A DNA stretch of 64,000 nt from Pseudomonadota bacterium (lineage in GTDB: Bacteria; Pseudomonadota; Alphaproteobacteria; Sphingomonadales; Sphingomonadaceae), in assembly GCA_039804665.1 (NCBI GenBank), contig JBDLVU010000001.1:11648-75647 (forward strand), in the 5' to 3' direction. A program made the position numbers and the translations under genes. This document shows, in pieces, positions 1 through 64,000 of this stretch (positions within the stretch are counted from its first letter, which is position 1; each line of letters begins with the position of its first letter). Below the pieces are notes generated by a model. The model was given only the letters and a program-made list of their open reading frames with translations, was not told the DNA's origin and did no database searches.

Positions 1-350
1 GTCTGCAGCTTTGCTGCCTTGGGGATGAAGTCGGAATAGGGGATGTGGTTGCACGCGCCGTCCGGGCCAAAACGCCAGCCGTGGAACGGGCAGCGGATCG
101 ATTCCCCTTCCACATGCTCGCCATCGCGCACGATGTACGAAGTGGAGTTCTTCGCCAGATGCGCGCCCATGTGCGGGCAATAGGCATCCACCACATAGGG
201 CGCGCCGCTTTCGCCGCGATAGAGCACCAGATCCTTGCCGAAATAACGGATCGGCGCGGGGATGCGGGTGGCATCGCCGGCGGCGCCGATCATGAACCAG
301 CCGCGTGCAAAGGCGAACTCGCCCAAGCCATAATCGCTGGAGGTTGCCAT
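1..350 (-). CDS. kshA: Rieske oxygenase, 3-ketosteroid 9alpha-hydroxylase (KshA)-like; N-terminal part only, truncated by the window edge
   Basis: Manual minus-strand translation MATSSDYGLGEFAFARGWFMIG...DAYCPHMGAHL...IRCPFHGW; Rieske CxH...CxxH motif; GAGGAG RBS; close paralog of 37215-38300; absent from the ORF track. Confidence 0.75.
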   Translation of the reverse strand, partial: MATSSDYGLGEFAFARGWFMIGAAGDATRIPAPIRYFGKDLVLYRGESGAPYVVDAYCPHMGAHLAKNSTSYIVRDGEHVEGESIRCPFHGWRFGPDGACNHIPYSDFIPKAAKLQ

Positions 351-510
351 GGTCATCAACTCCTCTTGCAGCGCTGTTTTGACAGGGCTCAAACAGCGCA
401 ATCCACAACCGTTTACCCGTTTTTTCGTCGATTTGCGAAGAATCTTGCATCGCACATCTCTTGTGCAAATATGCACGCCGCCCTCGCCGGCAAACCGCAG
501 GATGATCGCA

Positions 511-903
511 ATGCGCAAAATACCACCAACGCAGGCCGCGATGAAGGCCGCGTTGCAGGCCTATGTCGACCGCACCAACGCAGGCGATGCCGCCGGTCTC
601 GTCGCGCTGTTCGCGCCCGACGCGGTCATTGAAGACCCGGTCGGTTCGCCCGTGAAGGCCTTCGCCGAATTTCCGGCGTGGTTCGGCGATTCGGTCGCTT
701 TCGGCGCGCGCCTCACGCCCGTTGCGCCAATTCGCGGGTCGCATTCCAATGCGGCGGCGCTGGTATTCGATGTGGAGTTCACCCCGCCCGGCGGCAACCG
801 GCTGCGCATCCGCTCGCTCGACGTGTGCACGTTCGACGCCGATGCGCGCATCACCTCGTTGCGGGCCTATTGGGGACCGGATGATGTGGAACCGGCCCTT
901 TGA
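511..903 (+). CDS. ksi: Steroid delta-isomerase (ketosteroid isomerase, NTF2 fold)
   Basis: Y..NAGD..G.VALFA.DA..EDPVGS and SLDV match KSI catalytic Tyr14/Asp38/Asp99 contexts. Confidence 0.8.
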   Translation: MRKIPPTQAAMKAALQAYVDRTNAGDAAGLVALFAPDAVIEDPVGSPVKAFAEFPAWFGDSVAFGARLTPVAPIRGSHSNAAALVFDVEFTPPGGNRLRIRSLDVCTFDADARITSLRAYWGPDDVEPAL

Positions 904-1718
904 AGCAACCCAGCGCATATCCATTCAGCCTCAACACCTTCAACGAATCGCCCTGGATCGGCGGCTCGGGCGACCTGCCAGGTTGGGTGGAGGCCGCCGC
1001 AGCGGCCGGATTTGACCAGATCGGCCCGGATTGCGCGTCGCTGGAGGCATGGCTGGCGGCGGGCGGCGCGCTGCCCGCGCTGGCGCGGCAGATGCGCGAT
1101 GCCGGGGTGGGCTGCGCGGTGGTGGCCGCGTGTGCCGTGCTCGACGGCAGCCCCACCCAACGCGACGCGCTGCGCCGCGCGGCAGGCCATGCCGAAGCGC
1201 TGGGTGCCCGGATGCTTCAGGTCAACGTCGCCGCGCCCGATGCACCGGCGCGGCTGGCCGCCGTGGCCGATGCCGCATCCCTGCTCGAAGGCACCGGGCT
1301 GAAACTCGCGCTGGAGTACATGCCCTTCACGCCGCTGCGCACCCTGGGCGAAACGCTGGAGATCGTCGCGCAGGTCGGTCCGGCGCGCGCCGGCGCCCTG
1401 ATCGACATCTGGCACCACGCGCACGATCCCGGCGGCTGGGAGGCGCTGGCCACCGCCCCGCTCGACGCCATCGCCTATGTCGAGTTCGACGACGCGCGGC
1501 CGATCCCGCCGGGCGCGGATCTTTCGGACGAGACGCTGCATCACCGCGCCATGCCCGGAACCGGCGCGCTTGATTGCGCGCGTTTCGCCGGTGCGGTGCG
1601 GGCAATCGGCTATACCGGAATGGTCAGCATCGAGGTGCTCGACCGGGGCTGGCGAGGCAGGCCCCTGCCCGATTACGCCCGCGCCTGCCACGCGGCATCG
1701 GCGCCATACTGGGTGTAA
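900..1718 (+). CDS. Sugar phosphate isomerase/epimerase family (AP endonuclease 2 TIM barrel)
   Basis: LALEYMP, DIWH, EFDDA, R..PGTG, GY.G.VSIEV metal-binding pattern; TTGA overlap with ksi. Confidence 0.75.
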   Translation: MKQPSAYPFSLNTFNESPWIGGSGDLPGWVEAAAAAGFDQIGPDCASLEAWLAAGGALPALARQMRDAGVGCAVVAACAVLDGSPTQRDALRRAAGHAEALGARMLQVNVAAPDAPARLAAVADAASLLEGTGLKLALEYMPFTPLRTLGETLEIVAQVGPARAGALIDIWHHAHDPGGWEALATAPLDAIAYVEFDDARPIPPGADLSDETLHHRAMPGTGALDCARFAGAVRAIGYTGMVSIEVLDRGWRGRPLPDYARACHAASAPYWV

Positions 1719-1750
1719 ATCGCCAAACTCTCGCAAAACAACATCAGCAT

Positions 1751-1780
1751 TGCGAAATTTAACGTAGAACATTCTACGCA
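1751..1780. promoter_or_regulatory. 30-bp palindromic operator (master-regulon site)
   Basis: TGCG-AAATTTAACGTAGAACATTCTA-CGCA upstream of the ADH/3alpha-HSD/Coq4-like operon. Confidence 0.7.
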
Positions 1781-1854
1781 AATACGTCAAAAGCACCTGC
1801 CCCGGCTCGTTCCTGAACCGGACGATCATTCGGGGGACAAGGGAGAGGACGCGC

Positions 1855-2880
1855 ATGCGCGCAGCCGTATTTCACGAAGCGGGCCAGCCGCTAACGATCG
1901 AAACCGTGCCCGATCCGCTTCCCGCCGCAGGCGAAGTGGTGATCGCGGTTCATGGCGCGGGCATCTGCGGTTCGGACCTCCACATCACCCAGCACGCCGG
2001 GATCATCCGTCCGGGTACGGTCCTTGGGCACGAATTCGCCGGCACGATCGCGGCGCTGGGCACCAGCGTCGGCGGATCGTGGAAGGTGGGCGACCGCGTG
2101 ACCGCCTTGCCGCTGTTTCCCTGCTGCCGCTGCGACGCCTGCGATGCGGCGATGCCCAACCTGTGTGCGCACGGCAACTGGGCCGGGGTCACCCCTGAAC
2201 GCCCCGGCGCCTATGCCCAATACGTCGTCGCGCGCGCCGCCTTGCTGCAAGGGGTGCCTGCCGGCGTCCCCGAGGCCGAGGCCGCGATGATCGAGCCGCT
2301 GGCCGTCGGCCACCACACCGTCGGTCGTGCCGGCATCCACCCAGGCGAAGCGATGCTGATCCTGGGCGGCGGGCCGATCGGGGCGGCCGCCGCGCTATTT
2401 GCCCGCGCTGCCGGCGCGCGCCATGTGGTGGTGAGCGAACCGGCCGCGCCCCGGCGCGAACGCTGCCACCAGCTGGGCGCCACCGCCACCATCGACCCGG
2501 CCGCCGGGGATGTCGCCGCGCGCTTTGCCGCGCTGGCGGGCAAGCGGCCGGACGTGGTCTTCGAATGCGTCGGCCTGCCCGGCCTGCTGCATCAGGCGGT
2601 CGAGCTTGCCGGCCTGCGCGGCCGCGTGGTGGTGGCGGGCGTGCTGTTCGAGGAAGACCGTCTCCCCCCGCTGGTCGCCTTCGCCAAGGAAGTGACCATT
2701 GCCTATAGCCAGGCCTATACCGAACGCGATTTCGCCGCGGTGATCGATGCCCTCGCCCGGCGCGAGATCGACGCCGCGCCGATGCACACGCGCACCGTCG
2801 GGCTGGACGACCTTCCCGCCGCGTTCGAGGCGCTGCGTGGCAACCCGCACGAATGCAAGGTGCTGATCGATCCGCGCTGA
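1855..2880 (+). CDS. Zinc-dependent alcohol dehydrogenase (MDR family)
   Basis: GICGSD, GHEFAG, structural Zn CxxCxxCx7C, GGGPIG. Confidence 0.9.
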   Translation: MRAAVFHEAGQPLTIETVPDPLPAAGEVVIAVHGAGICGSDLHITQHAGIIRPGTVLGHEFAGTIAALGTSVGGSWKVGDRVTALPLFPCCRCDACDAAMPNLCAHGNWAGVTPERPGAYAQYVVARAALLQGVPAGVPEAEAAMIEPLAVGHHTVGRAGIHPGEAMLILGGGPIGAAAALFARAAGARHVVVSEPAAPRRERCHQLGATATIDPAAGDVAARFAALAGKRPDVVFECVGLPGLLHQAVELAGLRGRVVVAGVLFEEDRLPPLVAFAKEVTIAYSQAYTERDFAAVIDALARREIDAAPMHTRTVGLDDLPAAFEALRGNPHECKVLIDPR

Positions 2881-2913
2881 TCCGGCACCGCCCCGATTCA
2901 TCCAGAAGGAACC

Positions 2914-3678
2914 ATGACCATGTCCCGTACCATCGTCATCACAGGCGCCGCTTCCGGCATCGGCAAGGCCACCGCCGACATCTGCCGCGCGGCCGGCGAC
3001 ACCGTGATCGGCGTCGACCTTTCCGGCACCGACATTTCCGCCGACCTGTCCACGCCCGCAGGCCGCGCGACGATGGTGGCCGAAGTCGGGCGGATCGCGC
3101 CGGGCGGCATCGATTCGCTGCTGGCCGGCGCCGGCATCTCGCGCCCCGATCCGATCTCGGTCGCGGTCAATTATTTCGGCGCCATCGCCACGCTCGAAGG
3201 CCTGCGCCCGCTGCTGGCCCGGTCGGCCACGCCGCGCGCGGTAGCGATCTGTTCCACCGCCGCGATCCTGCAGGGCAACAACGCCGTGGTCGAAGCCTGC
3301 CTTGCCGGTGACGAAGCCGCCGCGCTCGCCGCCTGCGCCGCCGCTCCGATGAGCGCCTATCTCGATTCCAAAAAGGCGTTGACCCTGTGGCTGCGCGCCG
3401 CCGCGGTAAAGCCCGAATGGGCGGGCGCGAGCATCTCGCTCAACGGCATCGGCCCGGGCGTGGTGCTCAGCCCGATGACCGCGCCGCTGTTCGACGATCC
3501 GGCCATGGTCGCCGCGATCCAGCGCAGCAATCCCATCGTGACCGAGGGCTATGCCCAGCCCGCCGAAATCGCCGAGGTGATCCGCTTCCTGCTGACGGTG
3601 CAGACGCCCTACCTGCTGGGACAGGTGCTGTTCGTCGATGGCGGGTCGGACGCGCTGCTGCGGCCCACCCAGTTCTGA
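2914..3678 (+). CDS. hsdA: 3alpha-hydroxysteroid dehydrogenase-like SDR
   Basis: TGAASGIG, ADLST..GR, VNYFGA, YxxSK and C-terminal DGG.DA..RPTQF resemble Comamonas 3alpha-HSD/CR. Confidence 0.75.
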   Translation: MTMSRTIVITGAASGIGKATADICRAAGDTVIGVDLSGTDISADLSTPAGRATMVAEVGRIAPGGIDSLLAGAGISRPDPISVAVNYFGAIATLEGLRPLLARSATPRAVAICSTAAILQGNNAVVEACLAGDEAAALAACAAAPMSAYLDSKKALTLWLRAAAVKPEWAGASISLNGIGPGVVLSPMTAPLFDDPAMVAAIQRSNPIVTEGYAQPAEIAEVIRFLLTVQTPYLLGQVLFVDGGSDALLRPTQF

Positions 3679-3704
3679 CACACCGGCTCTGAAAGGAACG
3701 CCCC

Positions 3705-4508
3705 ATGCAAGTCGGCAGCACCCTGCGCAGTTCCTCGCGCTGGCTCAACGATCCGCGCATCCGCGAATGGATGTCCACCGAAAGCCTGCGGCGCAACCGG
3801 CCCGATTATGGCCTGATCGAGGGGCTGCCGGTGCTGGTGCCCGCCATCGACGAAGTGCGTGACCGCGACCGGGCCGAACGCCTGATCCAGCAGGAGCGCC
3901 GCGACAACAAGGCGCTCGATCGCTGGTTCGAGGAACGCTTCGTTTCCACCTACACGCTCGAGGATCTTGGCCGGAATCCGGCCGGATCTCTCGGCCGGTT
4001 GCTCCACGATCACATGATCGCGCAGGACCTCAGCCTCGAACTGTTGACCCAGCGCCAGATGGACCCGACATGGGCGCCGGAGTCCGACCTTGACTACTTC
4101 ACGCTGCGCACCGGGCAGACCCACGATTTCGACCACCTGATAGGCGAATGCGGCTTTGACGTGATGGGCGAGATTTTCCCCACCGGCCTGCGCACCGGCA
4201 ACATGTTCGCGCACGTCTCGCCCGAACTGGCGGGTGAACTGCTGACCACCAACACGTTCATCACGTACCCGTGGATGATGCGGATCATGCTGCACTATCC
4301 GCAAGCCTGGCCAACGTTCTGGGCCAATTTCAGCCACGGCCACGATGTGGGGCAGCAATCGGCATGCCTGTTCACGGTGAAGTGGGAGGATTACCTCCAC
4401 CTCACCCCGGCCGAAGCGCGCGAAGCGCTGGGCGTTCGCGGATTTCGCGGCGCGGCAGACAACACCGCCGCCAGCCGCATCTTTGGCGAAGGCCGCCTGA
4501 TCATCTGA
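3705..4508 (+). CDS. Coq4-like metalloprotein (paralog 1)
   Basis: PAGSLG, THDFDH-x11-E, KWEDYLHL..AEAREALG. Confidence 0.75.
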   Translation: MQVGSTLRSSSRWLNDPRIREWMSTESLRRNRPDYGLIEGLPVLVPAIDEVRDRDRAERLIQQERRDNKALDRWFEERFVSTYTLEDLGRNPAGSLGRLLHDHMIAQDLSLELLTQRQMDPTWAPESDLDYFTLRTGQTHDFDHLIGECGFDVMGEIFPTGLRTGNMFAHVSPELAGELLTTNTFITYPWMMRIMLHYPQAWPTFWANFSHGHDVGQQSACLFTVKWEDYLHLTPAEAREALGVRGFRGAADNTAASRIFGEGRLII

Positions 4509-4524
4509 ACCGGCGCGGGCGCGG

Positions 4525-5091
4525 CTAACCCCGCGCCTGCGCGAACAACGCCAGCCGCGCATAGACCGCGTCGTCCGCGCCGGGGCGCCCGGTTTCGACG
4601 CCATCGTCGATGGCCGGCCCCTCGCCTCGCCGCAGCGCACGATCCTCGAACCAGTCCAGCACCAGCGAGCGCCGCCAGAACCGCCACACCCCGTCACGCT
4701 TGCGATAGCGGTCGAGATAGCGGCCCCCGGCCACGATTTCGCGCACCGGCGCGCCATCCGGCCCGCCATCGACCGTGCGGTGATAGGCCACCGTCTGCAA
4801 TTCGCCTTCCGCGCTGTCTCCATCGACAAGGAACAGCATGTTGCCGATCGAATGGACCGTGGCCGCCCAGTTGGCCATCATCGAGGGCAGCCATGCCACG
4901 TATTCGTCGGGGCCGCCCCGGAACATCGGCCCGTGATCGTCGATCGCGTCGTCGTGATACAGCGTGCGCAGCAACGCATAATCGCGTCGGTCGATGGCGT
5001 GGCAATAGGCCCACCCCAGCTGCTGCAGGGCAAACTGGTCGGCCACGTCCTGCGCGGTCCAGACGCGGGGAGAAAGCACCGGAGCGGTCAT
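4525..5091 (-). CDS. NTF2/SnoaL-like domain protein
   Basis: YCHAIDRRD...YHDDAIDDHG, GGRYLDRYRKRDGVWRF; AGAGGA RBS. Confidence 0.85.
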   Translation of the reverse strand: MTAPVLSPRVWTAQDVADQFALQQLGWAYCHAIDRRDYALLRTLYHDDAIDDHGPMFRGGPDEYVAWLPSMMANWAATVHSIGNMLFLVDGDSAEGELQTVAYHRTVDGGPDGAPVREIVAGGRYLDRYRKRDGVWRFWRRSLVLDWFEDRALRRGEGPAIDDGVETGRPGADDAVYARLALFAQARG

Positions 5092-5104
5092 GGCAAATCC
5101 TCTA

Positions 5105-5134
5105 TGCGCAAAATGTATCGCCATTCATTACGCA
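5105..5134. promoter_or_regulatory. 30-bp palindromic operator in a divergent promoter; TTGACA follows at 5140-5145
   Basis: TGCG-CAAAATGTATCGCCATTCATTA-CGCA. Confidence 0.7.
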
Positions 5135-5204
5135 TGGAATTGACATTATCCAAGTTTGGCGTTCAATTGCGTCGAAATAAAACACAACGATCTGGAGAGT
5201 CTCC

Positions 5205-6071
5205 ATGACGCAGACCGCTGCGCCCCCTTCAACCGCACTCGATTTCACCGGCCGCACAGTGCTTGTCACCGGCGGCGGCGTGGGCATCGGGCGCGGCATT
5301 GCCGAAGCCTTTGCCGCTGCGGGGGCCAGCGTGGTCATCGCCGAAATCGATCCGCAGCGCGCCGCCGATGTCGCCGCCGCGCTGCCTACGGCGCGGGTCG
5401 TGGTCTGCGACGTGCTCGACCGGGGCACCCCCGCCCTGCTGGCACAGCGCATCGCGGCTGAAACCGGACGGCTGGACGTGCTGGTCAACAACGTCGGCCA
5501 CTTCGTCCACGCCCTGCCGTTCGCCATGCTGGACGAAGACCAGATCGACGAAATCCTCAACGTCAATCTGGGACAGGTGCTGCGCATGACGCGCGCGATG
5601 CTGCCGCTGCTGCGCGCCGCCGCACCGGGATCGAGCGTGATCAACGTCACCTCGATAGAGGCGCATCGCGGCATTCCCTATTGCACGGTCTATGCCGCCG
5701 GAAAGGCCGGTGTTTCGGGCTTTACCAAAAGCCTCGCGCTCGAACTCGCGCCCGAAGGCATTCGCGTGAACGACATCGCGCCCGAAACCACAGATACGCC
5801 GCAGGTGGCGCTGGACGTGATGATCCCGCCCGAAAACCGCGCGCATATGGACAAGTGGATTCCGCTCGGCCGCTTTGGCAAGCCGTCCGACTGCGCGGGC
5901 GCGGCGCTTTACCTCGCCAGTCCGCTGGCCGCATGGGTCACGGGCACGGTGATCCATGTCGATGGCGGCGCGCTGGCCGCATCGGGCTGGATGCAGACGC
6001 CCACCGGCGAATGGACCGTTGTGCCGATGATCTCGGGCAATGGCCTCAAGATTACGGGACAGGCCGCATGA
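5205..6071 (+). CDS. SDR family oxidoreductase
   Basis: TGGGVGIG, NNVG, YAAGK, VDGG. Confidence 0.9.
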   Translation: MTQTAAPPSTALDFTGRTVLVTGGGVGIGRGIAEAFAAAGASVVIAEIDPQRAADVAAALPTARVVVCDVLDRGTPALLAQRIAAETGRLDVLVNNVGHFVHALPFAMLDEDQIDEILNVNLGQVLRMTRAMLPLLRAAAPGSSVINVTSIEAHRGIPYCTVYAAGKAGVSGFTKSLALELAPEGIRVNDIAPETTDTPQVALDVMIPPENRAHMDKWIPLGRFGKPSDCAGAALYLASPLAAWVTGTVIHVDGGALAASGWMQTPTGEWTVVPMISGNGLKITGQAA

Positions 6072-6499
6072 AGCAGCGCGATATCCTGGCGCTGCGTCGC
6101 ACCGCAGAAATCTATGCGCGCGGTGCCGACCGCCGCGACAAGGCCGATTGGCTCGCCGTTCTGGCCGAAGACGTAACCATCAGCGGCCCCGGCTTCACCG
6201 TGGAAGGGCGAGAGGCCAACCTCGGCTCGATCGACATGCTGGGCCAGATGTTCAAGGCGACCCGACACCTCGTCCACAACCAGACGGTCGAGATCGACGG
6301 CGATACCGCGCGCGGCGAAACCTATGGCACCGCCGAACACGTGATGGAGGACCCCGGCGGCGACAGGCTGCTGTGCTGGGCGATCCGCTATCAGGACGAA
6401 TGGCGGCGCGACGCGGGCGACGACTGGCGCTTCACCCGGCGTAACCTGATCGTCGACTGGGAAGAACTGCGCCCGCTCAAGCCCGCGAGCCCGGCGTGA
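6068..6499 (+). CDS. NTF2/SnoaL-like domain protein
   Basis: YARGADRRD, TRHLVHNQ, RYQDEW...WRF; ATGA overlap with upstream SDR. Confidence 0.85.
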   Translation: MKQRDILALRRTAEIYARGADRRDKADWLAVLAEDVTISGPGFTVEGREANLGSIDMLGQMFKATRHLVHNQTVEIDGDTARGETYGTAEHVMEDPGGDRLLCWAIRYQDEWRRDAGDDWRFTRRNLIVDWEELRPLKPASPA

Positions 6500-7341
6500 C
6501 CGGGGCGCTGACCGGCCGGACGGTGGCGATCACCGGGGCCACCGGTGCCATTGCGCAGGCCGCCGGCGTGGCGCTGGCGCGCGATGGGGCGCACCTTGCG
6601 CTCATGGCCCGTCGCAAGGACGGCGTCGAAGCGGCCGCCGTCGCGATCCGCGCCGAAGTCCCCGATGCGCAGGTCACCGCCATCGTCGCCGATTGCACCG
6701 ACGAAGCCGGGGTAAAGGCCGGTCTGGCGCAGGCGCATGGGCTGCACGGACGGCTTGACGGCATCTTCGCCACGGTCGGCGGCGGCGGGTTCAGCCCGCT
6801 GATGATGCTCGATGCCGCAACGTTGCGCGCGGAATTCGACGTCAACGTCGTCTCCGCCTTTCTCGCCATTCGCCACGGCGTTCCGCTGATGCAACCCGGC
6901 GGCTCGATCGTGCTGACCTCATCGAACAGCGCGAACATGCCGTTCGCCTATCTCGCCGGCTATCACATCGCCAAGTCGGGCCTTGAGGCGCTGGTTCGCG
7001 CGGCGGCAGAGGAACTGGGCGGCGCGGGGATCCGCGTCAATGCCGTCCGCCCCGGCATGACACGTTCGGGCGCAACCGCGCCGATGTTCGACAATCCCGC
7101 CCTCTCCGCCCCGTTTCTGCGCGAATATCCGCTCGGCCGGCTGGGCGAGGCGCACGACATCGCGGGCGCGGTGCGGTTCCTGATCGGGCCGGAAAGCGCG
7201 TGGATCACCGGGCAGAGCCTTGCCGTCGATGGCGGCAACGAACTGCGCCGCAACCCTGACCTGACGCCGATGGTCGAAGCCATATTCGGCGCCGAAACCG
7301 TGGCCGCCGCGCGTGCAGGCCATCCCATCGACCCTTCCTGA
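6496..7341 (+). CDS. SDR family oxidoreductase
   Basis: TGATGAIA, YHIAK, VDGG; GTGA overlap. Confidence 0.85.
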   Translation: MTGALTGRTVAITGATGAIAQAAGVALARDGAHLALMARRKDGVEAAAVAIRAEVPDAQVTAIVADCTDEAGVKAGLAQAHGLHGRLDGIFATVGGGGFSPLMMLDAATLRAEFDVNVVSAFLAIRHGVPLMQPGGSIVLTSSNSANMPFAYLAGYHIAKSGLEALVRAAAEELGGAGIRVNAVRPGMTRSGATAPMFDNPALSAPFLREYPLGRLGEAHDIAGAVRFLIGPESAWITGQSLAVDGGNELRRNPDLTPMVEAIFGAETVAAARAGHPIDPS

Positions 7342-7355
7342 AGGATGCAGACCCC

Positions 7356-8255
7356 ATGAAGATCTTTGTTGCCGGCGGAACCGGCGCCCTGGGCGGCCAC
7401 GCCGCAATCCATCTTGCCGCCAAGGGTCACGATGTGACTATCGGCGGGCGCAAGCCGGCCCACCCCGATACCCCGATGGCGGCGATGCCCTTCCTTCAGG
7501 GCGATTACGTTGCCGGGGATTATACCGCGGATCGTCTGGCCGGGTTCGACTGGGTGGTCTTTGCCGCCGGCAACGACCCCCGCCACGTGCCGCAGGGCAG
7601 CGATTTCGATGCCTATCTGATCAAGGCCAACCACGAAGCCGTGCCCGCGTTTTTCGCCGCCGCGCGCGAAGCCGGGGTCAGCCGCGCGGTGCAGCTCGGC
7701 AGCTTCTATGCGCAGGCCGCGCCTGAATTGCTGGCAGGCAACAGCTACATCCGTTCGCGCCTTGCCGCGTGCGAAGGCGCGCGGGCGCAAAGCGGCGCCG
7801 GCTTCGACGCGATCAGCGTGAATGCGCCCTTCATGGTGGGGACCGTGGCCGGGCTGCCCAGCGCGATCTTCGAACCTTATACCCAGTGGGCAAAGGGTCT
7901 GATCCCCATTCCCGCCTATGCGCCGCCGGGCGGCACCAACTTCATGTCGTTCCGTTCGCTGTCCGAAGCGATCGAGGGCGCGCTGGAGCGGGGCGAGGCG
8001 GGCAAGGCCTATCTCGTGGGCGATGAAAACCTGTCCTTCGCCGAATATTTCCAGCTGTTCTTCGATGCCGTAGGCAATCCCGCGCGCGTCGAAACGCGGG
8101 ACGAGGAACTGCCGCTGCTGCCCGACGCGGCCATTCCGCAGGGGCGCGGCAACTTCATTCGCTATGAACCCGACGCGGCCGAGACCGCCCTGCTGGGCTA
8201 TCGCAGGCATGACGTGAAGGCCGCCGTGGCCGATATCGTGGCGCAATTCGGCTGA
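7356..8255 (+). CDS. NAD-dependent epimerase/dehydratase (extended SDR)
   Basis: MKIFVAGGTGALG, YIRSR, G..G..YLVGDENLSF. Confidence 0.8.
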   Translation: MKIFVAGGTGALGGHAAIHLAAKGHDVTIGGRKPAHPDTPMAAMPFLQGDYVAGDYTADRLAGFDWVVFAAGNDPRHVPQGSDFDAYLIKANHEAVPAFFAAAREAGVSRAVQLGSFYAQAAPELLAGNSYIRSRLAACEGARAQSGAGFDAISVNAPFMVGTVAGLPSAIFEPYTQWAKGLIPIPAYAPPGGTNFMSFRSLSEAIEGALERGEAGKAYLVGDENLSFAEYFQLFFDAVGNPARVETRDEELPLLPDAAIPQGRGNFIRYEPDAAETALLGYRRHDVKAAVADIVAQFG

Positions 8256-8264
8256 AGTTGAGAA

Positions 8265-8303
8265 CGACCTAAGGGGGGTCTGGATCGACCTAAGCGGGTC
8301 TGG
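8265..8303. repeat. Tandem direct repeat of two palindromic units (candidate regulator boxes)
   Basis: CGACCTAAGGGGGGTCTGG (8265-8283) and CGACCTAAGCGGGTCTGG (8286-8303), each GACC...GGTC. Confidence 0.55.
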
Positions 8304-8325
8304 CGCTGGCAACAAGGACACAAAC

Positions 8326-8841
8326 ATGCCCGAAACCACCCCTGCCGCGCCGTCTCCGCGCCCCGAACTCGACGCCGTGATGATGGCGCTAGATGCCACG
8401 CTACGCGCGCACCGCACCCTGCCTCCACGACTGGTGGAACTGGTGCGGCTGCGCGTGGCGTTCCACAACCAGTGCCGCCCGTGCATGTCCATCCGCTATG
8501 GCGACGCGGTGGACGACGGGCTGGACGAAGCGCTGGTCTGCACGCTGGAACGCCCCGATGCGCCGTCGGACATGACCGAGGCGGAACGCGTGGCGGTGCG
8601 CTATGCGGATCGCTTTGCCACCAACCACCTTGCCATCGACGCTGCGATGCTGGCCGATTTGCGCAGCCATTTCAGCGCGGGCGAAATCCGCGAACTGGCA
8701 ATCCAGACCGCGTTCTTCACCGGTTTTGGCCGGATGGGCGCAGTGTTCGATGCGGGCGAGGCGCTGCCGGTCGGTCCGCGTCCGGCCGATGGCACACGGC
8801 TGGCGCCGTGGGGCATCGATCCGGTGGTGGTGCGGCCCTAG
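8326..8841 (+). CDS. Carboxymuconolactone decarboxylase/AhpD family protein
   Basis: ELVRLRVA..NQCRPCM (CxxC), L..HFS..EI.EL. Confidence 0.8.
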   Translation: MPETTPAAPSPRPELDAVMMALDATLRAHRTLPPRLVELVRLRVAFHNQCRPCMSIRYGDAVDDGLDEALVCTLERPDAPSDMTEAERVAVRYADRFATNHLAIDAAMLADLRSHFSAGEIRELAIQTAFFTGFGRMGAVFDAGEALPVGPRPADGTRLAPWGIDPVVVRP

Positions 8842-8845
8842 GCGC

Positions 8846-9349
8846 CTATTTGCGCAGGCGGGCGGCCAGCAGGGCGGCCCCGAGCAGCACGACCGCCAGC
8901 AACACCGACAGCGCCATTTCCGCCAACGTCGCGGTTTCGTGCAGGGCCGGGATCGTACCGACGGTCAGGAACAGCATGGCCGCGTGGTTCACCAGCAGCG
9001 GCACCCAGCCCATGATCAGCGCGTAGACCGCCGCCAGCACCACGCCCAGCGCGATTCCCATGCCGGCCATTCCCATCAGGACCGGCAGTTGCGACAGCAT
9101 CCATGCCAGCGACAGCCCGAAGAATGCGCCGGCGACCGACGGCACGAACTTGTCCGGCGCGGCGTGGCACAACCCGGTGAAATAGAACACGAACAGGAAG
9201 CCGCCATAGACCGACGGCAGCCCGAGCGCATGGCTGATACCGATGAACGCCGCCACGGCGACGACGACGATGGCCAGCATCGCCAACCCCTTGCCCGGAC
9301 CGAGCGGGGTGGAAGATGGCTGATCTGCGGGCGCGATGGTGGTGGCCAT
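8846..9349 (-). CDS. Hypothetical integral membrane protein (about 5 TM helices)
   Basis: Highly hydrophobic segments; GAGAGGA RBS. Confidence 0.7.
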   Translation of the reverse strand: MATTIAPADQPSSTPLGPGKGLAMLAIVVVAVAAFIGISHALGLPSVYGGFLFVFYFTGLCHAAPDKFVPSVAGAFFGLSLAWMLSQLPVLMGMAGMGIALGVVLAAVYALIMGWVPLLVNHAAMLFLTVGTIPALHETATLAEMALSVLLAVVLLGAALLAARLRK

Positions 9350-9435
9350 GATGTCGGTTCCTCTCCCGGGCGGCTCTGGTGGCCGAATCCCATGGGGAGT
9401 GAAGCCGATTTGCACGACCCGGGCAATTCAGAAAA

Positions 9436-9465
9436 TGCGAAAAATCTTCGTTTTACGGATACGCG
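9436..9465. promoter_or_regulatory. 30-bp operator, one mismatch
   Basis: TGCG-AAAAATCTTCGTTTTACGGATA-CGCG upstream of the membrane protein gene. Confidence 0.5.
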
Positions 9466-9502
9466 AAGGTGGACTTTATAAACACCAAAGACCACCTTCG
9501 CG
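9462..9502. terminator. Stem-loop downstream of the esterase gene
   Basis: Perfect 11-bp arms CGCGAAGGTGG / CCACCTTCGCG, with inner CTTT/AAAG pairing. Confidence 0.5.
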
Positions 9503-9516
9503 CAAAATCCGAACGA

Positions 9517-10449
9517 TCAGGACAGCGCGGCCGCCAGATTGCGCGCGGCATGATCGACCCACGCCTTCGCATCCGGCACGGCGGCCGTCATGCTGAAGAA
9601 GCCGTGGATCATCCCGGGCGCCTGCGCATGGTCCACGTTCACGCCCGCCGCAGCAAGCCGCGCGGCATAGGCGTTTCCTTCGTCGCGCAGCGGATCGTAT
9701 TGCGCGGTGATGACGGTGGCAGGGGCCACCCCGGAAAGATCAGGCGTGCGCAACACCGTGGCGAGCGGAGCCTGATCGACCGGCGTATCGCCCAGGTAAT
9801 GCTTCCAAAAGGCGCGCATGGCCGAGGTGCTGAGGAAATAGTTGCCGCCACCGTTGGCGGCGTAGGATTCCGTGCCGAAATCAGCCTCCGTCACCGGATA
9901 GATCAGCAACTGGTGGCGCAGCGCCGGGCCGCCTTCATCACGCGCGCGGATGGCCACCGCCGCCGCGAGATTGCCGCCGGCGCTGTCCCCCGCCACGGCA
10001 AGGCGGGTGGCATCCACACCCAGCGTCGCGCCATTGGCCGCGGCCCAGATCAGCGCATCGTGACAATCATCGAGCGGCCCGGGATAGGCGGCTTCGGGCG
10101 CGAGGCGGTAGCCGACCGACAGCACCGCCGAACCACTGGCGTCGGCCAGTTCGCGGCAGGTGGCATCGTGCGTATCGAGCGTGCCGATCACCCAGCCGCC
10201 GCCGTGGAAGAACAGTGTGAGGGGCGAATGGGCGCCGCCACCAACGGGAACGTAGAGCCGCGCCGGGACGCTGCGGCCCGGCAACGGCAAGTGCAGATCC
10301 TCGACCCGCGCCATCGTCAGCGGTTCGCCCGCCGCCATGGGATTGTCCATCATCCCGCGCAGAACCGCAGGCGGCATCGCGTCCCAATCCAGCCCGGCGA
10401 GCGGAGCCATGGCTTCAAGGATCGGTAGAAGGGCAGGGTTGATGGACAT
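9517..10449 (-). CDS. Alpha/beta hydrolase, HSL-family esterase
   Basis: HGGGW, GDSAGG, DPLRDEG, HGF. Confidence 0.9.
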   Translation of the reverse strand: MSINPALLPILEAMAPLAGLDWDAMPPAVLRGMMDNPMAAGEPLTMARVEDLHLPLPGRSVPARLYVPVGGGAHSPLTLFFHGGGWVIGTLDTHDATCRELADASGSAVLSVGYRLAPEAAYPGPLDDCHDALIWAAANGATLGVDATRLAVAGDSAGGNLAAAVAIRARDEGGPALRHQLLIYPVTEADFGTESYAANGGGNYFLSTSAMRAFWKHYLGDTPVDQAPLATVLRTPDLSGVAPATVITAQYDPLRDEGNAYAARLAAAGVNVDHAQAPGMIHGFFSMTAAVPDAKAWVDHAARNLAAALS

Positions 10450-10602
10450 GGCAGTCTTCTCTCCGTGTGACAGTGTCATGTTGCGGCCGCTGGCAGGCCA
10501 TGCGCGTGCAGGAATACTCCGGACCGGGCGTGAGACGGCCGCCGGACAGCGGCCTGAAAAAGGAAACGGCGCAGGGGCAGGATCGGCGCAGCGATTGCCC
10601 CT

Positions 10603-11280
10603 TCATGCGCGAAGCGAGTGTCCCTTGCCAAGTGATTCGGACAATGCGCTTCCCCCGATAAATATTTCTACGCATCGGCATGCGTGGGCCGACACTTCCT
10701 GCGGCGTTGGCAACGGTAGGCCCACCAGCATGGCATTGTGCAGCGGCGACAGCGCCATCGCCACGAACAGCAGCGTGCGCTCCACCGAACCGTCCTGTTC
10801 CAGCGCATGGCGCCGCAGGAATTCGGCCAGCGGGGCGATCATGTAGTCGAAATGCCCGCGCCGGATCGCTTCGCCCATTTCGGGGAAATCCCGCGCCTCA
10901 CCCAGTGACAGCAACCCCATGCCATAGCTGTCCGCGCGCGAAAGCTCGTTGTGCAGGTCGATCACATAGCGTTCGAGCGCGGCGCGCAGGTTCCCGCCCG
11001 CATCGGGCTGCAAGGGCGGAAACCGCTCTGCCCCCGCGATCACACAGGCGCGGAACAGCGCCTGCTTGTCACGGTGCCAGGCATAAAGCGTGCGCTTGGT
11101 CACCCCGGCGGCGGCGGCCACTTCGTCCATGGTCGTCGCGCGGTAGCCCTGCCGCACGAAGATGCCGCGCGCCACATCGAGCAGATGCGCCATGCGCCGC
11201 CGGGTGGTTTCGGCCGAGGGACGCCCGCGCCGCCCGCTTTCGGGCACCCGGCCCGCATCCTCGTTGTCCTGCGCTTCCAT
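10603..11280 (-). CDS. TetR/AcrR family transcriptional regulator
   Basis: F...GY.ATTMDEVAAAAGVTKRTLY HTH; GGAGG RBS. Confidence 0.9.
   Translation of the reverse strand: MEAQDNEDAGRVPESGRRGRPSAETTRRRMAHLLDVARGIFVRQGYRATTMDEVAAAAGVTKRTLYAWHRDKQALFRACVIAGAERFPPLQPDAGGNLRAALERYVIDLHNELSRADSYGMGLLSLGEARDFPEMGEAIRRGHFDYMIAPLAEFLRRHALEQDGSVERTLLFVAMALSPLHNAMLVGLPLPTPQEVSAHACRCVEIFIGGSALSESLGKGHSLRA
10645..10674. promoter_or_regulatory. 30-bp operator inside the tetR 3' coding region, upstream of the esterase
   Basis: TGCG-CTTCCCCCGATAAATATTTCTA-CGCA. Confidence 0.5.
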
Positions 11281-11328
11281 CCTCCCTCCCTGCCGCGTTC
11301 GGGACGTGGCGTAAATGCGCTTGCTTAA

Positions 11329-11344
11329 TATACCTTCCAGTATA
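11329..11344. promoter_or_regulatory. Candidate TetR operator
   Basis: TATAC-CTTCCA-GTATA palindrome between tetR and the divergent ADH-sulfotransferase operon. Confidence 0.5.
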
Positions 11345-11397
11345 CCATAGCAGCCGATCGGCGATTCCATACGCCGGCAGACGGAGAGGAACCGGCC

Positions 11398-12438
11398 ATG
11401 CCACCCACATCAATGCCGCTGGCCCGCGTCCATGGCCCGGGCGACGTACGGCTGGACACCGTTCCCATCCCCGCGTGCGGCGCGGGCGAGGTTCTGCTGC
11501 GCGTGGGCGCCTGCGGCGTGTGCGGCAGCGACCTTGGCTATATTGCGCAAGGCGGGCTGGGCGGCGTGGAGCCGCTGAAGCAGCCCCTGCCCATCGGCCA
11601 CGAATTTGCCGGAACCGTGGTGGCAGTGGGCGCAGGCGTTACCGGCATCGCGCCGGGCCTGCGCGCCGCGGTCAACCCGGATCGCGCCTTCATCGGCGGC
11701 GGTGGCCCAGACGGCGCGATGGCGCCCTATATCCGGATCGAAGGCGCAGAGCTGGGCGAGACGCTGTTTCCCCTGCCCGACAGCCTGTCCTTTGCCGAAG
11801 CCGCGCTGGCAGAACCGCTGTCGGTTGCGCTGCACGGCCTGCGCGTGGTGCGGGTGCGCGCGGCAGACAAGGTGGCCATCCTTGGCGCGGGACCGATCGG
11901 GCTGTGCACGCTGGTCATGCTGCACCATCTGGGCGTGCGTGACGTGGCCATTTTCGACCGCGTGGACGAACGGCTGGACCGCGCCCGCACGCTGGGGGCC
12001 GGCCTTGCGGTGAACGTGACGCGCGAATCCCTTCCCGATGCGCTCGCGCGGTTTCACGGCAGCGGCGAACGCTTTGGCGCGCCGTTCGTGGGCACCGATG
12101 TGTTCGTCGATTGCGCGGGCTCTGCCGCCGCGCTGCAAGAGGCGTTGGCGGTGGCGCGCTATCGCGCCCGCGTGGCGGTGATCGCGCTGCATCACACGCC
12201 GCTGGCGCTCGACCTGTGGCGCCTGATGGCCAACGAGATCACGATCTCGGGATCGGTCGCGGATGCGCGCTCGGAGGAATTCGGCGAAGCGGTGGCGATG
12301 CTTGGGCAAGGACGGCAGGACCTCTCCCCGCTGATCAGCCACCGCATCGATTTCGACCAGTTTCACGAAGCCCTTGCCACGGCAGCCGACGCAGCGCGCG
12401 CGGCCAAGGTGGTTCTGACATTCGCGGAGGCCGCATGA
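11398..12438 (+). CDS. Zinc-binding dehydrogenase (MDR), lacking the structural-zinc loop
   Basis: GVCGSD, GHEFAG, GAGPIG; no Cys4 loop. Confidence 0.85.
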   Translation: MPPTSMPLARVHGPGDVRLDTVPIPACGAGEVLLRVGACGVCGSDLGYIAQGGLGGVEPLKQPLPIGHEFAGTVVAVGAGVTGIAPGLRAAVNPDRAFIGGGGPDGAMAPYIRIEGAELGETLFPLPDSLSFAEAALAEPLSVALHGLRVVRVRAADKVAILGAGPIGLCTLVMLHHLGVRDVAIFDRVDERLDRARTLGAGLAVNVTRESLPDALARFHGSGERFGAPFVGTDVFVDCAGSAAALQEALAVARYRARVAVIALHHTPLALDLWRLMANEITISGSVADARSEEFGEAVAMLGQGRQDLSPLISHRIDFDQFHEALATAADAARAAKVVLTFAEAA

Positions 12439-13712
12439 CCAAATCGCCCCCCGTCATCCGCATCGACGACATGGCCGATCCGGTGCTGACCCCGGCGCTG
12501 GTCGCGGCGCGGCAAGGCCCGGCGGACCTGCCAGATTTCCTGACGCCCGATCAGGTGCTGGAGCACGCGATGGCGCAAACCGGGCTTTCGGACTTCGGCC
12601 CGGAGACCGGCTTTCGCCAGCGGCTGGCCGTGACCCTGCGCGCGCTTTACGAGGATGAAGGGCTGACGCGCGGCGGGCGGCTGAACATCATGGGACAGGC
12701 GATCCGCGTGATGGTCAACCGCCTGCGCATCGAGGATCTGCTCAAGCGCCATCCCGAAATCCTTGAAGTGCCCATCGATCGCCCGATCTTCATCGCCGGA
12801 CTGCCGCGTTCGGGCACCACGCATCTCGTCAACTGGCTGTCACGCGACGAACGGCTCAATTCGCTGACGCTGTGGGAATCCGAAGAACCGGTGCCCACGG
12901 TGCAGGTCGCGCCGGGCGAGACGGACCCGCGCATCCTGCGGTCGGCGGCGGTGTGGGAAGCGTTCGGCGCGATGCTGCCGCACATGGCGGCCATGCACGA
13001 AATGGCCGCCAACGACATCCACGAGGACAATGAGCTGATGTTCATGGACCTCAATTGCTACAACTGGGAATTCCAGGCCCGGTTGCCGCGCTGGATCGAC
13101 CATTACCTGTCGCACGACCGCACCGGATCATATGCCTACGAGAAAAAGGTGCTGCAGGTCATCGCGTGGCATCGCGGGGTAAAGCCGGGCGAGCCCGGGC
13201 GTCGGCGCTGGCTGCTGAAATCGCCGCAGCACATGGAAAACCTCTCCGCGATCAGGGCGGTGTTTCCCGATGCCACGATGGTCGTCACGCATCGCGATCC
13301 GGTGGACGTGCTGCGGTCGTTGACCACGATGCTGGGGTATTCGGACCGCATCCGGCGTGATCCGGTCGATCCCCCTGCACTGGCCCGGCTATGGGCCGAT
13401 CGCATCGAGCGGCTGCTGCGCGAATGCGTGGCCCAGCGCGAAAGCTGGGGGCCGGCGCAATCGCTGGACGTGCTGTTTCACGATTACATGGCAGACCAGC
13501 AAGGCATGGCGCGCCGCATCTATGCGCTGGCCGGGCTGGACCTGCCGCGCGAAACCGAGGCGCGGCTGATGGGCTATCTTTCCGAGAACCCGCGCCATGC
13601 CCACGGCAAGGTGATCTACGACCTTGAAGGCGTGTTCGGCATGAACCTGGCCGAGCTGCGCCAGCGCTTCGCATTTTATTACGACCGCTTTCCGGTCCGG
13701 CAGGAGAACTGA
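12435..13712 (+). CDS. Sulfotransferase family protein
   Basis: PIFIAGLPRSGTT (5'-PSB loop), LKSPQH, THRDP; ATGA overlap. Confidence 0.85.
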   Translation: MTKSPPVIRIDDMADPVLTPALVAARQGPADLPDFLTPDQVLEHAMAQTGLSDFGPETGFRQRLAVTLRALYEDEGLTRGGRLNIMGQAIRVMVNRLRIEDLLKRHPEILEVPIDRPIFIAGLPRSGTTHLVNWLSRDERLNSLTLWESEEPVPTVQVAPGETDPRILRSAAVWEAFGAMLPHMAAMHEMAANDIHEDNELMFMDLNCYNWEFQARLPRWIDHYLSHDRTGSYAYEKKVLQVIAWHRGVKPGEPGRRRWLLKSPQHMENLSAIRAVFPDATMVVTHRDPVDVLRSLTTMLGYSDRIRRDPVDPPALARLWADRIERLLRECVAQRESWGPAQSLDVLFHDYMADQQGMARRIYALAGLDLPRETEARLMGYLSENPRHAHGKVIYDLEGVFGMNLAELRQRFAFYYDRFPVRQEN

Positions 13713-13714
13713 TC

Positions 13715-14962
13715 ATGGCCGCAACCGATAACCCGCGCGCCAACATGTCCCGCGAGCGGCTCGTTTCCGGGCAGGCGTGGGACGATTTCTGCGATACGCT
13801 GAAACTGGCGGGGCGCCACATCGCAGCGGTCGACGGGCCTTTGTCCGATCTCGACCGCGCCGAATGGTATCGCTTCATGACCCGGCTGGCGCGGTCGAGC
13901 ATGGAGCGGCTGATCGAGAATGCCGAGCCCACCCGGCCGCGCCTGCGCGACATGGTGTGGCGGCAGTCGATCAACGTGCAGACGGTGGATCAGGACCACC
14001 TGATGTGCCAGTTCGACGAAGCGCGCGATTACCGCATCACCGGCACGCGCGGGACCATCCCCTATTTCGTGATGGCGGTGCTGACCTGCCCCGCGCCCGA
14101 TGCGCCGGGGGCCGAGGATTGGGCCGCGCACGGCATCGAGGGGCTGAAGCGGTTCGATCCGTCGAACCTCAAGACCACCGGCTTTCTTGCCAGCCAGCAG
14201 CTGCATGTGGAGGCAGACGGCACCTTTGAGCTGGTCCTGTCGCAAAACGATCCGGGCGACGGGCGCAACTGGCTGCGGCTGACGCCCGAGACGAACTGCA
14301 TCATGATCCGGCTGGTGTGGAGCGACCGCGTGCACGAGGTGGCACCGGCGATGACCATCGAACGCGTGGACGGCGCCCCGCCAGAACCGGTCACGCCGGC
14401 GCTGATCGCCGATGGGCTGGCGTGGACGGGGCAGGCCGTGCTTGGCTATGCCGAACTGGTGCGCAACTGGTGGCAGGGCACGCAGGGCAACTTTTCGGCG
14501 CGGCTGAACCGGCTGGATTACAGCCGCGCGCAATACCTTTCCAACGGCGGCGTGCCCGACAGGCATGTTGCCTTCGGCGGCTGGGAAAAGCGCGGGGACG
14601 AGGCGCTGGTGCTGGAATTCACGCCGCCTCCCTGCGAATACTGGAACTTCCAGCTGTGCAACATCTGGCAGGAAAACCTCGATACGTTCGAGGACGGCAA
14701 CGGCTGGATCAACAACACCCGCCATGTCGCCGAAAGCGACGGGACCGTGCGCGTGGTGATCGCGGAACGCGATCCCGGCGTGGGGGGCAACTGGATCGAC
14801 AGCTATGGCCACGAACGCGGCATCTGGGGCCTGCGCTTTGTCCAGACGCAGCAGACCGCGCCGGTGAAGCTGTGGCGCGTGCCGCTGGCCAGCCTTGAGA
14901 GCCGGGGCCTCGCCGCGCTCGATCCCGCCGTGGCGGTCGCCACCGGCCAGTTCGTGGATTGA
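13715..14962 (+). CDS. DUF1214-domain protein
   Basis: AWDDFC..LK, YRITGTRG, DGTFELVLS, YWNFQL.NIWQE.LD, DPG...NWID..GH..G. Confidence 0.7.
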   Translation: MAATDNPRANMSRERLVSGQAWDDFCDTLKLAGRHIAAVDGPLSDLDRAEWYRFMTRLARSSMERLIENAEPTRPRLRDMVWRQSINVQTVDQDHLMCQFDEARDYRITGTRGTIPYFVMAVLTCPAPDAPGAEDWAAHGIEGLKRFDPSNLKTTGFLASQQLHVEADGTFELVLSQNDPGDGRNWLRLTPETNCIMIRLVWSDRVHEVAPAMTIERVDGAPPEPVTPALIADGLAWTGQAVLGYAELVRNWWQGTQGNFSARLNRLDYSRAQYLSNGGVPDRHVAFGGWEKRGDEALVLEFTPPPCEYWNFQLCNIWQENLDTFEDGNGWINNTRHVAESDGTVRVVIAERDPGVGGNWIDSYGHERGIWGLRFVQTQQTAPVKLWRVPLASLESRGLAALDPAVAVATGQFVD

Positions 14963-15828
14963 GCGGGATGATGACAATGCCTTCGGACCTGGTGTTCTGT
15001 TCGCCCGCCATGCCCGGCGTTCCGCTGCTCGACCGGCTGGCCCCGGTGGCGGCTGCGGGGTTCAGCGCGATTTCGCTTATGCCGAGCGATGTCTGGGCGC
15101 TGGAAGAAGCCGGCATGCTCGCGCCCGAGATCGCCGCGCGGATTGCCGACGCCGGACTGCGCGTGGCCGAGATGGACTGCACCGCGTGCTGGATGCCGCG
15201 CCAGACGACGCAAGGCGACGGGGGCGACCTGTCGCAGTTGCTGCGCAGCCTGACCATCGAACGGGTCGTGGCCACCGCCGCGCGAATAGGTGCGCCTTCG
15301 GTCGTGGCGGTGGACATTTCGGACAGCCCCCCGACGCTGGACGAAGGGGCCGAAGGCTTTGCCGACCTATGCGATCAGGCGGCGGCGCATGGCCTGCGCG
15401 CGCAGATCGAATTCCTACCCGTGGGCGGCATCCGCACGCTGACCGAGGCATGGGGAATCGTGGAGGCGGCGGGGCGTGCCAATGGCGGTTTGACCATCGA
15501 CGCATGGCATTTTTTCCGCAGCGGATCGACGCTGGAGCAACTGGCGCGGATTCCTGGCGAGCGCATTCACACGGTGCAGCTGTGCGACGCGCCGGCCGCG
15601 CCGCAGACAGACCTGTGGGCCGAGCTGATGACCGCTCGCCTGCTGCCGGGCGAAGGTGAACTCGATCTTTCCGGACTGATCCGCACGCTCGACGCGATCG
15701 GTTCTACCGCACCCATCGGCGTCGAGATTTTCAACACCCGCCAGAACGACCAGCCGCTGACGCAGATCGCGCAGGACTGGACCGCAGCCGCGCGCAGCGT
15801 TCTGGCACAGGCGAGAGGAAACGCATGA
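14959..15828 (+). CDS. Sugar phosphate isomerase/epimerase family (TIM barrel)
   Basis: IEFLP, IDAWHF, VQLCDA, RLLPGEG, GVEIF. Confidence 0.8.
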   Translation: MSGMMTMPSDLVFCSPAMPGVPLLDRLAPVAAAGFSAISLMPSDVWALEEAGMLAPEIAARIADAGLRVAEMDCTACWMPRQTTQGDGGDLSQLLRSLTIERVVATAARIGAPSVVAVDISDSPPTLDEGAEGFADLCDQAAAHGLRAQIEFLPVGGIRTLTEAWGIVEAAGRANGGLTIDAWHFFRSGSTLEQLARIPGERIHTVQLCDAPAAPQTDLWAELMTARLLPGEGELDLSGLIRTLDAIGSTAPIGVEIFNTRQNDQPLTQIAQDWTAAARSVLAQARGNA

Positions 15829-16946
15829 CCACGCAAAAGACAGGGGCCGTCGTCGTCGGCACGGGGTTCGGCCTGTTTACCCACGTGCGCGCCCTGCGCG
15901 ATGCGGGATTCGAGGTGCGCGCCATCGTTGGCCGCGATCTGGAAAAGACGCGGGCACGATCCGCCCCGCTGGGGATTCCGCTGGCGTCGAACGATCTGGA
16001 ACGGGTGCTGGCCGACGATCCGGCGATCCGCCTTGTCACCGTCGCCACCCCGCCCCACGCCCATTACACGCCGGTGATGCAGGCGATTGCCGCCGGGCGC
16101 GCCATCATGTGCGAAAAGCCGTTTGCCCGCGATCTGGCACAGGCACGCGAAATGCTGCGCGCGGCGGAAAACGCGGGCGTGATCCACGCGCTGGGCGCCG
16201 AATTCCGATATGACAGCGGGCAGGCGCTGCTGCGGCGCGTGGTGCAATCCGGCGCGATCGGAGAGCCGCTGATGTTCCACCGCATCTACCAGCAGCCGGG
16301 CGGCGATCCGAACGAGCCATTGGCCGAGTGGTGGATGGACGCCGGGCAAGGCGGCGGCTTCCTTGGCGCGTTCGGCACGCACATGATCGATCAGGCCCGC
16401 AGCACGGTGGGCGAGATCGTGCGCGTCAGCGCGGTGCTGCGCAAGCTGTCGCCCGGACGCCCGACGCAGACATCGGACGATTACTACACCATCCAGTTCG
16501 AGACCGATTCCGGGTGCATGGGCCTGATCGAAGCGGCGCTGGCCTTTCCCGGCCCCTTCGTCATGTCGACCAAGGTGGCTGGAAGCACAGGCGCGGCCTG
16601 GGTGCAGTCGGGCGCGGCGTTTGGCGATCCCGAACAGGTCTGGGTGCAGGATGCGCAAGGCGCAAGGCAGGTGGAAATGCCCGCCGAACTCGGCAACCCC
16701 GCACCCGAACCCTTTCCCATCGACGAACTGGTGCAGACCGAGATGGACCGCTGGCACAGTCAGGGCTTCGACGTCGCCCCCTATGCCAAGCTGTTCGCGC
16801 AATTGAAGGCGCGGATCGACGGGCGCGATCCGCCCCTGCCCGATCCGGCGGGCGATTTCCGCGATGCGGCGGCCAATCAGGCCATTCTGGATGCAGCGCG
16901 CCGGTCGAATACCGAACGGCGCTGGGTGGACGTGGAGCAGGCATGA
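15825..16946 (+). CDS. Gfo/Idh/MocA family oxidoreductase
   Basis: VVGTGFG, VATPP..H, CEKPFA, GGGFLGAFGTH.ID. Confidence 0.85.
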   Translation: MTTQKTGAVVVGTGFGLFTHVRALRDAGFEVRAIVGRDLEKTRARSAPLGIPLASNDLERVLADDPAIRLVTVATPPHAHYTPVMQAIAAGRAIMCEKPFARDLAQAREMLRAAENAGVIHALGAEFRYDSGQALLRRVVQSGAIGEPLMFHRIYQQPGGDPNEPLAEWWMDAGQGGGFLGAFGTHMIDQARSTVGEIVRVSAVLRKLSPGRPTQTSDDYYTIQFETDSGCMGLIEAALAFPGPFVMSTKVAGSTGAAWVQSGAAFGDPEQVWVQDAQGARQVEMPAELGNPAPEPFPIDELVQTEMDRWHSQGFDVAPYAKLFAQLKARIDGRDPPLPDPAGDFRDAAANQAILDAARRSNTERRWVDVEQA

Positions 16947-17695
16947 TGGGACCGAAGCACGATTTCGCGGGCGCGCACGTGCTCGTTACCGGTGGCACCA
17001 GCGGCATCGGCGCGGCCTGCGCCGCGCTGTTCCGCGAAGCGGGCGCGCACGTGACGATCACCGGCACGCGTGGCGGTGCCATCGATTACGACACCGACCT
17101 TGCCGGCTATCGCTATCTGCGGCTGGATATCGAGGACAAGGCGAGCATCGACGATGTCGCCGCCGCGCTTCCGCGGCTGGATGTGCTGGTCAACAACGCC
17201 GGGATCGCGCTGCCTTCGCTGGGGCTGGACGAATGGGAGCCCGACGTGTTCGACCGCGCGGTGGCGATGCTGCTGAACGGGGCGTTCCGCATGGCCCGGC
17301 GCACGGTGGACCTGCTGGCGCAAAGCACGATGCCGGGGGGCGCATCCGTGATCGGCGTGGCATCGATGAGCAGTTTCTTCGGCATTCCGGTGGTGCCCGG
17401 ATATGGTGCGGCCAAGACCGGCCTTGTCGGCCTGACCCGCACGATGGCCGCGCATTGGGGACCGCGCGGCGTTCGCGCCAACGCGGTGGCAGCAGGATTG
17501 ACCCGCAGCGGCATGACCGCCGGCACCTTTGCCCAGGAAGCATGGACCGCGCCCACGCTCGCCCGCACGCCGCTGGGCCGGCTTGGCGAACCGGACGACA
17601 TCGCGCAGGCGATCGCCTTTCTCGCCAGCCCGGCGGCGGGCTGGATCACCGGGCAGACGCTGGCCGTGGATGGCGGATACACCATATCCGGATAA
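16943..17695 (+). CDS. SDR family oxidoreductase
   Basis: TGGTSGIG, NNAG, YGAAK, VDGGY. Confidence 0.9.
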   Translation: MMGPKHDFAGAHVLVTGGTSGIGAACAALFREAGAHVTITGTRGGAIDYDTDLAGYRYLRLDIEDKASIDDVAAALPRLDVLVNNAGIALPSLGLDEWEPDVFDRAVAMLLNGAFRMARRTVDLLAQSTMPGGASVIGVASMSSFFGIPVVPGYGAAKTGLVGLTRTMAAHWGPRGVRANAVAAGLTRSGMTAGTFAQEAWTAPTLARTPLGRLGEPDDIAQAIAFLASPAAGWITGQTLAVDGGYTISG

Positions 17696-17737
17696 ATTTT
17701 GCCCACAATTTACGCATTTGCACGTGCATTATATAAT
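17687..17737 (+). promoter_or_regulatory. 30-bp operator (17687-17716, one mismatch) overlapping a sigma70-like promoter
   Basis: TCCG-GATAAATTTTGCCCACAATTTA-CGCA; TTTACG (17709-14), 17-bp spacer, TATAAT (17732-37). Confidence 0.6.
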
Positions 17738-17794
17738 AATGGCAATAGAAGCGCACTTCTTATCTCACATAAGAACGCGCAAGGGAGAATCGCG

Positions 17795-18082
17795 GTGGTC
17801 GAAAAATTGACATCGCAGCAGGTGCAGGAAGCGCTGACGCGGCTGGAATCATGGGAATTCCAGCCGGACCGCCAAGCCCTGTATCGCGAGTTCCGGTTTG
17901 CGGACTTCGTCGAGGCCTTTGGCTTCATGGCCAGTGTGGCGCTGGAAGCGGAAAAGGCCGACCATCATCCCGAATGGTTCAACGTGTACAACAAGGTGCA
18001 GGTTTGGCTGACCACGCACGATGCCGATGGCGTCAGCGAACGCGACGTGCGGCTGGCCGCGCGCATGAACGCGCTGGCGTGA
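17795..18082 (+). CDS. phhB: Pterin-4a-carbinolamine dehydratase
   Basis: [28 protein letters not shown]...LTTHD..G....D..LA signature. Confidence 0.9.
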
Positions 18083-18097
18083 TCCGGAACGCACGAT

Positions 18098-18850
18098 TCA
18101 CAACGCAAGGTTCCATCCTGCGTCGCGCACAGAGCTGAGATCGAGTTCGCGCATCACGCTTAACATGCCGAACCATTTGCGCGGCAGGACCGCCGTTTCA
18201 CGATCGCGGTCGGACAGAGCCTGGACCTCGCCGCGCAGTTTCTCGATCAACTCGGCCAGTTGCGCCGCGCCGACATCCGACAACTTGACCATCTCGGACG
18301 CATAGACGGTATCGGGCGAAGCGTAGTCCAGATCGAAATAGATCTGCTTCATGTGCCGTTCGAACAGCGACCGCAGCGGCGCCTTGCGGAACACCAGCGC
18401 ACGATCGACCAGCGCGCGGACGCGCCCGTTGCGCAGGCGATCGATCAGCGCAAGGCGCTCGAGCTTGAGCAGCGCCAGTTCCATCATGCGCGAAGGCAGC
18501 GTGAAATCGGCCGTGATCTCGCCCGGCTGGATTCCGGCCAGGATCGCCATGAACAGGAACGACAGAAAGATGTCGGACGACAACGCGCGTTCCTGAGCCA
18601 GCGTCAGTTCACGCGCCAGCCCTTGCGGCCCCTCTTCCGCCTCACGCGCCAGATCGGCGATGGTCATGCGCGCAAGCGCGGCCAGCCGTTCGAACCGGTC
18701 CAGCGTCAGGCCCCGCCCCGCCAGCCAGCGCTTGGCCGTGGCCTCGCTCACCTTCAGTTCGGCAGACAGGCGGACCGCCGTCCATCCTTCCTGCCGCAAG
18801 TGGCGGCGCAGAGCCCCGAGCATGGTCGCACTTGTCGAATCGTGTCGCAT
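18098..18850 (-). CDS. XRE-like helix-turn-helix transcriptional regulator
   Basis: N-terminal HTH (L...L.VSEATAKRWL.G..LTL.R.E); start codon uncertain. Confidence 0.7.
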   Translation of the reverse strand: MRHDSTSATMLGALRRHLRQEGWTAVRLSAELKVSEATAKRWLAGRGLTLDRFERLAALARMTIADLAREAEEGPQGLARELTLAQERALSSDIFLSFLFMAILAGIQPGEITADFTLPSRMMELALLKLERLALIDRLRNGRVRALVDRALVFRKAPLRSLFERHMKQIYFDLDYASPDTVYASEMVKLSDVGAAQLAELIEKLRGEVQALSDRDRETAVLPRKWFGMLSVMRELDLSSVRDAGWNLAL

Positions 18851-18971
18851 AATGATCCGAAACAGATCGCCATATGAGCCGCAAGGCAAGCGAAACCTTC
18901 TTGCAAAACCCGCACCTGCCTATGCTTCCTACAGCGAAACCATGCGGAGTCGGACGGAACGCGCGGCATTC

Positions 18972-19001
18972 TGCGTGACCATTCATGACAAACACTTCGC
19001 A
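18972..19001. promoter_or_regulatory. 30-bp palindromic operator
   Basis: TGCG-TGACCATTCATGACAAACACTT-CGCA, 26 bp upstream of the amidohydrolase ATG. Confidence 0.7.
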
Positions 19002-19027
19002 AAATAAACAGATCGGGAGAATTGACC

Positions 19028-20770
19028 ATGAACGACATCCTCATCAGCAACGGCACCGTTGTGGACGGGACCGGCGCACCGCCGTTCAAGGCCGACGTGC
19101 GCGTGCGCGACGGCGTGATCGTGGAAGTGGGCCAGGGGTTGGCCTCGCAGGGCGAGCGCGTGTTCGACGCCAGCGGCTGCCAGGTGACGCCCGGCTTCAT
19201 TGAAAGCCACACGCACTATGACGGCACGATGTGGTGGCAGCCCGATCTCGATCCGCTGCCCGGCTATGGCGCGACCACGATGATCCTTGGCAATTGCGGC
19301 TTTTCGCCCGCGCCGCTGCACAAGTACATGCCCGCGCAGCGTGAGATGATCGGCATCTTTTCGTTCTTCGAGGATATCCCGGAAGGCCCGTTCATGACGA
19401 ACCTGCCGTGGGACTGGAACAAGTGGTCGGAATATCGCGCCTCGTCCGAACGCAACGTGCGCGTGCCGCTGAACTATGCGGCGTATGTCGGCCACATCGC
19501 CATCCGCCTTGCCGCGATGGGCGTGGACGCGTGGGAACGCGAAGCGACCGCAGACGAAATCGCCAAGATGGCCGAACTGCTCGACGACGCGCTGGCAGCG
19601 GGCGCGCTGGGCCTTTCGGACAACATGCACGATCATGACGGGCAGAACCGTCCGGTGCCCTCGCTGAAGGCCAGCGATGCCGAATTTTCCGCGCTGTTCG
19701 ACGTGATGGAGAAGTATCCGGGCTGCTGCTATCAGGTGATCGTCGACACCTTCATGCGGATGACCGGCCCGGCCAACCTTGAACGGCTGTCGCACCTGCT
19801 CGCCGGGCGGAAGATCAAGTGCCAGATCGCCGGCGCGATCCCCACGCTCGATTTCCAGAAGGGCATTCTGCCCGCGATGCAGGAATCGGTGCGCAAGATG
19901 CGCGAAGCCGGGGTGGACGTGTGGCCGGGCTTTGCCCACGTTTCGCCCACCTCTACGCTCAGCCTCGTCAAGTCGCTGATCTTCGCGCAGTCCAACGACT
20001 ATGTCTGGCACGAAGTGGTGCTGGAAGACGATCATGCCAAGAAGGCCGCCCTGCTGGCCGATCCGGCATGGCGTGCCCGGGCGCGCGAAAGCTGGGATAC
20101 CAAGGCGTGGGATCATTCCCCGCTGAAGAACCCGCAGGAGTTGTTCCTGCTCGACAGCGAAAACGGCACGGGTCCGCTCAATATCACGCTCAAGGAATAT
20201 GCCGACAGCGTTGGCCTGCATCGTTCCGACGCAATGGCCGACTGGATCATCAAGAACGGCACGCGTTCCACCGTGCACATGGCGCCGTTCCCCAAGGACG
20301 AGGGACTGACGCTGGAACTGATGCTCGACCCCAGGACGGTGGGCAACATCTCGGACGCCGGCGCGCACCTGCAGATGCTGTGCGGCGGGGGCGAGAACGC
20401 GCTGCTGCTGACGCAATACGTCCGCGATGAAAAGAAGCTGTCGCTGGAACAGGCCGTGCACGTGATGACCGGCAAGCTGGCGCAGCACTTCAACCTCAAC
20501 GATCGCGGCGTGATCGCGGTGGGCAAGCGCGCCGACATCGCGGTGTTCAACATGGACGAGATCCAGCGCCGCGAAATGGAAAAGGCGTTCGACGTGCCCG
20601 ATGGCAAGGGCGGCACTACCTGGCGCTTTACCCGCAAGGCGATGCCGACACGGCTGACGCTGGTGAACGGCGTGCCGACCTTTGAAAACGGCGCCTATAC
20701 CGGCGCGACGCCGGGCGAGTTCCTCTCACCCGCCAACGACGAGGCTGCCTTGGCCGAAGCGGCGGAATAA
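19028..20770 (+). CDS. N-acyl-D-amino-acid deacylase family amidohydrolase
   Basis: VTPGFIESHTHYD, GNCGFS, SDAGAH, DRG.IAVGKRADI. Confidence 0.85.
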   Translation: MNDILISNGTVVDGTGAPPFKADVRVRDGVIVEVGQGLASQGERVFDASGCQVTPGFIESHTHYDGTMWWQPDLDPLPGYGATTMILGNCGFSPAPLHKYMPAQREMIGIFSFFEDIPEGPFMTNLPWDWNKWSEYRASSERNVRVPLNYAAYVGHIAIRLAAMGVDAWEREATADEIAKMAELLDDALAAGALGLSDNMHDHDGQNRPVPSLKASDAEFSALFDVMEKYPGCCYQVIVDTFMRMTGPANLERLSHLLAGRKIKCQIAGAIPTLDFQKGILPAMQESVRKMREAGVDVWPGFAHVSPTSTLSLVKSLIFAQSNDYVWHEVVLEDDHAKKAALLADPAWRARARESWDTKAWDHSPLKNPQELFLLDSENGTGPLNITLKEYADSVGLHRSDAMADWIIKNGTRSTVHMAPFPKDEGLTLELMLDPRTVGNISDAGAHLQMLCGGGENALLLTQYVRDEKKLSLEQAVHVMTGKLAQHFNLNDRGVIAVGKRADIAVFNMDEIQRREMEKAFDVPDGKGGTTWRFTRKAMPTRLTLVNGVPTFENGAYTGATPGEFLSPANDEAALAEAAE

Positions 20771-20790
20771 GCCCCCCATACGCTCCCTCG

Positions 20791-20824
20791 GCGGGGGGTG
20801 GCCGACCTCTCCGGCACCCCCCGC
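20791..20824. other. Intercistronic GC-rich stem-loop
   Basis: GCGGGGGGT..GCCG / CGGC.ACCCCCCGC; no U-tract. Confidence 0.45.
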
Positions 20825-20865
20825 GCATTTGTGCCACGAGAAGCAGAATCAAGAGGATGTCGACC

Positions 20866-21744
20866 ATGAGCGAAGCAAAAATCGGAGACGCCGACCGCGC
20901 CTATTTCAACGGTTCGATCAAGACCGTCACCACCGAAAGCTCGGTGCTGGTGAGTTCGTCGAAATACCTCAACCATGGGCCGCTTCGCGCGCTGATCGCG
21001 CAGGAAATGCTGCGCCGCAACGGACCGGACCTGCCCAACACTGCCTATATCCCCGAAGTCGCGCAGATCCTGCACGACCTTGAGGACATGCCCCGCGTCA
21101 TCGAACTGTTCGAGATGGAAAAGGCGCGGCTGCCGCTGTTTGCGAAATGGCTGGGAAAGCGCAGCCTGTCCAACTTCACGCTTGAGGAAACGAAGCATTG
21201 CGCGCCGGGCACGCTGGGCGCGGCGATCCACGATTTCATGGCGAATTCGGGCTATCAGCTCGACCTGTTCTTCCAGGAAATCCAGGTCGTCAACGACTTC
21301 ACTTTCTACCTGCGGCAGACCGCGCTGACCCATGACATCGAGCATCTGGTCAGCGGCTTTGGCCCCAACCACGGCGGCGAAGTGGCGCTGATCAACGCCA
21401 ACATGCATGCCAAGTCGGTGTATTTCCACCCGGAACTCAGCAGCTTCTTCAACCGCATCGCCTATTACCTCAAGGCCAAGACGATCATGAAGGATGGCCT
21501 GTTCTATCCAGATGCGATGGTCGTCCACCTTGAGGCGGAATACATGGGCGCGCAGCAGGGCCGCGCGTGGAAGTACCCGCTGATGCTGGTCGACTGGCGC
21601 GAATACATCGACGTCCAGATCGCCGACATCCGCAAAGAGCTGAACATCACCCCGGTGGTCGACGATCGCTGGGACCTGACCAACCGGCTCTGCAACGAAG
21701 ACGACCCCCATTACGGCGAACCGCTGATGGAGGCCGCAGAGTGA
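20866..21744 (+). CDS. Coq4-like metalloprotein (paralog 2)
   Basis: APGTLG, THDIEH-x11-E, DWREY....IADIRKELNI. Confidence 0.75.
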   Translation: MSEAKIGDADRAYFNGSIKTVTTESSVLVSSSKYLNHGPLRALIAQEMLRRNGPDLPNTAYIPEVAQILHDLEDMPRVIELFEMEKARLPLFAKWLGKRSLSNFTLEETKHCAPGTLGAAIHDFMANSGYQLDLFFQEIQVVNDFTFYLRQTALTHDIEHLVSGFGPNHGGEVALINANMHAKSVYFHPELSSFFNRIAYYLKAKTIMKDGLFYPDAMVVHLEAEYMGAQQGRAWKYPLMLVDWREYIDVQIADIRKELNITPVVDDRWDLTNRLCNEDDPHYGEPLMEAAE

Positions 21745-21807
21745 CGGCCGGCTTGGGTGCGCACGGCACCCCCACGGCATGATGCATCCGGATACCACCT
21801 GAAATGC

Positions 21808-21849
21808 AGCGGGCGGCCCGGGCTTTTTTCAAGCCCGAGGCCGCCCGCT
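21808..21849. other. Intercistronic stem-loop before the TonB receptor gene
   Basis: AGCGGGCGGCC-CGGGCTT / AAGCCCG-A-GGCCGCCCGCT. Confidence 0.45.
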
Positions 21850-21919
21850 CGCGTCCTGCGCATCCGCGACAAACGCGGAGCGCGGGCACAACGATAACGA
21901 CGACGGGAGAGAGAAAAGC

Positions 21920-24364
21920 ATGACACAGGCAAGCATCCGCGCCCATCTTGCGCGTACCACCATCCTCGCTGCGGGGCTGGTCCCCGCCTTGCTGGCTGCC
22001 GCACCGGCCCGCGCCGCCGAGGCCGCACCCGAGGCCGCGCCCGCGCCGCAATCGCACGGCAGCGACTCCCAGGTGCAGGAAATCATCGTGACCGCGCAAC
22101 GGCGCGAGGAAAGCCTGCAAAAGGTGCCGGTGGCCGTTACCGCCATCAGCAGCGCGCAGCTGGAAAACCTGCGCGTAACGAGCGTGCGCAACCTTGCCGG
22201 GCTGGCGCCGAGCTTGCAGATCAACTCGCAAGGGATGCAGTCCAACCCGACCATCATCATTCGCGGCGTCGCATCGGGCGCGTCGAGCAACTCGGTCGAC
22301 CCCAAGGTCGGGATTTACATCGACGGCGTCTACATCGGCCGCGCGGTGGGTTCGCTGCTGGAGTTTGGCGACATCCAGCGAATCGAAGTGCTGCGTGGTC
22401 CCCAAGGCACGCTGTTCGGCCGCAACGCCACATCCGGCGCGATCAGCGTGACGACCGCCGCGCCCAAGGGCGAATGGGGCCTGCGCGCTATAGCCTCTGT
22501 CGGCAACGACCACGCCTATCGCGGCAAGGTGGCGGTGGACCTACCGCAGATCGGGCCGTTTTCGGTGCGCCTGTCGTACCTGCACGACCAGATCCGGGGC
22601 GACGTGACCAACTTGCTGGCGGGCAAGGGGTTGAACATTTCTCTGCGCGCGCCCGAATTCGGCACGCAGCAGTTTGCATCGCGGCTGGGTGAGCGCAATG
22701 TCGACGGCGGGCAAGTGGCCGTGCGGGGCGAGTTCGGCAACCTGACCGCCGATTACCGCTTCGATTACACCGACACGCGCGCTTCGGGCCGGGCGATGCA
22801 GAACCTGGGCGTGATCCCGGATGCCTCGGGCCAGTTGCTGGCGCCGATCGTGGCGCTGCAACCCTATTTCGGAGGCATCACCAACTATGGCGTGACCGGG
22901 CCGCTCGATGCGGTTGCCGCCGCGACCAGCACCGAACACACCGTGACGCAGGGCCACAGCCTGACGCTGACGCTGCGCGCGAGCGATCACTTCACGATCA
23001 AGGCCATCACCGCCTACCGCAAGTTCCGGCAGGACCCGGTGATTTTCGACCTTGGCGCGGCGGGCGGCCTGCGCTTTACCTTCCAGCAGCTGGGCGCGCT
23101 GATCACGCCGGGCCTGACTCCGGAACAGATTCAGGCGGCGCTGTTCAACCCGGCCAACGTGCCCGGGCCGAACGACTACTTCTTCCCGCTGCTGACCGCG
23201 CGCGCCACCAGCCAGACCCAGTTCAGCCATGAATTGCAGTTCCAGCTGTCCGACGATGCCTATCAGCTGACGGCCGGGCTGTTCTATTTCCACGAACGCT
23301 CGCCCGGCACCGAAGTGCTCGGCATTCTTGAACCAACGCCTTCGGCCACGGTGGTGCCGAGTTTCTTCGATTCCATCTTCGGCAGCGGCATCACCCGTAC
23401 GGTGGGGCGCAACAACAGCTTTGCCGGCTATGGCCAGCTGACCTGGCACCTGACCGACACCTTCGACCTGACCGGCGGCCTGCGCGGCACGATCGACGAC
23501 CGCGAATTGCTGATCTCGGCCATCTCGGGCGCACAGGGGGGATCGCTGGGCGTTGGCGACTACAAGGTTTCGTACAAGAAACTGACCTACACCGGCATTG
23601 CCACGTGGCGGCCGACACCCGACACCACGCTGTTTGCCAAGATCGCCACGGGCTATGTCTCCGGCGGCATTCTCAGCGGCATTCCCTATAAGCCTGAAAA
23701 CCTCACTTCGTACGAAGTGGGCGCCAAGACGCAGTTCCTCGACAACCGTGTGCGGCTGAACGTTTCAGCCTATTACAACGACTACAAAGACCTGCAGACG
23801 CAGAACTTCATCAACGGGAAGCAGTTCTTCGACAACGCCGGCAAGGCCAAGATCAAGGGCTTCGAGGCCGAAACCGATATCGTGCCGGTGCGCGGGCTGA
23901 CGCTTTCAGGCAGCCTTGCCTACACCGATTTCAGCTACAAGCAGTTCGTGCTGAACGGCGTGGACGTGGCATCGTTCGCGCGGCCGACGTACTTTTCGAA
24001 GTGGACCGCGCGCGCGGCGGCGCTTTACAACTCGCCCGAATTCACAAGCGGCGGAGCGCATGTCACCGCGTCGATCGAAGCGCGTTTCCGCAGTTCGTAC
24101 TACCTGACTTCAACGCCGCTGCGGAACATCCTGACAGGGCAGCCGGCGCTGGAGGACCAGAACCGGCAACCTTCGTACTGGCTGGTGAACGGGCGCCTTG
24201 GCATTGCCGACCTGCCCGTGGGCGGTGGCAAGGTCTCGCTGTCGGCGTTCGGCGACAACCTGTTCGACAAACGCTACATCAGCTTTGGCGCGCCGGTGCT
24301 GCTGTTCACCGGAAACTATGAACGAGGCCGCACGTACGGCCTGGAACTGAGCATGACGCTGTAA
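21920..24364 (+). CDS. TonB-dependent receptor
   Basis: Signal peptide, EIIVTAQRRE TonB box, IEVLRGPQGTLFGRNA, C-terminal RTYGLELSMTL. Confidence 0.95.
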   Translation: MTQASIRAHLARTTILAAGLVPALLAAAPARAAEAAPEAAPAPQSHGSDSQVQEIIVTAQRREESLQKVPVAVTAISSAQLENLRVTSVRNLAGLAPSLQINSQGMQSNPTIIIRGVASGASSNSVDPKVGIYIDGVYIGRAVGSLLEFGDIQRIEVLRGPQGTLFGRNATSGAISVTTAAPKGEWGLRAIASVGNDHAYRGKVAVDLPQIGPFSVRLSYLHDQIRGDVTNLLAGKGLNISLRAPEFGTQQFASRLGERNVDGGQVAVRGEFGNLTADYRFDYTDTRASGRAMQNLGVIPDASGQLLAPIVALQPYFGGITNYGVTGPLDAVAAATSTEHTVTQGHSLTLTLRASDHFTIKAITAYRKFRQDPVIFDLGAAGGLRFTFQQLGALITPGLTPEQIQAALFNPANVPGPNDYFFPLLTARATSQTQFSHELQFQLSDDAYQLTAGLFYFHERSPGTEVLGILEPTPSATVVPSFFDSIFGSGITRTVGRNNSFAGYGQLTWHLTDTFDLTGGLRGTIDDRELLISAISGAQGGSLGVGDYKVSYKKLTYTGIATWRPTPDTTLFAKIATGYVSGGILSGIPYKPENLTSYEVGAKTQFLDNRVRLNVSAYYNDYKDLQTQNFINGKQFFDNAGKAKIKGFEAETDIVPVRGLTLSGSLAYTDFSYKQFVLNGVDVASFARPTYFSKWTARAAALYNSPEFTSGGAHVTASIEARFRSSYYLTSTPLRNILTGQPALEDQNRQPSYWLVNGRLGIADLPVGGGKVSLSAFGDNLFDKRYISFGAPVLLFTGNYERGRTYGLELSMTL

Positions 24365-24371
24365 TGCCGCG

Positions 24372-24403
24372 TGGCCCCCGCCGCATGAACGCGGCGGGGG
24401 CCA
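24372..24403. terminator. Hairpin between convergent genes (likely bidirectional terminator)
   Basis: Perfect 13-bp stem TGGCCCCCGCCGC / GCGGCGGGGGCCA. Confidence 0.65.
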
Positions 24404-24412
24404 ATGCCGCCC

Positions 24413-25231
24413 TCAGGCGTATTCAGGCCAGGCGAGCGAAGCCTCACGGCTATCAAGGTCCACCGCACCGACGATGCCCAGCGCGGCCCGCGCTTCGGCC
24501 AGCGGCAGGTGGAACACGTCTTCGTACTTCGCCATGAAATAGGGGCCGGACTGCTCGCCCACATCCATGCCGCAACGGACCGCCCGCAAGGCAGTGGGGA
24601 ACGACTGGTGGTAGTGCAGCCCGGTGCGCGAAAGCAGCCGCAACGCGCCCAGCACCTGTCCCGGATTGACCAGACCGACCAGTTCCGCATCCAAAAAGCG
24701 GGGCAGGTTGCTCAGCCGCCCGAAATAGGGAACGAGTTCGCCAATAATGTCGAACCCGCCACCGCAGACGATGTGTTCCAGATCGTGCGTCTGGCCGCTG
24801 CGCAGCGAAAAGTACTGGAACTGGTTCTTCGGTTCGAAGCGCGGGACGATGTCGATCTCGAAGCCGTTGTCGCGCAGGTAGCTGCCGAAGATGTGGCCGA
24901 GCGATCCGGGCGGATTGGCGAGCAGGTCCGCCACGGTGAAGGTGGAGGAGAACCCTTCGGCAAACCAGCGGTCCAGTTCCGGCCAGCGCGTGCGCTCCTG
25001 CGTGAACAGTGCCTCGATCCGGTCGACATCGAACAGGTCGGCAAGGATCGCGTAAAGCTTGTGCGCGTCGAGCGTGGTCGGCGTGTCCTTGCCGCTCTTG
25101 CGCAGAAAGGCGCCTGCGAGCCAGTCGCGCAGGCGCGGATCAGTGAGATAGACCGACGAACTGATCAGGCTGGTGCTGTCGGTCGTCATCGGCCGCGCGC
25201 CGCGTGCCAGATAAGGCAGATCGTCCACCAT
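24413..25231 (-). CDS. Coq4-like metalloprotein (paralog 3)
   Basis: PPGSLG, THDLEH-x11-E, KYEDVFHLPLAEARAALG; AGGAG RBS. Confidence 0.75.
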   Translation of the reverse strand: MVDDLPYLARGARPMTTDSTSLISSSVYLTDPRLRDWLAGAFLRKSGKDTPTTLDAHKLYAILADLFDVDRIEALFTQERTRWPELDRWFAEGFSSTFTVADLLANPPGSLGHIFGSYLRDNGFEIDIVPRFEPKNQFQYFSLRSGQTHDLEHIVCGGGFDIIGELVPYFGRLSNLPRFLDAELVGLVNPGQVLGALRLLSRTGLHYHQSFPTALRAVRCGMDVGEQSGPYFMAKYEDVFHLPLAEARAALGIVGAVDLDSREASLAWPEYA

Positions 25232-25244
25232 CGTTCGTCTCCTG

Positions 25245-27074
25245 TCAGGCCACTTGTTGCGCGAGTTCGCGGGCCAGATGCGCCGGCACGCGCACCGGCA
25301 TTTCAAGCAGGTGCTGGCCCATGCTCTTGGCCGCCGCGTCGAAACGCGGCGAAAGGTTGATCCCGCCGCCTTGCGCATCGTGCGCGACAAAGTTGATCGC
25401 GTGGGTGCCGGGCACGGCATAGGCATCGACGCGCGCCTGCGCCGGATCATCGAACAGGTGGCGATACCAATCGGCCACCGCGCCTTCGGTCAGGCTTAAG
25501 CGGATATAGGGCAGGTATTCCGCCCGCCGCGCGATCACGGCCACGTTGAACAGCCGCCCCTTGTCCCCGCTGCGCGCCCAGGCCAACCGGATCAGCGGCA
25601 CCTCTACCGCGCCCGCATCGGTGGCCGGCGATGTGGACGGACGCACGATCAGCGCCGGATCGAAGGCGGGGATGACCGGATCGGTAAAAGGAATTTCCTC
25701 GCCCTCGATCCGCACCGTGGCCGCCACCCGATCACGGTCGATCAGCGCGAAGAACATGCCCGTCAGCGGAAAGGCGCGCGGCGCGGCAATGATCGGCGCG
25801 ATGGAGGTGCCGACCGCCATGTTCATGATCGCGGTGGTCTGTTCGCGGCCGAACAGCGCGCACGCAGCAGGGTTTTGATGATCGACCACGATCTTCAGCA
25901 ACACCTCACGCGGGGCCAGCGCCTGCGCGCGAGGGCCATAGGCGGTTTCGGTGCCGATCACCTCGACATGCGTGGCGCTCCACGGCGCCCACCCGCGTTC
26001 TCGCAGCATGGCGGACGTGCGTTCCAGCAGCGCGTCGGCCTGTCGGCGCGCCTTGGCCACGGCGTCGATCCCCGTCACCGGGATCAGCGCGACCGACCGC
26101 CAACCCGCGTCATGGGTGGCGCAGACCTTCAGGCTGTCGGTAGCCGGGTAGCCGCGCGCGCCGGACACCCGAACGCGGTCCGCCCCGACCTGTTCGAGCG
26201 TGATTTCGCTGAAATCGCACACCACGTCGGGCACGATGTAGGCCTGAGGGTCGCCCACTTCGTACAGCAGTTGTTCTGCGATTGTGCCCACCGAGACCAG
26301 CCCGCCGGTCCCATCCGGCTTGGAGATGACCATGCTGCCATCGGCATGGCATTCGCCCACCGGGAAGCCGATGTTGGCCCAATCGGGCACATCCTGCCAA
26401 TCGGTGAAAGTGCCGCCGGTTGCCTGCGCCCCGCATTCCAGTAAGTGCCCGGCCACGGTGCCGGCGGCCAGCAGGTCCAGATCCTGTGCCGTCCAGCCGA
26501 ATTCGTGGATCAACGGTCCAAGGATCAGCGCCGAATCCACCACGCGCCCGGTAATGACCATGTCTGCCCCGGCATCAAGCGCGCGGGCGATGGGAAACGC
26601 GCCAAGATAGGCATGAATGCCAAGGTCGCCCGCCGGCAGCGCCATGCCGTTGTACATGTCGCGCAAACCCTCGGCCCGCAGCGCGGGCACAAGCGCTTCC
26701 ACGTCGTCACCCGTCACCGTGGCGATGCGCAAGTCCAGCCCCTGTTCGCGCGCCCGAGCGCGGATCAGGTTGGCCAGCCCTTCGGGGTTCATGCCCCCCG
26801 CATTGGCGACGACGCGGATGTTGCGCGCCTTCAGTTCGGCAAGGTACGGACCGACGTGGATATCGACGAAATCGGGCAGGAAGCCGGACGCGGGATCGGC
26901 CTGCTTCATCCGGCGAAAGATGCCCATCGCGCCTTCGCCCAAATAGTCGAAAGCGAGATAGTTCAGGTCCGGAACCTTGAGCAGCCCCGGCACGGCGATG
27001 GCGCTGTCGTTGAGCGCGCCACTGGCACCGCCGATGCGCACGACCTTGTCATGCCGGGGAGTGCCCATGGTCAC
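25245..27074 (-). CDS. Acyclic terpene utilization AtuA family protein (DUF1446)
   Basis: RIGGASG..ND, FDYLGE, NAGGMNP, YLGAFPI..AL..GA..VITGRVVD, GHLLECG.QATGG, ARSGDKG. Confidence 0.85.
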   Translation of the reverse strand: MTMGTPRHDKVVRIGGASGALNDSAIAVPGLLKVPDLNYLAFDYLGEGAMGIFRRMKQADPASGFLPDFVDIHVGPYLAELKARNIRVVANAGGMNPEGLANLIRARAREQGLDLRIATVTGDDVEALVPALRAEGLRDMYNGMALPAGDLGIHAYLGAFPIARALDAGADMVITGRVVDSALILGPLIHEFGWTAQDLDLLAAGTVAGHLLECGAQATGGTFTDWQDVPDWANIGFPVGECHADGSMVISKPDGTGGLVSVGTIAEQLLYEVGDPQAYIVPDVVCDFSEITLEQVGADRVRVSGARGYPATDSLKVCATHDAGWRSVALIPVTGIDAVAKARRQADALLERTSAMLRERGWAPWSATHVEVIGTETAYGPRAQALAPREVLLKIVVDHQNPAACALFGREQTTAIMNMAVGTSIAPIIAAPRAFPLTGMFFALIDRDRVAATVRIEGEEIPFTDPVIPAFDPALIVRPSTSPATDAGAVEVPLIRLAWARSGDKGRLFNVAVIARRAEYLPYIRLSLTEGAVADWYRHLFDDPAQARVDAYAVPGTHAINFVAHDAQGGGINLSPRFDAAAKSMGQHLLEMPVRVPAHLARELAQQVA

Positions 27075-27835
27075 ACAGCCCCTTCCGGAAAGGCGGAAAG
27101 CAGGGCTGCATCCACCAGTTGCGCCTGCCCGTTGACGCCCGCCGCGGCGGGGGAGAGCAGGAACAGCGCGACTTCGGCAATCTGCTGCGGCTCCAGCATA
27201 CCCTGATAGGCCGGCTGGCCAACCGCATCGGGCGCGACGATTTCGTTGCTCTGGTCAACACCGATCAGCGGCGTCTTCACCCCGCCCGGACAGATCGCGT
27301 TAACCCGCAGGCCGCGACGCGCGAAATCGCGTGCGGCCGAACGGACAAGGCCCAGCACGCCATGCTTCGAAGCGGAATAGGCCGCCGCGTCGGCAAAGCC
27401 GATCACCGCCGCCGCCGACGCGGTAACCACCGCCGCGCCGCCGGGACGCAGCCGCGCTTGCGCCTGCTGAAGGCCAAGAAACGCGCCCTTGAGGTTGATT
27501 GCGATCAGGCGGTCGAACGTCGCCTCGGTGACCTGATCGAAGGGAACGTAAGGTTGCAGCACGCCGGCGTTGAGAAAGGCAGCGTCCAGTCCGCCAAAGG
27601 CTTGCTCTGCCGCATCGAACACGGCCGCATTGTCGGCCGCCTGCGAAACATCGCCCGCCAGCGCGATGGCGGTTCCGCCGCTGGCGACGATCCGCGCCGC
27701 GATGGCTTCCGCCCCGGCAAGGTTGATATCCACCACTGCAACGCTGGCGCCTTCGGCGGCAAGCCGCTGCGCCGCCATGGCGCCGATGCCCGATCCGCCG
27801 CCGGTGACCAGCGCCGCCTTGCCCTTGAAATTCAT
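27071..27835 (-). CDS. SDR family oxidoreductase
   Basis: TGGGSGIG, LNAG, YSASKHG. Confidence 0.9.
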   Translation of the reverse strand: MNFKGKAALVTGGGSGIGAMAAQRLAAEGASVAVVDINLAGAEAIAARIVASGGTAIALAGDVSQAADNAAVFDAAEQAFGGLDAAFLNAGVLQPYVPFDQVTEATFDRLIAINLKGAFLGLQQAQARLRPGGAAVVTASAAAVIGFADAAAYSASKHGVLGLVRSAARDFARRGLRVNAICPGGVKTPLIGVDQSNEIVAPDAVGQPAYQGMLEPQQIAEVALFLLSPAAAGVNGQAQLVDAALLSAFPEGAV

Positions 27836-27866
27836 CACTTGCTCTCCCGTGTTCCTGTAAAATGCT

Positions 27867-28985
27867 TCAGGCCAGACTGGCGACGCTGGCCAGCAGGATA
27901 CGGACAAGGTCCGCCTGCCCGCGCGCGCCGGTCTTGGCGTAGACGATCTTGGAATAGCCGCGCGCGGTCTGCTCGGTGATGCCCTGCTCCACCGCAGCCT
28001 CGGCAATGGTGCGACCGCGCGTGAGCGCGAGGCTGAGCCGGGCCTCGCTAGCGGTCAGGTCGAACAGCTGGATGAATTGCTCCACCCGGCTCGCCCGCGT
28101 TTCCCGGTCGCCGTGAAGGTAGGCCGTCGCCACGGGCCGGGCCGGACCTGACAACACGTGATCGCCGGCGGGGCGCAGGAGCATGTCCAGCCATGGATCG
28201 TCGGACAGGCGCACCGCGCGCGGACGCGCCAGCGGATCGGCAGCAAAATCGCGCAGCGCGGCATCCAGACGCCGCGCCGCTTCGCCCAAGCGGGGCAGCA
28301 ACCGTCCATTCGCTCCGATGCGCAAGGCATCGCAATGGCGCAGCAGTTCGTCGGCGCGACTGTCACGATCGAGAACCTGCCCCCGCGCATCCAGTCGCAA
28401 CCAGCCGAAGTTGAGCCGGCGCACCGCTTCGCCGCTGATCCCCGCGCGCACGCGTTCGCGCTCAAGTTCGGCGTAAAGCCGCAGCGAGATGGCAAGGTGC
28501 GGCGCCAGCCGGGCGAGCACCGCGCTGTCGGCGGCGGTGAAATCACGCGTGCCCCGCCAGATCATTAGAAACGCGTTGTAGCCGCCGGGCGTGGTCACCC
28601 GCATGATCCGCTGGAACTGGCGCCGCCCGGGGATCAGGAATTCGCGCAAGTAGCGCGCGTGCCGTTCGTTGCCCGGGGTGATGAACTCGGCCATCGCATA
28701 GACCTGACCCGAGCGCAGATCGTCATAGGGAACCGGATCGAGTTCGTGAAAGCCGGTCTTGTATGCCGGCAAAAGATCCAGCTGCGCTGCCCCCACCGAA
28801 ATCTCGGTGGAGTCCGTGATATGCGCGTCGCCCTGCCGAAAGAAGAAGCCGCAGAAATCGGCGCCCACGCAAAACCGCAGTCGTGCGAGAAAGGCCTGCC
28901 ACGGCGGGGTTTCCAGCGGCCCCGCATGCAGGCTGGTCAGCAGGTCGTCGTGCGCGACCGGAAGCGGGGCGTGCGCGCCTGTCAT
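27867..28985 (-). CDS. LuxR-type HTH regulator with N-terminal sensor domain
   Basis: C-terminal LTASEARL..AL..G.TI.EAA...GI...TAR..SK.VYAKTG..GQADLV. Confidence 0.85.
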   Translation of the reverse strand: MTGAHAPLPVAHDDLLTSLHAGPLETPPWQAFLARLRFCVGADFCGFFFRQGDAHITDSTEISVGAAQLDLLPAYKTGFHELDPVPYDDLRSGQVYAMAEFITPGNERHARYLREFLIPGRRQFQRIMRVTTPGGYNAFLMIWRGTRDFTAADSAVLARLAPHLAISLRLYAELERERVRAGISGEAVRRLNFGWLRLDARGQVLDRDSRADELLRHCDALRIGANGRLLPRLGEAARRLDAALRDFAADPLARPRAVRLSDDPWLDMLLRPAGDHVLSGPARPVATAYLHGDRETRASRVEQFIQLFDLTASEARLSLALTRGRTIAEAAVEQGITEQTARGYSKIVYAKTGARGQADLVRILLASVASLA

Positions 28986-29018
28986 CCGCCGCCTCCTGTC
29001 GCGTCGCGCATCACGCCC

Positions 29019-30713
29019 TCAATCGTTGGAGCCGGTCATGTCGCGCGCGGCGATATAGCCGAAGGTCATCGCCGGACCGATGGTGACGCCCGCGCCCGGA
29101 TAGCTTTCCCCCATCGCCGAAGCAGTGGTGTTGCCCACTGCATAAAGCCCGGGGATCAGATGCCCATCGGCGCCGACCACCTGGGCCTTGGCGTTGGTAA
29201 CAAGGCCGCCATTGGTGCCGATATCGCCGGGATAGATCGGCATGGCATAGAACGGAGCCTCGGTCAGGGGGCGCAGGCACGGATTGGGTTGATGGCGATA
29301 ATCGCCGTACATCTTGTCATAGGCCGCTTCGCCCCGATGATAATCGGGGTCTTCGCCAACGGCGGCGCCCTTGTTGAAGCGCGCGATGGTAACCGTCAGC
29401 GTGGCCGGATCGACGCCCATCGCGGTTGCCAGCTCCTCCACTGTGCGGCCCTTCTTCATGATCGTCTTGACCGCACCGGGCTGAAGCCAGTCGGGCACCA
29501 GCGGCAACAGGGGGCCCATCGGGAACTGGTGACGATAGCGCGCATCGAACACCATCCAGCTGGGTGACGCATCGCCATGGTGATGCGCGCGGCGTGCCAT
29601 CTGCTGGCCCACGATGTGGTAGGACGCAGCCTCGTTGAGATAGCGCTGGCCCTTCTGGTTGACCATGATGCACCCAGGCAGGGCGCGCTCGATGGTCACC
29701 AGCCGCCCGCGATCCTCGCCCGGAACGTAGAACACCGGCGCAGCCCAGGCGGACTGCATGTTCATGGTATTCGCGCCGATCGCCTGCCCGGCCACGATTC
29801 CATCGCCGGTGTTGCTGGTCACCCCGCCCGAAAGCCGGGTGCTGGGATAAAGCGGCGCGTGCGTTTCGCGCATCAGCTGATTTTTGTCGAACCCGCCGGC
29901 GGCCAGTACCACGCCCTTGCGCGCAGCAATGCGAAACGGCTTGCCATCGCGAGTAACTACGATCCCCGTCACGCGACCATCGGCATCGCGCACGACGGAC
30001 TGCATCGGCGTGGACAGCCACAACGGCACGCCTGCTTCCTTCAGCGCGAGCCGCAAACCGCCTGTCAGCGCGTTGCCCAGCGTCAACCGCCGATCCTTGC
30101 GCGAGGTGAAGCGCAGCGGCCAGTCGAGCCAGTACTTCGCCATGTTGACGACCAGATGGGTGAACCAGCCCTTGGTGCGATAAAGCAGCTCGTACGTTTC
30201 GGCGAAGGTCCATTGCAGGTAGCCGAACAGGCTGGCCGCGGGCGAAGGCATGCGCTGGGTCTTCAGGTCATCGCCCAGCAGCTTGCCGTCGAACAGTTCG
30301 GGCAGGTGCGTCCGGAAACCGGTGGTCGATCCGCCCGGGTTTTCCGCGTGGTAATCGGGATAAGGCTGCGCGGTATAGACCACCTGTGTGTTGGCGGTGA
30401 CCCAGCGCAGCATGGCGGCAGCATTATCGACATAGGCGCGGATATTTTCATCCGGGACGTTGTCGGCCGACAAGGCGCGGACATAGCGGAACGCGTCGTC
30501 GAGGTTGTCCTCGAAACCCGCCGCCTTCGCCTGATCGCTGCCCGGAATCCAGATGCCCCCGCCCGAGGTTGCGCTGGTGCCGCCCCACAACTTGTCCTTT
30601 TCGACGATCAGTACATCGGCATGGTTGCGGGCCGCCACCAGGGCCGACAACATGCCCCCCGCGCCCGATCCCACGACCACCACGTCGACCGTCTTGTCCC
30701 AGTTGTCGCTCAT
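29019..30713 (-). CDS. kstD: 3-ketosteroid delta1-dehydrogenase
   Basis: GSGAGG FAD loop, TSATSGGGIW, PYPDY, NEAASY and YPGAG.TIG (KstD Tyr119/Tyr318/Tyr487 contexts). Confidence 0.8.
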   Translation of the reverse strand: MSDNWDKTVDVVVVGSGAGGMLSALVAARNHADVLIVEKDKLWGGTSATSGGGIWIPGSDQAKAAGFEDNLDDAFRYVRALSADNVPDENIRAYVDNAAAMLRWVTANTQVVYTAQPYPDYHAENPGGSTTGFRTHLPELFDGKLLGDDLKTQRMPSPAASLFGYLQWTFAETYELLYRTKGWFTHLVVNMAKYWLDWPLRFTSRKDRRLTLGNALTGGLRLALKEAGVPLWLSTPMQSVVRDADGRVTGIVVTRDGKPFRIAARKGVVLAAGGFDKNQLMRETHAPLYPSTRLSGGVTSNTGDGIVAGQAIGANTMNMQSAWAAPVFYVPGEDRGRLVTIERALPGCIMVNQKGQRYLNEAASYHIVGQQMARRAHHHGDASPSWMVFDARYRHQFPMGPLLPLVPDWLQPGAVKTIMKKGRTVEELATAMGVDPATLTVTIARFNKGAAVGEDPDYHRGEAAYDKMYGDYRHQPNPCLRPLTEAPFYAMPIYPGDIGTNGGLVTNAKAQVVGADGHLIPGLYAVGNTTASAMGESYPGAGVTIGPAMTFGYIAARDMTGSND

Positions 30714-30821
30714 TTTCGTCCTGCTCCGGGATCCGGTGTGGCCAAGAAGGCCACAAACAGGAATCCCCTCTCCCAAATTTCAACGCAAGTTGCGGCCACA
30801 CTTGCCACAATGTCAACTCCA

Positions 30822-30851
30822 TGCGTAATATGAAGAGAAATATTTTACGAA
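30822..30851. promoter_or_regulatory. 30-bp operator (one mismatch) in the kstD/SDR divergent promoter; minus-strand TTGACA at 30811-30816
   Basis: TGCG-TAATATGAAGAGAAATATTTTA-CGAA. Confidence 0.65.
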
Positions 30852-30868
30852 CAATGCGGGAGTGTGAC

Positions 30869-31642
30869 GTGACAGCAGAGACCGGCGGATTGCAGGGCAA
30901 GGTAGCGCTGATTACCGGCGCCGGGCAAGGCATCGGACAGGGCGTGGCGCTGGCGATGGCCACCGCCGGAGCCGCCGTGGTCGTGGCCGGACGCACCGTG
31001 GAAAAGGTTGAAGAGACGGCGCGGCTGGTCACCGAACGGGGCGGCCGGGCCTTGCCGCTGGCTTGCAACGTCAAGTCGGCACAGGAACTGGCCGATGCGA
31101 TCGACCGCACCGTGGCCGAATTCGGCGGGCTGGACGTGTTGGTCAACAATGCGCAGGAAGTGCCGTTGGGCAAGCTGGAGGACGTGACAGACGAGGCGTT
31201 CCTTGCCGGATTCGAATCCGGCCCGCTGGCAACCCTGCGCCTGATGAAGCTGGCCCGCCCGCATCTGGCCGCCCGCGGGGGCGGCACGATCTTCAACTTC
31301 TGCTCATCGGCCGGGATCCGCTGGGACATGACCGGCTATGGCGCCTATGCCGCGGTCAAGCAGGCGATCCGGTCGCTCACGCGTGCGGCCGCTGCCGAAT
31401 GGGGCCAGGACGGCATTCGCGTGCTGACCATCGCCCCGCACGCCGAATCGCCGGGCCTGAAGTGGTGGGTCGAAAACAATCCCGAAGAGGCCGAGGCATT
31501 TTTCCGCACGATCCCGCTGCGCCGGATCGGCCGGCTGGAAGAAGACATCGGCCGCGCGCTGGTGGCCCTGTGCGGGCAGGACCTTTCCTATCTGACCGGC
31601 GCGACCATCCCGCTCGACGGCGGGCAGGCAAACTTCGACTGA
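30869..31642 (+). CDS. SDR, resembling 12alpha-hydroxysteroid dehydrogenases
   Basis: TGAGQGIG, NNAQ, YAAVKQAIRSLTRAAAAEWG.DGI, EEDIGR. Confidence 0.8.
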   Translation: MTAETGGLQGKVALITGAGQGIGQGVALAMATAGAAVVVAGRTVEKVEETARLVTERGGRALPLACNVKSAQELADAIDRTVAEFGGLDVLVNNAQEVPLGKLEDVTDEAFLAGFESGPLATLRLMKLARPHLAARGGGTIFNFCSSAGIRWDMTGYGAYAAVKQAIRSLTRAAAAEWGQDGIRVLTIAPHAESPGLKWWVENNPEEAEAFFRTIPLRRIGRLEEDIGRALVALCGQDLSYLTGATIPLDGGQANFD

Positions 31643-31658
31643 TCGGGAAGGACGTTTC

Positions 31659-32372
31659 ATGGAAAAGGTCGTTGCAGCGCTGTGGGCGCAGGCAGGAGAA
31701 AGACGCGCGGAATTCGGCGCTCGGTTGGTACGAAACCTGCCCGGCGCGTTGGCGCAGGTGGGCGCGCAGGCCATCAGGATCAACGTACGCGACGCGGCGG
31801 TTGAGCCCGCCGATGCGCTGGTACAGCAGTGGCAGGCGCCGCAACAAGACGCCGTGGTCCAGTTCTGGATGCCGTCGGCAAATGCGCGCTTTCGCGGCCC
31901 CGTCGATGCCGTTCTGGCGGAGGCCAGCAGCCGTTTTCATGCCTGGCTAGTGTGCGAATCCACGATCATCGCCAATACCACGCATGTCATTACGCAAGGT
32001 CGGCTGACGGGCGGCTGGAGCCAGGCAAGCTTCATCTCGTTCCGCCCCGACCTGACCCGCGAAGCCGCAATTGCGCACTGGCACAGCCACCACACGCGCG
32101 TTGCGATCGAAACGCAGGCGAACTTCGAATACGTGCAGAACCTGATCGTCCGCCCATTGACCGAGGACGCGCCCACCTATGACGCGTTCGTCGAGGAATG
32201 CTTCCCGGCCGAAGCCATGACCGTACCAGAGGCGTTCTTCGATGCGGAGGGCGACCCGGCGAAGTTCGCGGCCAACACCGCCGCCATGATGGAAAGCTGC
32301 GCCGGATTCATCGACTTCAGCCGCATCGACATCATCCCCACAACCCAGTTCGATTTTGCCGCAAAGGCATGA
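31659..32372 (+). CDS. EthD-domain protein
   Basis: RPDLTREA...HWHSHH, YVQN, YDAFVEECF. Confidence 0.65.
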   Translation: MEKVVAALWAQAGERRAEFGARLVRNLPGALAQVGAQAIRINVRDAAVEPADALVQQWQAPQQDAVVQFWMPSANARFRGPVDAVLAEASSRFHAWLVCESTIIANTTHVITQGRLTGGWSQASFISFRPDLTREAAIAHWHSHHTRVAIETQANFEYVQNLIVRPLTEDAPTYDAFVEECFPAEAMTVPEAFFDAEGDPAKFAANTAAMMESCAGFIDFSRIDIIPTTQFDFAAKA

Positions 32373-32385
32373 CAGGCCAACCAGC

Positions 32386-33252
32386 GTGACAGACCTGACC
32401 CCCACCGTACTGCAATCCGCCGTCGTTACGGGCGGCCGTGCCGAACTGCTGGAATGGCGCTGGCCCGAGATCATCGACTTCGTCCGTTCCGAAGATGAAC
32501 TGATGATCGAAATGTCGCTGCCACCGACGGCCGGCGACGGGTCGGTCTGCTTGCCGGACATCGCCCCCGACAAGCGCTGCATTCTGGGAACGCTGTTCGT
32601 GCGCTGGCCGGGGCTGGCGCTGCACGGCCGCTGTGACGGCGGCCACATTCGCGTTGTGCGCTGCGTGATCGCGGCTGACAAGGCGCGGGCATTGATCGCG
32701 CAACGCCCCGAACCGGGCATCGATTTCCTGCAATCCCTGCTGACGATCCGCAGCGACGCGTTGCGTAGCATGATGCGATTGCTGCACCGCGAACTCACCA
32801 ATCCGTCGGATCGATCCGACGCAGCGATCGCCGCACTGGTTGACCTGATCACGGTGGAACTCGCCAGACTGGTCGCGCGCGAGCCGGAAGATGTCCCGCA
32901 GGGCCGACTTGCCGCCTGGCAATTCCGCAAGATCCGCGCGCGGCTGGCGCAGGGCGGTACTGCACCCACGGTGGCCGAGTTGGCCGCGCTGTGCGGCATC
33001 AGCCCGCGCCACCTGCACAGACAGTTCCTGGCACTGACGGGAAAGACCGTGGCCGATTACATCGAGGCGGCCCGGATCGAGGAAGCAAAGCGTCTGCTGG
33101 CGTTGCGCGAACGCCCGATCAAGGCCGTGGCGCTTGCCTGCGGCTTTGCCCATGCGAACAGCTTTGCCCGCGCGTTCCGCCGGTCCACCGGGATCAGCCC
33201 GCAGTCGTTTCGCCAACGCGCCATGCCGGCGGTCACTGCGGCACCAGCCTGA
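32386..33252 (+). CDS. AraC family transcriptional regulator
   Basis: LAALCGISPRHLHRQF...RIEEAKRLL...VALACGF...NSFARAFRR.TG.SP. Confidence 0.9.
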   Translation: MTDLTPTVLQSAVVTGGRAELLEWRWPEIIDFVRSEDELMIEMSLPPTAGDGSVCLPDIAPDKRCILGTLFVRWPGLALHGRCDGGHIRVVRCVIAADKARALIAQRPEPGIDFLQSLLTIRSDALRSMMRLLHRELTNPSDRSDAAIAALVDLITVELARLVAREPEDVPQGRLAAWQFRKIRARLAQGGTAPTVAELAALCGISPRHLHRQFLALTGKTVADYIEAARIEEAKRLLALRERPIKAVALACGFAHANSFARAFRRSTGISPQSFRQRAMPAVTAAPA

Positions 33253-33392
33253 CCGGTGCACATTTCGAGCCATGCCGTGTCATCAGGTGATCCATTTGCC
33301 ATCGTCGAACGTGACGGGGCCGACCGTCGGACATAGCTTCGGCCCCATGCGGACTCCTCGTGAAAGCGGAGCCGGAAACGGGAGATATGTCG

Positions 33393-34805
33393 ATGGCAAG
33401 TGCAGCGCTGCCGTTGCTCGATGGCGCCAGTCCGGTGATCGGGCATATCGCCGAATTTTTTCGCGATCCCGTATCCCTGCTCAAGCGTGGCTATCGCAGC
33501 CGCGGCCGCCTGTTCGCGCTGAACATGATGGGCCGCCGTATGAACGTGATGCTCGGCCCGGAACACAATCGCTTCTTCTTCGAAGAAACTGACAAGCTGC
33601 TATCGATCCGGGAATCGATGCCCTTCTTCCTCAAGATGTTTTCGCCGGACTTCTACTCGTTCGCGGAAATGGAAGAATACCTGCGCCAGCGCGCGATCAT
33701 CATGCCCCGGTTCAAGGCGGCGTCGATGAAGCAGTACGTACCGGTGATGGCCGAGGAATCGCTCAATCTGGTCAAGCGACTGGGCGATGAAGGCACATTC
33801 GACCTGATCCCGACACTGGGACCGGTGGTGATGGACATTGCCGCCCACAGCTTCATGGGACGCGAGTTCCACGAAAGGCTGGGCCACCAGTTCTTCGACC
33901 TGTTCCGCGAATTTTCGGGCGGCATGGAATTCGTGCTGCCGCTGTGGCTGCCCACGCCGAAAATGATCCGCAGCCAGCGCGCCAAGAAGAAGCTCCACGC
34001 GATCCTGCAATCGTGGATCGACAAGCGCCGCGCCGCACCGCTTGATCCGCCAGATTTTTTCCAGACGATGATCGAGACGAAGTATCCCGACGGCCGGCCC
34101 GTGGCGGACGAGATCATCCGCCACCTGATCCTGCTGCTGGTGTGGGCGGGGCATGAAACAACGGCTGGGCAAGTCAGCTGGGCGCTGGCCGACCTGATCC
34201 AGAACCCGGCCTACATGAACGTGATCCGGGGCGAACTTGCTACGGTGATGGGCGGCAGCGACGGCCACGACTTCAGCTGGGAACAGGCCGTGGCGATGGA
34301 AAAGATGGACCTCGCTTTGCGCGAGACGGAACGGCTGCATCCCGTGGCTTTCATCCTCAGCCGCAAGGCCACCGCCGATATCGAACGCGACGGCTATCAC
34401 ATCCGCAAGGGCGATTTCGTGCTGCTGGCGCCTTCGGTCAGCCATCGCATGGAGGAGACATTCCACCATCCGGATGCCTACGATCCCGAACGCTTCAACC
34501 CGGCCAACCCGGATGCGCAGATCGAAAGCAATTCGCTGATCGGATTTGGCGGCGGGGTGCACCGTTGCGCGGGCGTCAACTTTGCCCGGATGGAGATGAA
34601 AGTGCTGCTGGCCGTGCTGATCCAGCATTACGACATGGAACTGCTGGACGAGGTTCGGCCGATCGCCGGCGCAGGTACCTATTGGCCCGCCCAGCCTTGC
34701 CGCGTTCGCTACAGGAAGCGCAAGCTGGACGGTGGCGCAGGAGCCGACACTGGCGCGCTGGCACGCGCCGCCGGTTGCCCTGCCCACGCCCAAACCGGCG
34801 CCTGA
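33393..34805 (+). CDS. Cytochrome P450, CYP51-like fold
   Basis: AGHETT I-helix, ETERLHP (ExxR), PERF, FGGGVHRCAG heme Cys. Confidence 0.95.
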   Translation: MASAALPLLDGASPVIGHIAEFFRDPVSLLKRGYRSRGRLFALNMMGRRMNVMLGPEHNRFFFEETDKLLSIRESMPFFLKMFSPDFYSFAEMEEYLRQRAIIMPRFKAASMKQYVPVMAEESLNLVKRLGDEGTFDLIPTLGPVVMDIAAHSFMGREFHERLGHQFFDLFREFSGGMEFVLPLWLPTPKMIRSQRAKKKLHAILQSWIDKRRAAPLDPPDFFQTMIETKYPDGRPVADEIIRHLILLLVWAGHETTAGQVSWALADLIQNPAYMNVIRGELATVMGGSDGHDFSWEQAVAMEKMDLALRETERLHPVAFILSRKATADIERDGYHIRKGDFVLLAPSVSHRMEETFHHPDAYDPERFNPANPDAQIESNSLIGFGGGVHRCAGVNFARMEMKVLLAVLIQHYDMELLDEVRPIAGAGTYWPAQPCRVRYRKRKLDGGAGADTGALARAAGCPAHAQTGA

Positions 34806-34821
34806 GCAAGGAGCGCGCCCG

Positions 34822-35154
34822 ATGGCCAAGGTCACCTATATCCAGCCGGACGGCTCCAGCCGCACCTGCGTCAACTTCGAGGGCATGACGCTGATGCACC
34901 TTGCGGTCGGCAATCTGGTCGACGGCATCGATGCGCTGTGCGGCGGAATGATGCAATGCGCCACCTGCCATTGCTATATCGCGCCCGAATGGCTTGACCG
35001 CGTGGGCCCTGCTCCCGACGCGGAGCGCGCGATGCTGGAGGCAATCGACGGCGTGGAAATCCGCCCCAACAGCCGCCTCTCCTGTCAGGTGCAACTGGGC
35101 GAGGAGCTGGACGGGCTGGTGGTGCAAATCCCGCCCGACCAGCCCGGGATCTGA
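34822..35154 (+). CDS. [2Fe-2S] ferredoxin (putidaredoxin type)
   Basis: CGGMMQCATCH...SRLSCQ. Confidence 0.9.
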   Translation: MAKVTYIQPDGSSRTCVNFEGMTLMHLAVGNLVDGIDALCGGMMQCATCHCYIAPEWLDRVGPAPDAERAMLEAIDGVEIRPNSRLSCQVQLGEELDGLVVQIPPDQPGI

Positions 35155-35201
35155 CCGCGCGCCAACACGGGCCCCATCACCCGTGCCGGCCACACAGTCC
35201 T

Positions 35202-35960
35202 TCAGATCGCGGTAGCTCCGCCGTCGATCAGCAATGGCACCCCGGTGATGAAGCTGGCCGCGTCCGAACAGAGCCAGACCACCGCCTCGGCGATTTCCTC
35301 GGGCTGGCCCATGCGGCCCATCGGCGTCATCGCCTCGATCATCTGGCGCACCTTGGGATCGGCGGCGGCCTGCGCACTCATCGCCGTGTCGATCACGCCA
35401 GGGCACACCGCGTTCACGCGGATGCCCGCCGCGGCCCAGCGCAACGCGCCATGGCGCGTCAGGCCCACAACACCGTGCTTGCCCGCCGTATAGGCAGGCT
35501 GCGCGGGGTTGCCGACCACTCCATTCATCGAAGCCGTGTTCACGATCGCGCCGCCGCCCGTCTTCAGCATGGCTTCGGATTCCTCGCGCATGCACATCAT
35601 CACACCGGTCAGGTTCACGGCAATGCTGCGCGCCCAGACATCGTCTTCGTATTCATTGGCGAGGATGGAGTTCACCCCGGCATTGTTGAACGCATAGTCG
35701 AGCCGGCCAAATGTTTCGACCGCGGCGGCTACCATCGCCTTGACATCGTCTGCCTTGCTCACATCGCAAGGCTGCCATGCCGCCTTGCCGCGCCCGCCAG
35801 CCTCGATCAGGGCAACGGTCTCGCGCCCGCCGGCCTCGCTCACGTCGCAGACCAGCACGCTCGCGCCTGACCGGGCAAAAGCCAGCGCGGCCGCCCGCCC
35901 GATGCCGCCGGCCGCGCCGGTAACGAGCGCCACTTTGCCATCCATCCCGTAATCGATCAT
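35202..35960 (-). CDS. SDR family oxidoreductase
   Basis: TGAAGGIG, FNNAG, YTAGKHG. Confidence 0.9.
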   Translation of the reverse strand: MIDYGMDGKVALVTGAAGGIGRAAALAFARSGASVLVCDVSEAGGRETVALIEAGGRGKAAWQPCDVSKADDVKAMVAAAVETFGRLDYAFNNAGVNSILANEYEDDVWARSIAVNLTGVMMCMREESEAMLKTGGGAIVNTASMNGVVGNPAQPAYTAGKHGVVGLTRHGALRWAAAGIRVNAVCPGVIDTAMSAQAAADPKVRQMIEAMTPMGRMGQPEEIAEAVVWLCSDAASFITGVPLLIDGGATAI

Positions 35961-35993
35961 GTTTTACCCTCTCGGCAGTTCAAATTATTGCAT

Positions 35994-36023
35994 TACGTAA
36001 TTTCTTACGTATCATACAGCGCA
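35994..36023. promoter_or_regulatory. 30-bp operator (one mismatch) in the SDR/OYE divergent promoter
   Basis: TACG-TAATTTCTTACGTATCATACAG-CGCA. Confidence 0.55.
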
Positions 36024-36064
36024 AATCAAGGTATTTACCTGACCTTGAAAGAGGATTGCGAATC

Positions 36065-37129
36065 TTGAGCCTGATTTTTGAAGCCACCCGCCTTGGTGCG
36101 CTGGAGCTTGCCAACCGCATCGTGATGTCGCCCATGACGCGCGACCGCGCTGGCCCCGGCGACGTGCCGACCGCGCTGATGGTCGAGTACTACCGCCAAC
36201 GCGCAGGTGCCGGGCTTATCGTGACCGAAGGCACCCAACCCAGCCGCGTTGGCAAGGGATATTGGCGCACGCCCGGCATCCATTCGCAGGAACAGATCGA
36301 TGGCTGGGCCCGCGTGGCCGAAGCCGTTCATGCCGAGGGCGGCCGCATCGTCATGCAACTGATGCATGTCGGCCGCGTCGCCGTGCTCGACAACCGTGGC
36401 TTCGACGCCGACGTCGTCGCACCCAGCGCACTCCCCTGCCCCGACAAGGTGCCCGGGCCCGACGGCGTCCCCACCGCCTGCGCCCAGCCCCGCGCGCTGC
36501 ATGCCGAGGAGTTGCGCCCGCTTGCAGAGGAATTTGCCCAAGCCGCGCGCAATGCCCGCGCCGCCGGGATCGACGGCGTAGAACTGCACTGCGCCTCCGG
36601 CTACCTCATCAACCAGTTCCTCGATCGCGGCAGCAACCGGCGCGACGACGCATTCGGCGGCGACGGCGCGGGCCGCGCCCGTTTCCCGGCCATGGTGACT
36701 GCCGCACTGGCCAACGCCATCGGCGCCGATCGCGTGGGCGTGCGCATCTCTCCCGGCAATCCCTACAACGCGATGGACGCCAGCGACCCCGAGGAAACAT
36801 TCGCGCCGTTCCTGGCCGCGATTGACGACCTTGGCTGCGCCTATCTCCACGTTGCGAACATGAACCTGCCCGATTTCGATACGCTGGGGTTCCTGCGCGC
36901 CAACTGGAAAGGCCCCGTCGTCACCAACAACATGCTGACGCTGGAAACGGCGCAGGCGCTGCTGGATGATGGCGCGGCCGAAGCGGTTTCCTTTGGCCGC
37001 CCGTTCATCGCCAACCCGGATCTTGTCGCGCGCTTCCGCGCCGGTGCGCCTCTGGCAAAGCCCGACTATACCCTGCTCTATACCGGCGAAGAACGCGGCT
37101 ATACCGACTATCCGGCGCTGATCGGATAA
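36065..37129 (+). CDS. Old yellow enzyme / NemA-like alkene reductase
   Basis: NRIVMSPMTR, YY.QRA.AGLI..EG, ELHCASGYLINQF, FGRPFIANPDLV, GYTDYP; TTG start after GAGGA. Confidence 0.9.
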   Translation: MSLIFEATRLGALELANRIVMSPMTRDRAGPGDVPTALMVEYYRQRAGAGLIVTEGTQPSRVGKGYWRTPGIHSQEQIDGWARVAEAVHAEGGRIVMQLMHVGRVAVLDNRGFDADVVAPSALPCPDKVPGPDGVPTACAQPRALHAEELRPLAEEFAQAARNARAAGIDGVELHCASGYLINQFLDRGSNRRDDAFGGDGAGRARFPAMVTAALANAIGADRVGVRISPGNPYNAMDASDPEETFAPFLAAIDDLGCAYLHVANMNLPDFDTLGFLRANWKGPVVTNNMLTLETAQALLDDGAAEAVSFGRPFIANPDLVARFRAGAPLAKPDYTLLYTGEERGYTDYPALIG

Positions 37130-37155
37130 ATCCCGGGTCGACCGGCCGAACAACG

Positions 37156-37188
37156 AAGGGGCGATGCCGCATCCGGCACCGCCCCTTT
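37156..37188. terminator. Likely bidirectional terminator
   Basis: AAGGGGCG.TGCCG / CGGCA.CGCCCCTT between convergent genes. Confidence 0.6.
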
Positions 37189-37214
37189 CGCTTCAACGAT
37201 GATGCAAAGGTCGT

Positions 37215-38300
37215 TCAGGCCGCCTTGCCCTTGGCACCGGGCCGGCGATCCACAGAGACGTGCACACCGTTCACGCGGCTTTGGAAATCACCCGCATTGG
37301 CGCGCGGGTTATAGAACTGACGGTACCAGATGCGTCCCTTGTGGAACGGCCCGTCGTCGGGTACCTGCAGAATCGAGATCGCGGCTTCCTTGTACTTCCA
37401 CAGCTCGAAATCCTGCGCGAAAGCGTCGAGCGCCGTATCCTGATACCCGCGCGCGATGGCAAGACCCGCCTTGTCGGCGCGCGTATCCGAAACCTTCACC
37501 GCCAGCGCATACCACACCCGCACCTCGCCATCTTCGACGGGCGTGTTGCAGATCATGATCACGCTGGGATGCTGGCCTTCCATCTTCGACAACAGGATGC
37601 TGGGCCCGGTATACCATGTGTCATTTTCCAGCAGGTGGGTGTTATCCACCAGCGTGCGATGGCCGGACCCCAGTCGCTGCATGATCACATGGTCGCGGAA
37701 TTCGTTTTCGAAATAGACGATGTCCGTGCTGCCATGAACCGGCATGAAGTGGGCAAGGTCGGTCATGTTGTCGAGGATTTCCTGCGGATGGATCGGCAGC
37801 GTGCCGAGGTGATCCAGCCGCCAGCGCACCCAGCCCTGCTTCTCGCCATCCCATTCCGCAAAGGCGGGCAGGTCATAGTCCGGATCACCGCCTTCCATGT
37901 CGTGCCACATCCAGATGCAGCCCGCCTTTTCGACGACCTTGTGCGATTTCACGCAGGCAGCCTTGGGAATGCCGTGGGTGGAATAGGGAATGTCGTCGCA
38001 CTGGCCGGCCGCATTATAACGCCAGCCATGCGCCGGGCAGCGCAGCGAATCCCCTTCGACATGCGTACCGTCCTTCACCACATACGACGTGGTGTTGCGC
38101 GCCAGATGCACCCGCATGTGTGGGCAATAGGCATCGAGCAGGATCGGTCTGCCGCTCGCCTTGCCACGATAAAGCACCATGTCCTTGCCAAAGAAGCGCA
38201 CCGCCTGCGGGGTGCTGTTCACCTCATCCGCCACGGCGATCATGAACCATCCACGCGGGAAGGCGAGCGGGCCGAGGCCATAGTCTGCGGTCGTTGCCAT
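37215..38300 (-). CDS. kshA: Rieske oxygenase, KshA-like
   Basis: FPRGW, CPH...CPAHGW, DNMTDLAHFMPVH (D-x3-D-x2-H-x4-H), F.QD..LW.YK, DGP....R.WY.QFY. Confidence 0.8.
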   Translation of the reverse strand: MATTADYGLGPLAFPRGWFMIAVADEVNSTPQAVRFFGKDMVLYRGKASGRPILLDAYCPHMRVHLARNTTSYVVKDGTHVEGDSLRCPAHGWRYNAAGQCDDIPYSTHGIPKAACVKSHKVVEKAGCIWMWHDMEGGDPDYDLPAFAEWDGEKQGWVRWRLDHLGTLPIHPQEILDNMTDLAHFMPVHGSTDIVYFENEFRDHVIMQRLGSGHRTLVDNTHLLENDTWYTGPSILLSKMEGQHPSVIMICNTPVEDGEVRVWYALAVKVSDTRADKAGLAIARGYQDTALDAFAQDFELWKYKEAAISILQVPDDGPFHKGRIWYRQFYNPRANAGDFQSRVNGVHVSVDRRPGAKGKAA

Positions 38301-38314
38301 GGTATGTTCTCCGG

Positions 38315-39508
38315 TCAGATGAAGCTGTCGGTGTTGGGCGCGCCCAACATTACCGCGCCAAAGTTGCGCCCCACGGTGTTGGGGTTGTTGGCCACGTGCG
38401 TGCGGCCGGTGTGGATGTCGCAAAACGTCCGCGCGATCGGGTTGCCGCGATAGATTCCATCCGCACCCGATAAATAGAACATCCGGCTGATCAGGTCCGC
38501 ACACCGCCCCGCGATCTGCGCCGACTGGAAGCGGAAGCGCAGCCGCGTTTCCAGATCGGCCTGATCCCCGCGCCGGGCGTGGTCGTTCAGCACGCCAAAA
38601 TTGCGGAACAGCACCGTCTTCATCTCGTCGATGGCCGATTGCGTTTCGGCAATCACCGTCTGCACGTCTGGATCGCCGGCAATGCTGGTCAGGGTGTTGT
38701 TGCTTTTGCGCTTGGCCCCCGTTTCCTTGAACAGATCGAGCGCCCCTTGCAGCGCGCCGATCGACGAGGACGACACCGCGCGTACAAAGACCTGCCCGAA
38801 CGGCAGTTTATACAGCGGCCCCGGATTGTGCTGCGCGCCGGGATTGGTCGCGGCAAAGCCATCCTTGGACCGGTGCGTGCGATGCACCGGCACGAACGCG
38901 TCGTTCACGGTCACGTCATGGCTGCCGGTGCCGCCAAGGCCGATGGTGTTCCAGATCGGCAACACGGTAAAATCCGGGCGCGGGACAAGGAACGTCCAGA
39001 AATCGGGCACGCCCGTTTCGGGGTCCTTGACCAGACCGCCCAGAAACGCCCAGTCGCAATGGTCGACACCGCTGGAAAAGCCCCAACGCCCGGAAATCCG
39101 GTATCCGCCATCCACCGCAGTCACTTCGGCGCGCGGCATATAGGAGGAGGAGATCAGCGTGGTGGCATCCTCGCCCCACACATCCTCCTGCGCCTGCGGG
39201 TGGAACAGCGCCAGCTGCCAGTTGTGCACGGCCACCACGCCCAGCACCCAGGCCGACGACATGCAGCCTTCGGCCACCTTCATCTGCACGGCATAGAACG
39301 CCTCAGGGTCCATCTCGTAGCCGCCGTAGCGCGCGGGCTGGAGTATCTTGAAGAATCCGGCTTCCTGGAAATCCCGGATCGTGTCGTCAGGCACCCTGTT
39401 CTGCGCGTCGCACTGGCCGGCGCGTTCGCGCAGCACCGGCACCAACGCCTCCGCGCGCGCAACGAGTTGTTCCGCAGTCGGCATCTTGATCGTCTCCATC
39501 ACAGTCAT
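38315..39508 (-). CDS. hsaA: 3-HSA 4-monooxygenase oxygenase subunit (HsaA/TesA1-like)
   Basis: VAVHNWQLALF..QAQEDVWGED....ISSSY, W.FSSG.DHC.W, GL.GTGS, DIHTGRTHVAN. Confidence 0.75.
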   Translation of the reverse strand: MTVMETIKMPTAEQLVARAEALVPVLRERAGQCDAQNRVPDDTIRDFQEAGFFKILQPARYGGYEMDPEAFYAVQMKVAEGCMSSAWVLGVVAVHNWQLALFHPQAQEDVWGEDATTLISSSYMPRAEVTAVDGGYRISGRWGFSSGVDHCDWAFLGGLVKDPETGVPDFWTFLVPRPDFTVLPIWNTIGLGGTGSHDVTVNDAFVPVHRTHRSKDGFAATNPGAQHNPGPLYKLPFGQVFVRAVSSSSIGALQGALDLFKETGAKRKSNNTLTSIAGDPDVQTVIAETQSAIDEMKTVLFRNFGVLNDHARRGDQADLETRLRFRFQSAQIAGRCADLISRMFYLSGADGIYRGNPIARTFCDIHTGRTHVANNPNTVGRNFGAVMLGAPNTDSFI

Positions 39509-39524
39509 CACTGCTCTCCCGTCA

Positions 39525-40445
39525 TCAGGCCGCGTCGGCCAGTTGCGCCCGTTCATCGGCGCCAAAGCCCACGCTGAAGTCGTGTCCCCACAGGCTCACC
39601 TGCGTGAATTCGAACTCGGTGTGCCGGTCCCAGTCGACCTGCAGCCCGCCAAAGCCGTATTCGAGCGCGAAGCCGCCCGGCGTTGCGACGTAAAAGCTGG
39701 TCATGTGGTCGTTGGTGTGTTTGCCCAGCGTTGCCATCAGCCGGGCATCGGCACGCAGCATCCGGTCATACGCGCGCCCCACTTCATCAAGGTTCGGCAC
39801 TTCGACCATCATGTGCACGCACCCGGCGGGCACCGGCCCTTCGAACAGCGCCAGACTGTGGTGTCGGCCATTGCCGCAGTGCAGGAAATCGATGCGCATC
39901 GCCGGGCCGTCCGGCCCCATCGGTCGGTGCACCATGAAGTCCGACACGCCGAGGCCCAACACATCAATCAGGAAATCGCGGCAGGCGTCGATCTGTGGCG
40001 CAGGCAGCACAACGTGCCCATAGCCGAGATCGCCCGTCACAAACCCCTTCACCGCCTGCGGAGACACGAACCGGTCGAAGGCAGAAACATAGCCGAACGC
40101 CAGTTCGTGCCGATTGCCTGCCGGGTCGGTGAACCACACCATGTCCACAACGTGGCGCAATGCGCGCTCCGCCGGCGTCGAATGGGTAAAGGCCACGTCC
40201 TTTTCACCCAGTTCGACCAGCGCGGCTTCGAACGCCCGGCGCGTGCGCAGCTCCCACCCACTGGCGCGGTAGCCATCGCTTTCGCCCTGCTCCACAAAGA
40301 TACGGCCGGTGCGGTCGTCCATGCGCAGCGCGATGCCGCCCGGAACCTCATGCGCGGAAAACCCGGCGATGTCCTCACCGAACCGAACCCAGCTGGCCGG
40401 GTCTGTCGCGGTGACCACGCTATAGCCAAGCGCAGCAACTTCCAT
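39525..40445 (-). CDS. hsaC: Extradiol dioxygenase (HsaC/TesB-like)
   Basis: FVTGDLGYGHVVL, RHHSLAL, HMMVEV, TLGKHTND.MTSFY..TPGGF.LEYG. Confidence 0.8.
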   Translation of the reverse strand: MEVAALGYSVVTATDPASWVRFGEDIAGFSAHEVPGGIALRMDDRTGRIFVEQGESDGYRASGWELRTRRAFEAALVELGEKDVAFTHSTPAERALRHVVDMVWFTDPAGNRHELAFGYVSAFDRFVSPQAVKGFVTGDLGYGHVVLPAPQIDACRDFLIDVLGLGVSDFMVHRPMGPDGPAMRIDFLHCGNGRHHSLALFEGPVPAGCVHMMVEVPNLDEVGRAYDRMLRADARLMATLGKHTNDHMTSFYVATPGGFALEYGFGGLQVDWDRHTEFEFTQVSLWGHDFSVGFGADERAQLADAA

Positions 40446-40537
40446 GAGCATCCTCCTCTTCCGGCTTGCCGGATCGAGGCTGACTATGTCGATACCCGTA
40501 CCCGCGATAATTGACGGGAATCAAACGAACCAAATTT

Positions 40538-40567
40538 TGCGTAGATTAAGTGAAATTTTTCTTCGCA
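40538..40567. promoter_or_regulatory. 30-bp palindromic operator upstream of hsaC-hsaA-kshA
   Basis: TGCG-TAGATTAAGTGAAATTTTTCTT-CGCA. Confidence 0.7.
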
Positions 40568-40645
40568 TTTAATCACCAAATAAGGGGTGAATAGCAAACT
40601 CAAGGCAGACTCTGACAATCCGCGCACGCACCGCCCGGCGGAGCG

Positions 40646-41920
40646 TCAGGCTCCGGTCGCGCGCAGATCCAGAGCTGATTCGTAGCCGTGCAACATGATC
40701 TGCGCGGCCCGGGCAGCCTGCAGCGCAGCCTCGTGAACCGATAGCCGCCGCCCCGTGGCGAACAGACGGCTGCCCTGCAACGCCAGAACCAGCGCCTGCC
40801 GCGCCAGCCATCGCGCATCGGATAGCCCGGTCCGCGCACCGATCCAGTCGGCCAGTGGTGCGATCCAGGGCGCCCGCACCGCATCGTGAATCTCGCGCGC
40901 CAGCGCCGGTTCACGGCGTGAGGCCGAAATGGCTGCGCGGTGCAATTCCAGCGAGGGCGATCCTGCCAGCGTGGCAATCGCAGCAGCAAGGAACGGCTGG
41001 AGCGCAGCCTCCCCCGCATCATCGAGCAACGCGGGCACATCGGCCTGCCGCACCACCTGATCCGCCAGATCGCGCAGCACCGCCCGGAACAACCCATCCT
41101 TGCTCGCAAAGTGACGGTATAGCGTGCCCCGCCCCACTTGCGCCGCTGCTCCCAGCGCAGCCAGATTGGTGCCTTCGTACCCCACATCGAGGAACTGCGC
41201 CGCGGCAACGTCCAGCAAGCGGCGCACGTGCGGCAGCGGTGATGCAGCGGGCGGTGGCGGGGTCTCGTCCGGGCGCAACCACACGCCTCCATGCGGGTCC
41301 AGAGCGGGCAAGCCACCTTCGAACAATGCGGCCACCCGCGCCGCCACCCGGGCGCGCAGCGCGTCCGACAGCGGCGGGAAACCCAGCAGCAAAGCAGGCC
41401 CTTCAACCGCCAGCGAACCGAAATCGAGCGCGAAGTCCAAAGGCACCGTCACCCCCGGCCGGCGCACGCGCGCATGCGCCTCCAGCGCGGTGCGCAAGGG
41501 CTCCAGTCGCCCCCATTGCGCCAACTGCAGCGTGTGCGCAAAGTCCGGCATGCGGTCGCCCAACCCCGCGATGAGCCAGAGCGGGCTGAGCAGCCCTTCC
41601 TCCACCGCCGAATCGCCGATCGCCCGCGCCATGTCGGCAAGCCGTGGCGCGTCACCTGCCCCAAGCGCTGCGGTGCGGGTCGCAAAACGGCCGGCCATTT
41701 CGTCCAATGCTGCGCGGAACAAGGCCTGCTTGTCGGGGAAATGGCGGTAGATCGTTTCCTTGCTGACCCCGGCCCGGCGCCCGATCTCGTCGATGCTGAC
41801 CCCGGCAAATCCGTCTGCCACAAACGCCGCACGCGCTGTTTCCAACAGGTGCACAACCCGCGCGGAGAGCCCCACGCCCTCGCCATCTGCCAATTCGTGC
41901 GGTTCGCAGCCGTGTTCCAT
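40646..41920 (-). CDS. Regulator with two tandem TetR modules
   Basis: Two HTHs, SIDEIGRRAGVSKETIYRHF and NLAALGAAAQVGRGTLYRHF; start could be 41986. Confidence 0.8.
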   Translation of the reverse strand: MEHGCEPHELADGEGVGLSARVVHLLETARAAFVADGFAGVSIDEIGRRAGVSKETIYRHFPDKQALFRAALDEMAGRFATRTAALGAGDAPRLADMARAIGDSAVEEGLLSPLWLIAGLGDRMPDFAHTLQLAQWGRLEPLRTALEAHARVRRPGVTVPLDFALDFGSLAVEGPALLLGFPPLSDALRARVAARVAALFEGGLPALDPHGGVWLRPDETPPPPAASPLPHVRRLLDVAAAQFLDVGYEGTNLAALGAAAQVGRGTLYRHFASKDGLFRAVLRDLADQVVRQADVPALLDDAGEAALQPFLAAAIATLAGSPSLELHRAAISASRREPALAREIHDAVRAPWIAPLADWIGARTGLSDARWLARQALVLALQGSRLFATGRRLSVHEAALQAARAAQIMLHGYESALDLRATGA

Positions 41921-42003
41921 CGGGCGTCCTATACCATCCCGCGCCCACGATGCACGGCCCGGCTCATATTGCAGCCGGTATGTCATCCGGGCCTTGCGAA
42001 TAA

Positions 42004-42026
42004 CCGAACGGTTCGATACCGTTCGG
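42004..42026. promoter_or_regulatory. Candidate TetR operator
   Basis: Perfect CCGAACGGT-N5-ACCGTTCGG between the double-TetR gene and the Coq4-like/amidohydrolase operon. Confidence 0.65.
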
Positions 42027-42082
42027 ACAAAGATCAGCAGAATCAATTGCTGGTCCTCGACAATTCCCATGGGAGATGCCTG

Positions 42083-42931
42083 ATGGACGACGTACCCTAT
42101 CTCGCGCGGGGCGTGCTGCCGGTGGAGACGCCCAGCAGCGTGCTCGTCTCGTCTTCGAAATACCTGAACAATGCCGCGCTGCGCGATTGGCTCGCCATGA
42201 TCCTCTTGCGCCGGAATGGCGCGGACAAGCCGCCGCAGTCCGAGATGTGGGAATTTCTGCCCATCCTTGAGAGCCTGCGCGATCACGCCCGCATCGAGCA
42301 GATGTTCGAGGACGAACGGCGGGTAAACCCCGCGCTGGATGCGTGGTTCAGCGAAGGGTTCGTCTCCACCTTCACCATCGACGATTTCGCCGGCTATGCG
42401 CCGGGCACGCTGGGCGGGATGTTCCACGCCCAGATGACCGGGGGCGGTTACGAAATCCAGATCGTGCCTTTTGCAGAACCAAAGACGCAGCTTGAATTCT
42501 TCAACCTGCGATCAGGCCAGACCCACGATTTCGAACACATCCTGTGCGGCGGCGGATTCAACTTCATGGGTGAACTGGTGCCGTACTGGTATCGCCTGAC
42601 GAACGTGTTCAAGTTCATCCGCAACCCCGAACTGGCCGGCGAACTCAGCGTGCTCTCCATCTTCGGATCGCTGCGCTACACCGTGCGCACCATGCTTCAT
42701 TACCCGCAGGTCTGGCCCACCGCGGTGGGCTGCATTCAGCGGGGCATCAGGGTGGGGCAGGAAAGCGACGCCTTGTTCCTTGCGAAACTGGAGGACTATT
42801 TCCACCTGCCGCTGGAAGAGGCGCGCGTCGCGCTGGGCGTCCGGGGGGCGGTAGACGTCGATACCGAACGCGAGGGCGCCTTCTGGGCCGAACGCGCTCC
42901 GCTCGATCCGGTTCTGGAGGCAGCGGAATGA
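42083..42931 (+). CDS. Coq4-like metalloprotein (paralog 4)
   Basis: APGTLG, THDFEH-x11-E, KLEDYFHLPLEEARVALG. Confidence 0.75.
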   Translation: MDDVPYLARGVLPVETPSSVLVSSSKYLNNAALRDWLAMILLRRNGADKPPQSEMWEFLPILESLRDHARIEQMFEDERRVNPALDAWFSEGFVSTFTIDDFAGYAPGTLGGMFHAQMTGGGYEIQIVPFAEPKTQLEFFNLRSGQTHDFEHILCGGGFNFMGELVPYWYRLTNVFKFIRNPELAGELSVLSIFGSLRYTVRTMLHYPQVWPTAVGCIQRGIRVGQESDALFLAKLEDYFHLPLEEARVALGVRGAVDVDTEREGAFWAERAPLDPVLEAAE

Positions 42932-44664
42932 AGGCCGATCTGCTGATCCGGGGTGGCACCATCGTCGATGGCAGCGGCCGTGAACCTTATGTGGGCGACG
43001 TGGCGCTGGCTGGCGACCGGGTGATCTTCACCGGCGCATGTTTCCCCGGGGAAATTCTCGACTCCATCGATGCAACCGGCCTTTTCGTCACCCCCGGCTT
43101 CGTGGACATCCACACCCATTACGACGGTCAGGCGATCTGGTCCGAGGAACTTTCGCCTTCTTCGTCGCACGGGGTCACCACCGTGGTCGTGGGCAATTGC
43201 GGCGTGGGTTTTGCGCCGTGCCGCGCGCAGGACCACGAAGCCCTGATCCGCGTGATGGAGGGGGTAGAGGACATACCCGGCGTGGTCATGGCTGAGGGAC
43301 TGCCGTGGGACTGGGAAACCTTCCCCGAATATCTGGCCGCGCTGGAGCGGCGCCCGCGCGATATCGATGTCGCCGCGTTGCTGCCGCACAGCCCCTTGCG
43401 CGTGTATGCGATGGGCGAACGCGGCGTACGGCGCGAGACTGCCTCGCCCGAAGACCTCGCCCGGATGAAGGCCATCGCGCGTGAAGCGATCGAGGCCGGC
43501 GCAATCGGCTTTGCCACCTCCCGCCTGCTGATCCATCGGACCAAGACGGGCGAACAGATCCCCACCTATGCCGCAGACGATGCCGAACTGAAGGCCATTG
43601 CAGGAGCGTTGGAAGAAGCCGGCAAGGGCGTGCTGCAAATGGTGCTGGACGTTCCCGCCGCCGCGTGGCCGGAAGAAATTGCGCACCTCGTCGGCCTTGT
43701 GGAGAGTTGCGGCCGCCCTGCCACCTTCACGTTCGCCACGTCGAACACCGGCGCACCGGTGTGGGATGCGGCACTGACGGCGGTCGATGCAGCCAATGCC
43801 CGGGGACTGAAGATCGCGCCACAGATCCTGCCGCGCCCGGTCGGCATGATCTCGGGCTGGGCACTCTCGACCCATCCGTTCTGCCTGTGCCCCGAGTATG
43901 CAAGCATCGCGCACCTGCCGCTTGCCACGCAGCTTGACCGGCTACGCGATCCCGCCTTCCGCGAGAGGCTGATCGCGCAAAAGCCTGCCGAAGGGCACCC
44001 GCTGGCCATGATGACCCGCAACTGGGACTGGATGTTCCCGTTCGGCGATCCCCCGCAATACGAACCCGCCGCCGAAACCAGCATCGGCGCGCAGGCCCGC
44101 GCGCAGGGCCGCAGCCCGGAAGAGATCGCCTATGACGTGCTGATGGCGCGCGACGGCCAAGGACTAATCCTCAACACGCTCGGCAATTTCCATGAAGGCC
44201 GGCTGGATTCGCTGTTGCCGCTGATGCGGCGCGAAGACACGGTGATGGGCCTTGGCGATGGCGGCGCGCACTATGGTGCGATTTGCGACGCCAGTTACCC
44301 CAGCTTCCTGCTGACCTACTGGGTGCGCGATCGCGAAGGGGAACGGCTGACGCTGGCAGAGGCGGTACGCGCGTTGTCGGCCAAGCCGGCGCGGGTCATG
44401 GGGCTGGAGGATCGCGGCCTTCTTGCGCCCGGCTACAAGGCGGACATCAACGTGATCGACATGGCCGCGCTGGCGCTCCACGCGCCGATCATCCGGCACG
44501 ATTTGCCGGGCGGCGGGCGAAGGCTGGACCAGGGCGCGACCGGCTATGTCGCCACGATCTGCAACGGCGCGGTGATCCGCCGCAACGACCGGCCCACCGG
44601 GGCAAGGCCGGGCCGCGTGGTGCGGGGCGGGCAACCTGCCCCGCGCGAACACGCGCTGCCTTGA
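42928..44664 (+). CDS. N-acyl-D-amino-acid deacylase family amidohydrolase
   Basis: VTPGFVDIHTHYD, GNCGVGF, GDGGAH, DRGLLAPGYKADI; ATGA overlap with the Coq4-like gene. Confidence 0.85.
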   Translation: MKADLLIRGGTIVDGSGREPYVGDVALAGDRVIFTGACFPGEILDSIDATGLFVTPGFVDIHTHYDGQAIWSEELSPSSSHGVTTVVVGNCGVGFAPCRAQDHEALIRVMEGVEDIPGVVMAEGLPWDWETFPEYLAALERRPRDIDVAALLPHSPLRVYAMGERGVRRETASPEDLARMKAIAREAIEAGAIGFATSRLLIHRTKTGEQIPTYAADDAELKAIAGALEEAGKGVLQMVLDVPAAAWPEEIAHLVGLVESCGRPATFTFATSNTGAPVWDAALTAVDAANARGLKIAPQILPRPVGMISGWALSTHPFCLCPEYASIAHLPLATQLDRLRDPAFRERLIAQKPAEGHPLAMMTRNWDWMFPFGDPPQYEPAAETSIGAQARAQGRSPEEIAYDVLMARDGQGLILNTLGNFHEGRLDSLLPLMRREDTVMGLGDGGAHYGAICDASYPSFLLTYWVRDREGERLTLAEAVRALSAKPARVMGLEDRGLLAPGYKADINVIDMAALALHAPIIRHDLPGGGRRLDQGATGYVATICNGAVIRRNDRPTGARPGRVVRGGQPAPREHALP

Positions 44665-44672
44665 TGCACGAT

Positions 44673-44700
44673 GCCGGCCCTGCCACGGGGCGGGGCCGGC
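44673..44700. terminator. Hairpin between convergent genes
   Basis: GCCGGCCC.GCC / GGC.GGGCCGGC. Confidence 0.5.
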
Positions 44701-44707
44701 AGCCGGC

Positions 44708-46327
44708 TCAACCGCGCACGAAACCCTTGTAGCCCTCGTTCACGGCGGCGGTGCACAGGCTCGCATAACGCGGGAAGCCCCCGATATAGATCATGAAGCC
44801 ACCCTTCTTGCCCTCGATATTCTTGGCATTGTACCAGGACTCGGCTTCCTTGTGGACGGTGGCCTGCGAAACCATGTCCACCTCGGCCGCCCACGATTGC
44901 TCGGCTTCCTCGGTCGCATCGATACGGGTGAAGCCATCGCGGTCCATCTCGGCGATGACGCCTGCGGTCCAGTTCACCTGCCATTCGCCGCTGGTGATCA
45001 TCTGCGCCTGCGCTGCCGGCGTCATTGGCCCATGGATCATGAACAGGTTGGGGAATCCCGCCACCATCGCGCCAAGGTAGGTCGTCGGCCCATCTGCCCA
45101 TTTGTCCGCCATCTTGCGATGGTTCAGTCCTTCGATGTCGATCCGGCTCATCGACCCTGTCACCGCGTCGAATCCCGTCGCGGTCACGATGGCATCCAGT
45201 TCATGCTCCGCCCCGGATTTCGTGCGCAAGCCCTTGGCCGTGTAGGCCACGATCGGGTCCGTCTTCACGTCAACCAGCGTCACGTTGTCGCGGTTGAACA
45301 TCTCGAAATACCCGTTGCCGATGCACAGCCGCTTGCCACCGATCGGATAGGTCTTCGGGCACAGCATTTCCGCCGTCGCCGGGTCCTTCACGATCGCGCG
45401 GATCTTGTTCCGGACGAATTCGCTCACGATCTCGTTCGCGGCGCGGTCGGTCATCACATCGCTGAAACAGACCAGAAGCTGGAAGGCGCTTTGCGAATTC
45501 CAAGCCTTTTCCAGAATTTCCGCGCGCTGTTCGGGCGTGCAATCATGCGCCGAGAACTTGGGATAATCCACCAGCGAGACGCCATAGGTATCCAGCATCC
45601 GTTCGCGCCGCGCGGGATAGTTGTCCTTCCAGTCCTTTTCAAAGGCGGGATCGAGCGGCTTGTTGCCCGAAGGCATGCAGAACGCGGGCGTGCGCTGGAA
45701 CACGGTCAGGTGATCGGCTTGCGCGGCGATGATCGGCATTGCCTGAATGCCGGTGGACCCGGTGCCGATGAACCCCACCCGCTTGCCGGTGAAGTCCACA
45801 CCTTCGCGCGGCCAGTCCGCCGTGTGATAGATCGGGCCGTTGAACAGTTCGCGCCCCGGCCATGGCGGAGAATTGGGCACCGACAGCGCGCCCGTGGCCG
45901 CGATCACATAGCGGCAGACCACATGGTCGCCTTTGGCAGTGCGGACATGCCAGCGGTCGGTTTCCGCGTCGAAGCGCAGGCTTTCCACCGCGTTGGACAA
46001 ACGGATGGATTCGCGCAGGCCAAAGCGGTCGGCAACATGGTTGGCATACCGTTCAAGGTCGGGCTGCGCCGAAAAATGTTCGGGCCAGTGCCATTCCTGC
46101 TGGAGTTCGTCATCGAAGCCATAAGAGTATTCCACACTCTGGATATCCACGCGCGCGCCGGGGTAGCGGTTCCAGTACCAAGTACCGCCCACGCCATCGC
46201 CCGCCTCGAAGCACACGACCTTGTGCTCGTTGCGCAGTCGCCAGATCGCGTAAAGGCCGGAAAAGCCCGCCCCGATCACGACAATGTCCGCTTCTTCCGT
46301 TGCTGCCTTGTCCATCACCCGTCCCAT
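44708..46327 (-). CDS. Type I Baeyer-Villiger monooxygenase (CHMO/steroid monooxygenase family)
   Basis: GAGFSG, GGTWYWNRYPGARVD, FNGPIYHTADWP fingerprint, GTGSTG. Confidence 0.9.
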   Translation of the reverse strand: MGRVMDKAATEEADIVVIGAGFSGLYAIWRLRNEHKVVCFEAGDGVGGTWYWNRYPGARVDIQSVEYSYGFDDELQQEWHWPEHFSAQPDLERYANHVADRFGLRESIRLSNAVESLRFDAETDRWHVRTAKGDHVVCRYVIAATGALSVPNSPPWPGRELFNGPIYHTADWPREGVDFTGKRVGFIGTGSTGIQAMPIIAAQADHLTVFQRTPAFCMPSGNKPLDPAFEKDWKDNYPARRERMLDTYGVSLVDYPKFSAHDCTPEQRAEILEKAWNSQSAFQLLVCFSDVMTDRAANEIVSEFVRNKIRAIVKDPATAEMLCPKTYPIGGKRLCIGNGYFEMFNRDNVTLVDVKTDPIVAYTAKGLRTKSGAEHELDAIVTATGFDAVTGSMSRIDIEGLNHRKMADKWADGPTTYLGAMVAGFPNLFMIHGPMTPAAQAQMITSGEWQVNWTAGVIAEMDRDGFTRIDATEEAEQSWAAEVDMVSQATVHKEAESWYNAKNIEGKKGGFMIYIGGFPRYASLCTAAVNEGYKGFVRG

Positions 46328-46352
46328 CGTAAACCCTTGATCTTGCGAGAAC

Positions 46353-46856
46353 TCAGGCCGCCGGCGGCTCGGCCAGCGCGACCACGGTCACGCTGCCGTC
46401 CTCGCCCACCTGCTCGGTCAGCATCGACGTGACTCGGCTGGTCGTGTCGACGATCCACCAGCGACCGTCCTGGCGGCGGTAGACATCCTCGTATTCCACG
46501 GCGAGGCGGACGATCTGGCGCGGGCCGGTCAGGATCGTGCGGAAATTGAGCGACCATTTGCCCGTGGCAGAGTCGGCGCCGCTCAGCGCGATTTCCGAGT
46601 TCGTGGCGTGGTGGATGTCATAGACCCCGGGCTGGCAGCCCATCTGGCGGAATATCTCGACAAAGGCGTCACGGTCGTTGAACTCGGGGAAATTCTGGTA
46701 GGCGATGCGGATTGCGCCCGGCGCAAAGCAATCGCGCACGACATCGGGCTGCTTGAGATCGCACGCGCGCAGATAGCGGGCCTTGAGCTCGCGGATCGCC
46801 TCCTTGTCCTCAAGAGCGGCAAGGCGGGCGGCAATATCGTCCAGGCTGATGGTCAT
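46353..46856 (-). CDS. NTF2-fold protein, BaiE/LinA-like dehydratase
   Basis: D.EAIRELKARY.R..D.K, HH...EI....ATGKW.L, YEDVY...DGRW. Confidence 0.75.
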   Translation of the reverse strand: MTISLDDIAARLAALEDKEAIRELKARYLRACDLKQPDVVRDCFAPGAIRIAYQNFPEFNDRDAFVEIFRQMGCQPGVYDIHHATNSEIALSGADSATGKWSLNFRTILTGPRQIVRLAVEYEDVYRRQDGRWWIVDTTSRVTSMLTEQVGEDGSVTVVALAEPPAA

Positions 46857-46909
46857 TGTCTGTCTCCCAATGGCTGTCCCGCAGCCGATTTTCAGTGAAT
46901 TGGCGCCGC

Positions 46910-47557
46910 CTATTCGGTGGCCCGCACTTTCACGCGGGGCGCATCCTGGCCCCGGCGCATTGTCTCAAGGAATTTTTCGAGCGGCGCCGGTTCCGCCACC
47001 GGCCCGCCGGGATCGCCATCGCGCGCCCAGAATTCGTCGAAGCTGGGAAACAGCTTGTGAAAGTTGCCTTCGGCCCACTCGGTGCCGGGCCAGCGCATCT
47101 TGTTCGGCCCGACCGGCGGCTTGTTGAGGTCGGTGGCGTACCAGTAAAGCGGCAGGCGCCGCGCAAAGAACCAGCGGCCATCCACGCGGACGTAGTTGTC
47201 CACGTACATCATCTGCATGATCACCCATTCGTCCGCGCCGCCGGGCACCGGGGTTTCATGCTCGTTCTTGGAATAGACAACCCCGTGCGCATGGTCGGCA
47301 TCATCGAATTCGATCACGTGGCCGCCGATGTGATGCGATGTGCCGGTAAACGGCGTGCGCAAGGTGCGGTCCATGTACGCGCGCAACGCCTCCCGCCCGG
47401 AAGCGCCCTTGCCCACGCGCACATCGGGTTCGAACAGCGAAACCATGGCCTCCATGTCGCGCATGTCGAGCGCCAGTGCATATTTGGCGGGCAATTGGCG
47501 AATGGCATCAAGCGATTCCAGCCGGTCGATCCGCCGCAACAGCTCGGCATCGGTCAT
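46910..47557 (-). CDS. NTF2/SnoaL-like domain protein
   Basis: AIRQLPAKYALALDMRD, TSHHIGGH, Y.D.Y.R.DGRWFF.RR. Confidence 0.8.
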   Translation of the reverse strand: MTDAELLRRIDRLESLDAIRQLPAKYALALDMRDMEAMVSLFEPDVRVGKGASGREALRAYMDRTLRTPFTGTSHHIGGHVIEFDDADHAHGVVYSKNEHETPVPGGADEWVIMQMMYVDNYVRVDGRWFFARRLPLYWYATDLNKPPVGPNKMRWPGTEWAEGNFHKLFPSFDEFWARDGDPGGPVAEPAPLEKFLETMRRGQDAPRVKVRATE

Positions 47558-47570
47558 CAGGCGGTCCTTT

Positions 47571-48458
47571 TCAGTAAACGGCAGCGGGATTCTTGGGCCG
47601 TGGACTGCCCAGCATCTCGCGATACGAAGGGCGCTCCCTGCCCCGGTCGGTCACGCCCAGTTCACGCGCGATCTCGGCCCCGATCAAGGTCTGGCCGGAG
47701 AGATCGTCACGGTTCGGCGCGCGGTCGATGGCGTCGATGATGTGCGCGGTGAATTCCGGATTTTCCGCGGTCTCGATAAAGCCTTCGTACTGTTCCGGAT
47801 TGGTGTCGCGCGCGATGGCCGACCGTTCGGTCACCAGCGGCCCCATCCAGATCGAGACGGCGATCACCCCGGTCCCGCGCAGGTCATGCTCCATGTCGTG
47901 CGCGAACTTGTCGAGGCCCGCCTTCTGCGCGCCATAGGCCGGCCCATGCATGTAGCACGATCCACCGAACGACGATCCGAACGCGATCACGCCGTGGCCC
48001 TGCTTCACCATCATCCGCGCCGCGTGCCAGCTGGCAACATAGGCCGAACGCAGCCCGACATCGAGGATGTCCACCGCGCCAAGATCCTTTTCCCAGAAAG
48101 GCTTTTTCTCGATCAGTTGCGGGTGGATGTAGGTGGCATTGTTGACCAGCATGTCGAGGTGACCCTGTTCGCGCGCGATGCGATCAAACAGTGCGGCCAC
48201 TTCCTCATCATTGGCATGATCGCACACCACGGCAATGCCAGTCCCGCCGGCGGCGGTCACTTCGGCGGCGGTTTCGCCCACCGTGCCCGGCAGCACCGAT
48301 CCATCCCAGCCCTTGGCCTCACCCGGCGCAATCGTCCGTCCGGTGACATAGACCGTATAGCCCAGTTCGCCGAACCCGCGCGCGATACCGCGCCCGGCCC
48401 CACGACTGGCCCCGGTGACCAACGCCACCCTGCCCCGGCTTGCGCCTTGCTGTGCCAT
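47571..48458 (-). CDS. SDR family oxidoreductase
   Basis: TGASRGAGRG, NNA, YGAQK. Confidence 0.85.
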   Translation of the reverse strand: MAQQGASRGRVALVTGASRGAGRGIARGFGELGYTVYVTGRTIAPGEAKGWDGSVLPGTVGETAAEVTAAGGTGIAVVCDHANDEEVAALFDRIAREQGHLDMLVNNATYIHPQLIEKKPFWEKDLGAVDILDVGLRSAYVASWHAARMMVKQGHGVIAFGSSFGGSCYMHGPAYGAQKAGLDKFAHDMEHDLRGTGVIAVSIWMGPLVTERSAIARDTNPEQYEGFIETAENPEFTAHIIDAIDRAPNRDDLSGQTLIGAEIARELGVTDRGRERPSYREMLGSPRPKNPAAVY

Positions 48459-48515
48459 GCCTGCTCCCATCGATTCGACGCAACACGCCGTTGCGGCCTG
48501 CGTTACTACGCATTT

Positions 48516-48545
48516 TGCGAATTTCAATGATTACAATAATTCGCA
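48516..48545. promoter_or_regulatory. 30-bp palindromic operator
   Basis: TGCGAATT-N14-AATTCGCA with perfect 8-bp arms, upstream of the SDR-NTF2-NTF2-BVMO operon. Confidence 0.7.
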
Positions 48546-48692
48546 TTCAAGCGCAATTATCGACATTAGGTCAAATTTTGCGCATTCCATGACCACGGCG
48601 CCCGTGGTGGAACCGCGGCTGTGGCGGGGGATACGATCCGCCCGCCAACCCTGCCTTGCGCCATCATCGCAAGGCCCCGCTGCACGCCGCCA

Positions 48693-49559
48693 TCAATCCT
48701 TGGTGAATTCCCGCGCCATGTCGGACAGTACGGGCGCTTCCTGCCCCTGGAAGAAGGCGATGCGGCCGTCGATGATCTGTTTGCTCATCTCGGGCTGGCT
48801 GTGAACCCAGAACTTGTTCTGCGCCATCTGTTCAAGGAACAGCCTGCACCCTTCGTCGAGGTCCATGCCATGATCGCGCATCATCTCGAACATACGGCGG
48901 CGATGGCTCTGGGCGTTGCCGGGTTCCACGCCGGCAACGTCGGCGCCGCCGCCAGCATTGAAGATATTGGTCTTCATCATACCCGGGATGATCGACGAAA
49001 CGTGGATCTGCGGCGCCTTCAACTCCATTTCGAGATAGAGGCACTCGCTGAACGCCTGCACCGCATGCTTGGTCACGGTGTAGGCGGTCTGCGCCGGCAT
49101 CATCCCAAAGGCACCGACCGAGGACAGATTGCCGATCCACGCCTCCTTGCCGCTTTCGATCATGCGCGGCGCAAAGGCGCGCACCCCGTGGATGACCCCG
49201 TGGACGTTGATGTTCAGCGTCGCTTCCCAGCGCGCGATCGGCACTTCCCAGGTGAAGCCGACGGTCTCGATCCCCGCGTTGTTGATCAGCAGCCGGACCT
49301 CGCCATGCCGGCCGAACACCAGATCGGCCAGCCGGTCGAGTTCCTCGGGCCGGGAAACGTCGACGCGCGCCGCCTCCGCCTTGCCCCCCGCCGCCACGAT
49401 CTGGTCCACGGTGGCTTGCGCGGCAGCCTCGTTCACGTCGGCCACCACCACGGTCATGCCCAGCACGCCAGCGCGACGCGCCAGCCCGGCGCCGATACCC
49501 GATCCGGCACCGGTAACAACGGCCACGCCGCCCCCAAAAACGTCCGCATCCCGTGCCAT
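48693..49559 (-). CDS. SDR family oxidoreductase
   Basis: TGAGSGIG, NNAG, YTVTKHA. Confidence 0.9.
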   Translation of the reverse strand: MARDADVFGGGVAVVTGAGSGIGAGLARRAGVLGMTVVVADVNEAAAQATVDQIVAAGGKAEAARVDVSRPEELDRLADLVFGRHGEVRLLINNAGIETVGFTWEVPIARWEATLNINVHGVIHGVRAFAPRMIESGKEAWIGNLSSVGAFGMMPAQTAYTVTKHAVQAFSECLYLEMELKAPQIHVSSIIPGMMKTNIFNAGGGADVAGVEPGNAQSHRRRMFEMMRDHGMDLDEGCRLFLEQMAQNKFWVHSQPEMSKQIIDGRIAFFQGQEAPVLSDMAREFTKD

Positions 49560-49772
49560 GATCTACATTCCCTTGTTGCTTATCGTTTGAAGAGCCGTGC
49601 CGCAGGGAACGCACGGGCCGGCAGCGCCGCATGGCGCGCCCGAACCCGAATATCCCCCCGCACCCGAGCCTGTGGCGCGCGGCCCAGGCGTGATCCAGAA
49701 TTCACTATGGGCATGATCGGCCGCAAGACCGATTCAATCGCCTGCCCTGATCGCATGCTGTCCCGTCCGGCG

Positions 49773-49792
49773 CATAACCCGTTCGGGTCATG
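49773..49792. promoter_or_regulatory. 20-bp lux-box-like palindrome
   Basis: CATAACCC-GTTC-GGGTCATG upstream of the LLM gene. Confidence 0.6.
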
Positions 49793-49864
49793 CCGCGCGG
49801 GTCGCCGGGGCATAACCTTCGGGCAAGGGACCGCATGAACGGCCCGTCCGGGAGAAGCAGAGCG

Positions 49865-51025
49865 ATGAAATTCTCGATCATCTATGAAGCCCAGATGGTG
49901 GACACGAGCCGCGCCAACGAACAGGCGGTGTTCCTCCAGATCGTGGAGCAGGCCAAGTATGCCGAGCAGATGGGGTTCGATTGCATCTGGTGCGTCGAAC
50001 ACACCGCGCTCACCCAATATGCGCACATGTCCGCACCCGAAACCGTGCTGGCCTTCATCGCCGGCGCCACCAGCCGCATTCATGTGGGCCATGGCGTCGT
50101 GTGTCTGCCGCCCGCGATGAATCACCCGGTCAAGGTGGCCGAACGCATCGCCACGCTGGACATCCTGTCGCAGGGCCGGCTCCACTTTGGCGTGGGCAAG
50201 GGCGGGACGCAGCAGGAAGCGGGCACCTTCGGCTATGACCTGAACACCCTGCAACCGATGATCGATGAATCGATGTACCTGATCCCCAAGATCATGGTGC
50301 AGGACGAGATCGAGCACGATGGCGAATACATCAAGATTCCTCGCCGGCCGATCCATCCCAAGCCCTACCAAGACCCGCACCCGCCGATGTACATGGCCTG
50401 CACGCGCGAGAACACGCTGCTGGCGGCCGGGCAGCGCGGCATTGGCGCGCTGGTGCTGGGCTTCTCCGGCCCCGAGGAAATCGCCAAGAAGAACGCGATC
50501 TATCGCGAGGCCTTCCGCACCCGCAAGGCAGAGGATCAGGTGGGTTTCCGCCCGACCGAACACCTTGCCGCGCTCTGCGCCGCGACCGTGCTGGAAGACC
50601 GCGAGGAAGCGCGCAAGATCGGCCTGCGCGGTCAACGCTTCTTCGCCGAATCCATCGCTTACTGGTATCAGGGCGGCCCCAAGCCGACGGTCGACGAAAA
50701 CCTCACCGCCGAACAGCAGGCCGCCATCCTTGAACAGGAAAAGCAGGCCACCGTCGCGTACCTTTCGGAAGAGGCGATCCCGATCGGCGACGAGCACCTG
50801 TCCAACTATACCGTGGCGCAGGATGCCTATGGCACGCCGGACGACTGCATCCGCTATGTCCAGCGGCTCATCGACGCCGGCGCGGACGAGATCCTCTTCA
50901 TGTTCCAGATGGGCGGCATCCCGCACGCGGTGATCATGGAGACGATCCGCAACATCGGCGAAAAGGTCATTCCCCATTTCCGGGCGCAGGCTGCGGCTGC
51001 GCAACGCGACACCGTTCCCGCCTGA
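49865..51025 (+). CDS. LLM class (luciferase-like) flavin-dependent oxidoreductase
   Basis: GFD.IW.VEH, HPVKVAERIATLDILS.GR..FGVGKG, PKPYQ.PHPP. Confidence 0.9.
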   Translation: MKFSIIYEAQMVDTSRANEQAVFLQIVEQAKYAEQMGFDCIWCVEHTALTQYAHMSAPETVLAFIAGATSRIHVGHGVVCLPPAMNHPVKVAERIATLDILSQGRLHFGVGKGGTQQEAGTFGYDLNTLQPMIDESMYLIPKIMVQDEIEHDGEYIKIPRRPIHPKPYQDPHPPMYMACTRENTLLAAGQRGIGALVLGFSGPEEIAKKNAIYREAFRTRKAEDQVGFRPTEHLAALCAATVLEDREEARKIGLRGQRFFAESIAYWYQGGPKPTVDENLTAEQQAAILEQEKQATVAYLSEEAIPIGDEHLSNYTVAQDAYGTPDDCIRYVQRLIDAGADEILFMFQMGGIPHAVIMETIRNIGEKVIPHFRAQAAAAQRDTVPA

Positions 51026-51087
51026 CACGCAGGCGCGCCTTGCACGGCGCGTTGCCTATGCCGGCCGTGACCGATAATCACGACGGC

Positions 51088-52212
51088 ATGGGCAACGCGA
51101 TCGATCCGGAAATTTCAGATCTCCTCGCCCGGCTTTATGCCGGGATCGATGGACCGCAGCCGTGGCAGGCGTTCCTCGAAGCGCTGGCGCGCTGGATGGA
51201 ATCGACCTACGCCACGCTGATCATCACGGCGCCCGGCCAAAGCCAGCCCGGCACTTTTGTCACCCCCGGCGCGGACCCGCAATTCCACGACGACTACATC
51301 ACCAGCTTTTTTGCGGATGATGCCTTCCGCGATCTGCCCGAGGGGCAGGTAACGTCGCTCGCGCAGTTCCTCTCCACCCGGCCCAACGCCCTGCTTCCCG
51401 GCTATCGTGAATACCTGAAGCTGTCGGGCGGCGAACAGGTGCTGGGCGTGGACTTGCGCTTCGGCGCAGGAAAGCGCGGCCAGTTCGAGGCCCGCTTCCG
51501 CCTCAGCCGCGACCAAAGCCTGCCCGATTTCACCGCGACCGACCGCACCCGGCTGCAAGCGCTTGTGCCGCACCTGCGCATAGCGGTGGGGCTGTTCGAA
51601 AAGTTGCAGTTCGCCGGCGCGCAGCACGGCGTGTTTCATTCCACCGCGCAAGGGCTGGGGCTGGCGCTGGTGGTGCTTGACCGCGCGCGGCGCATCGTCA
51701 GCACAAACGCACTGGCCGAACGCTTCCTCCACGAAGGCGAAGGCGTCCTGCGGCACGGCGACGAGATCGCCTTTACCGCCACCGCCAACCGCCGCATCGT
51801 GGACGAGCTGCTGAGCGCAAGCCCTGCCGCCCCTACTGGCGCGCTCGATACCGTAGCCTCCGTCACCCGGTTCCGCATCGAACGCCCGGTACACGGCGAT
51901 CTGGTCGCGACCGCACGCCCGCTCGATCTGCCGGCGATCCATTCGGGTACAGGCGCGCTGGCATTGTTCCTTGCCCGGCCTGCGGAAAAATCCGCGCCCG
52001 ATCCGCAAGTCCTGCGCGACGTGCTCGGCCTGACGATGGCCGAGGCGCGGCTTACCAGCGTGCTCAACCGAGGCCTGACGCTGGTCGAGGCCGCGCGGGA
52101 ACTGGGCATCGCGCACAACACCGCCAAGGTGCAGCTGCGCTCGGTCTTCGCGAAAACGGGCGTGCATCGTCAGGCCCAGCTTGTGGCCCTGCTTGCCACG
52201 CTTTCAGGCTGA
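51088..52212 (+). CDS. LuxR-type HTH regulator with N-terminal sensor domain
   Basis: LT.AEARL...L..G.TL.EAA.ELGI..NTAK.QLRSVFAKTGVHRQAQLV; paralog of 27867-28985. Confidence 0.85.
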   Translation: MGNAIDPEISDLLARLYAGIDGPQPWQAFLEALARWMESTYATLIITAPGQSQPGTFVTPGADPQFHDDYITSFFADDAFRDLPEGQVTSLAQFLSTRPNALLPGYREYLKLSGGEQVLGVDLRFGAGKRGQFEARFRLSRDQSLPDFTATDRTRLQALVPHLRIAVGLFEKLQFAGAQHGVFHSTAQGLGLALVVLDRARRIVSTNALAERFLHEGEGVLRHGDEIAFTATANRRIVDELLSASPAAPTGALDTVASVTRFRIERPVHGDLVATARPLDLPAIHSGTGALALFLARPAEKSAPDPQVLRDVLGLTMAEARLTSVLNRGLTLVEAARELGIAHNTAKVQLRSVFAKTGVHRQAQLVALLATLSG

Positions 52213-52303
52213 ACAACGCTTCTATCGTGCCTTTTATGGCGACAAGGCCACCGCCGTCCAAAGGACGCCGGTGGCCTGGCCAAATCGCGCGCGATTCCGT
52301 CGG

Positions 52304-53785
52304 TCAGGCGGCGATCGCATAGTCTTGCAGCTTTGGCGCCTTCATCGCGTCCACAAAGGCGTCGTAGCTCCACGGCCAGCTCGCCGGAACGCCCGTGGCA
52401 TCGAGATACCAGCTCTGGCAGCCCGACCCGAAGATCGTCTTCTTGGCCGCCGCGATCCGGCGCTCCTCGTAATCGGCGTGCGCGGTCGCGGTGGGCGTTA
52501 CCGCCCGCCCCTTGCCCGTGCGCAGCAAGTCCAGCAACTGCTCGATATAGCCCCACTGGTTTTCGGCGATGTCGATAAGCGAGAAGTTGCCCACGGGGCC
52601 GGTAGGACCGTTGAGCATGAAGAAGTTGGGGAAGCCCGGCACCGTCACCGCATAATAGGCGGTCGGACGCGTGGCCCAGGCAGCATCGAGCGTCTGCCCG
52701 CCCTCACCCGTCACGCCGGCCGGGCGAATGAAGCGGTCTGCGTAGAAACCCGTCGCCAGGATCAGCGTGTCCAGTTCATGCAACGTGCCATCGGCCATGC
52801 GGACGCCGGTCGGCTCGATCCGATCGATCTTGCCGGTTTCGACGTATACCGCCGGATGCTGCACTTCCTCGTAATAGCACCACGAATAGATCAGCCGCTT
52901 GCACGCGGCGCGATAGTTCGGCCGCAGCTTTTCCTTCAGTTCGGGATCGCGGATCGATTCCTCGAAGTGCTGGCGGCACACGTCCTCGATCGCCTTCATC
53001 TCGGGCCCATCGATATCGGTGATCCCGTTGGTGAAGCGCCGCACGGCACCGATGTATTCGTCGCTGTAGCGGATGGCGTCGATCAGCTCGGGATCGGCGC
53101 GAAACGCCGCGCGGTCTTCCTCGGAATAGGGGAAGTAGGGCACCGGCATCACCCACTGCGGGCTGCGCTGGAAATGCACCAGTTTGTCGACGCGCTTATT
53201 GATCGCGGTCACGATCTGGATGCCGGTGGACCCGTTCCCGATCAGCCCGACGCGCTTGCCGTCAATCGGCGTATCCTCACGCCACCGGGCGGAATGCACG
53301 GCGGTGCCGGCAAAGCTGTCCAGCCCCGCGATGTCGGGCATCTTCGGGTGATGCAGCACGCCGGATGCCGCCACGACCACGTCGGCCACCAGCTTTTCGC
53401 CGCTGGCCACCGTCACGGTCCACTGCCGCGCAGCCTCGTCCCAATCCAGCGCGGTCACCTCGGTGTTGAAGCGGATATGGGGCCGCACGCCGTATTTGTC
53501 GGTCACCATCTCGAAGTAGGCCTGAATCTCGTCACCCGTGGCGTAATAGGCCTTCCATTCGGCGTAAGGCTCGAACGAATAGGTATAGGCATGCGCGGGC
53601 ACGTCGCAGGTCAGCCCCGGATAGCGGTTCTCGCGCCAGGTACCGCCGATCCGCGCCGCCTTTTCCAGCACCACGAAATCCTCGCCGCGCTCCTTCAGCT
53701 TGATCGCGGCCAGGATGCCCGCCATCCCGGCGCCAACCACCACGGCCTTCAGCTTGCGCGGCGTGCCGCCGTTCGTCTCGTTCAT
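52304..53785 (-). CDS. Flavin-containing monooxygenase (BVMO-like)
   Basis: GAGMAG, GGTWRENRYPG..CD, FAGTAVHSARW, GNGSTG. Confidence 0.9.
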   Translation of the reverse strand: MNETNGGTPRKLKAVVVGAGMAGILAAIKLKERGEDFVVLEKAARIGGTWRENRYPGLTCDVPAHAYTYSFEPYAEWKAYYATGDEIQAYFEMVTDKYGVRPHIRFNTEVTALDWDEAARQWTVTVASGEKLVADVVVAASGVLHHPKMPDIAGLDSFAGTAVHSARWREDTPIDGKRVGLIGNGSTGIQIVTAINKRVDKLVHFQRSPQWVMPVPYFPYSEEDRAAFRADPELIDAIRYSDEYIGAVRRFTNGITDIDGPEMKAIEDVCRQHFEESIRDPELKEKLRPNYRAACKRLIYSWCYYEEVQHPAVYVETGKIDRIEPTGVRMADGTLHELDTLILATGFYADRFIRPAGVTGEGGQTLDAAWATRPTAYYAVTVPGFPNFFMLNGPTGPVGNFSLIDIAENQWGYIEQLLDLLRTGKGRAVTPTATAHADYEERRIAAAKKTIFGSGCQSWYLDATGVPASWPWSYDAFVDAMKAPKLQDYAIAA

Positions 53786-53848
53786 CGTCAATCCTCGTCC
53801 CATCGTTGTTCGCGATGAAACCTGTGTGGGGCTGGACCTGCCCCGGCA

Positions 53849-53868
53849 CATCACCCGGTGGGGTTATG
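53849..53868. promoter_or_regulatory. 20-bp lux-box-like palindrome
   Basis: CATCACCC-GGTG-GGGTTATG upstream of the BVMO-like gene; same pattern as 49773. Confidence 0.6.
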
Positions 53869-53872
53869 ACGG

Positions 53873-54652
53873 TTAGTTCAGCAAAGCCCCGCCATTCACA
53901 TGCAGCACTTGTCCGTTGATCCAGCGCCCGTCCTCGGACAGCAGCATCGCCACCATACCCGCGATATCCTCGGCCGTGCCCAGCCGGGTGCTGCGCGTTT
54001 CCGCAATGCAGTGGTCGATCCAGTCCGGCGGCACCTGCCCGCCCGCGATCATCTCGGGCGTCATCACAAAGCCGGGCGCCACGGCATTCGCGGTGATCCC
54101 CTGCTTGCCCCAGCGGCTGGCCACGTGCCGCATCAACGCGTTCAACCCGCTTTTCGACATCGCATAGCAGGGCCGCTCCGGCTCGCCCGAAGCACATGCG
54201 CCCGAACTCGTATAAACCAGCGCGCCCGCACCCGCCGCCAGCAGGTGCGGCAGCGCGGCGCGCGTACACAGCAGATGCCCGCGAAGGTTCACCGCAATCG
54301 TCCGGTCGAAAACCGCCATGTCCACCGAAAGCGCGTCGCTGTCGGCAAAGATCGTGCGCAGGTCGGCCGCGTTGACATGCACCCCGTCCAGCCGGCCCAG
54401 CCGCGCCACGGCCCCGTCAAAGGCCGCATTGACCGAAAGCTCGTCGGTGATGTCCACGCCCACGGCAAAGGCTTCGTGCCCGGCCGCCGTCATGCGCGCG
54501 GCCAGCGCTTCGCCCGCGGTCAGGTTGATATCCGCGATGCAGACCCGCGCCCCTTCGCCGCACAGCCGCTCCACGGTGGCCGCGCCGATGCCCGTTCCCG
54601 CACCAACCACCATGACGGCCTTGCCCGCCAGCCGCGTATCGTGAACACCCAT
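53873..54652 (-). CDS. SDR family oxidoreductase
   Basis: GAGTGIG, NAA, YAMSK, VNGG. Confidence 0.85.
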   Translation of the reverse strand: MGVHDTRLAGKAVMVVGAGTGIGAATVERLCGEGARVCIADINLTAGEALAARMTAAGHEAFAVGVDITDELSVNAAFDGAVARLGRLDGVHVNAADLRTIFADSDALSVDMAVFDRTIAVNLRGHLLCTRAALPHLLAAGAGALVYTSSGACASGEPERPCYAMSKSGLNALMRHVASRWGKQGITANAVAPGFVMTPEMIAGGQVPPDWIDHCIAETRSTRLGTAEDIAGMVAMLLSEDGRWINGQVLHVNGGALLN

Positions 54653-54721
54653 GCCCATCATCCCTCCCATGCGCCGCTCCTTTCCATACTGGAAAAGGGA
54701 CTTGGCTTATCGCCCTTGAAT

Positions 54722-54751
54722 ATCGTAGTATCTGCATCGACTAACTACGCA
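54722..54751. promoter_or_regulatory. Degenerate 30-bp operator
   Basis: ATCG-TAGTATCTGCATCGACTAACTA-CGCA (CGTAGT/ACTACG arms) in the SDR/OYE divergent region. Confidence 0.5.
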
Positions 54752-54984
54752 ATGACAAGGCTTAATGCCGGACGGAGAGGATAAATGCGGTTTTCAAGCC
54801 CCCTTTTGGCGACACCAAGGTGATTCCAGGCATCGCGGCGGCCCCGGCTTGCAAAGGCCATAACCGCCGCGCCGTGTACCGACTTTCCCGCCCGACACAC
54901 CGCCGTCCAACCCGGTCGCGAACCCGCTGAGCACCTTGCGGCCCATTACCGCCTGATCGGCGCGCCAACACAGGAATGATTTCC

Positions 54985-57120
54985 ATGTCCAACCGCTATC
55001 CCCACCTGCTCTCGCCCGGCCGCATCGGCACGATGACGCTGAAGAACCGCATCGCCGTCACCGCGATGGGCGTTAGCCTTTCAGAAGACGATGGCACCGT
55101 GGGCGAACAACTGATCGCCTACCACGAAGAGCAGGCGAAGGGCGGCGTCGCGCTGATCATTTCGGGCGTGGCGGGCGTGGCCTGGCCGGTCGGCGCCGTC
55201 GCCACGGGGCAGACCGCGATTTCGGACGACCGCTTCATCCCGGGCCTGAAGGCGATGACCGATCGCGTCCATGCGCATGGCTGCAAGATCGCCGTGCAAT
55301 TGCACCATGGCGGCTTTGTCGCCGGCTATTCCTCGGCACGCTGGGGCCACCCGTTGTGGGGCCCGGCCGTACCGCCGCCCTACAAAGGCGACTTCATGAA
55401 CTATTTCCTGCCCGAGGAGATGGGCGGCGTGGGCGGCGTGGCAGCTCCGCAACTGAAGATCCTTGAACAGGCGGACATCGACCTTGCCGTGCAGCAGTTC
55501 GGCGAAGGCGCCCGCCGTGCGAAGGAGGCCGGGTTCGACGGGATCGAGATCCACGGCGGCCACGGCTACCTGCTGTCTTCATTCACCTCACCGGTCACCA
55601 ACACCCGCACCGACGGCTATGGCGGCAGCCGCGAAAACCGCCTGCGGCTGACGCTGGAAGTGATCGCGGCCATCCGCAAGGCGGTCGGCCCCGATTATCC
55701 GGTGTGGATCAAGCTGGATTCGCGCGAAGTGGGCAAGCCAGGCGGCATCACCATCGAAGACGCCGTAGCCAATGCGAAGATGGTGGAGACCGCCGGCGTC
55801 GATGCCATCACCGTCACCGCCTATCACGATACCGGCAATGGCAAGCTCCATTCGGAATCGAACATCCCCCACATCGACAGCTTCAACCTTCCCGCCACGG
55901 CGGACATCCGCGCTGCGGTGTCCATTCCGGTGATCGGTTCAGGCCGTGTCGAAGTGGACGCGGGCGACCATGCAATCGGCAAGGGCGAGGTCGATTTCAT
56001 CGCCATGGGCCGCAAGCTGCTGGCCGATCCGGCGCTGCCGAACAAGCTGATGGCGGGCGAACCGGAAAAGGTCCGTCCTTGCATCTATTGCTACACCTGC
56101 GTCAGCGCCATCTACCTCGGCCAACCCTCGCGTTGCGCGGTCAACCCCGCGCTGAGCTTTGAATTCAAGGGCGAACCGCCCCACGCAGGCGCTGCGCCCA
56201 AGCACGTCGCGGTGATCGGTGGCGGCCCCGGCGGAATGGAATCCGCCCGCCGGCTTGCCGCGCTGGGACACAAGGTCACGCTCATCGAAAAGTCAGACCG
56301 TCTGGGTGGCACGCTGCGCTTTGCCAGCCTTGCCTATGAACCCAACGAACGACTGCTCAACTGGCTGCGGCGCGAAGTGAAGGAGGCGGGCGTCGATGTG
56401 CGCCTTTCCACGCCAGCCACGCCCGAACTGCTGCGCACGCTGAACGTGGACGAGGTGATCGTCGCCACGGGCGCGATCCGGGGCATGCCGCCCATCCCCG
56501 GCAACGATCAGGACCACGTGTTTTCGGGCGACGACATGCGCGGGATGATGCTGGGCGAAAGCTCGGGTGAACTGAAGCGCAAGACAGGCCTGTTCACCCG
56601 CCTCGCCACCAAGGTCGGCGCGGCCACCGGCGCCACCGCCAACCTCGCGCTGGTGCGCAAGGCAACGCACACCTGGATGCCGCTGGGCGATGACATCGCC
56701 ATCATCGGCGGCGAACTGGTTGGCGTCGAACTGGCCGAATTCCTCGCCGAACGCGGCCGCAAGGTTCACGTGATCGACGAAGCGCCGCGCCTCGGCAAGG
56801 GGCTGCTGCTGGTACGGCGCATGCGGCTGCTGTCGGAACTGGCCGAACACGGCGTGGGGCTGCACGCCGGAGTTTCGGACATCGTCATCGGCAAGGACGC
56901 GGTGACCTTCACCGATGCCACCGGGGCTGCCCGCTCGGTGCCCGCCAGCAATGTCATCGTCGCGCGCGGGGCCGAAGGCGATCTGTCGCTGGCGGAGGCG
57001 CTGACCGCGGCGGGCTTTACCGTCCACAGCGTCGGCGATGCCAACGGCGTCGGCTACATCGAAGGGGCGATGCGCGGCGCTTCGGACGCCGTGCGCAAGA
57101 TCACCATGCCTGCCGCCTGA
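54985..57120 (+). CDS. FMN/[4Fe-4S]/FAD oxidoreductase (2,4-dienoyl-CoA reductase / BaiCD-like OYE family)
   Basis: AGFDGIEIHGGHGYLL, CIYCYTC...C cluster, IGGGPGG. Confidence 0.85.
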   Translation: MSNRYPHLLSPGRIGTMTLKNRIAVTAMGVSLSEDDGTVGEQLIAYHEEQAKGGVALIISGVAGVAWPVGAVATGQTAISDDRFIPGLKAMTDRVHAHGCKIAVQLHHGGFVAGYSSARWGHPLWGPAVPPPYKGDFMNYFLPEEMGGVGGVAAPQLKILEQADIDLAVQQFGEGARRAKEAGFDGIEIHGGHGYLLSSFTSPVTNTRTDGYGGSRENRLRLTLEVIAAIRKAVGPDYPVWIKLDSREVGKPGGITIEDAVANAKMVETAGVDAITVTAYHDTGNGKLHSESNIPHIDSFNLPATADIRAAVSIPVIGSGRVEVDAGDHAIGKGEVDFIAMGRKLLADPALPNKLMAGEPEKVRPCIYCYTCVSAIYLGQPSRCAVNPALSFEFKGEPPHAGAAPKHVAVIGGGPGGMESARRLAALGHKVTLIEKSDRLGGTLRFASLAYEPNERLLNWLRREVKEAGVDVRLSTPATPELLRTLNVDEVIVATGAIRGMPPIPGNDQDHVFSGDDMRGMMLGESSGELKRKTGLFTRLATKVGAATGATANLALVRKATHTWMPLGDDIAIIGGELVGVELAEFLAERGRKVHVIDEAPRLGKGLLLVRRMRLLSELAEHGVGLHAGVSDIVIGKDAVTFTDATGAARSVPASNVIVARGAEGDLSLAEALTAAGFTVHSVGDANGVGYIEGAMRGASDAVRKITMPAA

Positions 57121-57426
57121 GGCGCCCCCCATCTTAGACGAAAGACCGCCGGCAATGGGCAGCGATACCATCAAGGATGACGTGGTTGATCCGGGCAAGG
57201 CCCGGCTGCCCATTCCCGACACGATCCGCAGGCAGCCGCGCCGGCACTGCGTGGCGTTCAAGGCAGGGCGCCCACGCGCCCGCTTCCGGGCTGGAAACCC
57301 GGAATCACGCTGGCCCGACGGTGCCATGGCAGCATGCTCTGAACGGCGGCTGCCCGCCATCGGCGGCGCAGAATGAGGTTGACGCCAGACCCCTCGATGC
57401 GCAAACCACCCCGGCATTCCAGATCC

Positions 57427-57912
57427 ATGCCAGCGAGTGATATGACGCAGTCGTTCAACTTCGACGCTACCGACGTGAATATCGTCGCGCAACTTCGGCT
57501 TAATGGCCGCGCCAACAACCAGCAAATTGCTGAAAAGCTTGGTCTTACCGCTACCACGGTATCCACCCGGATCAAACGGATGGAGGACGCGAACCAGTTG
57601 CGCGTTGTCGCCGTTTCGGACTTTGCGGCGCACGGCTTCAACTTCCTGCTGCGCGTTGCGGTCGAAGTGGATGGCCGTCCCGCGTCCGAAGTGGCGCAGG
57701 AACTGGCCGAATTGCCGCAGGTTTTCGCCGCGCATCTCGTCACCGGCCGATACGATATCGATATGCTGGTAGCGCTTCAGGACTTCGACGACCTTTCCAC
57801 GCTGCTGGACAAGCTCTCCACCGTGCGCGGCATCCGGTCGCTGACGCCCGCGATCGTCGTCGACATCATCAAGTACAAGTTCGACGTCGCCCCGATCGAA
57901 GGCAGGGACTGA
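57427..57912 (+). CDS. Lrp/AsnC family transcriptional regulator
   Basis: D..D..I...LR.NGR.....IAEKLGLT..TV..RIKRME, VTGRYD. Confidence 0.85.
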   Translation: MPASDMTQSFNFDATDVNIVAQLRLNGRANNQQIAEKLGLTATTVSTRIKRMEDANQLRVVAVSDFAAHGFNFLLRVAVEVDGRPASEVAQELAELPQVFAAHLVTGRYDIDMLVALQDFDDLSTLLDKLSTVRGIRSLTPAIVVDIIKYKFDVAPIEGRD

Positions 57913-57917
57913 TCACG

Positions 57918-58406
57918 ATGCCCACTCCCGTTCTCGACGCGCTGGACCACCAGCTCATCGACCTGCTCTCGCGCGATGCGCGCGTCTCCAACCGCAAGAT
58001 CGCGGCCGAACTGGGCGTTACCGAAGGTACCGTGCGCGGGCGCATCAAGCGACTGCAACAGGATGGCCTGATCGCCTTCACTGCGGTCACCGGGTTCGAC
58101 ATGGCGCGCAAGTCGCGGCTGGCATTCATCAACGTTCAGGCCGATGTCGACAAGGTGCGCGAGGTCGCCAACATCATCAGCGAGCTGCCGCAGATCAACG
58201 CGGTGCTGGTCACGATGGGCCAATTCAACATCACCGCGATGTGCCTGATCGAGGAACTCGACGCACTGGTGGAAATCGCCTCGGATCAGATCCTCAGCAT
58301 CACCGGAGTCCATCACGTCGAAACGTCGATCGCGGTCAAGACGATGAAGTACAACGCCCGCATGGCCAAGATCACCCCGCAAGAGGCGATCGACGAAGAG
58401 GACTGA
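57918..58406 (+). CDS. Lrp/AsnC family transcriptional regulator
   Basis: LD.LD..LI.LL.RDARVSNRKIAAELGVTEGTVRGRIKRL, GV..VETSI. Confidence 0.9.
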   Translation: MPTPVLDALDHQLIDLLSRDARVSNRKIAAELGVTEGTVRGRIKRLQQDGLIAFTAVTGFDMARKSRLAFINVQADVDKVREVANIISELPQINAVLVTMGQFNITAMCLIEELDALVEIASDQILSITGVHHVETSIAVKTMKYNARMAKITPQEAIDEED

Positions 58407-58483
58407 TCGTTTTTGCACGCACGCCGTGCAGAACGCAGAATCAAGCCGGATTCCAACCAAAAACCGTCACCCATGTTTGCATT

Positions 58484-58513
58484 TGCGTAATTTAATAGAT
58501 AAAATATAACGCA
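58484..58513. promoter_or_regulatory. 30-bp palindromic operator (most AT-rich copy)
   Basis: ATTTGCGT-AATTTAATAGATAAAATATA-ACGCAAAT, extended 8-bp arms. Confidence 0.75.
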
Positions 58514-58564
58514 AATTGCAATATGGTTCGGCAAGCGCCGAGCCGTGGGAGAGGATGGAATCCG

Positions 58565-59356
58565 ATGAAACTCCAGCTTGAAGGTCGTACCGCGCTCGTC
58601 ACCGGGGGCGGGCAGGGCGTCGGACAGGGCATCGCCCGCGCACTGGCCAAGGCCGGCGCAGACGTGGTCGTAGCCCAGCGCCGGATCGAGGAAGCCGAAC
58701 GCGAAGCCGCCCACCTGCGCGACACGTACGGCGTCCGCGCAATTGCACTTGGCGTCGACGTGACCGATGCCGCCGCCGTGGATGCAATGGTCGCCCGCAC
58801 CGTGGAGCAGGTTGGCCGGCTGGACATCCTCGTCAACAATGCCGGCGGCAGCTTTCCCAAGCGGCTGGAAAACCATACCGACGCCGACATGGCCGGGTCG
58901 TTCAACCTCAACTACTGGTCGGCGTTCCGCGCGATGCGCGCCGCCTTCCCGGTGATGAAGGCGCAAGGCTACGGCCGCATCATCAACCTCGGCTCGCTCA
59001 ACGGCGTCAACGCGCACATGTTCACCGCCGCATACAACGCAGGCAAGGAAGCGATCCGCGCGCTCACCCGCACGGCCGCGGTCGAATGGGGCGGGCACGG
59101 CATCACCTGCAACGTGATCTGCCCCTCGGCGCTGAGCCCGCAGGCCAAGGATTATTTCGACGCCAATCCCGAAATGGCCAGCGCCATCCTGGGCCAGGTT
59201 CCCGTCGGCCGTTTTGGCGATGCGACGCAGGACATAGGGCCGGTGGCGGTCTTCCTCGCCAGCGAAGGCAGTGCATACATGACCGGCAACACGCTTTACG
59301 TGGATGGCGGCGGGCACATCAACGGCGTCGCGTGGCGCCCCGACGTGGAGGACTGA
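58565..59356 (+). CDS. SDR, paralog of 30869 (hydroxysteroid dehydrogenase-like)
   Basis: TGGGQGVG, NNAG, YNAGKEAIRALTRTAAVEWG, DIGPVAVFL. Confidence 0.85.
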   Translation: MKLQLEGRTALVTGGGQGVGQGIARALAKAGADVVVAQRRIEEAEREAAHLRDTYGVRAIALGVDVTDAAAVDAMVARTVEQVGRLDILVNNAGGSFPKRLENHTDADMAGSFNLNYWSAFRAMRAAFPVMKAQGYGRIINLGSLNGVNAHMFTAAYNAGKEAIRALTRTAAVEWGGHGITCNVICPSALSPQAKDYFDANPEMASAILGQVPVGRFGDATQDIGPVAVFLASEGSAYMTGNTLYVDGGGHINGVAWRPDVED

Positions 59357-59361
59357 TCGCC

Positions 59362-60171
59362 ATGACCGCATTCCCGGAAAGACTGCGTGGCAAGCGCGCG
59401 GTGGTCACTGGCGGCGCCCAGGGCATCGGCGCGGCCATCGCCCGCCGCCTTGCCGCCGAAGGCGCGATCGTCGCCATTCTCGATCTCGATGCCGCGCGGG
59501 CGAGCGCGGTGCTCGATGCGCCGCACATCGGCGTGGCCTGCGACGTTACCAGCACCGCCTCGGTCGATGCCGCGTTCGCGCACGTGGCCGCCGCGCTGGG
59601 CGGGATCGATGTGCTCGTCAACAACGCCGGCATCGGCAGCGCGGCGGGCGATGGCATGGACAAGTACTATGCGGCGCAGGCGGCCCACGCCTCGGACCCT
59701 TCCGTGCCGGTGGACCAGACCCTGCATTGCGAAGATGCCGGATGGTCGCGCGTCCTCGACGTCACCCTCAACGGCGCCTTCCGGTGCAGCCGCGCCGCGG
59801 TGCGCCAGATGGCGGCGCAAGGGACCGGCGGGGCGATCGTCAACATCGGCTCCACCGCCGCCGTGGCGGGCAACGGCCCGGTTCCCTATTGCACCGCCAA
59901 GGCCGCTATCCTGGGCATGACCCGTGCCATGGCGGTCGAACTTGCGCCGCGCGGCATCCGGGTCAACGCGGTGAATCCCGGCGCGACCGAGACCCCGATC
60001 TATGCCCCCTTGCCGCAAGAGGTGAAGGACGCAGTGGCGGCAGACAGCCTGCTCAAGCGCCTTGCCAGCCCCGATGAAGTGGCGGGCGCGGTCGCCTTTC
60101 TCGCGGGCGAAGACGCCAGTTTCGCCACCGGCAGCACCGTCACCGTCAACGGCGGCGCCTACTTCACCTGA
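59362..60171 (+). CDS. SDR family oxidoreductase
   Basis: TGGAQGIG, NNAG, YCTAK. Confidence 0.9.
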   Translation: MTAFPERLRGKRAVVTGGAQGIGAAIARRLAAEGAIVAILDLDAARASAVLDAPHIGVACDVTSTASVDAAFAHVAAALGGIDVLVNNAGIGSAAGDGMDKYYAAQAAHASDPSVPVDQTLHCEDAGWSRVLDVTLNGAFRCSRAAVRQMAAQGTGGAIVNIGSTAAVAGNGPVPYCTAKAAILGMTRAMAVELAPRGIRVNAVNPGATETPIYAPLPQEVKDAVAADSLLKRLASPDEVAGAVAFLAGEDASFATGSTVTVNGGAYFT

Positions 60172-60207
60172 TCCGGCACGGCGCGCGCAACCTTGCCGCT
60201 CCCCCCC

Positions 60208-60238
60208 CCGCCGCCGCCCGCACCCCGGGCGGCGGCGG
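60208..60238 (+). terminator. Probable terminator hairpin
   Basis: CCGCCGCCGCCCG-N5-CGGGCGGCGGCGG followed by TCTGCTTT. Confidence 0.55.
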
Positions 60239-60332
60239 TCTGCTTTCCGCCCCCTGCACCCTCCGCAGAATGCAGATTTTATACGAGACATTAGGCCATT
60301 TGGCACCAAAAAATCTCTGATTTAAACACGAT

Positions 60333-60362
60333 TGCGTATTTGTAATTGACTAAATTTACGCA
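60333..60362. promoter_or_regulatory. 30-bp palindromic operator upstream of the TonB receptor gene
   Basis: TGCGTA-TTTGTAATTGACTAAATT-TACGCA. Confidence 0.75.
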
Positions 60363-60401
60363 TTCCCTATGTGTCGCGCACAACCATGTGGGGAGGTATT
60401 G

Positions 60402-63011
60402 ATGCAAGGTCCGTTTTACCCGAAGGCCCTGATGCGCCTGATGATCGGCGCCAGCACGCTTGTGCTGGCCTGTCCCGCGCTCGCCCAACAGGCGAAGCCC
60501 GACGCCGCCGAGGGAACCAAGCTCGACGAAATCGTCGTCACCGCGCAGAAGCGTGAACAGAACCTTCAGGTCGTGCCGGTCGCCATCAGCGCGATCAACG
60601 CCGACAAGGTTGCGAAGCTCGGCATCAACGATGCGCGCGACCTGTCCGGCCTCGCGCCCAACGTCACCATCGTGCAGGGCACCACCAGCAGCAACGCGGC
60701 GGTCATCTCGATCCGCGGCATTCCCACGCCCGCCAGCGAAACGTTCGGCCTCGACACCGCCAACGGCCTCTATGTCGATGGCATCTACATCGCGCGTTCG
60801 GGCGCCAGCGCGCTTGACGTGATGGACATCGAACGCGTCGAAGTGCTGCGCGGACCGCAGGGCACGCTGTTCGGCCGTAACACCACCGGCGGCGCCATCG
60901 CCTTCATCTCACGCGCGCCGTCAAAGGAATTCCGGCTCAAGGCCGAAGCCGGCTATGGCAACTACGCCGCCTGGAATGGCAAGATCACGCTCGATCCGGG
61001 CGAGATCGGGGGCATTGCCACCAGCTTCACCTACAGCCACCGCGAACGCCACGGCATCGTGGACAACATCAACCAGCCCGACGACGCCAAGGACCCCGGC
61101 GCCCGCAAATCGGACGCGGTCCGCGCAGCGGCCAGGGCCGATCTCGGCGCGACCGGGTCGATCCAGTACATCTTCGACTGGAGCCGAACCGCCGCCACGC
61201 CCACCAACTTCCAGCTGACCAATACCGCCGATGGCAGCTATCGCGCGCCGCTCGTCGTCGATGGCGAACCCGTGGTGATGACCCAGCAGGCGCCGGTGTC
61301 GCAATACCTTGCCGGCGTGACCTTCCTCGATCCCGCCTGCGCCGCACTGGCCGCCCCCACGCGCGTGTGGCGCAACCGCGTGTGCAACGACATCACCAAC
61401 ACCGCGGTGGACAAGACCTGGGGCCACAATCTTCAGATCCAGAACGACTTTGGCCCGTTCAAGGTGAAATCCACCACCGGGCTCCGGTTCTGGAACAGCG
61501 ACAGCAATGCCGACCTTGACGGCATCGGTGCTTTCACCGGGCCGGCCTTCACGCGGACTTCGCTGTTCAACGGCTTCTCGCAGGCCCTGCTCCAGAACCT
61601 GGGCCTGCCCGGCGCGACGGCGGGCTATCTCGCGGGCCTTTCCGTGCCCACCGTTCAGCAGAACCTGTTCGACACCAACAACCGGCGCCGCCACAAGCAG
61701 TTCAGCCAGGAACTGGAATTCTCGGGCCAGAGCGACACGCTCGACTGGGTGCTGGGCGGCTTCTACTTCTGGGAAAAGGGCTCTGAGGACAACCCGCAGA
61801 ACAGCGGCTACATCCTCGACACCAATGCCGCGGTATTCAGCAACGCGGCCTTTGTCGGCGTGCTGCAAGGCCTAGGCTTCCCCGCCGATCTTGCCAGCGC
61901 CTATGCGCCGCTGCTCGCACCCGCATTCCGCGCCACCAACCCGGCACAATACCGCATGGTCCAGACCAACGCGATCCTGCGCTACACCGCGCGCAGCGAA
62001 AGCGAAGCGGTCTATGGCCAGGCGACCTTCTATCCCGGCGGTCGGGACAGCGGCATCCGCCTGACCGCAGGTGGACGCTACACCTGGGACAGCAAGTCGA
62101 TGGAACGCGTCCAGAACGGCGCGGCGCCGCTCGCGCTCGCGGAAACGGGCAGCGCGAAGTTCCACAAGTTCACCTGGAACCTGATGCTGGGCTATGACAT
62201 CCAGCCCGGCATCAACGCCTATGCACGCATCGCCACCGGCTATCGTTCGGGCGGGTTCAACGCGCAGGACGCCGTGATTGGCGGCACCACGACGTTGCCG
62301 TTCTTCCGCCCTGAAAGCGTCACGTCCTATGAAGTCGGCGTGAAGACCGAGTTGCTCGATCGCCGCCTGCGCTTCAACCTTGCCGGCTACTACAACGAAT
62401 ACAAGGACCTGGCAGTCAACGTCCCGCTTACCGACGCCCCGGCGGGCACGTTCGCCACGCGCGTCGGCAATGCCGGCAAGGTCACCTACACCGGCTTCGA
62501 AGCCGAACTTCAGGCCGTGCTGACCGATAACTTCAGCGTCGAAGGCAACCTTGGTTACGTCGATGTGAAGTACAAGCAGTTCATGGCCGGGCAATCGACC
62601 ACGCCGGGCAATCCGCCGGTCAACATCGCTTCGGTGGTGACGCCGGGCTACACTTCGCCGTTGACGGCCAACGCCGCGCTCAACGCGCAATTCCCGATTG
62701 GCGACAAGGGGATGCGCGTCGTAGGCCGGGTCAGCTATACCTACGAGGACGGCAAGTACAGCTTCAGCACCACCATCTCCTCGCCCTATAACGACGCGCT
62801 CAGGGGCGACAATCGCAACATCGTGGATGCCCAGATCGGGCTGGAGCGCATCCCGCTTGCCGGGGCCGAAGGCATGGCCCGCCTGTGGGTAAAGAACCTG
62901 ACCAACCGCCACGACTTCGTGCGCGGGATCGACTTTGGCCAGCTCGGATACGCCGGCGGCTACTTTGCCGATCCGCGCACCTATGGCGTCACGGTCGGCG
63001 TGAAGTTCTGA
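60402..63011 (+). CDS. TonB-dependent receptor
   Basis: Signal peptide, DEIVVTAQKRE, VEVLRGPQGTLFGRN, C-terminal PRTYGVTVGVKF. Confidence 0.95.
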   Translation: MQGPFYPKALMRLMIGASTLVLACPALAQQAKPDAAEGTKLDEIVVTAQKREQNLQVVPVAISAINADKVAKLGINDARDLSGLAPNVTIVQGTTSSNAAVISIRGIPTPASETFGLDTANGLYVDGIYIARSGASALDVMDIERVEVLRGPQGTLFGRNTTGGAIAFISRAPSKEFRLKAEAGYGNYAAWNGKITLDPGEIGGIATSFTYSHRERHGIVDNINQPDDAKDPGARKSDAVRAAARADLGATGSIQYIFDWSRTAATPTNFQLTNTADGSYRAPLVVDGEPVVMTQQAPVSQYLAGVTFLDPACAALAAPTRVWRNRVCNDITNTAVDKTWGHNLQIQNDFGPFKVKSTTGLRFWNSDSNADLDGIGAFTGPAFTRTSLFNGFSQALLQNLGLPGATAGYLAGLSVPTVQQNLFDTNNRRRHKQFSQELEFSGQSDTLDWVLGGFYFWEKGSEDNPQNSGYILDTNAAVFSNAAFVGVLQGLGFPADLASAYAPLLAPAFRATNPAQYRMVQTNAILRYTARSESEAVYGQATFYPGGRDSGIRLTAGGRYTWDSKSMERVQNGAAPLALAETGSAKFHKFTWNLMLGYDIQPGINAYARIATGYRSGGFNAQDAVIGGTTTLPFFRPESVTSYEVGVKTELLDRRLRFNLAGYYNEYKDLAVNVPLTDAPAGTFATRVGNAGKVTYTGFEAELQAVLTDNFSVEGNLGYVDVKYKQFMAGQSTTPGNPPVNIASVVTPGYTSPLTANAALNAQFPIGDKGMRVVGRVSYTYEDGKYSFSTTISSPYNDALRGDNRNIVDAQIGLERIPLAGAEGMARLWVKNLTNRHDFVRGIDFGQLGYAGGYFADPRTYGVTVGVKF

Positions 63012-63018
63012 CACATGC

Positions 63019-63046
63019 GGCGGCGGGGGCAAACGCCCCCGCCGCC
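63019..63046. terminator. Likely bidirectional terminator
   Basis: Perfect 12-bp stem GGCGGCGGGGGC-AAAC-GCCCCCGCCGCC. Confidence 0.65.
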
Positions 63047-63069
63047 AGCGCATCAGCATCTGAACGTCT

Positions 63070-64000
63070 TTACAGGAACATGTCCGCGTTATCCGCGCCC
63101 ATCAGCATTCCGGCATAGTTGCGCGCAAAACCGACCGGATTGTTGGCCACGTGCGCCCGCGCCATGCGCACATCGTGCCACAGGTCCTGCATGGCGTTGC
63201 CGGTGAACACCGAACGCCCGCCGGCAATGTCCATCAGCAGGTCCATCGCCTCGATGCAGCGATCGCCCACAAGGCTCGCCTGATAGCGATAGCGGGACCG
63301 GTGCAGCAGGTCCGGCTTCCACCCCGCCGCTTCCATTTCGTCATAGGCGCGCACCATCACCGCCGCCGCTTCCTCGGCAAGGTTGGATGCGCGCGCGATG
63401 CGGTCCAGCACGTCGGCGTCGGTCGTGCTCTTGGCCATGTCGGTGGTGCCCAGTCCCACGCGGTCGCGCATCAGCGCCAGCGCATGGCGCACCGCGCCGA
63501 TCGCACTGGTGTTGACCACGCGCACGAACACTTGCGCCCACGGCAGGTCATAAATCCCCGGCCCCTGGAAATGCACACCGTTGAAGCCATCGACCTGACG
63601 ATGGGTTCGATGATCGGGCACGAACACCGGCGCGTCGATGACGATGTCGTTCGATCCGGTCCCCTGAAGCCCCATGGTGAACCACGTGTCCTCGATCCGG
63701 TAATCGGGCAGCGGCACCAGGAACGTCCGATACCCTTCGCCCGGGATCACGCCGCCCAGCAGCACCCAGTTGCAGTGCAGGCATCCGCTCGACCAGCCCC
63801 AGCGGCCCGACAGCATCACGCCGCCGTCGACCTTCTCCGCTTTCGCCCCCACCGGGTTGTACGAACTGGAAATCATCGCATCCGGCCCATGCGCAAACAC
63901 TTCCGCCTGCGCGCGCGGGTCCATCATCGCGATCTGGTAATTGTGCACCGCCACAATGCCCATGGCCCACGCCGTGCTCATGTCGCGTTCGGCGATGGCA
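63070..64000 (-). CDS. Second HsaA/TesA-like flavin-dependent monooxygenase; N-terminus lies beyond the window
   Basis: VAVHNYQIA, ISSSY, WGWSSGC.HC.W, GL.GTGS, ARAHVANNP; paralog of 38315-39508. Confidence 0.8.
   Translation of the reverse strand, partial: AIAERDMSTAWAMGIVAVHNYQIAMMDPRAQAEVFAHGPDAMISSSYNPVGAKAEKVDGGVMLSGRWGWSSGCLHCNWVLLGGVIPGEGYRTFLVPLPDYRIEDTWFTMGLQGTGSNDIVIDAPVFVPDHRTHRQVDGFNGVHFQGPGIYDLPWAQVFVRVVNTSAIGAVRHALALMRDRVGLGTTDMAKSTTDADVLDRIARASNLAEEAAAVMVRAYDEMEAAGWKPDLLHRSRYRYQASLVGDRCIEAMDLLMDIAGGRSVFTGNAMQDLWHDVRMARAHVANNPVGFARNYAGMLMGADNADMFL

Follow-up and report, generated by a model that had tools for sequence, protein, structure and literature searches.

Genes and palindromic sites of the window

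The window, i.e. the whole 64,000-nucleotide stretch of DNA analysed here, carries kstD-like and hsaC/hsaA/kshA-like genes, SDR genes, a BVMO gene, two OYE genes, an amidohydrolase gene and a gene for a TonB-dependent receptor, for all of which the assignments made in an earlier sequence-only reading agree with Pfam, as well as two adjacent genes for Lrp/AsnC regulators (Table 1). The same reading had described thirteen copies of a 30-bp palindrome. A pattern scan recovered all eight copies listed as perfect matches to TGCG-N22-CGCA (starting at 1751, 5105, 10645, 18972, 40538, 48516, 58484 and 60333) and found one or two arm mismatches in the remaining five (9436, 17687, 30822, 35994 and 54722). 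About 11 of the 13 are credible, because the sites at 18972 and 10645 are absent at 11/11 amidohydrolase orthologs and at 7/7 orthologous esterase promoters, respectively; both score in the range of the genome background and are probably matches by chance, the former in spite of its perfect outer TGCG/CGCA arms (it is missing also from the aligned region of the related genome G206). The credible sites are all intergenic and lie 3–225 bp from a start codon.

Table 1. Lrp/AsnC genes and copies of the 30-bp palindrome in the window
Feature	Coordinates	Strand	Independent matrix score	Remarks
Lrp/AsnC regulator 1 (Lrp1), candidate operator-binding subunit	57442..57912	+		156 aa; Pfam HTH_AsnC-type and AsnC_trans_reg
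Lrp/AsnC regulator 2 (Lrp2)	57918..58406	+		162 aa; Pfam; starts 5 bp after regulator 1
Operator, strongest copy	58484..58513	.	42.9	78 bp past the Lrp2 stop, before SDR gene at 58565
Operator	60333..60362	.	37.2	Before TonB-dependent receptor gene at 60399; orthologs with site 5/5
Operator	40538..40567	.	35.4	Before hsaC-hsaA-kshA-like operon (39525-40451 and downstream, minus strand); hsaC orthologs 8/8
Operator	30822..30851	.	32.8	kstD-like (minus)/SDR (plus) divergent promoter region; SDR orthologs 9/9
Operator	5105..5134	.	29.4	SnoaL (minus)/SDR (plus) divergent promoter region; conserved in G206
Operator	48516..48545	.	28.5	Before SDR-SnoaL-SnoaL-BVMO operon (minus strand); further half-site 63 bp on
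Operator, one arm mismatch	35994..36023	.	25.5	SDR (minus)/OYE (plus) divergent promoter region
Operator, two arm mismatches	54722..54751	.	24.3	Between SDR (minus) and fused OYE gene at 54976
Probable operator	1751..1780	.	33.4	Before zinc-ADH operon at 1855
Probable operator, one mismatch	17687..17716	.	25.4	Before pterin-4a-carbinolamine dehydratase gene at 17795; called from its matrix score
Uncertain site, one mismatch	9436..9465	.	20.4	Before 167-aa gene without known family (minus strand)
Doubtful site	18972..19001	.	14.3	Between XRE-like gene and amidohydrolase gene
Doubtful site	10645..10674	.	12.3	Inside 3' end of TetR gene 10603-11280

Frequency and genome-wide distribution

As a bare pattern the palindrome is weakly enriched: the 64-kb window holds 12 perfect matches, including four further GC-rich ones in coding DNA (9623, 14101, 31814 and 47356), versus 6.35 +/- 2.55 in shuffled sequences (about 2-fold), so the earlier figure of about 2 expected by chance in 64 kb was too low. 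In the intergenic DNA of the window, TGCG-Nk-CGCA occurs 7 times at k = 22 and 0–2 times at any other spacing between 0 and 60 (mean 0.3 per spacing), and the spike at 22 corresponds to a Poisson P-value of ~3e-8; thus, the seven perfect intergenic copies do exceed chance, as had been claimed, and the element is a dyad of fixed length. Positions that played no role in the choice of sites are conserved as well: the half-site has A at position 6 in 22 out of 26 cases, together with W at positions -1 and 0.

In the 3.67-Mb assembly, the probe WTGCGNWNW-N14-WNWNCGCAW has 7 matches, all of them in the cluster on contig C1. A matrix built from 79 sites, all from other genomes, accepts 11 of the 13 sites, and its best 16 matches in the whole genome fall on the steroid contig C1 (15) and on C16 (1). 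The annotated ones among these top matches stand in front of steroid-type genes. Outside the window, they belong to three operons, one with SDR, dioxygenase and CoA-transferase genes, one with an acyl-CoA ligase gene and one with SDR and acyl-CoA-dehydrogenase genes and an Lrp pair. Judged by these best 16 matches, the genome-wide scan suggested by the sequence-only reading revealed no motif in front of unrelated genes.

Anatomy of the operator and its register with predicted promoters

Each operator consists of two arms of 10–12 bp with TGCGTA cores 24 bp apart. The refined half-site is WWTGCGTAAWWT, and the full consensus comprises WWTGCGTAAWWT, about 10 free bases and AWWTTACGCAWW. For the core, proposed earlier as TGCGWA, TGCGTA gives a better description of the sites. 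The arms are conserved, while the central 10–12 bp are unconstrained in sequence and fixed in length.

The operators keep a fixed register with the elements of predicted strong promoters, the -35 and -10 hexamers being assigned here as consensus matches only. Among 94 sites scanned in both orientations, an exact TTGACA occurs at offset +13 (6 times), at +35 (11 times) and at three other offsets once each, which defines two classes: the predicted -35 hexamer lies either in the centre of the operator (TonB-receptor promoters) or starts 5 bp after it (predicted kstD and SDR promoters). The first class is exemplified by the operator at 60333, with TTGACT at its centre (60346-60351). Promoters of the second class possess an extra TGCGT half-site that begins 63 bp after the first base of the operator and covers the predicted -10/+1 region; TGCGT recurs at offset +63 only (22 times). 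Thus, the operator at 5105 is accompanied by TTGACA at 5140-5145 and by a third half-site, TTGCGT, at 5167-5172, and the operator at 30822 by a minus-strand TTGACA at 30811-30816 and a third half-site around 30784-30788. A promoter-like match overlaps also the operator at 58484. Tandem operators are phased at 62–63 bp, i.e. six helical turns, and 9 of 13 neighbouring operator pairs are 60–63 bp apart.

Conservation in the Sphingomonadaceae

Steroid clusters from many genera of the Sphingomonadaceae contain the motif, among them the one on pNL2 of N. aromaticivorans; clustered sites occur in several other genera, and a contig of the genome G032 that had been chosen by a different gene (C297) contains four sites in 22 kb. 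Orthologous promoters carry a site in 8/8 cases for hsaC, 9/9 for the SDR/kstD divergon and 5/5 for the TonB receptor, although such counts overstate the support, since related genomes are not independent. Comparison with G206 reveals that the arms are kept and the centre is replaced without a change in length: the arms of the operators at 58484 and 40538 are identical, with a changed centre in the former and the central 12 bp replaced in the latter, and those of 35994 are conserved too (for this operator a site is present in 6/12 orthologous regions). The operator at 54722 is conserved in G206 and G399, and, among the orthologs of the SDR behind the operator at 48516 with scorable upstream DNA, 5 carry a site (score 31–35). 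The site at 1751 is absent before the sole available ortholog (in G206), and the one at 9436 is not present in G206.

It could be argued that there is no dedicated element at all and that AT-rich promoter composition together with chance TGCG/CGCA words accounts for the pattern, as the merely 2-fold excess over shuffles and the two chance-like 'perfect' copies might suggest. Such an explanation is exceedingly improbable; it is already contradicted by the spike at a single spacing, by the conservation of unselected positions, by the persistence of the arms around free centres at orthologous promoters across genera (as in G206), and by the ability of a matrix built without this genome to pick out the cluster. 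We are therefore highly confident that the 30-bp palindrome is a real, cluster-specific operator of a steroid/bile-salt catabolism regulon. Conserved arms around a free centre, found again at orthologous promoters of other genera, are the pattern expected of a dedicated regulator or oligomer, and they speak for the earlier proposal that a single one would coordinate the pathway.

The Lrp/AsnC pair as the candidate reader

Both Lrp genes encode typical members of the Lrp/AsnC family (about 150–165 aa), with an AsnC-type wHTH domain (PF13404, E-values 2.5e-12 for Lrp1 and 3.7e-14 for Lrp2) and a C-terminal RAM domain (PF01037, 9.7e-13 and 6.2e-9). Lrp1, with a nearly invariant HTH, was found in 25/25 related clusters examined; in 26 genomes compared, the HTH domains of both proteins hardly vary, and the Lrp2 helix TEGTVRGRIKRL is invariant. 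Counterparts of the pair are SARO_RS18945/18940 in N. aromaticivorans and NCHOL11_RS15865/15860 in Sphingobium sp. Chol11. The pair is the only regulator of the window present in every cluster chosen by the motif or by the double TetR (G206, G238, G295, G406 and G032). Orthologs of Lrp2 (E <= 1e-55) occur in 29 of 400 family genomes, which have 2.66 probe matches per genome versus ~0.58 in the rest. Among 20 loci chosen by Lrp2 homology alone, 18 possess sites scoring at least 15; these loci contain 49 sites in 366 kb versus ~4 in 3.5 Mb of own-genome background, and in 11 of the 20 a site follows just past Lrp2 (within ~100 bp, in one case at 236 bp), kept despite a different next gene (SDR, kshA or flavin reductase).

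In line with this link, the hsaC-kshA operon of G263, which is without a close Lrp2, has no site. The association is not perfect, however: in G193 a site follows the pair, but none is found at the hsaC-kshA operon. Diverged pairs (33–38% identity, near-identical HTH) come with sites in G273, G452 and G222 and without them in G130 and G263. Regulator and sites co-occur across genomes, but nearly every examined sphingomonad steroid cluster holds some adjacent Lrp pair, and the co-occurrence is therefore not fully separable from shared cluster membership. A second pair in this genome, pair B (C1:79225-80261), includes an Lrp2-type subunit with the same TEGTVRGR helix as Lrp2 and could be the reader or a co-reader here.

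Canonical Lrp/AsnC dimers bind palindromes of 13–15 bp with an AT-rich centre, in which roughly one helical turn separates the arms, in arrays phased at ~30–32 bp. The several helically phased sites per promoter agree with this scheme, the 62–63-bp period being twice the usual ~31 bp. No palindrome of 13–15 bp per dimer is discernible: neither 15-bp half of the operator is palindromic, and with cores 24 bp apart a non-canonical mode would be needed, e.g. one involving the HTH domains of neighbouring dimers.

The misfit of this geometry, the confounded co-occurrence and the lack of an operator directly upstream of lrp1, where the 322-bp gap is GC-rich, leave some room for a real operator read by another regulator, encoded elsewhere or unrecognised (TeiR/LuxR-like, XRE, AraC, or pair B alone), with the pair at 57442-58406 as a conserved passenger that has a different target. 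With an assembly completeness of 83%, some regulators may have escaped notice, and TeiR-like proteins control steroid genes of Comamonas and Pseudomonas (PMC8399759). We regard this as possible, though on balance doubtful, because each of the other regulators encoded in the window is lacking in most clusters that bear the motif: TetR1 and the two LuxR-like genes (27867-28985 and 51052-52212) recur in G206 only, the AraC gene is shared with G206 and genus g97 alone, the XRE-like gene accompanies only the amidohydrolase, and pair B is limited to G206, G032 and pNL2. The retention of the post-Lrp2 site in front of different genes argues in the same direction.

A more specific variant invokes the fused double-TetR protein (40646-41920), or a TetR acting as a QacR-like pair of dimers, with each non-palindromic 15-bp half bound by one pseudo-dimer. 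QacR-type operators are likewise long dyads (~28–30 bp) that need more than one dimer, and there are precedents for two TetR dimers on a long palindrome; moreover, the protein unites two TetR_N domains in one chain, and wherever its gene was located (here, in G032 and in genus g97) it adjoins the hsaC operator. In contrast to QacR, however, this sole matching protein does not co-occur with the palindrome: it is confined to this genome (G000), G032 and genus g97, with one ortholog (G032) among 60 relatives. Neither the motif-bearing regions retrieved for G206 (160 kb), G238, G295 and G406 nor most of the Lrp-anchored loci contain it, and these keep the motif all the same, including the hsaC operator of G206. 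No 30-bp site precedes its own gene either, and we consider the double TetR a very unlikely reader. The Lrp pair, in turn, is a reasonably probable binder of the operator, judging from domain content and comparative genomics.

Mode of action and relationship to known regulators

If the Lrp pair is the binder, its action is rather likely to be mainly repression. According to the model, both adjacent proteins would form an oligomer that binds the phased arms and keeps the promoter silent by wrapping or bridging its DNA, and a ligand derived from the pathway would relieve this repression. The operator at 54722 may also drive the pair, possibly in one transcript with the OYE gene (G206 and pNL2 share the OYE-Lrp-Lrp arrangement); co-transcription would imply negative feedback. 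Repression is consistent with operators that overlap or flank perfect predicted -35 hexamers and with the inducibility of the pathway in Sphingobium sp. Chol11 (PMC8399759). Or perhaps the oligomer could be an activator or dual regulator that recruits RNA polymerase from an operator 5 bp upstream of the -35 hexamer (centre near -55)? In eleven promoters the operator directly precedes TTGACA, a typical class I activator position, and Lrp-family proteins often act both ways. Against such a role, which we deem unlikely, stand the perfect consensus of the -35 hexamers, unusual for activator-dependent promoters, their location inside the operator in the other promoter class, and the extra half-site over the predicted -10/+1 of the upstream-type promoters. 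The explanation as a whole, a steroid-regulon operator read by the Lrp pair and mainly repressing, is favoured with moderate confidence.

Phased multi-site operators are known for feast/famine regulators of the Lrp/AsnC family, such as E. coli Lrp at ilvIH/pap and BkdR of P. putida. The present system shares with them small wHTH + RAM proteins whose own genes lie within or next to the catabolic genes presumed to be controlled, and several AT-rich, helically phased sites per promoter; such phasing suggests a wrapped nucleoprotein complex. It differs from them in having two distinct tandem paralogs, a 30-bp palindrome with specific arms 24 bp apart instead of a 13–15-bp box, a phasing of 62–63 bp versus ~30–32 bp, and a role in steroid catabolism rather than amino-acid metabolism, with binding here being predicted.

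The logic of one palindromic operator before many operons (kstD, hsaC, kshA and others), conserved across genera, resembles KstR/KstR2 of actinobacterial cholesterol catabolism, where a repressor is combined with a pathway intermediate as inducer (PMC8399759). However, KstR and KstR2 belong to the TetR family and, as repressors, recognise a box of 14 bp (TnnAACnnGTTnnA), so that sequence, length and candidate protein family all differ; the 79-site consensus is devoid of the AAC..GTT core, which bears out the earlier remark that the motif is not the KstR box, and KstR homologs are reported to be absent from bile-acid-degrading Proteobacteria (PMC8399759). Closer at hand, EdcR, a TetR protein of the estrogen (edc) cluster of Caenibius tardaugens, binds a 23-bp operator (TnnCnnTACnAnTnGTAnnGnnA) at four promoters of one cluster (PMC8700777). 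Here too a sphingomonad steroid-related cluster has a palindrome that overlaps promoter elements and is conserved in a related genus, and EdcR acts by repression; its operator, which overlaps the -10 element, differs from ours in length and conserved positions (PMC8700777). Steroid degradation in Comamonas testosteroni is regulated by TeiR/TesR (LuxR-type) and HsdR (LysR-type) (PMC8399759), activators from other families, whereas the LuxR-like genes of the window are not conserved with the motif. No prior description of the operator was found in the literature.

The palindrome stands before most steroid/bile-salt degradation operons of this freshwater sphingomonad and of many related genera, and the Lrp pair is a testable candidate for the role of master switch in sphingomonad steroid catabolism.

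The 30-bp palindrome in the window and in the genome

The sequence-only reading had listed thirteen copies of a 30-bp palindrome, TGCG-N22-CGCA, eight perfect and five with one or two mismatches, against an estimated chance rate of about 2 per 64 kb. Our scan of the window returned 12 perfect matches, of which the eight AT-rich ones are those listed and the remaining four (9623, 14101, 31814, 47356) are GC-rich and lie within coding DNA; the five sites with mismatches likewise agree with the description. The chance rate was an underestimate, as dinucleotide shuffles yield 6.35 +/- 2.55 matches, and the bare motif is mildly enriched in the window (12). With genes called by a codon-usage model trained on the genome itself, TGCG-Nk-CGCA was tallied in intergenic DNA for k = 0-60. 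The window has 7 occurrences of k = 22, whereas no other k exceeds 2 (range 0-2, mean 0.3; Poisson P about 3e-8). Genome-wide, 37 intergenic occurrences of k = 22 compare with a background near 28, so that nearly all of the excess falls within the window. Conservation extends to positions that were not used in the choice of sites: position 6 is A in 22 of the 26 half-sites, and both positions preceding TGCG keep W.

The assembly is a MAG (343 contigs, 3.67 Mb, 83% complete), whose DNA is present in freshwater and groundwater metagenomes. The degenerate probe WTGCGNWNW-N14-WNWNCGCAW has 7 matches in the entire assembly, all of them in the cluster on C1, the contig that contains the window (C1:11648-75647). 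To avoid circularity, a matrix was built exclusively from 79 sites of other genomes and then used to scan the assembly; the top 16 matches (score 19.4 or more) comprise 15 on C1 and one on a second contig, C16. Eleven of the thirteen listed copies score 20-43, while those at 18972 (14.3) and 10645 (12.3) fall among background matches on unrelated contigs. The genome scan did not find the motif equally common before unrelated genes. Adjoining the operator at 48516, a short extra palindrome, TGCGTAGTAACGCA (48498-48513, minus strand), consists of two arm cores 2 bp apart.

The gene assignments of the sequence-only reading were backed by Pfam (table). Two of the four Coq4-like paralogs directly adjoin the large amidohydrolases and one adjoins an AtuA-family protein; the Coq4-like/AtuA pairing is also annotated on plasmid pNL2 of Novosphingobium aromaticivorans. 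A six-gene operon divergent from the TetR1 gene was found, among the relatives examined, in G206 only (the closest relative) and lacks a 30-bp operator of its own.

Table. Graded copies of the 30-bp element and predicted genes (bare positions refer to the window, C1 and C16 to contigs)
Feature	Position	Remark
Operators, strongly supported, arms kept in G206	5105, 30822, 35994, 40538, 54722, 58484	
Operators, strongly supported	48516, 60333	
Operators, probable	1751, 17687	
Operator, uncertain	9436	
Likely chance matches	18972, 10645	
Three tandem sites outside the window	C1:75852, 75914, 76027	precede SDR / acyl-CoA-dehydrogenase / second-Lrp-pair operon
Site outside the window	C1:86550	precedes acyl-CoA ligase / amidohydrolase operon
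Site outside the window	C16:26498	precedes SDR / extradiol dioxygenase / CoA-transferase operon
KstD-like flavoprotein	29019-30713	Pfam
KshA	37215-38300	Pfam
HsaA-like	38315-39511	Pfam
HsaC-like	39525-40451	Pfam
Two OYE genes	36065, 54976	Pfam
Two BVMO genes	44708, 52304	Pfam
Two amidohydrolases, both paired with a Coq4-like protein	19022-20770, 42928-44664	Pfam
P450, numerous SDR and SnoaL genes, two TonB receptors		Pfam
Four Coq4-like paralogs	3705-4508, 20857-21744, 24413-25231, 42047-42931	
Six-gene operon	11413-17695	Zn-ADH, sulfotransferase-fold protein, DUF1214, TIM-barrel protein, Gfo/Idh/MocA oxidoreductase, SDR
TetR (TetR1)	10603-11280	
XRE-like HTH	18098-18823	weak
AraC	32386-33252	
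Two LuxR-like proteins	27867-28985, 51052-52212	weak
Double TetR, single chain	40646-41920	minus strand
Lrp1 and Lrp2 (adjacent Lrp/AsnC genes)	57442-57912, 57918-58406	
Pair B (second adjacent Lrp/AsnC pair)	C1:79225-80261 (locus L088:3578-4614)	

Conservation of the operator among Sphingomonadaceae

The probe scan of 400 family genomes revealed clustered AT-rich matches in several further genera (G238 and G413; G206; G122, G295, G406 and G450; and others), and the regions fetched from related genomes contain 5-14 matrix sites per 40-160 kb. A 22-kb contig of G032, which carries the double TetR and was not selected by the motif, has 4 sites (scores 17-28). At the promoter level, the site is present in 8/8 orthologs of the hsaC promoter, 9/9 of the SDR/kstD divergent promoter region, 5/5 of the TonB receptor promoter, 5 of the scorable orthologs of the SDR-SnoaL-BVMO operon promoter and 6/12 of the SDR/OYE divergent region; it was found in none of 11 orthologs of the amidohydrolase/XRE-like region (site 18972) and in none of 7 of the esterase promoter (site 10645). 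Operators occur also on pNL2 of N. aromaticivorans DSM 12444, upstream of a kstD-like gene, downstream of the Lrp pair and upstream of the second-Lrp-pair operon, with four copies in 40 kb of a locus (NC_009427.1, 215902-256372) that also contains steroid-type genes.

Alignment of the window with G206 (about 90% protein identity) revealed that six operators (table) keep both arms and constant total length, with the central ~12 bp swapped, the pattern classically left by two separate recognition elements. The half-site refined on the 79 sites reads a-T-W-T-G-C-G-T-A-A-W-W-T, with T1, C3, G4, T5 and A6 conserved at 85-99%. The 30-bp element is real, cluster-specific and conserved between genera, and its layout resembles the operator of a promoter-occluding oligomeric regulator.

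Position of the operators relative to predicted promoters

Promoters were assigned throughout by consensus matches, so that the -35 and -10 elements are predicted ones; a consensus scan of the region ~54600-60500 gave 2 matches against 1.3 expected, which alone is not significant. For the register of the -35 hexamer, both orientations of 94 sites with scores of at least 20 were analyzed. The exact hexamer TTGACA starts 5 bp after the operator 11 times (kstD, SDR and pair-B promoters) and 13 bp into the operator 6 times, mostly in TonB-receptor promoters, while three other offsets occur once each. As these two registers are 22 bp apart, one arm lies at about -44 in both classes. Beyond the operator, TGCGT recurs solely at offset +63 (22 times in the 94 sites), and in the class with the operator before the -35 a third half-site (consensus TTGCGTtGAAAt) lies 21-22 nt past the -35, over the predicted -10/+1 region. 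In 9 of the 13 pairs of full operators no more than 300 bp apart the spacing is 60-63 bp, and in one it is 126 bp; no second motif is visible in the 33-bp gap between tandem operators. The module operator - 5 bp - TTGACA - 21-22 nt - TTGCGTtGAAAt, in which operator start and half-site are exactly 63 bp apart, is common to non-homologous genes in several genera, and its promoter part is seen in the window at 5140-5172 and 30784-30816.

The pathway is inducible in Sphingobium sp. Chol11 (PMC8399759). Given this inducibility, the perfect -35 hexamers and the operators that overlap or bracket the core promoter, we favour repression as the main mode of action suggested by the promoter layout.

An Lrp/AsnC pair as the candidate regulator

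All proteins of the window were searched against the related clusters, and the only regulator present in every cluster selected by the motif or by the double TetR is the adjacent Lrp/AsnC pair (Lrp1/Lrp2 identity: G206 90/90%, G032 77/74, G295 71/64, G406 73/66, G238 67/69). Lrp2 orthologs (E <= 1e-55) occur in 29 of the 400 family genomes. These 29 contain 77 probe matches, i.e. 2.66 per genome, with two or more in 22 of them, against about 0.58 per genome in the other 371; these counts are descriptive, as related genomes are not independent. Among twenty loci picked by Lrp2 homology alone (+/-10 kb each), 18 have sites scoring 15 or more, with 49 sites in 366 kb versus about 4 in 3.5 Mb of the present genome outside C1 and C16, and a strong site lies within ~100 bp past the Lrp2 stop codon in 11 of the 20 (one at 236 bp). 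A recurrent gene order, lrp1-lrp2-[operator]-kshA-[operator]-TonB receptor, emerged from these loci, and it is also that of the window except that an SDR gene replaces kshA. The HTH domains of Lrp1 and Lrp2 are nearly invariant in 26 genomes, in all of which the Lrp2 helix TEGTVRGRIKRL is unchanged. No autoregulatory site was found upstream of lrp1, where the gap is GC-rich. On this distribution the Lrp/AsnC pair is the best candidate for the protein that reads the operator, and we consider it rather likely to do so.

A freshwater metatranscriptome (X8) contains contigs identical to 57668-57819 and 57996-58467, which cover parts of both lrp genes; the longer one stops 17 bp short of the operator. 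As contigs carry no start or end information and DNA carry-over is possible, neither expression nor a transcript boundary can be read from them. Pair B, about 40% identical to the first pair, closes the SDR / acyl-CoA-dehydrogenase operon behind the tandem operators of C1. Its Lrp2-type subunit has a recognition helix matching that of Lrp2, and besides the present genome pair B occurs only in G206, G032 and on pNL2, which holds both pairs (SARO_RS18945/18940 and SARO_RS20405/20400).

The operator might instead be read by a different regulator, which we regard as the lesser prospect. KshA-positive genomes without a close Lrp2 served as controls. No site was present at the hsaC-kshA operon of G263 (65 and 72% identity), matching the prediction. 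Adjacent Lrp pairs diverged to 35-38% are found in the steroid clusters of G273, G452 and G222, where sites are present; a nearly identical diverged pair is found in G130 and G263, where sites are absent. The HTH domains of the diverged pairs, compared as a check on specificity, are nearly identical with and without the motif and so do not discriminate between the two groups. G193 has the Lrp pair with a site downstream of it, yet its hsaC-kshA operon carries none. A steroid cluster without any Lrp pair was sought, and only G263 and G193a came near; since nearly every cluster examined has some pair, co-occurrence is not fully separable from shared cluster membership. Among the other regulators of the window, however, TetR1 and the LuxR-like genes recur, among the related clusters, in G206 only, AraC in G206 and genus g97 only, and the XRE-like gene travels with the amidohydrolase only.

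In the double TetR, which is 424 aa long, two TetR_N domains and a single TetR_C_7 are recognised; its gene always adjoins hsaC. The protein was considered as a binder that would place a pseudo-dimer on each 15-bp half, and was discarded for its distribution: it is restricted to the present genome, G032 and genus g97 (45-48% matches), and one ortholog (G032) was found among 60 relatives. A search of related loci with it as the query returned unrelated TetRs only. We regard it as very unlikely to be the operator's reader.

The canonical Lrp dimer site spans 13-15 bp and recurs in arrays with a period of about 30-32 bp, and the geometry of the 30-bp operator does not match it. For the Lrp/AsnC pair, one may speculate that the two arms are bound by HTH domains of neighbouring dimers in an octamer; with each dimer taking up some 31.5 bp, operators spaced by 63 bp would then correspond to every second dimer interface. 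In the full model, to which we subscribe only tentatively, the two paralogs would form a hetero-oligomeric 'repressosome' that wraps consensus promoters through TGCGTAA arms spaced by 24 bp and phased at 63 bp, and is released by a steroid-derived ligand or a bile-salt conjugate product, acting as a master switch of steroid and bile-salt degradation in Sphingomonadaceae.

Relation to known systems and significance

The actinobacterial KstR regulon likewise places a single operator before many steroid operons but differs in its box, protein family and phylum, and bile-acid-degrading Proteobacteria are reported to lack KstR homologs (PMC8399759). In Caenibius tardaugens, the EdcR operator is a 23-bp TetR site, unlike the 30-bp operator (PMC8700777). 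A 2021 review describes the regulation of proteobacterial bile-acid and steroid degradation as largely unknown (PMC8399759). Two contiguous Lrp/AsnC genes were noted in the Sphingobium sp. Chol11 cluster in 2026, with neither target nor function given (PMC12882949), and regulators go unmentioned in the preprint on the Chol11 proteome. Literature searches, which covered few subscription journals, yielded no earlier description of the motif or of a connection between AsnC proteins and steroids; in the literature searched, the operator, its regulon and the connection with the Lrp pair appear to be undescribed.

The finding supplies a defined operator, a concrete candidate regulator and a regulon map that includes kstD, hsaC-hsaA-kshA, kshA, TonB receptors, SDR/BVMO/OYE operons, the acyl-CoA ligase operon and a second meta-cleavage operon. 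The question of regulation thus becomes directly testable, and the candidate is present in a tractable strain, N. aromaticivorans DSM 12444 (SARO_RS18945/18940). Operator, regulon map and candidate would also be of use for annotating genes of steroid degradation in genomes and metagenomes of sphingomonads and for building steroid or bile-salt biosensors, and the operator's unusual geometry may point to a DNA-binding mode that is new for Lrp-family oligomers. If the proposed reading is true, both the protein family and the DNA-reading geometry would be new to steroid sensing.

Follow-up and report, generated by a model that had tools for sequence, protein, structure and literature searches.

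The four Coq4-like proteins encoded in the 64-kb stretch of Sphingomonadaceae DNA analysed here (the window) most likely belong to a subfamily with a catabolic function linked to steroid-type degradation (probability of about 0.85). This Coq4-fold subfamily, centred on Sphingomonadaceae, would act in breaking down steroid-type lipids rather than in ubiquinone synthesis, and its setting in steroid operons suggests that the Coq4 metal-binding family has a catabolic function not described before.

Four Coq4-like genes in the window

The following Coq4-like genes were found in the window, and the same four were called by an independent metagenome annotation:

3705-4508, + strand: Coq4-like paralogue A, 267 aa (ORF and translation; PF05019, 28.6 bits; HDFDH-x11-E)
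20857/20866-21744, + strand: Coq4-like paralogue B, 295 aa from the first ATG (PF05019, 28.3 bits; HDIEH)
24413-25231, - strand: Coq4-like paralogue C, 272 aa (PF05019, 29.5 bits; HDLEH)
42083-42931, + strand: Coq4-like paralogue D, 282 aa (HDFEH)

An earlier note on this DNA had described four ORFs sharing the metal motif HDxxH-x11-E, a G(S/T)LG motif, a C-terminal E..R..L segment and an S-rich N-terminal block, and ORF calls and alignment confirmed each of these features in all four paralogues. In the alignment, paralogues B, C and D shared 25-41% identity with paralogue A, while paralogue D was 40-50% identical to A and C. Membership of the Coq4 family, also proposed in that note, was upheld by Pfam for three of the four proteins, as A, B and C scored above the curated cut-off of the Coq4 profile (PF05019; 22.9 bits); paralogue D remained below it (17.0 bits), yet reached 475.8 bits with a profile built for the subfamily. 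These Pfam matches were weak (17-30 bits) and covered only the last two thirds of the profile, and no NCBIfam model matched any of the four proteins. The window proteins have the all-helical Coq4 fold of PDB 6E12 and 3MSQ, and Pfam and the comparison with these solved homologues both support the claim of a Coq4 fold with an intact metal motif. The subfamily profile recovered 64 further genes (182-447 bits) in 15 related genomes, with no match at all between 83 and 182 bits; because of this recovery and this score gap, the Coq4 likeness of the window genes is not a chance resemblance. Among public sequencing runs, freshwater and groundwater metagenome DNA runs matched the stretch, and the matches listed included no RNA run.

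Distribution and signature of the subfamily

The subfamily was present in 16 of the 151 genomes of the window's bacterial family, with 1-8 copies per genome (usually 2-8), and in one of about 785 genomes outside that family, in a sample of the class and the phylum. Every deep clade conserved all four metal ligands of HDxxH-x11-E, in 65 of 65 genes, and H152 and E164 were invariant among 51 diverse members. For every window paralogue, another genus possessed orthologues (85-91% identity), and the tree showed deep clades; the orthologue of paralogue A in genome G146 was 91% identical and likewise located behind an SDR. Because of these orthologues and deep clades, a recent lineage-specific duplication burst was ruled out: the window paralogues represent old lineages that other genera also possess, in each case with a partner gene of its own. 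The lineage-expanded subfamily postulated earlier was thus retained as lineage-restricted and multicopy, but not as recently expanded.

The subfamily has PF05019 and HDxxH-x11-E in common with eukaryotic COQ4 (human, yeast). In contrast to the latter, the window proteins possess about 24 extra N-terminal and about 25 extra C-terminal residues, and the subfamily is multicopy, patchily distributed and placed in catabolic operons without ubiquinone context. Moreover, 62 of 65 subfamily members have an acidic residue at the fourth motif position (HDx(E/D)H), where other Coq4 proteins, eukaryotic COQ4 among them, have a hydrophobic one. The cyanobacterial homologues, represented by Alr8543 (PDB 6E12) and a Nostoc punctiforme protein (PDB 3MSQ) with 14-23% identity, carry HDi(Y/W)H and are plasmid-borne, outside steroid clusters. 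The remaining Coq4-like proteins of the window's bacterial family showed the same motif spacing and a better fit to the Pfam profile, but scored only 25-48 bits on the subfamily profile (182-476 bits for members), were separated from the subfamily in the tree (support 97), possessed the canonical HDL(L/W/H)H and were mostly single-copy. Among them is a fifth Coq4-like paralogue of the window's genome, on contig C252 (PF05019, 42.6 bits), outside a catabolic operon.

Given the acidic fourth position, the chemistry of the subfamily may differ from that of COQ4. The Coq4-like proteins could be metal enzymes of the same pathways that use one or two metals for a reaction other than decarboxylation (e.g. 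hydrolysis, hydration or dehydration, isomerisation or a step that depends on O2). This reading, considered rather unlikely, draws on the extra acidic residue, which is absent from canonical, cyanobacterial and other family Coq4-like proteins, on the chemical diversity of the partners described below, and on a preprint in which the Coq4 site resembles binuclear metallohydrolases and in vivo data for COQ4 indicate an O2-requiring oxidative decarboxylation (Pelosi preprint, 10.1101/2023.11.13.566839). However, the present evidence indicates no specific alternative, and decarboxylation is the sole biochemistry demonstrated for the fold, COQ4 removing the carboxyl from a carboxylated lipid-anchored ring in a Zn-dependent manner (PMC7615680).

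Ubiquinone biosynthesis

According to database annotation, the Coq4-like proteins would be ubiquinone C1 decarboxylases replacing UbiD. NCBI labels their relatives, by inference only, as Coq4 family protein with the GO term ubiquinone biosynthetic process, and the COQ4 fold and motif are shared. Furthermore, searches detected no UbiD in the genome that contains the window, which is 83% complete, or in 146 of the 151 genomes of the family, and the premise of the earlier note that these bacteria rely on a Ubi decarboxylase therefore holds poorly. The absence of UbiD does not, however, rescue a ubiquinone role, because the subfamily is missing from 135 of the 151 genomes of a bacterial family whose members all make Q-10, as far as sphingomonad chemotaxonomy is known; 72 of the 151 lacked any Pfam Coq4 match. 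Where present, the subfamily reaches eight copies per genome, and its operons, often megaplasmid-borne, also encode TonB receptors, TetR regulators and catabolic enzymes. Carriers include S. herbicidovorans MH and N. aromaticivorans DSM 12444, in which plasmid pNL2 gave four matches, Saro_3710 among them. Its distribution and context depart from those of ubiquinone genes, which are expected in every ubiquinone producer, accompanied by ubi/coq genes and usually single-copy, and the annotation of the window confirmed that no ubi gene lies within these 64 kb. Overall, a ubiquinone role is very unlikely, and the label 'ubiquinone biosynthesis' attached to these genes is in all likelihood an error that would lead metabolic reconstructions astray.

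Operon partners of the Coq4-like genes

Paralogue A closes a gene run consisting of AP_endonuc_2, Zn-ADH, SDR and Coq4-like genes:

1855-2880, + strand: Zn-dependent alcohol dehydrogenase (Pfam ADH_N/ADH_zinc_N)
2914-3678, + strand: SDR upstream of paralogue A, with a 26-bp gap (Pfam adh_short_C2)

Paralogues B and D each adjoin an amidohydrolase:

19028-20770, + strand: D-aminoacylase-like amidohydrolase, 580 aa, partner of paralogue B (Amidohydro_3, PF07969)
21920-24364, + strand: TonB-dependent receptor downstream of paralogue B (Pfam Plug and TonB_dep_Rec_b-barrel)
40646-42070, - strand: double-TetR regulator, 474 aa, divergent from paralogue D (two TetR_N domains)
42928-44664, + strand: D-aminoacylase-like amidohydrolase, 578 aa, partner of paralogue D (PF07969)

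Paralogue B belongs to a tree clade with the amidohydrolase upstream. The stop of paralogue D and the start of its amidohydrolase overlap by 4 bases, and orthologous pairs overlap by 4 and 1 base; the double-TetR/Coq4-like arrangement recurs in S. herbicidovorans and N. aromaticivorans. The nearest solved relatives of this amidohydrolase are D-aminoacylases (E 7e-32), with the similarity limited to residues 4-199. In agreement with an assignment to Amidohydro_3, the HxH and Cys metal ligands (H62, H64 and C91) were invariant in 23 partners. A complex prediction for paralogue D and its amidohydrolase scored under the mark and is neutral on their pairing. The unexplained Chol11 amidase Nov2c229 was considered as a conceivable amidohydrolase partner, but the S. 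herbicidovorans locus is unlike Chol11 cluster 2.

Paralogue C closes a gene run composed of a 372-aa protein, an SDR, AtuA and the Coq4-like gene:

25245-27068, - strand: AtuA family protein with a fused AtuA_ferredoxin domain (Pfam PF07287 and PF23544)
27071-27835, - strand: SDR
27867-28985, - strand: 372-aa protein without an assigned family

The AtuA protein had no NCBIfam match and matched weakly PDB 9ERQ, an entry named AtuA family protein and citramalate lyase subunit A. The neighbours named earlier for the four paralogues (SDR and Zn-ADH; Amidohydro_3 and TonB receptor; AtuA and SDR; Amidohydro_3) were all correct.

The same partners recurred beyond the window. Among the 61 subfamily genes considered elsewhere, 20 had a D-aminoacylase-like amidohydrolase partner, 11 had AtuA directly upstream on the same strand, and 27 had a TonB receptor within the 20-kb locus. 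In 16 of 20 full-length pairs, the amidohydrolase gene precedes the Coq4-like gene. The operon partner (amidohydrolase, AtuA or SDR) is specific to the paralogue clade, and the Coq4-like proteins and their amidohydrolase partners have co-diversified. Such pairing would also fit Coq4-like proteins that are non-catalytic carriers or scaffolds, which pass a tunnel-bound steroid intermediate to the neighbouring enzyme or organise that enzyme. One family adjoining unrelated enzymes (amidohydrolase, AtuA, SDR and sulfotransferase-like), the co-diversification of the pairs and the fatty acid contained in a solved Coq4 homologue fit this idea, and COQ4 itself was long regarded as a scaffold, as first proposed for yeast Coq4 (10.1101/2023.11.13.566839). 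Against it, the retention of all four metal ligands in 65 of 65 genes makes a mere lipid carrier less likely, and a non-catalytic role is judged unlikely.

Probable steroid-catabolic setting

Between the loci of paralogues C and D, genes resembling those of steroid degradation were found:

29019-30713, - strand: KstD-like flavoprotein, 564 aa (best NCBIfam models 3-ketosteroid-delta-1-dehydrogenases, 514 bits, cut-off 789)
37215-40451, - strand: KshA-like Rieske oxygenase, HsaA-like oxygenase and HsaC-like extradiol dioxygenase

The KshA-like protein possessed the Pfam domains Rieske and KshA_C (PF19298, 196 bits). A second KshA-type gene is located just left of the window (PF19298, 190 bits), and all three strong PF19298 matches of the genome are on this contig. 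The best NCBIfam model for the HsaA-like protein was HsaA (390 bits, equivalog cut-off 450), while the HsaC-like protein scored 246 bits with HsaC (cut-off 450) and slightly higher, 249 bits, with a biphenyl-2,3-diol 1,2-dioxygenase model. As the steroid genes of the window score below the NCBIfam equivalog cut-offs, the compound actually degraded may be a different polycyclic lipid.

Across genomes, a KshA-type gene was located within 20 kb of 25 of the 64 subfamily genes, compared to at most 3.8 expected by chance, although more than half of the subfamily genes had no KshA-type gene within 50 kb. Strong KshA-type genes were confined to subfamily-carrying genomes (14 of 14, in counts that ignore shared ancestry and shared megaplasmids). 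The enrichment near steroid genes, on which the earlier proposal depended, was thereby found, and position and co-occurrence both support the link of these catabolic operons to steroids.

Proposed role

For the Coq4-like proteins we infer metal binding, catalysis, a substrate class and a reaction by analogy with COQ4 and from the genomic setting. The chemistry suggested in the earlier note (decarboxylation, hydration or binding) likewise derives from the activity of COQ4 and stays hypothetical. Each old paralogue lineage would have been retained beside its own partner enzyme (D-aminoacylase-like amidohydrolase, AtuA-family protein or SDR). A hydrophobic steroid-derived acid would most likely be bound in the lipid tunnel typical of the Coq4 fold, where the metal held by HDx(E/D)H-x11-E may act as a Lewis acid and the acid would be transformed, most probably by decarboxylation, in a step directly before or after that of the partner enzyme. 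The full proposal, a catabolic steroid-type subfamily that is metal-dependent and decarboxylates a steroid-derived acid, is put forward tentatively, with the odds somewhat against it in this complete form. We know of no reaction in the known 9,10-seco pathway that obviously requires such a decarboxylase.

A more specific version of this proposal, which is speculative and quite improbable, holds that Coq4-like, AtuA and amidohydrolase proteins constitute a CoA-free machinery by which Sphingomonadaceae, using neither thiolase nor aldolase, shorten or remove side chains or ring carboxylates of steroids. A carboxylate released by a hydrolase or an AtuA-type lyase would then be decarboxylated by the Coq4-like metalloenzyme.

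Significance

The literature search found no paper joining Coq4 with steroid degradation, Sphingobium or Novosphingobium, nor any joining AtuA with steroids, in line with the earlier statement that no such role in steroid degradation had been described. Coq4 is unmentioned in the papers on Chol11, on tomatine and on estradiol in C. tardaugens, and the accessible part of the C. tardaugens RNA-seq table carries no Coq4 or AtuA label (by label only, its locus tags being unmapped). According to the Philipp group's studies of Sphingobium sp. Chol11, Sphingomonadaceae degrade the side chain of bile salts by an as yet unidentified mechanism, distinct from both aldolytic and thiolytic cleavage. The Coq4-like genes and their AtuA or amidohydrolase partners, which are undiscussed in the Chol11 work, are conserved candidates for this mechanism that co-occur with steroid genes.

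As for COQ4, an enzymatic role was assigned only recently, its mechanism is disputed between plain and oxidative decarboxylation, and no structure of the eukaryotic protein was available as of the 2023 preprint (10.1101/2023.11.13.566839). A soluble bacterial subfamily with the COQ4 fold and metal site offers an independent system to probe what this fold can do. If the CoA-free machinery were real, it would reveal a second, catabolic enzymology for the Coq4 fold and provide soluble bacterial models of human COQ4.

Four Coq4-like paralogues in a steroid-type island

The window is a catabolic island. Among its genes are those for two Rieske oxygenases of the KshA type (the left edge truncates one), a flavoprotein resembling KstD, HsaA-like and HsaC-like proteins, a P450 and two Baeyer-Villiger-type monooxygenases. 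It also encodes two old-yellow-enzyme (OYE) proteins, of which one is a fusion with a pyridine-nucleotide reductase, at least 12 SDRs, numerous SnoaL/NTF2 proteins, two TonB receptors, and several regulators of the TetR, AraC and AsnC types. As the steroid markers were best or near-best NCBIfam matches yet scored under the equivalog cut-offs, the island is called steroid-type, not proven steroid catabolism. The four Coq4-like ORFs proposed in the earlier note were all present, and the same genes were called by an independent metagenome annotation of the contig.

Coq4-like ORFs in the window sequence
3705-4508 (+): Coq4-like A
20857-21744 (+): Coq4-like B
24413-25231 (-): Coq4-like C
42083-42931 (+): Coq4-like D

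The four proteins could be aligned end to end, with B, C and D showing 25-41% identity to A. The alignment confirmed the shared motifs described previously; invariant columns include the four named residues of HDxxH-x11-E, the G(S/T)LG turn, R..L towards the C-terminus and an S-rich block towards the N-terminus. A, B and C exceeded the Pfam Coq4 cut-off, D remained below it (17.0 bits vs 22.9), and no NCBIfam model was found for any of them. Gaps of 26 bp, 86 bp and 13 bp separated an SDR from A, a D-aminoacylase-like amidohydrolase from B and AtuA from C, respectively, and the final 4 bp of D are also the first 4 bp of another amidohydrolase gene.

Other features of the island
12435-13712 (+), 13715-14962 (+) and left of the window: genes with Sulfotransfer_3 domains and one DUF1214 gene; elsewhere (plasmid pNL2 and two other genomes), a sulfotransferase-like gene lies directly upstream of a Coq4-like gene
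25245-27068 (-): AtuA-family protein fused to an AtuA_ferredoxin domain; atu and CoA-carboxylase genes are far away
27867-28985 (-) and 51058-52212 (+): two paralogous proteins (~372-384 aa) assigned to neither a Pfam nor an NCBIfam family; related proteins are also encoded in four of the 20-kb Coq4-like loci outside the window
40646-42070 (-): 474-aa regulator whose single chain holds two TetR DNA-binding domains, divergent from D; S. herbicidovorans and N. aromaticivorans have long TetR genes (1251 and 1263 bases; 416 and 420 aa) in the same place
54976-57120 (+): 714-aa fusion of an OYE domain and a pyridine-nucleotide-disulphide reductase domain, an architecture that we take to resemble bile-acid BaiCD-type and 5-beta-delta-4-ketosteroid dehydrogenases

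Fold and separation of the subfamily

Profile search and structure prediction both pointed to the Coq4 fold assumed from the motifs. The profile of A-D retrieved the cyanobacterial Coq4 homologues with solved structures 3MSQ (E 2.6e-20) and 6E12 (E 1.6e-10), and the confident, all-helical AlphaFold model of D (pLDDT 93.6, pTM 0.89; built on 51 diverse relatives) had the same two as top Foldseek matches, every other match having E >= 0.3. Of the two, 6E12 binds magnesium and a fatty acid. Some 24 residues at the N-terminus and 25 at the C-terminus lack a counterpart in these structures.

In 151 genomes from the window's GTDB family, scores on a profile built from the window paralogues were bimodal, with 64 further genes in 15 genomes at 182-447 bits (hereafter the subfamily) and the remaining Coq4-like genes at 25-48 bits. 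In a tree of 65 subfamily genes and eight of the other Coq4-like genes, the two groups were split with a support of 97. HDxxH-x11-E was kept in 65/65 subfamily genes and the N-terminal block SS.L.SSS.YLN....R was at least 80% conserved. The fourth motif position was acidic in 62/65 (E 57, D 5), whereas L, W, H or Y takes this position in the two solved homologues and in the remaining Coq4-like proteins of these bacteria. Four proteins of 515-544 aa (P0124-P0127) carry two tandem Coq4-like units and may be either genuine fusions or neighbouring genes merged during gene calling; such side-by-side genes do exist in genomes G347 and G014.

The window's genome (G000; MAG, 83% complete) possessed five Coq4-family genes, four of them inside the window. 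The fifth, on the small contig C252 (618-1457; locus L010), fitted Pfam Coq4 better (42.6 bits in the genome scan, 43.5 bits for the translated protein), reached only 35 bits on the subfamily profile and is outside the steroid-linked subfamily. It has a canonical HDLLH motif and is flanked by a HAD hydrolase and a DUF72 gene; similar, mostly single-copy genes were found in many genomes of the family.

Distribution and link to steroid catabolism

The subfamily was found in 16 of the 151 family genomes, with 1-8 copies per genome. A sample of 400 other genomes from 208 families of the class gave one carrier, and another 400 from across the phylum gave none; 2 and 15 genomes of these samples, respectively, belong to the window's own family, leaving ~785 outside. 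Among 15 billion proteins clustered at 50%, 65 clusters matched at E<=1e-30. Named hosts include Novosphingobium, Sphingobium, Croceicoccus estronivorus, Sphingobium estronivorans, Caenibius, Erythrobacter and Polymorphobacter, and in some the genes are on megaplasmids (e.g. pNL2 of N. aromaticivorans). Database labels are hypothetical protein, Coq4 family protein or ubiquinone biosynthesis protein COQ4. A 53% identical homologue (locus L165) was located on a contig of 233 kb in a MAG that carries the label Thauera and hence belongs to another class, reflecting either horizontal transfer or a binning error.

The proposed enrichment near steroid genes was borne out. In raw counts, made without correction for phylogeny or shared plasmids, 25/64 subfamily genes were within 20 kb of a match to KshA_C, the Pfam domain of KshA-type oxygenases (at most 3.8 expected under random placement), 15 were within 10 kb (at most 1.9 expected), and all 14 of the 151 genomes with KshA_C at E<=1e-40 carried the subfamily. 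The two remaining carriers had KshA_C matches near 1e-31. More than half of the subfamily genes lie more than 50 kb from a KshA gene. Three contrasts within genus or family matched the co-occurrence (genomes G050 vs G149, G133 vs G029 and G347 vs G166), the last being from the sole other family having the subfamily.

Novosphingobium sp. ES2-1, which degrades estrogens, has its D orthologue surrounded by genes annotated as encoding a FadD3 family acyl-CoA ligase, a steroid Delta-isomerase, an acetaldehyde dehydrogenase and the 4-hydroxy-2-oxovalerate aldolase dmpG. On pNL2, two Coq4-like copies accompany a KstD-like FAD-binding protein, SDRs, NTF2 proteins and TonB receptors.

Conserved partners

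Gene context was surveyed in 20 kb around 61 subfamily genes from 15 other genomes, with genes called by a simple third-position GC rule, clustered by BLAST and labelled via the window's Pfam-annotated genes.

Gene types around 61 subfamily genes (immediately adjacent; within the 20-kb locus)
Amidohydro_3 (amidohydrolase): 20/61; 30/61
AtuA: 11/61; 12/61
SDR: 7/61; 35/61
TonB receptor: 6/61; 27/61
KshA-type Rieske: 0/61; 13/61
Zn-ADH: 1/61; 12/61
OYE: 2/61; 11/61

Amidohydrolase and AtuA partners were on the same strand as the Coq4-like gene, with small gaps or overlaps. Partner type tracked the tree: the amidohydrolase was upstream in the B clade and downstream in the D clade, AtuA upstream in the clade of C and one further clade, and the SDR upstream in that of A. 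One genome of another genus possessed orthologues of all four genes (85-91% identity). For 20 Coq4-like/amidohydrolase pairs the distance matrices correlated, partly confounded by shared descent (Mantel r 0.69, reached by 0/2000 permutations); the pairing is therefore old.

Ubiquinone synthesis

Members of this sphingomonad family make Q-10. The premise that they do so with Ubi proteins held only in part, as searches for UbiD gave no match in the window's genome (83% complete) or in 146/151 family genomes. With the subfamily in 16/151 genomes and any Pfam Coq4 match absent from 72/151, neither is the general decarboxylase of this family. Copy number, operon context and plasmid location also speak against a housekeeping role. 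A Coq4-family gene of any kind was found in only 79/151 genomes, so that for much of the family neither UbiD nor Coq4 provides a candidate for removal of the ring carboxyl in ubiquinone synthesis.

Possible function

Ancestral animal COQ4 performs Zn-dependent decarboxylation of a lipid-tailed hydroxybenzoate in vitro, an activity lost in motif mutants (PMC7615680), and genetic evidence indicates O2-dependent oxidative decarboxylation by COQ4 (10.1101/2023.11.13.566839). From the known chemistry of the fold, the bound molecules of 6E12 and the strict conservation of the metal-ligand residues in every clade, we infer metal-dependent catalysis by the subfamily, with a hydrophobic acid as substrate. 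Carboxylates or beta-keto acids would be plausible products or substrates of all three partner types, the hydrolase, the SDR and the AtuA-family protein. For the reaction itself, decarboxylation is the leading guess, at a probability of about one in three, with another metal-dependent reaction or a non-catalytic carrier role as the alternatives. The sole solved AtuA relative (PDB 9ERQ/9EVF) was deposited as citramalate lyase subunit A, and citramalate lyase was described as cleaving citramalate directly to pyruvate and acetate (preprint 10.64898/2026.01.16.699985). This hints at a CoA-independent C-C cleavage by the window's AtuA-family protein, the comparison being only a lead because the match is weak (E 0.005).

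In line with the earlier note, which knew of no described role in steroid degradation, a search of the searchable library gave no paper joining Coq4 with steroid degradation or with the host genera. The Chol11 work left side-chain cleavage in Sphingomonadaceae unexplained and made no mention of Coq4-like genes. What is new is that these paralogues form four clades, pair with AtuA, SDR and sulfotransferase-like genes, share the signature HDx(E/D)H and co-occur with KshA at the level of whole genomes, together with the lineage restriction of the subfamily and its co-diversification with a partner.
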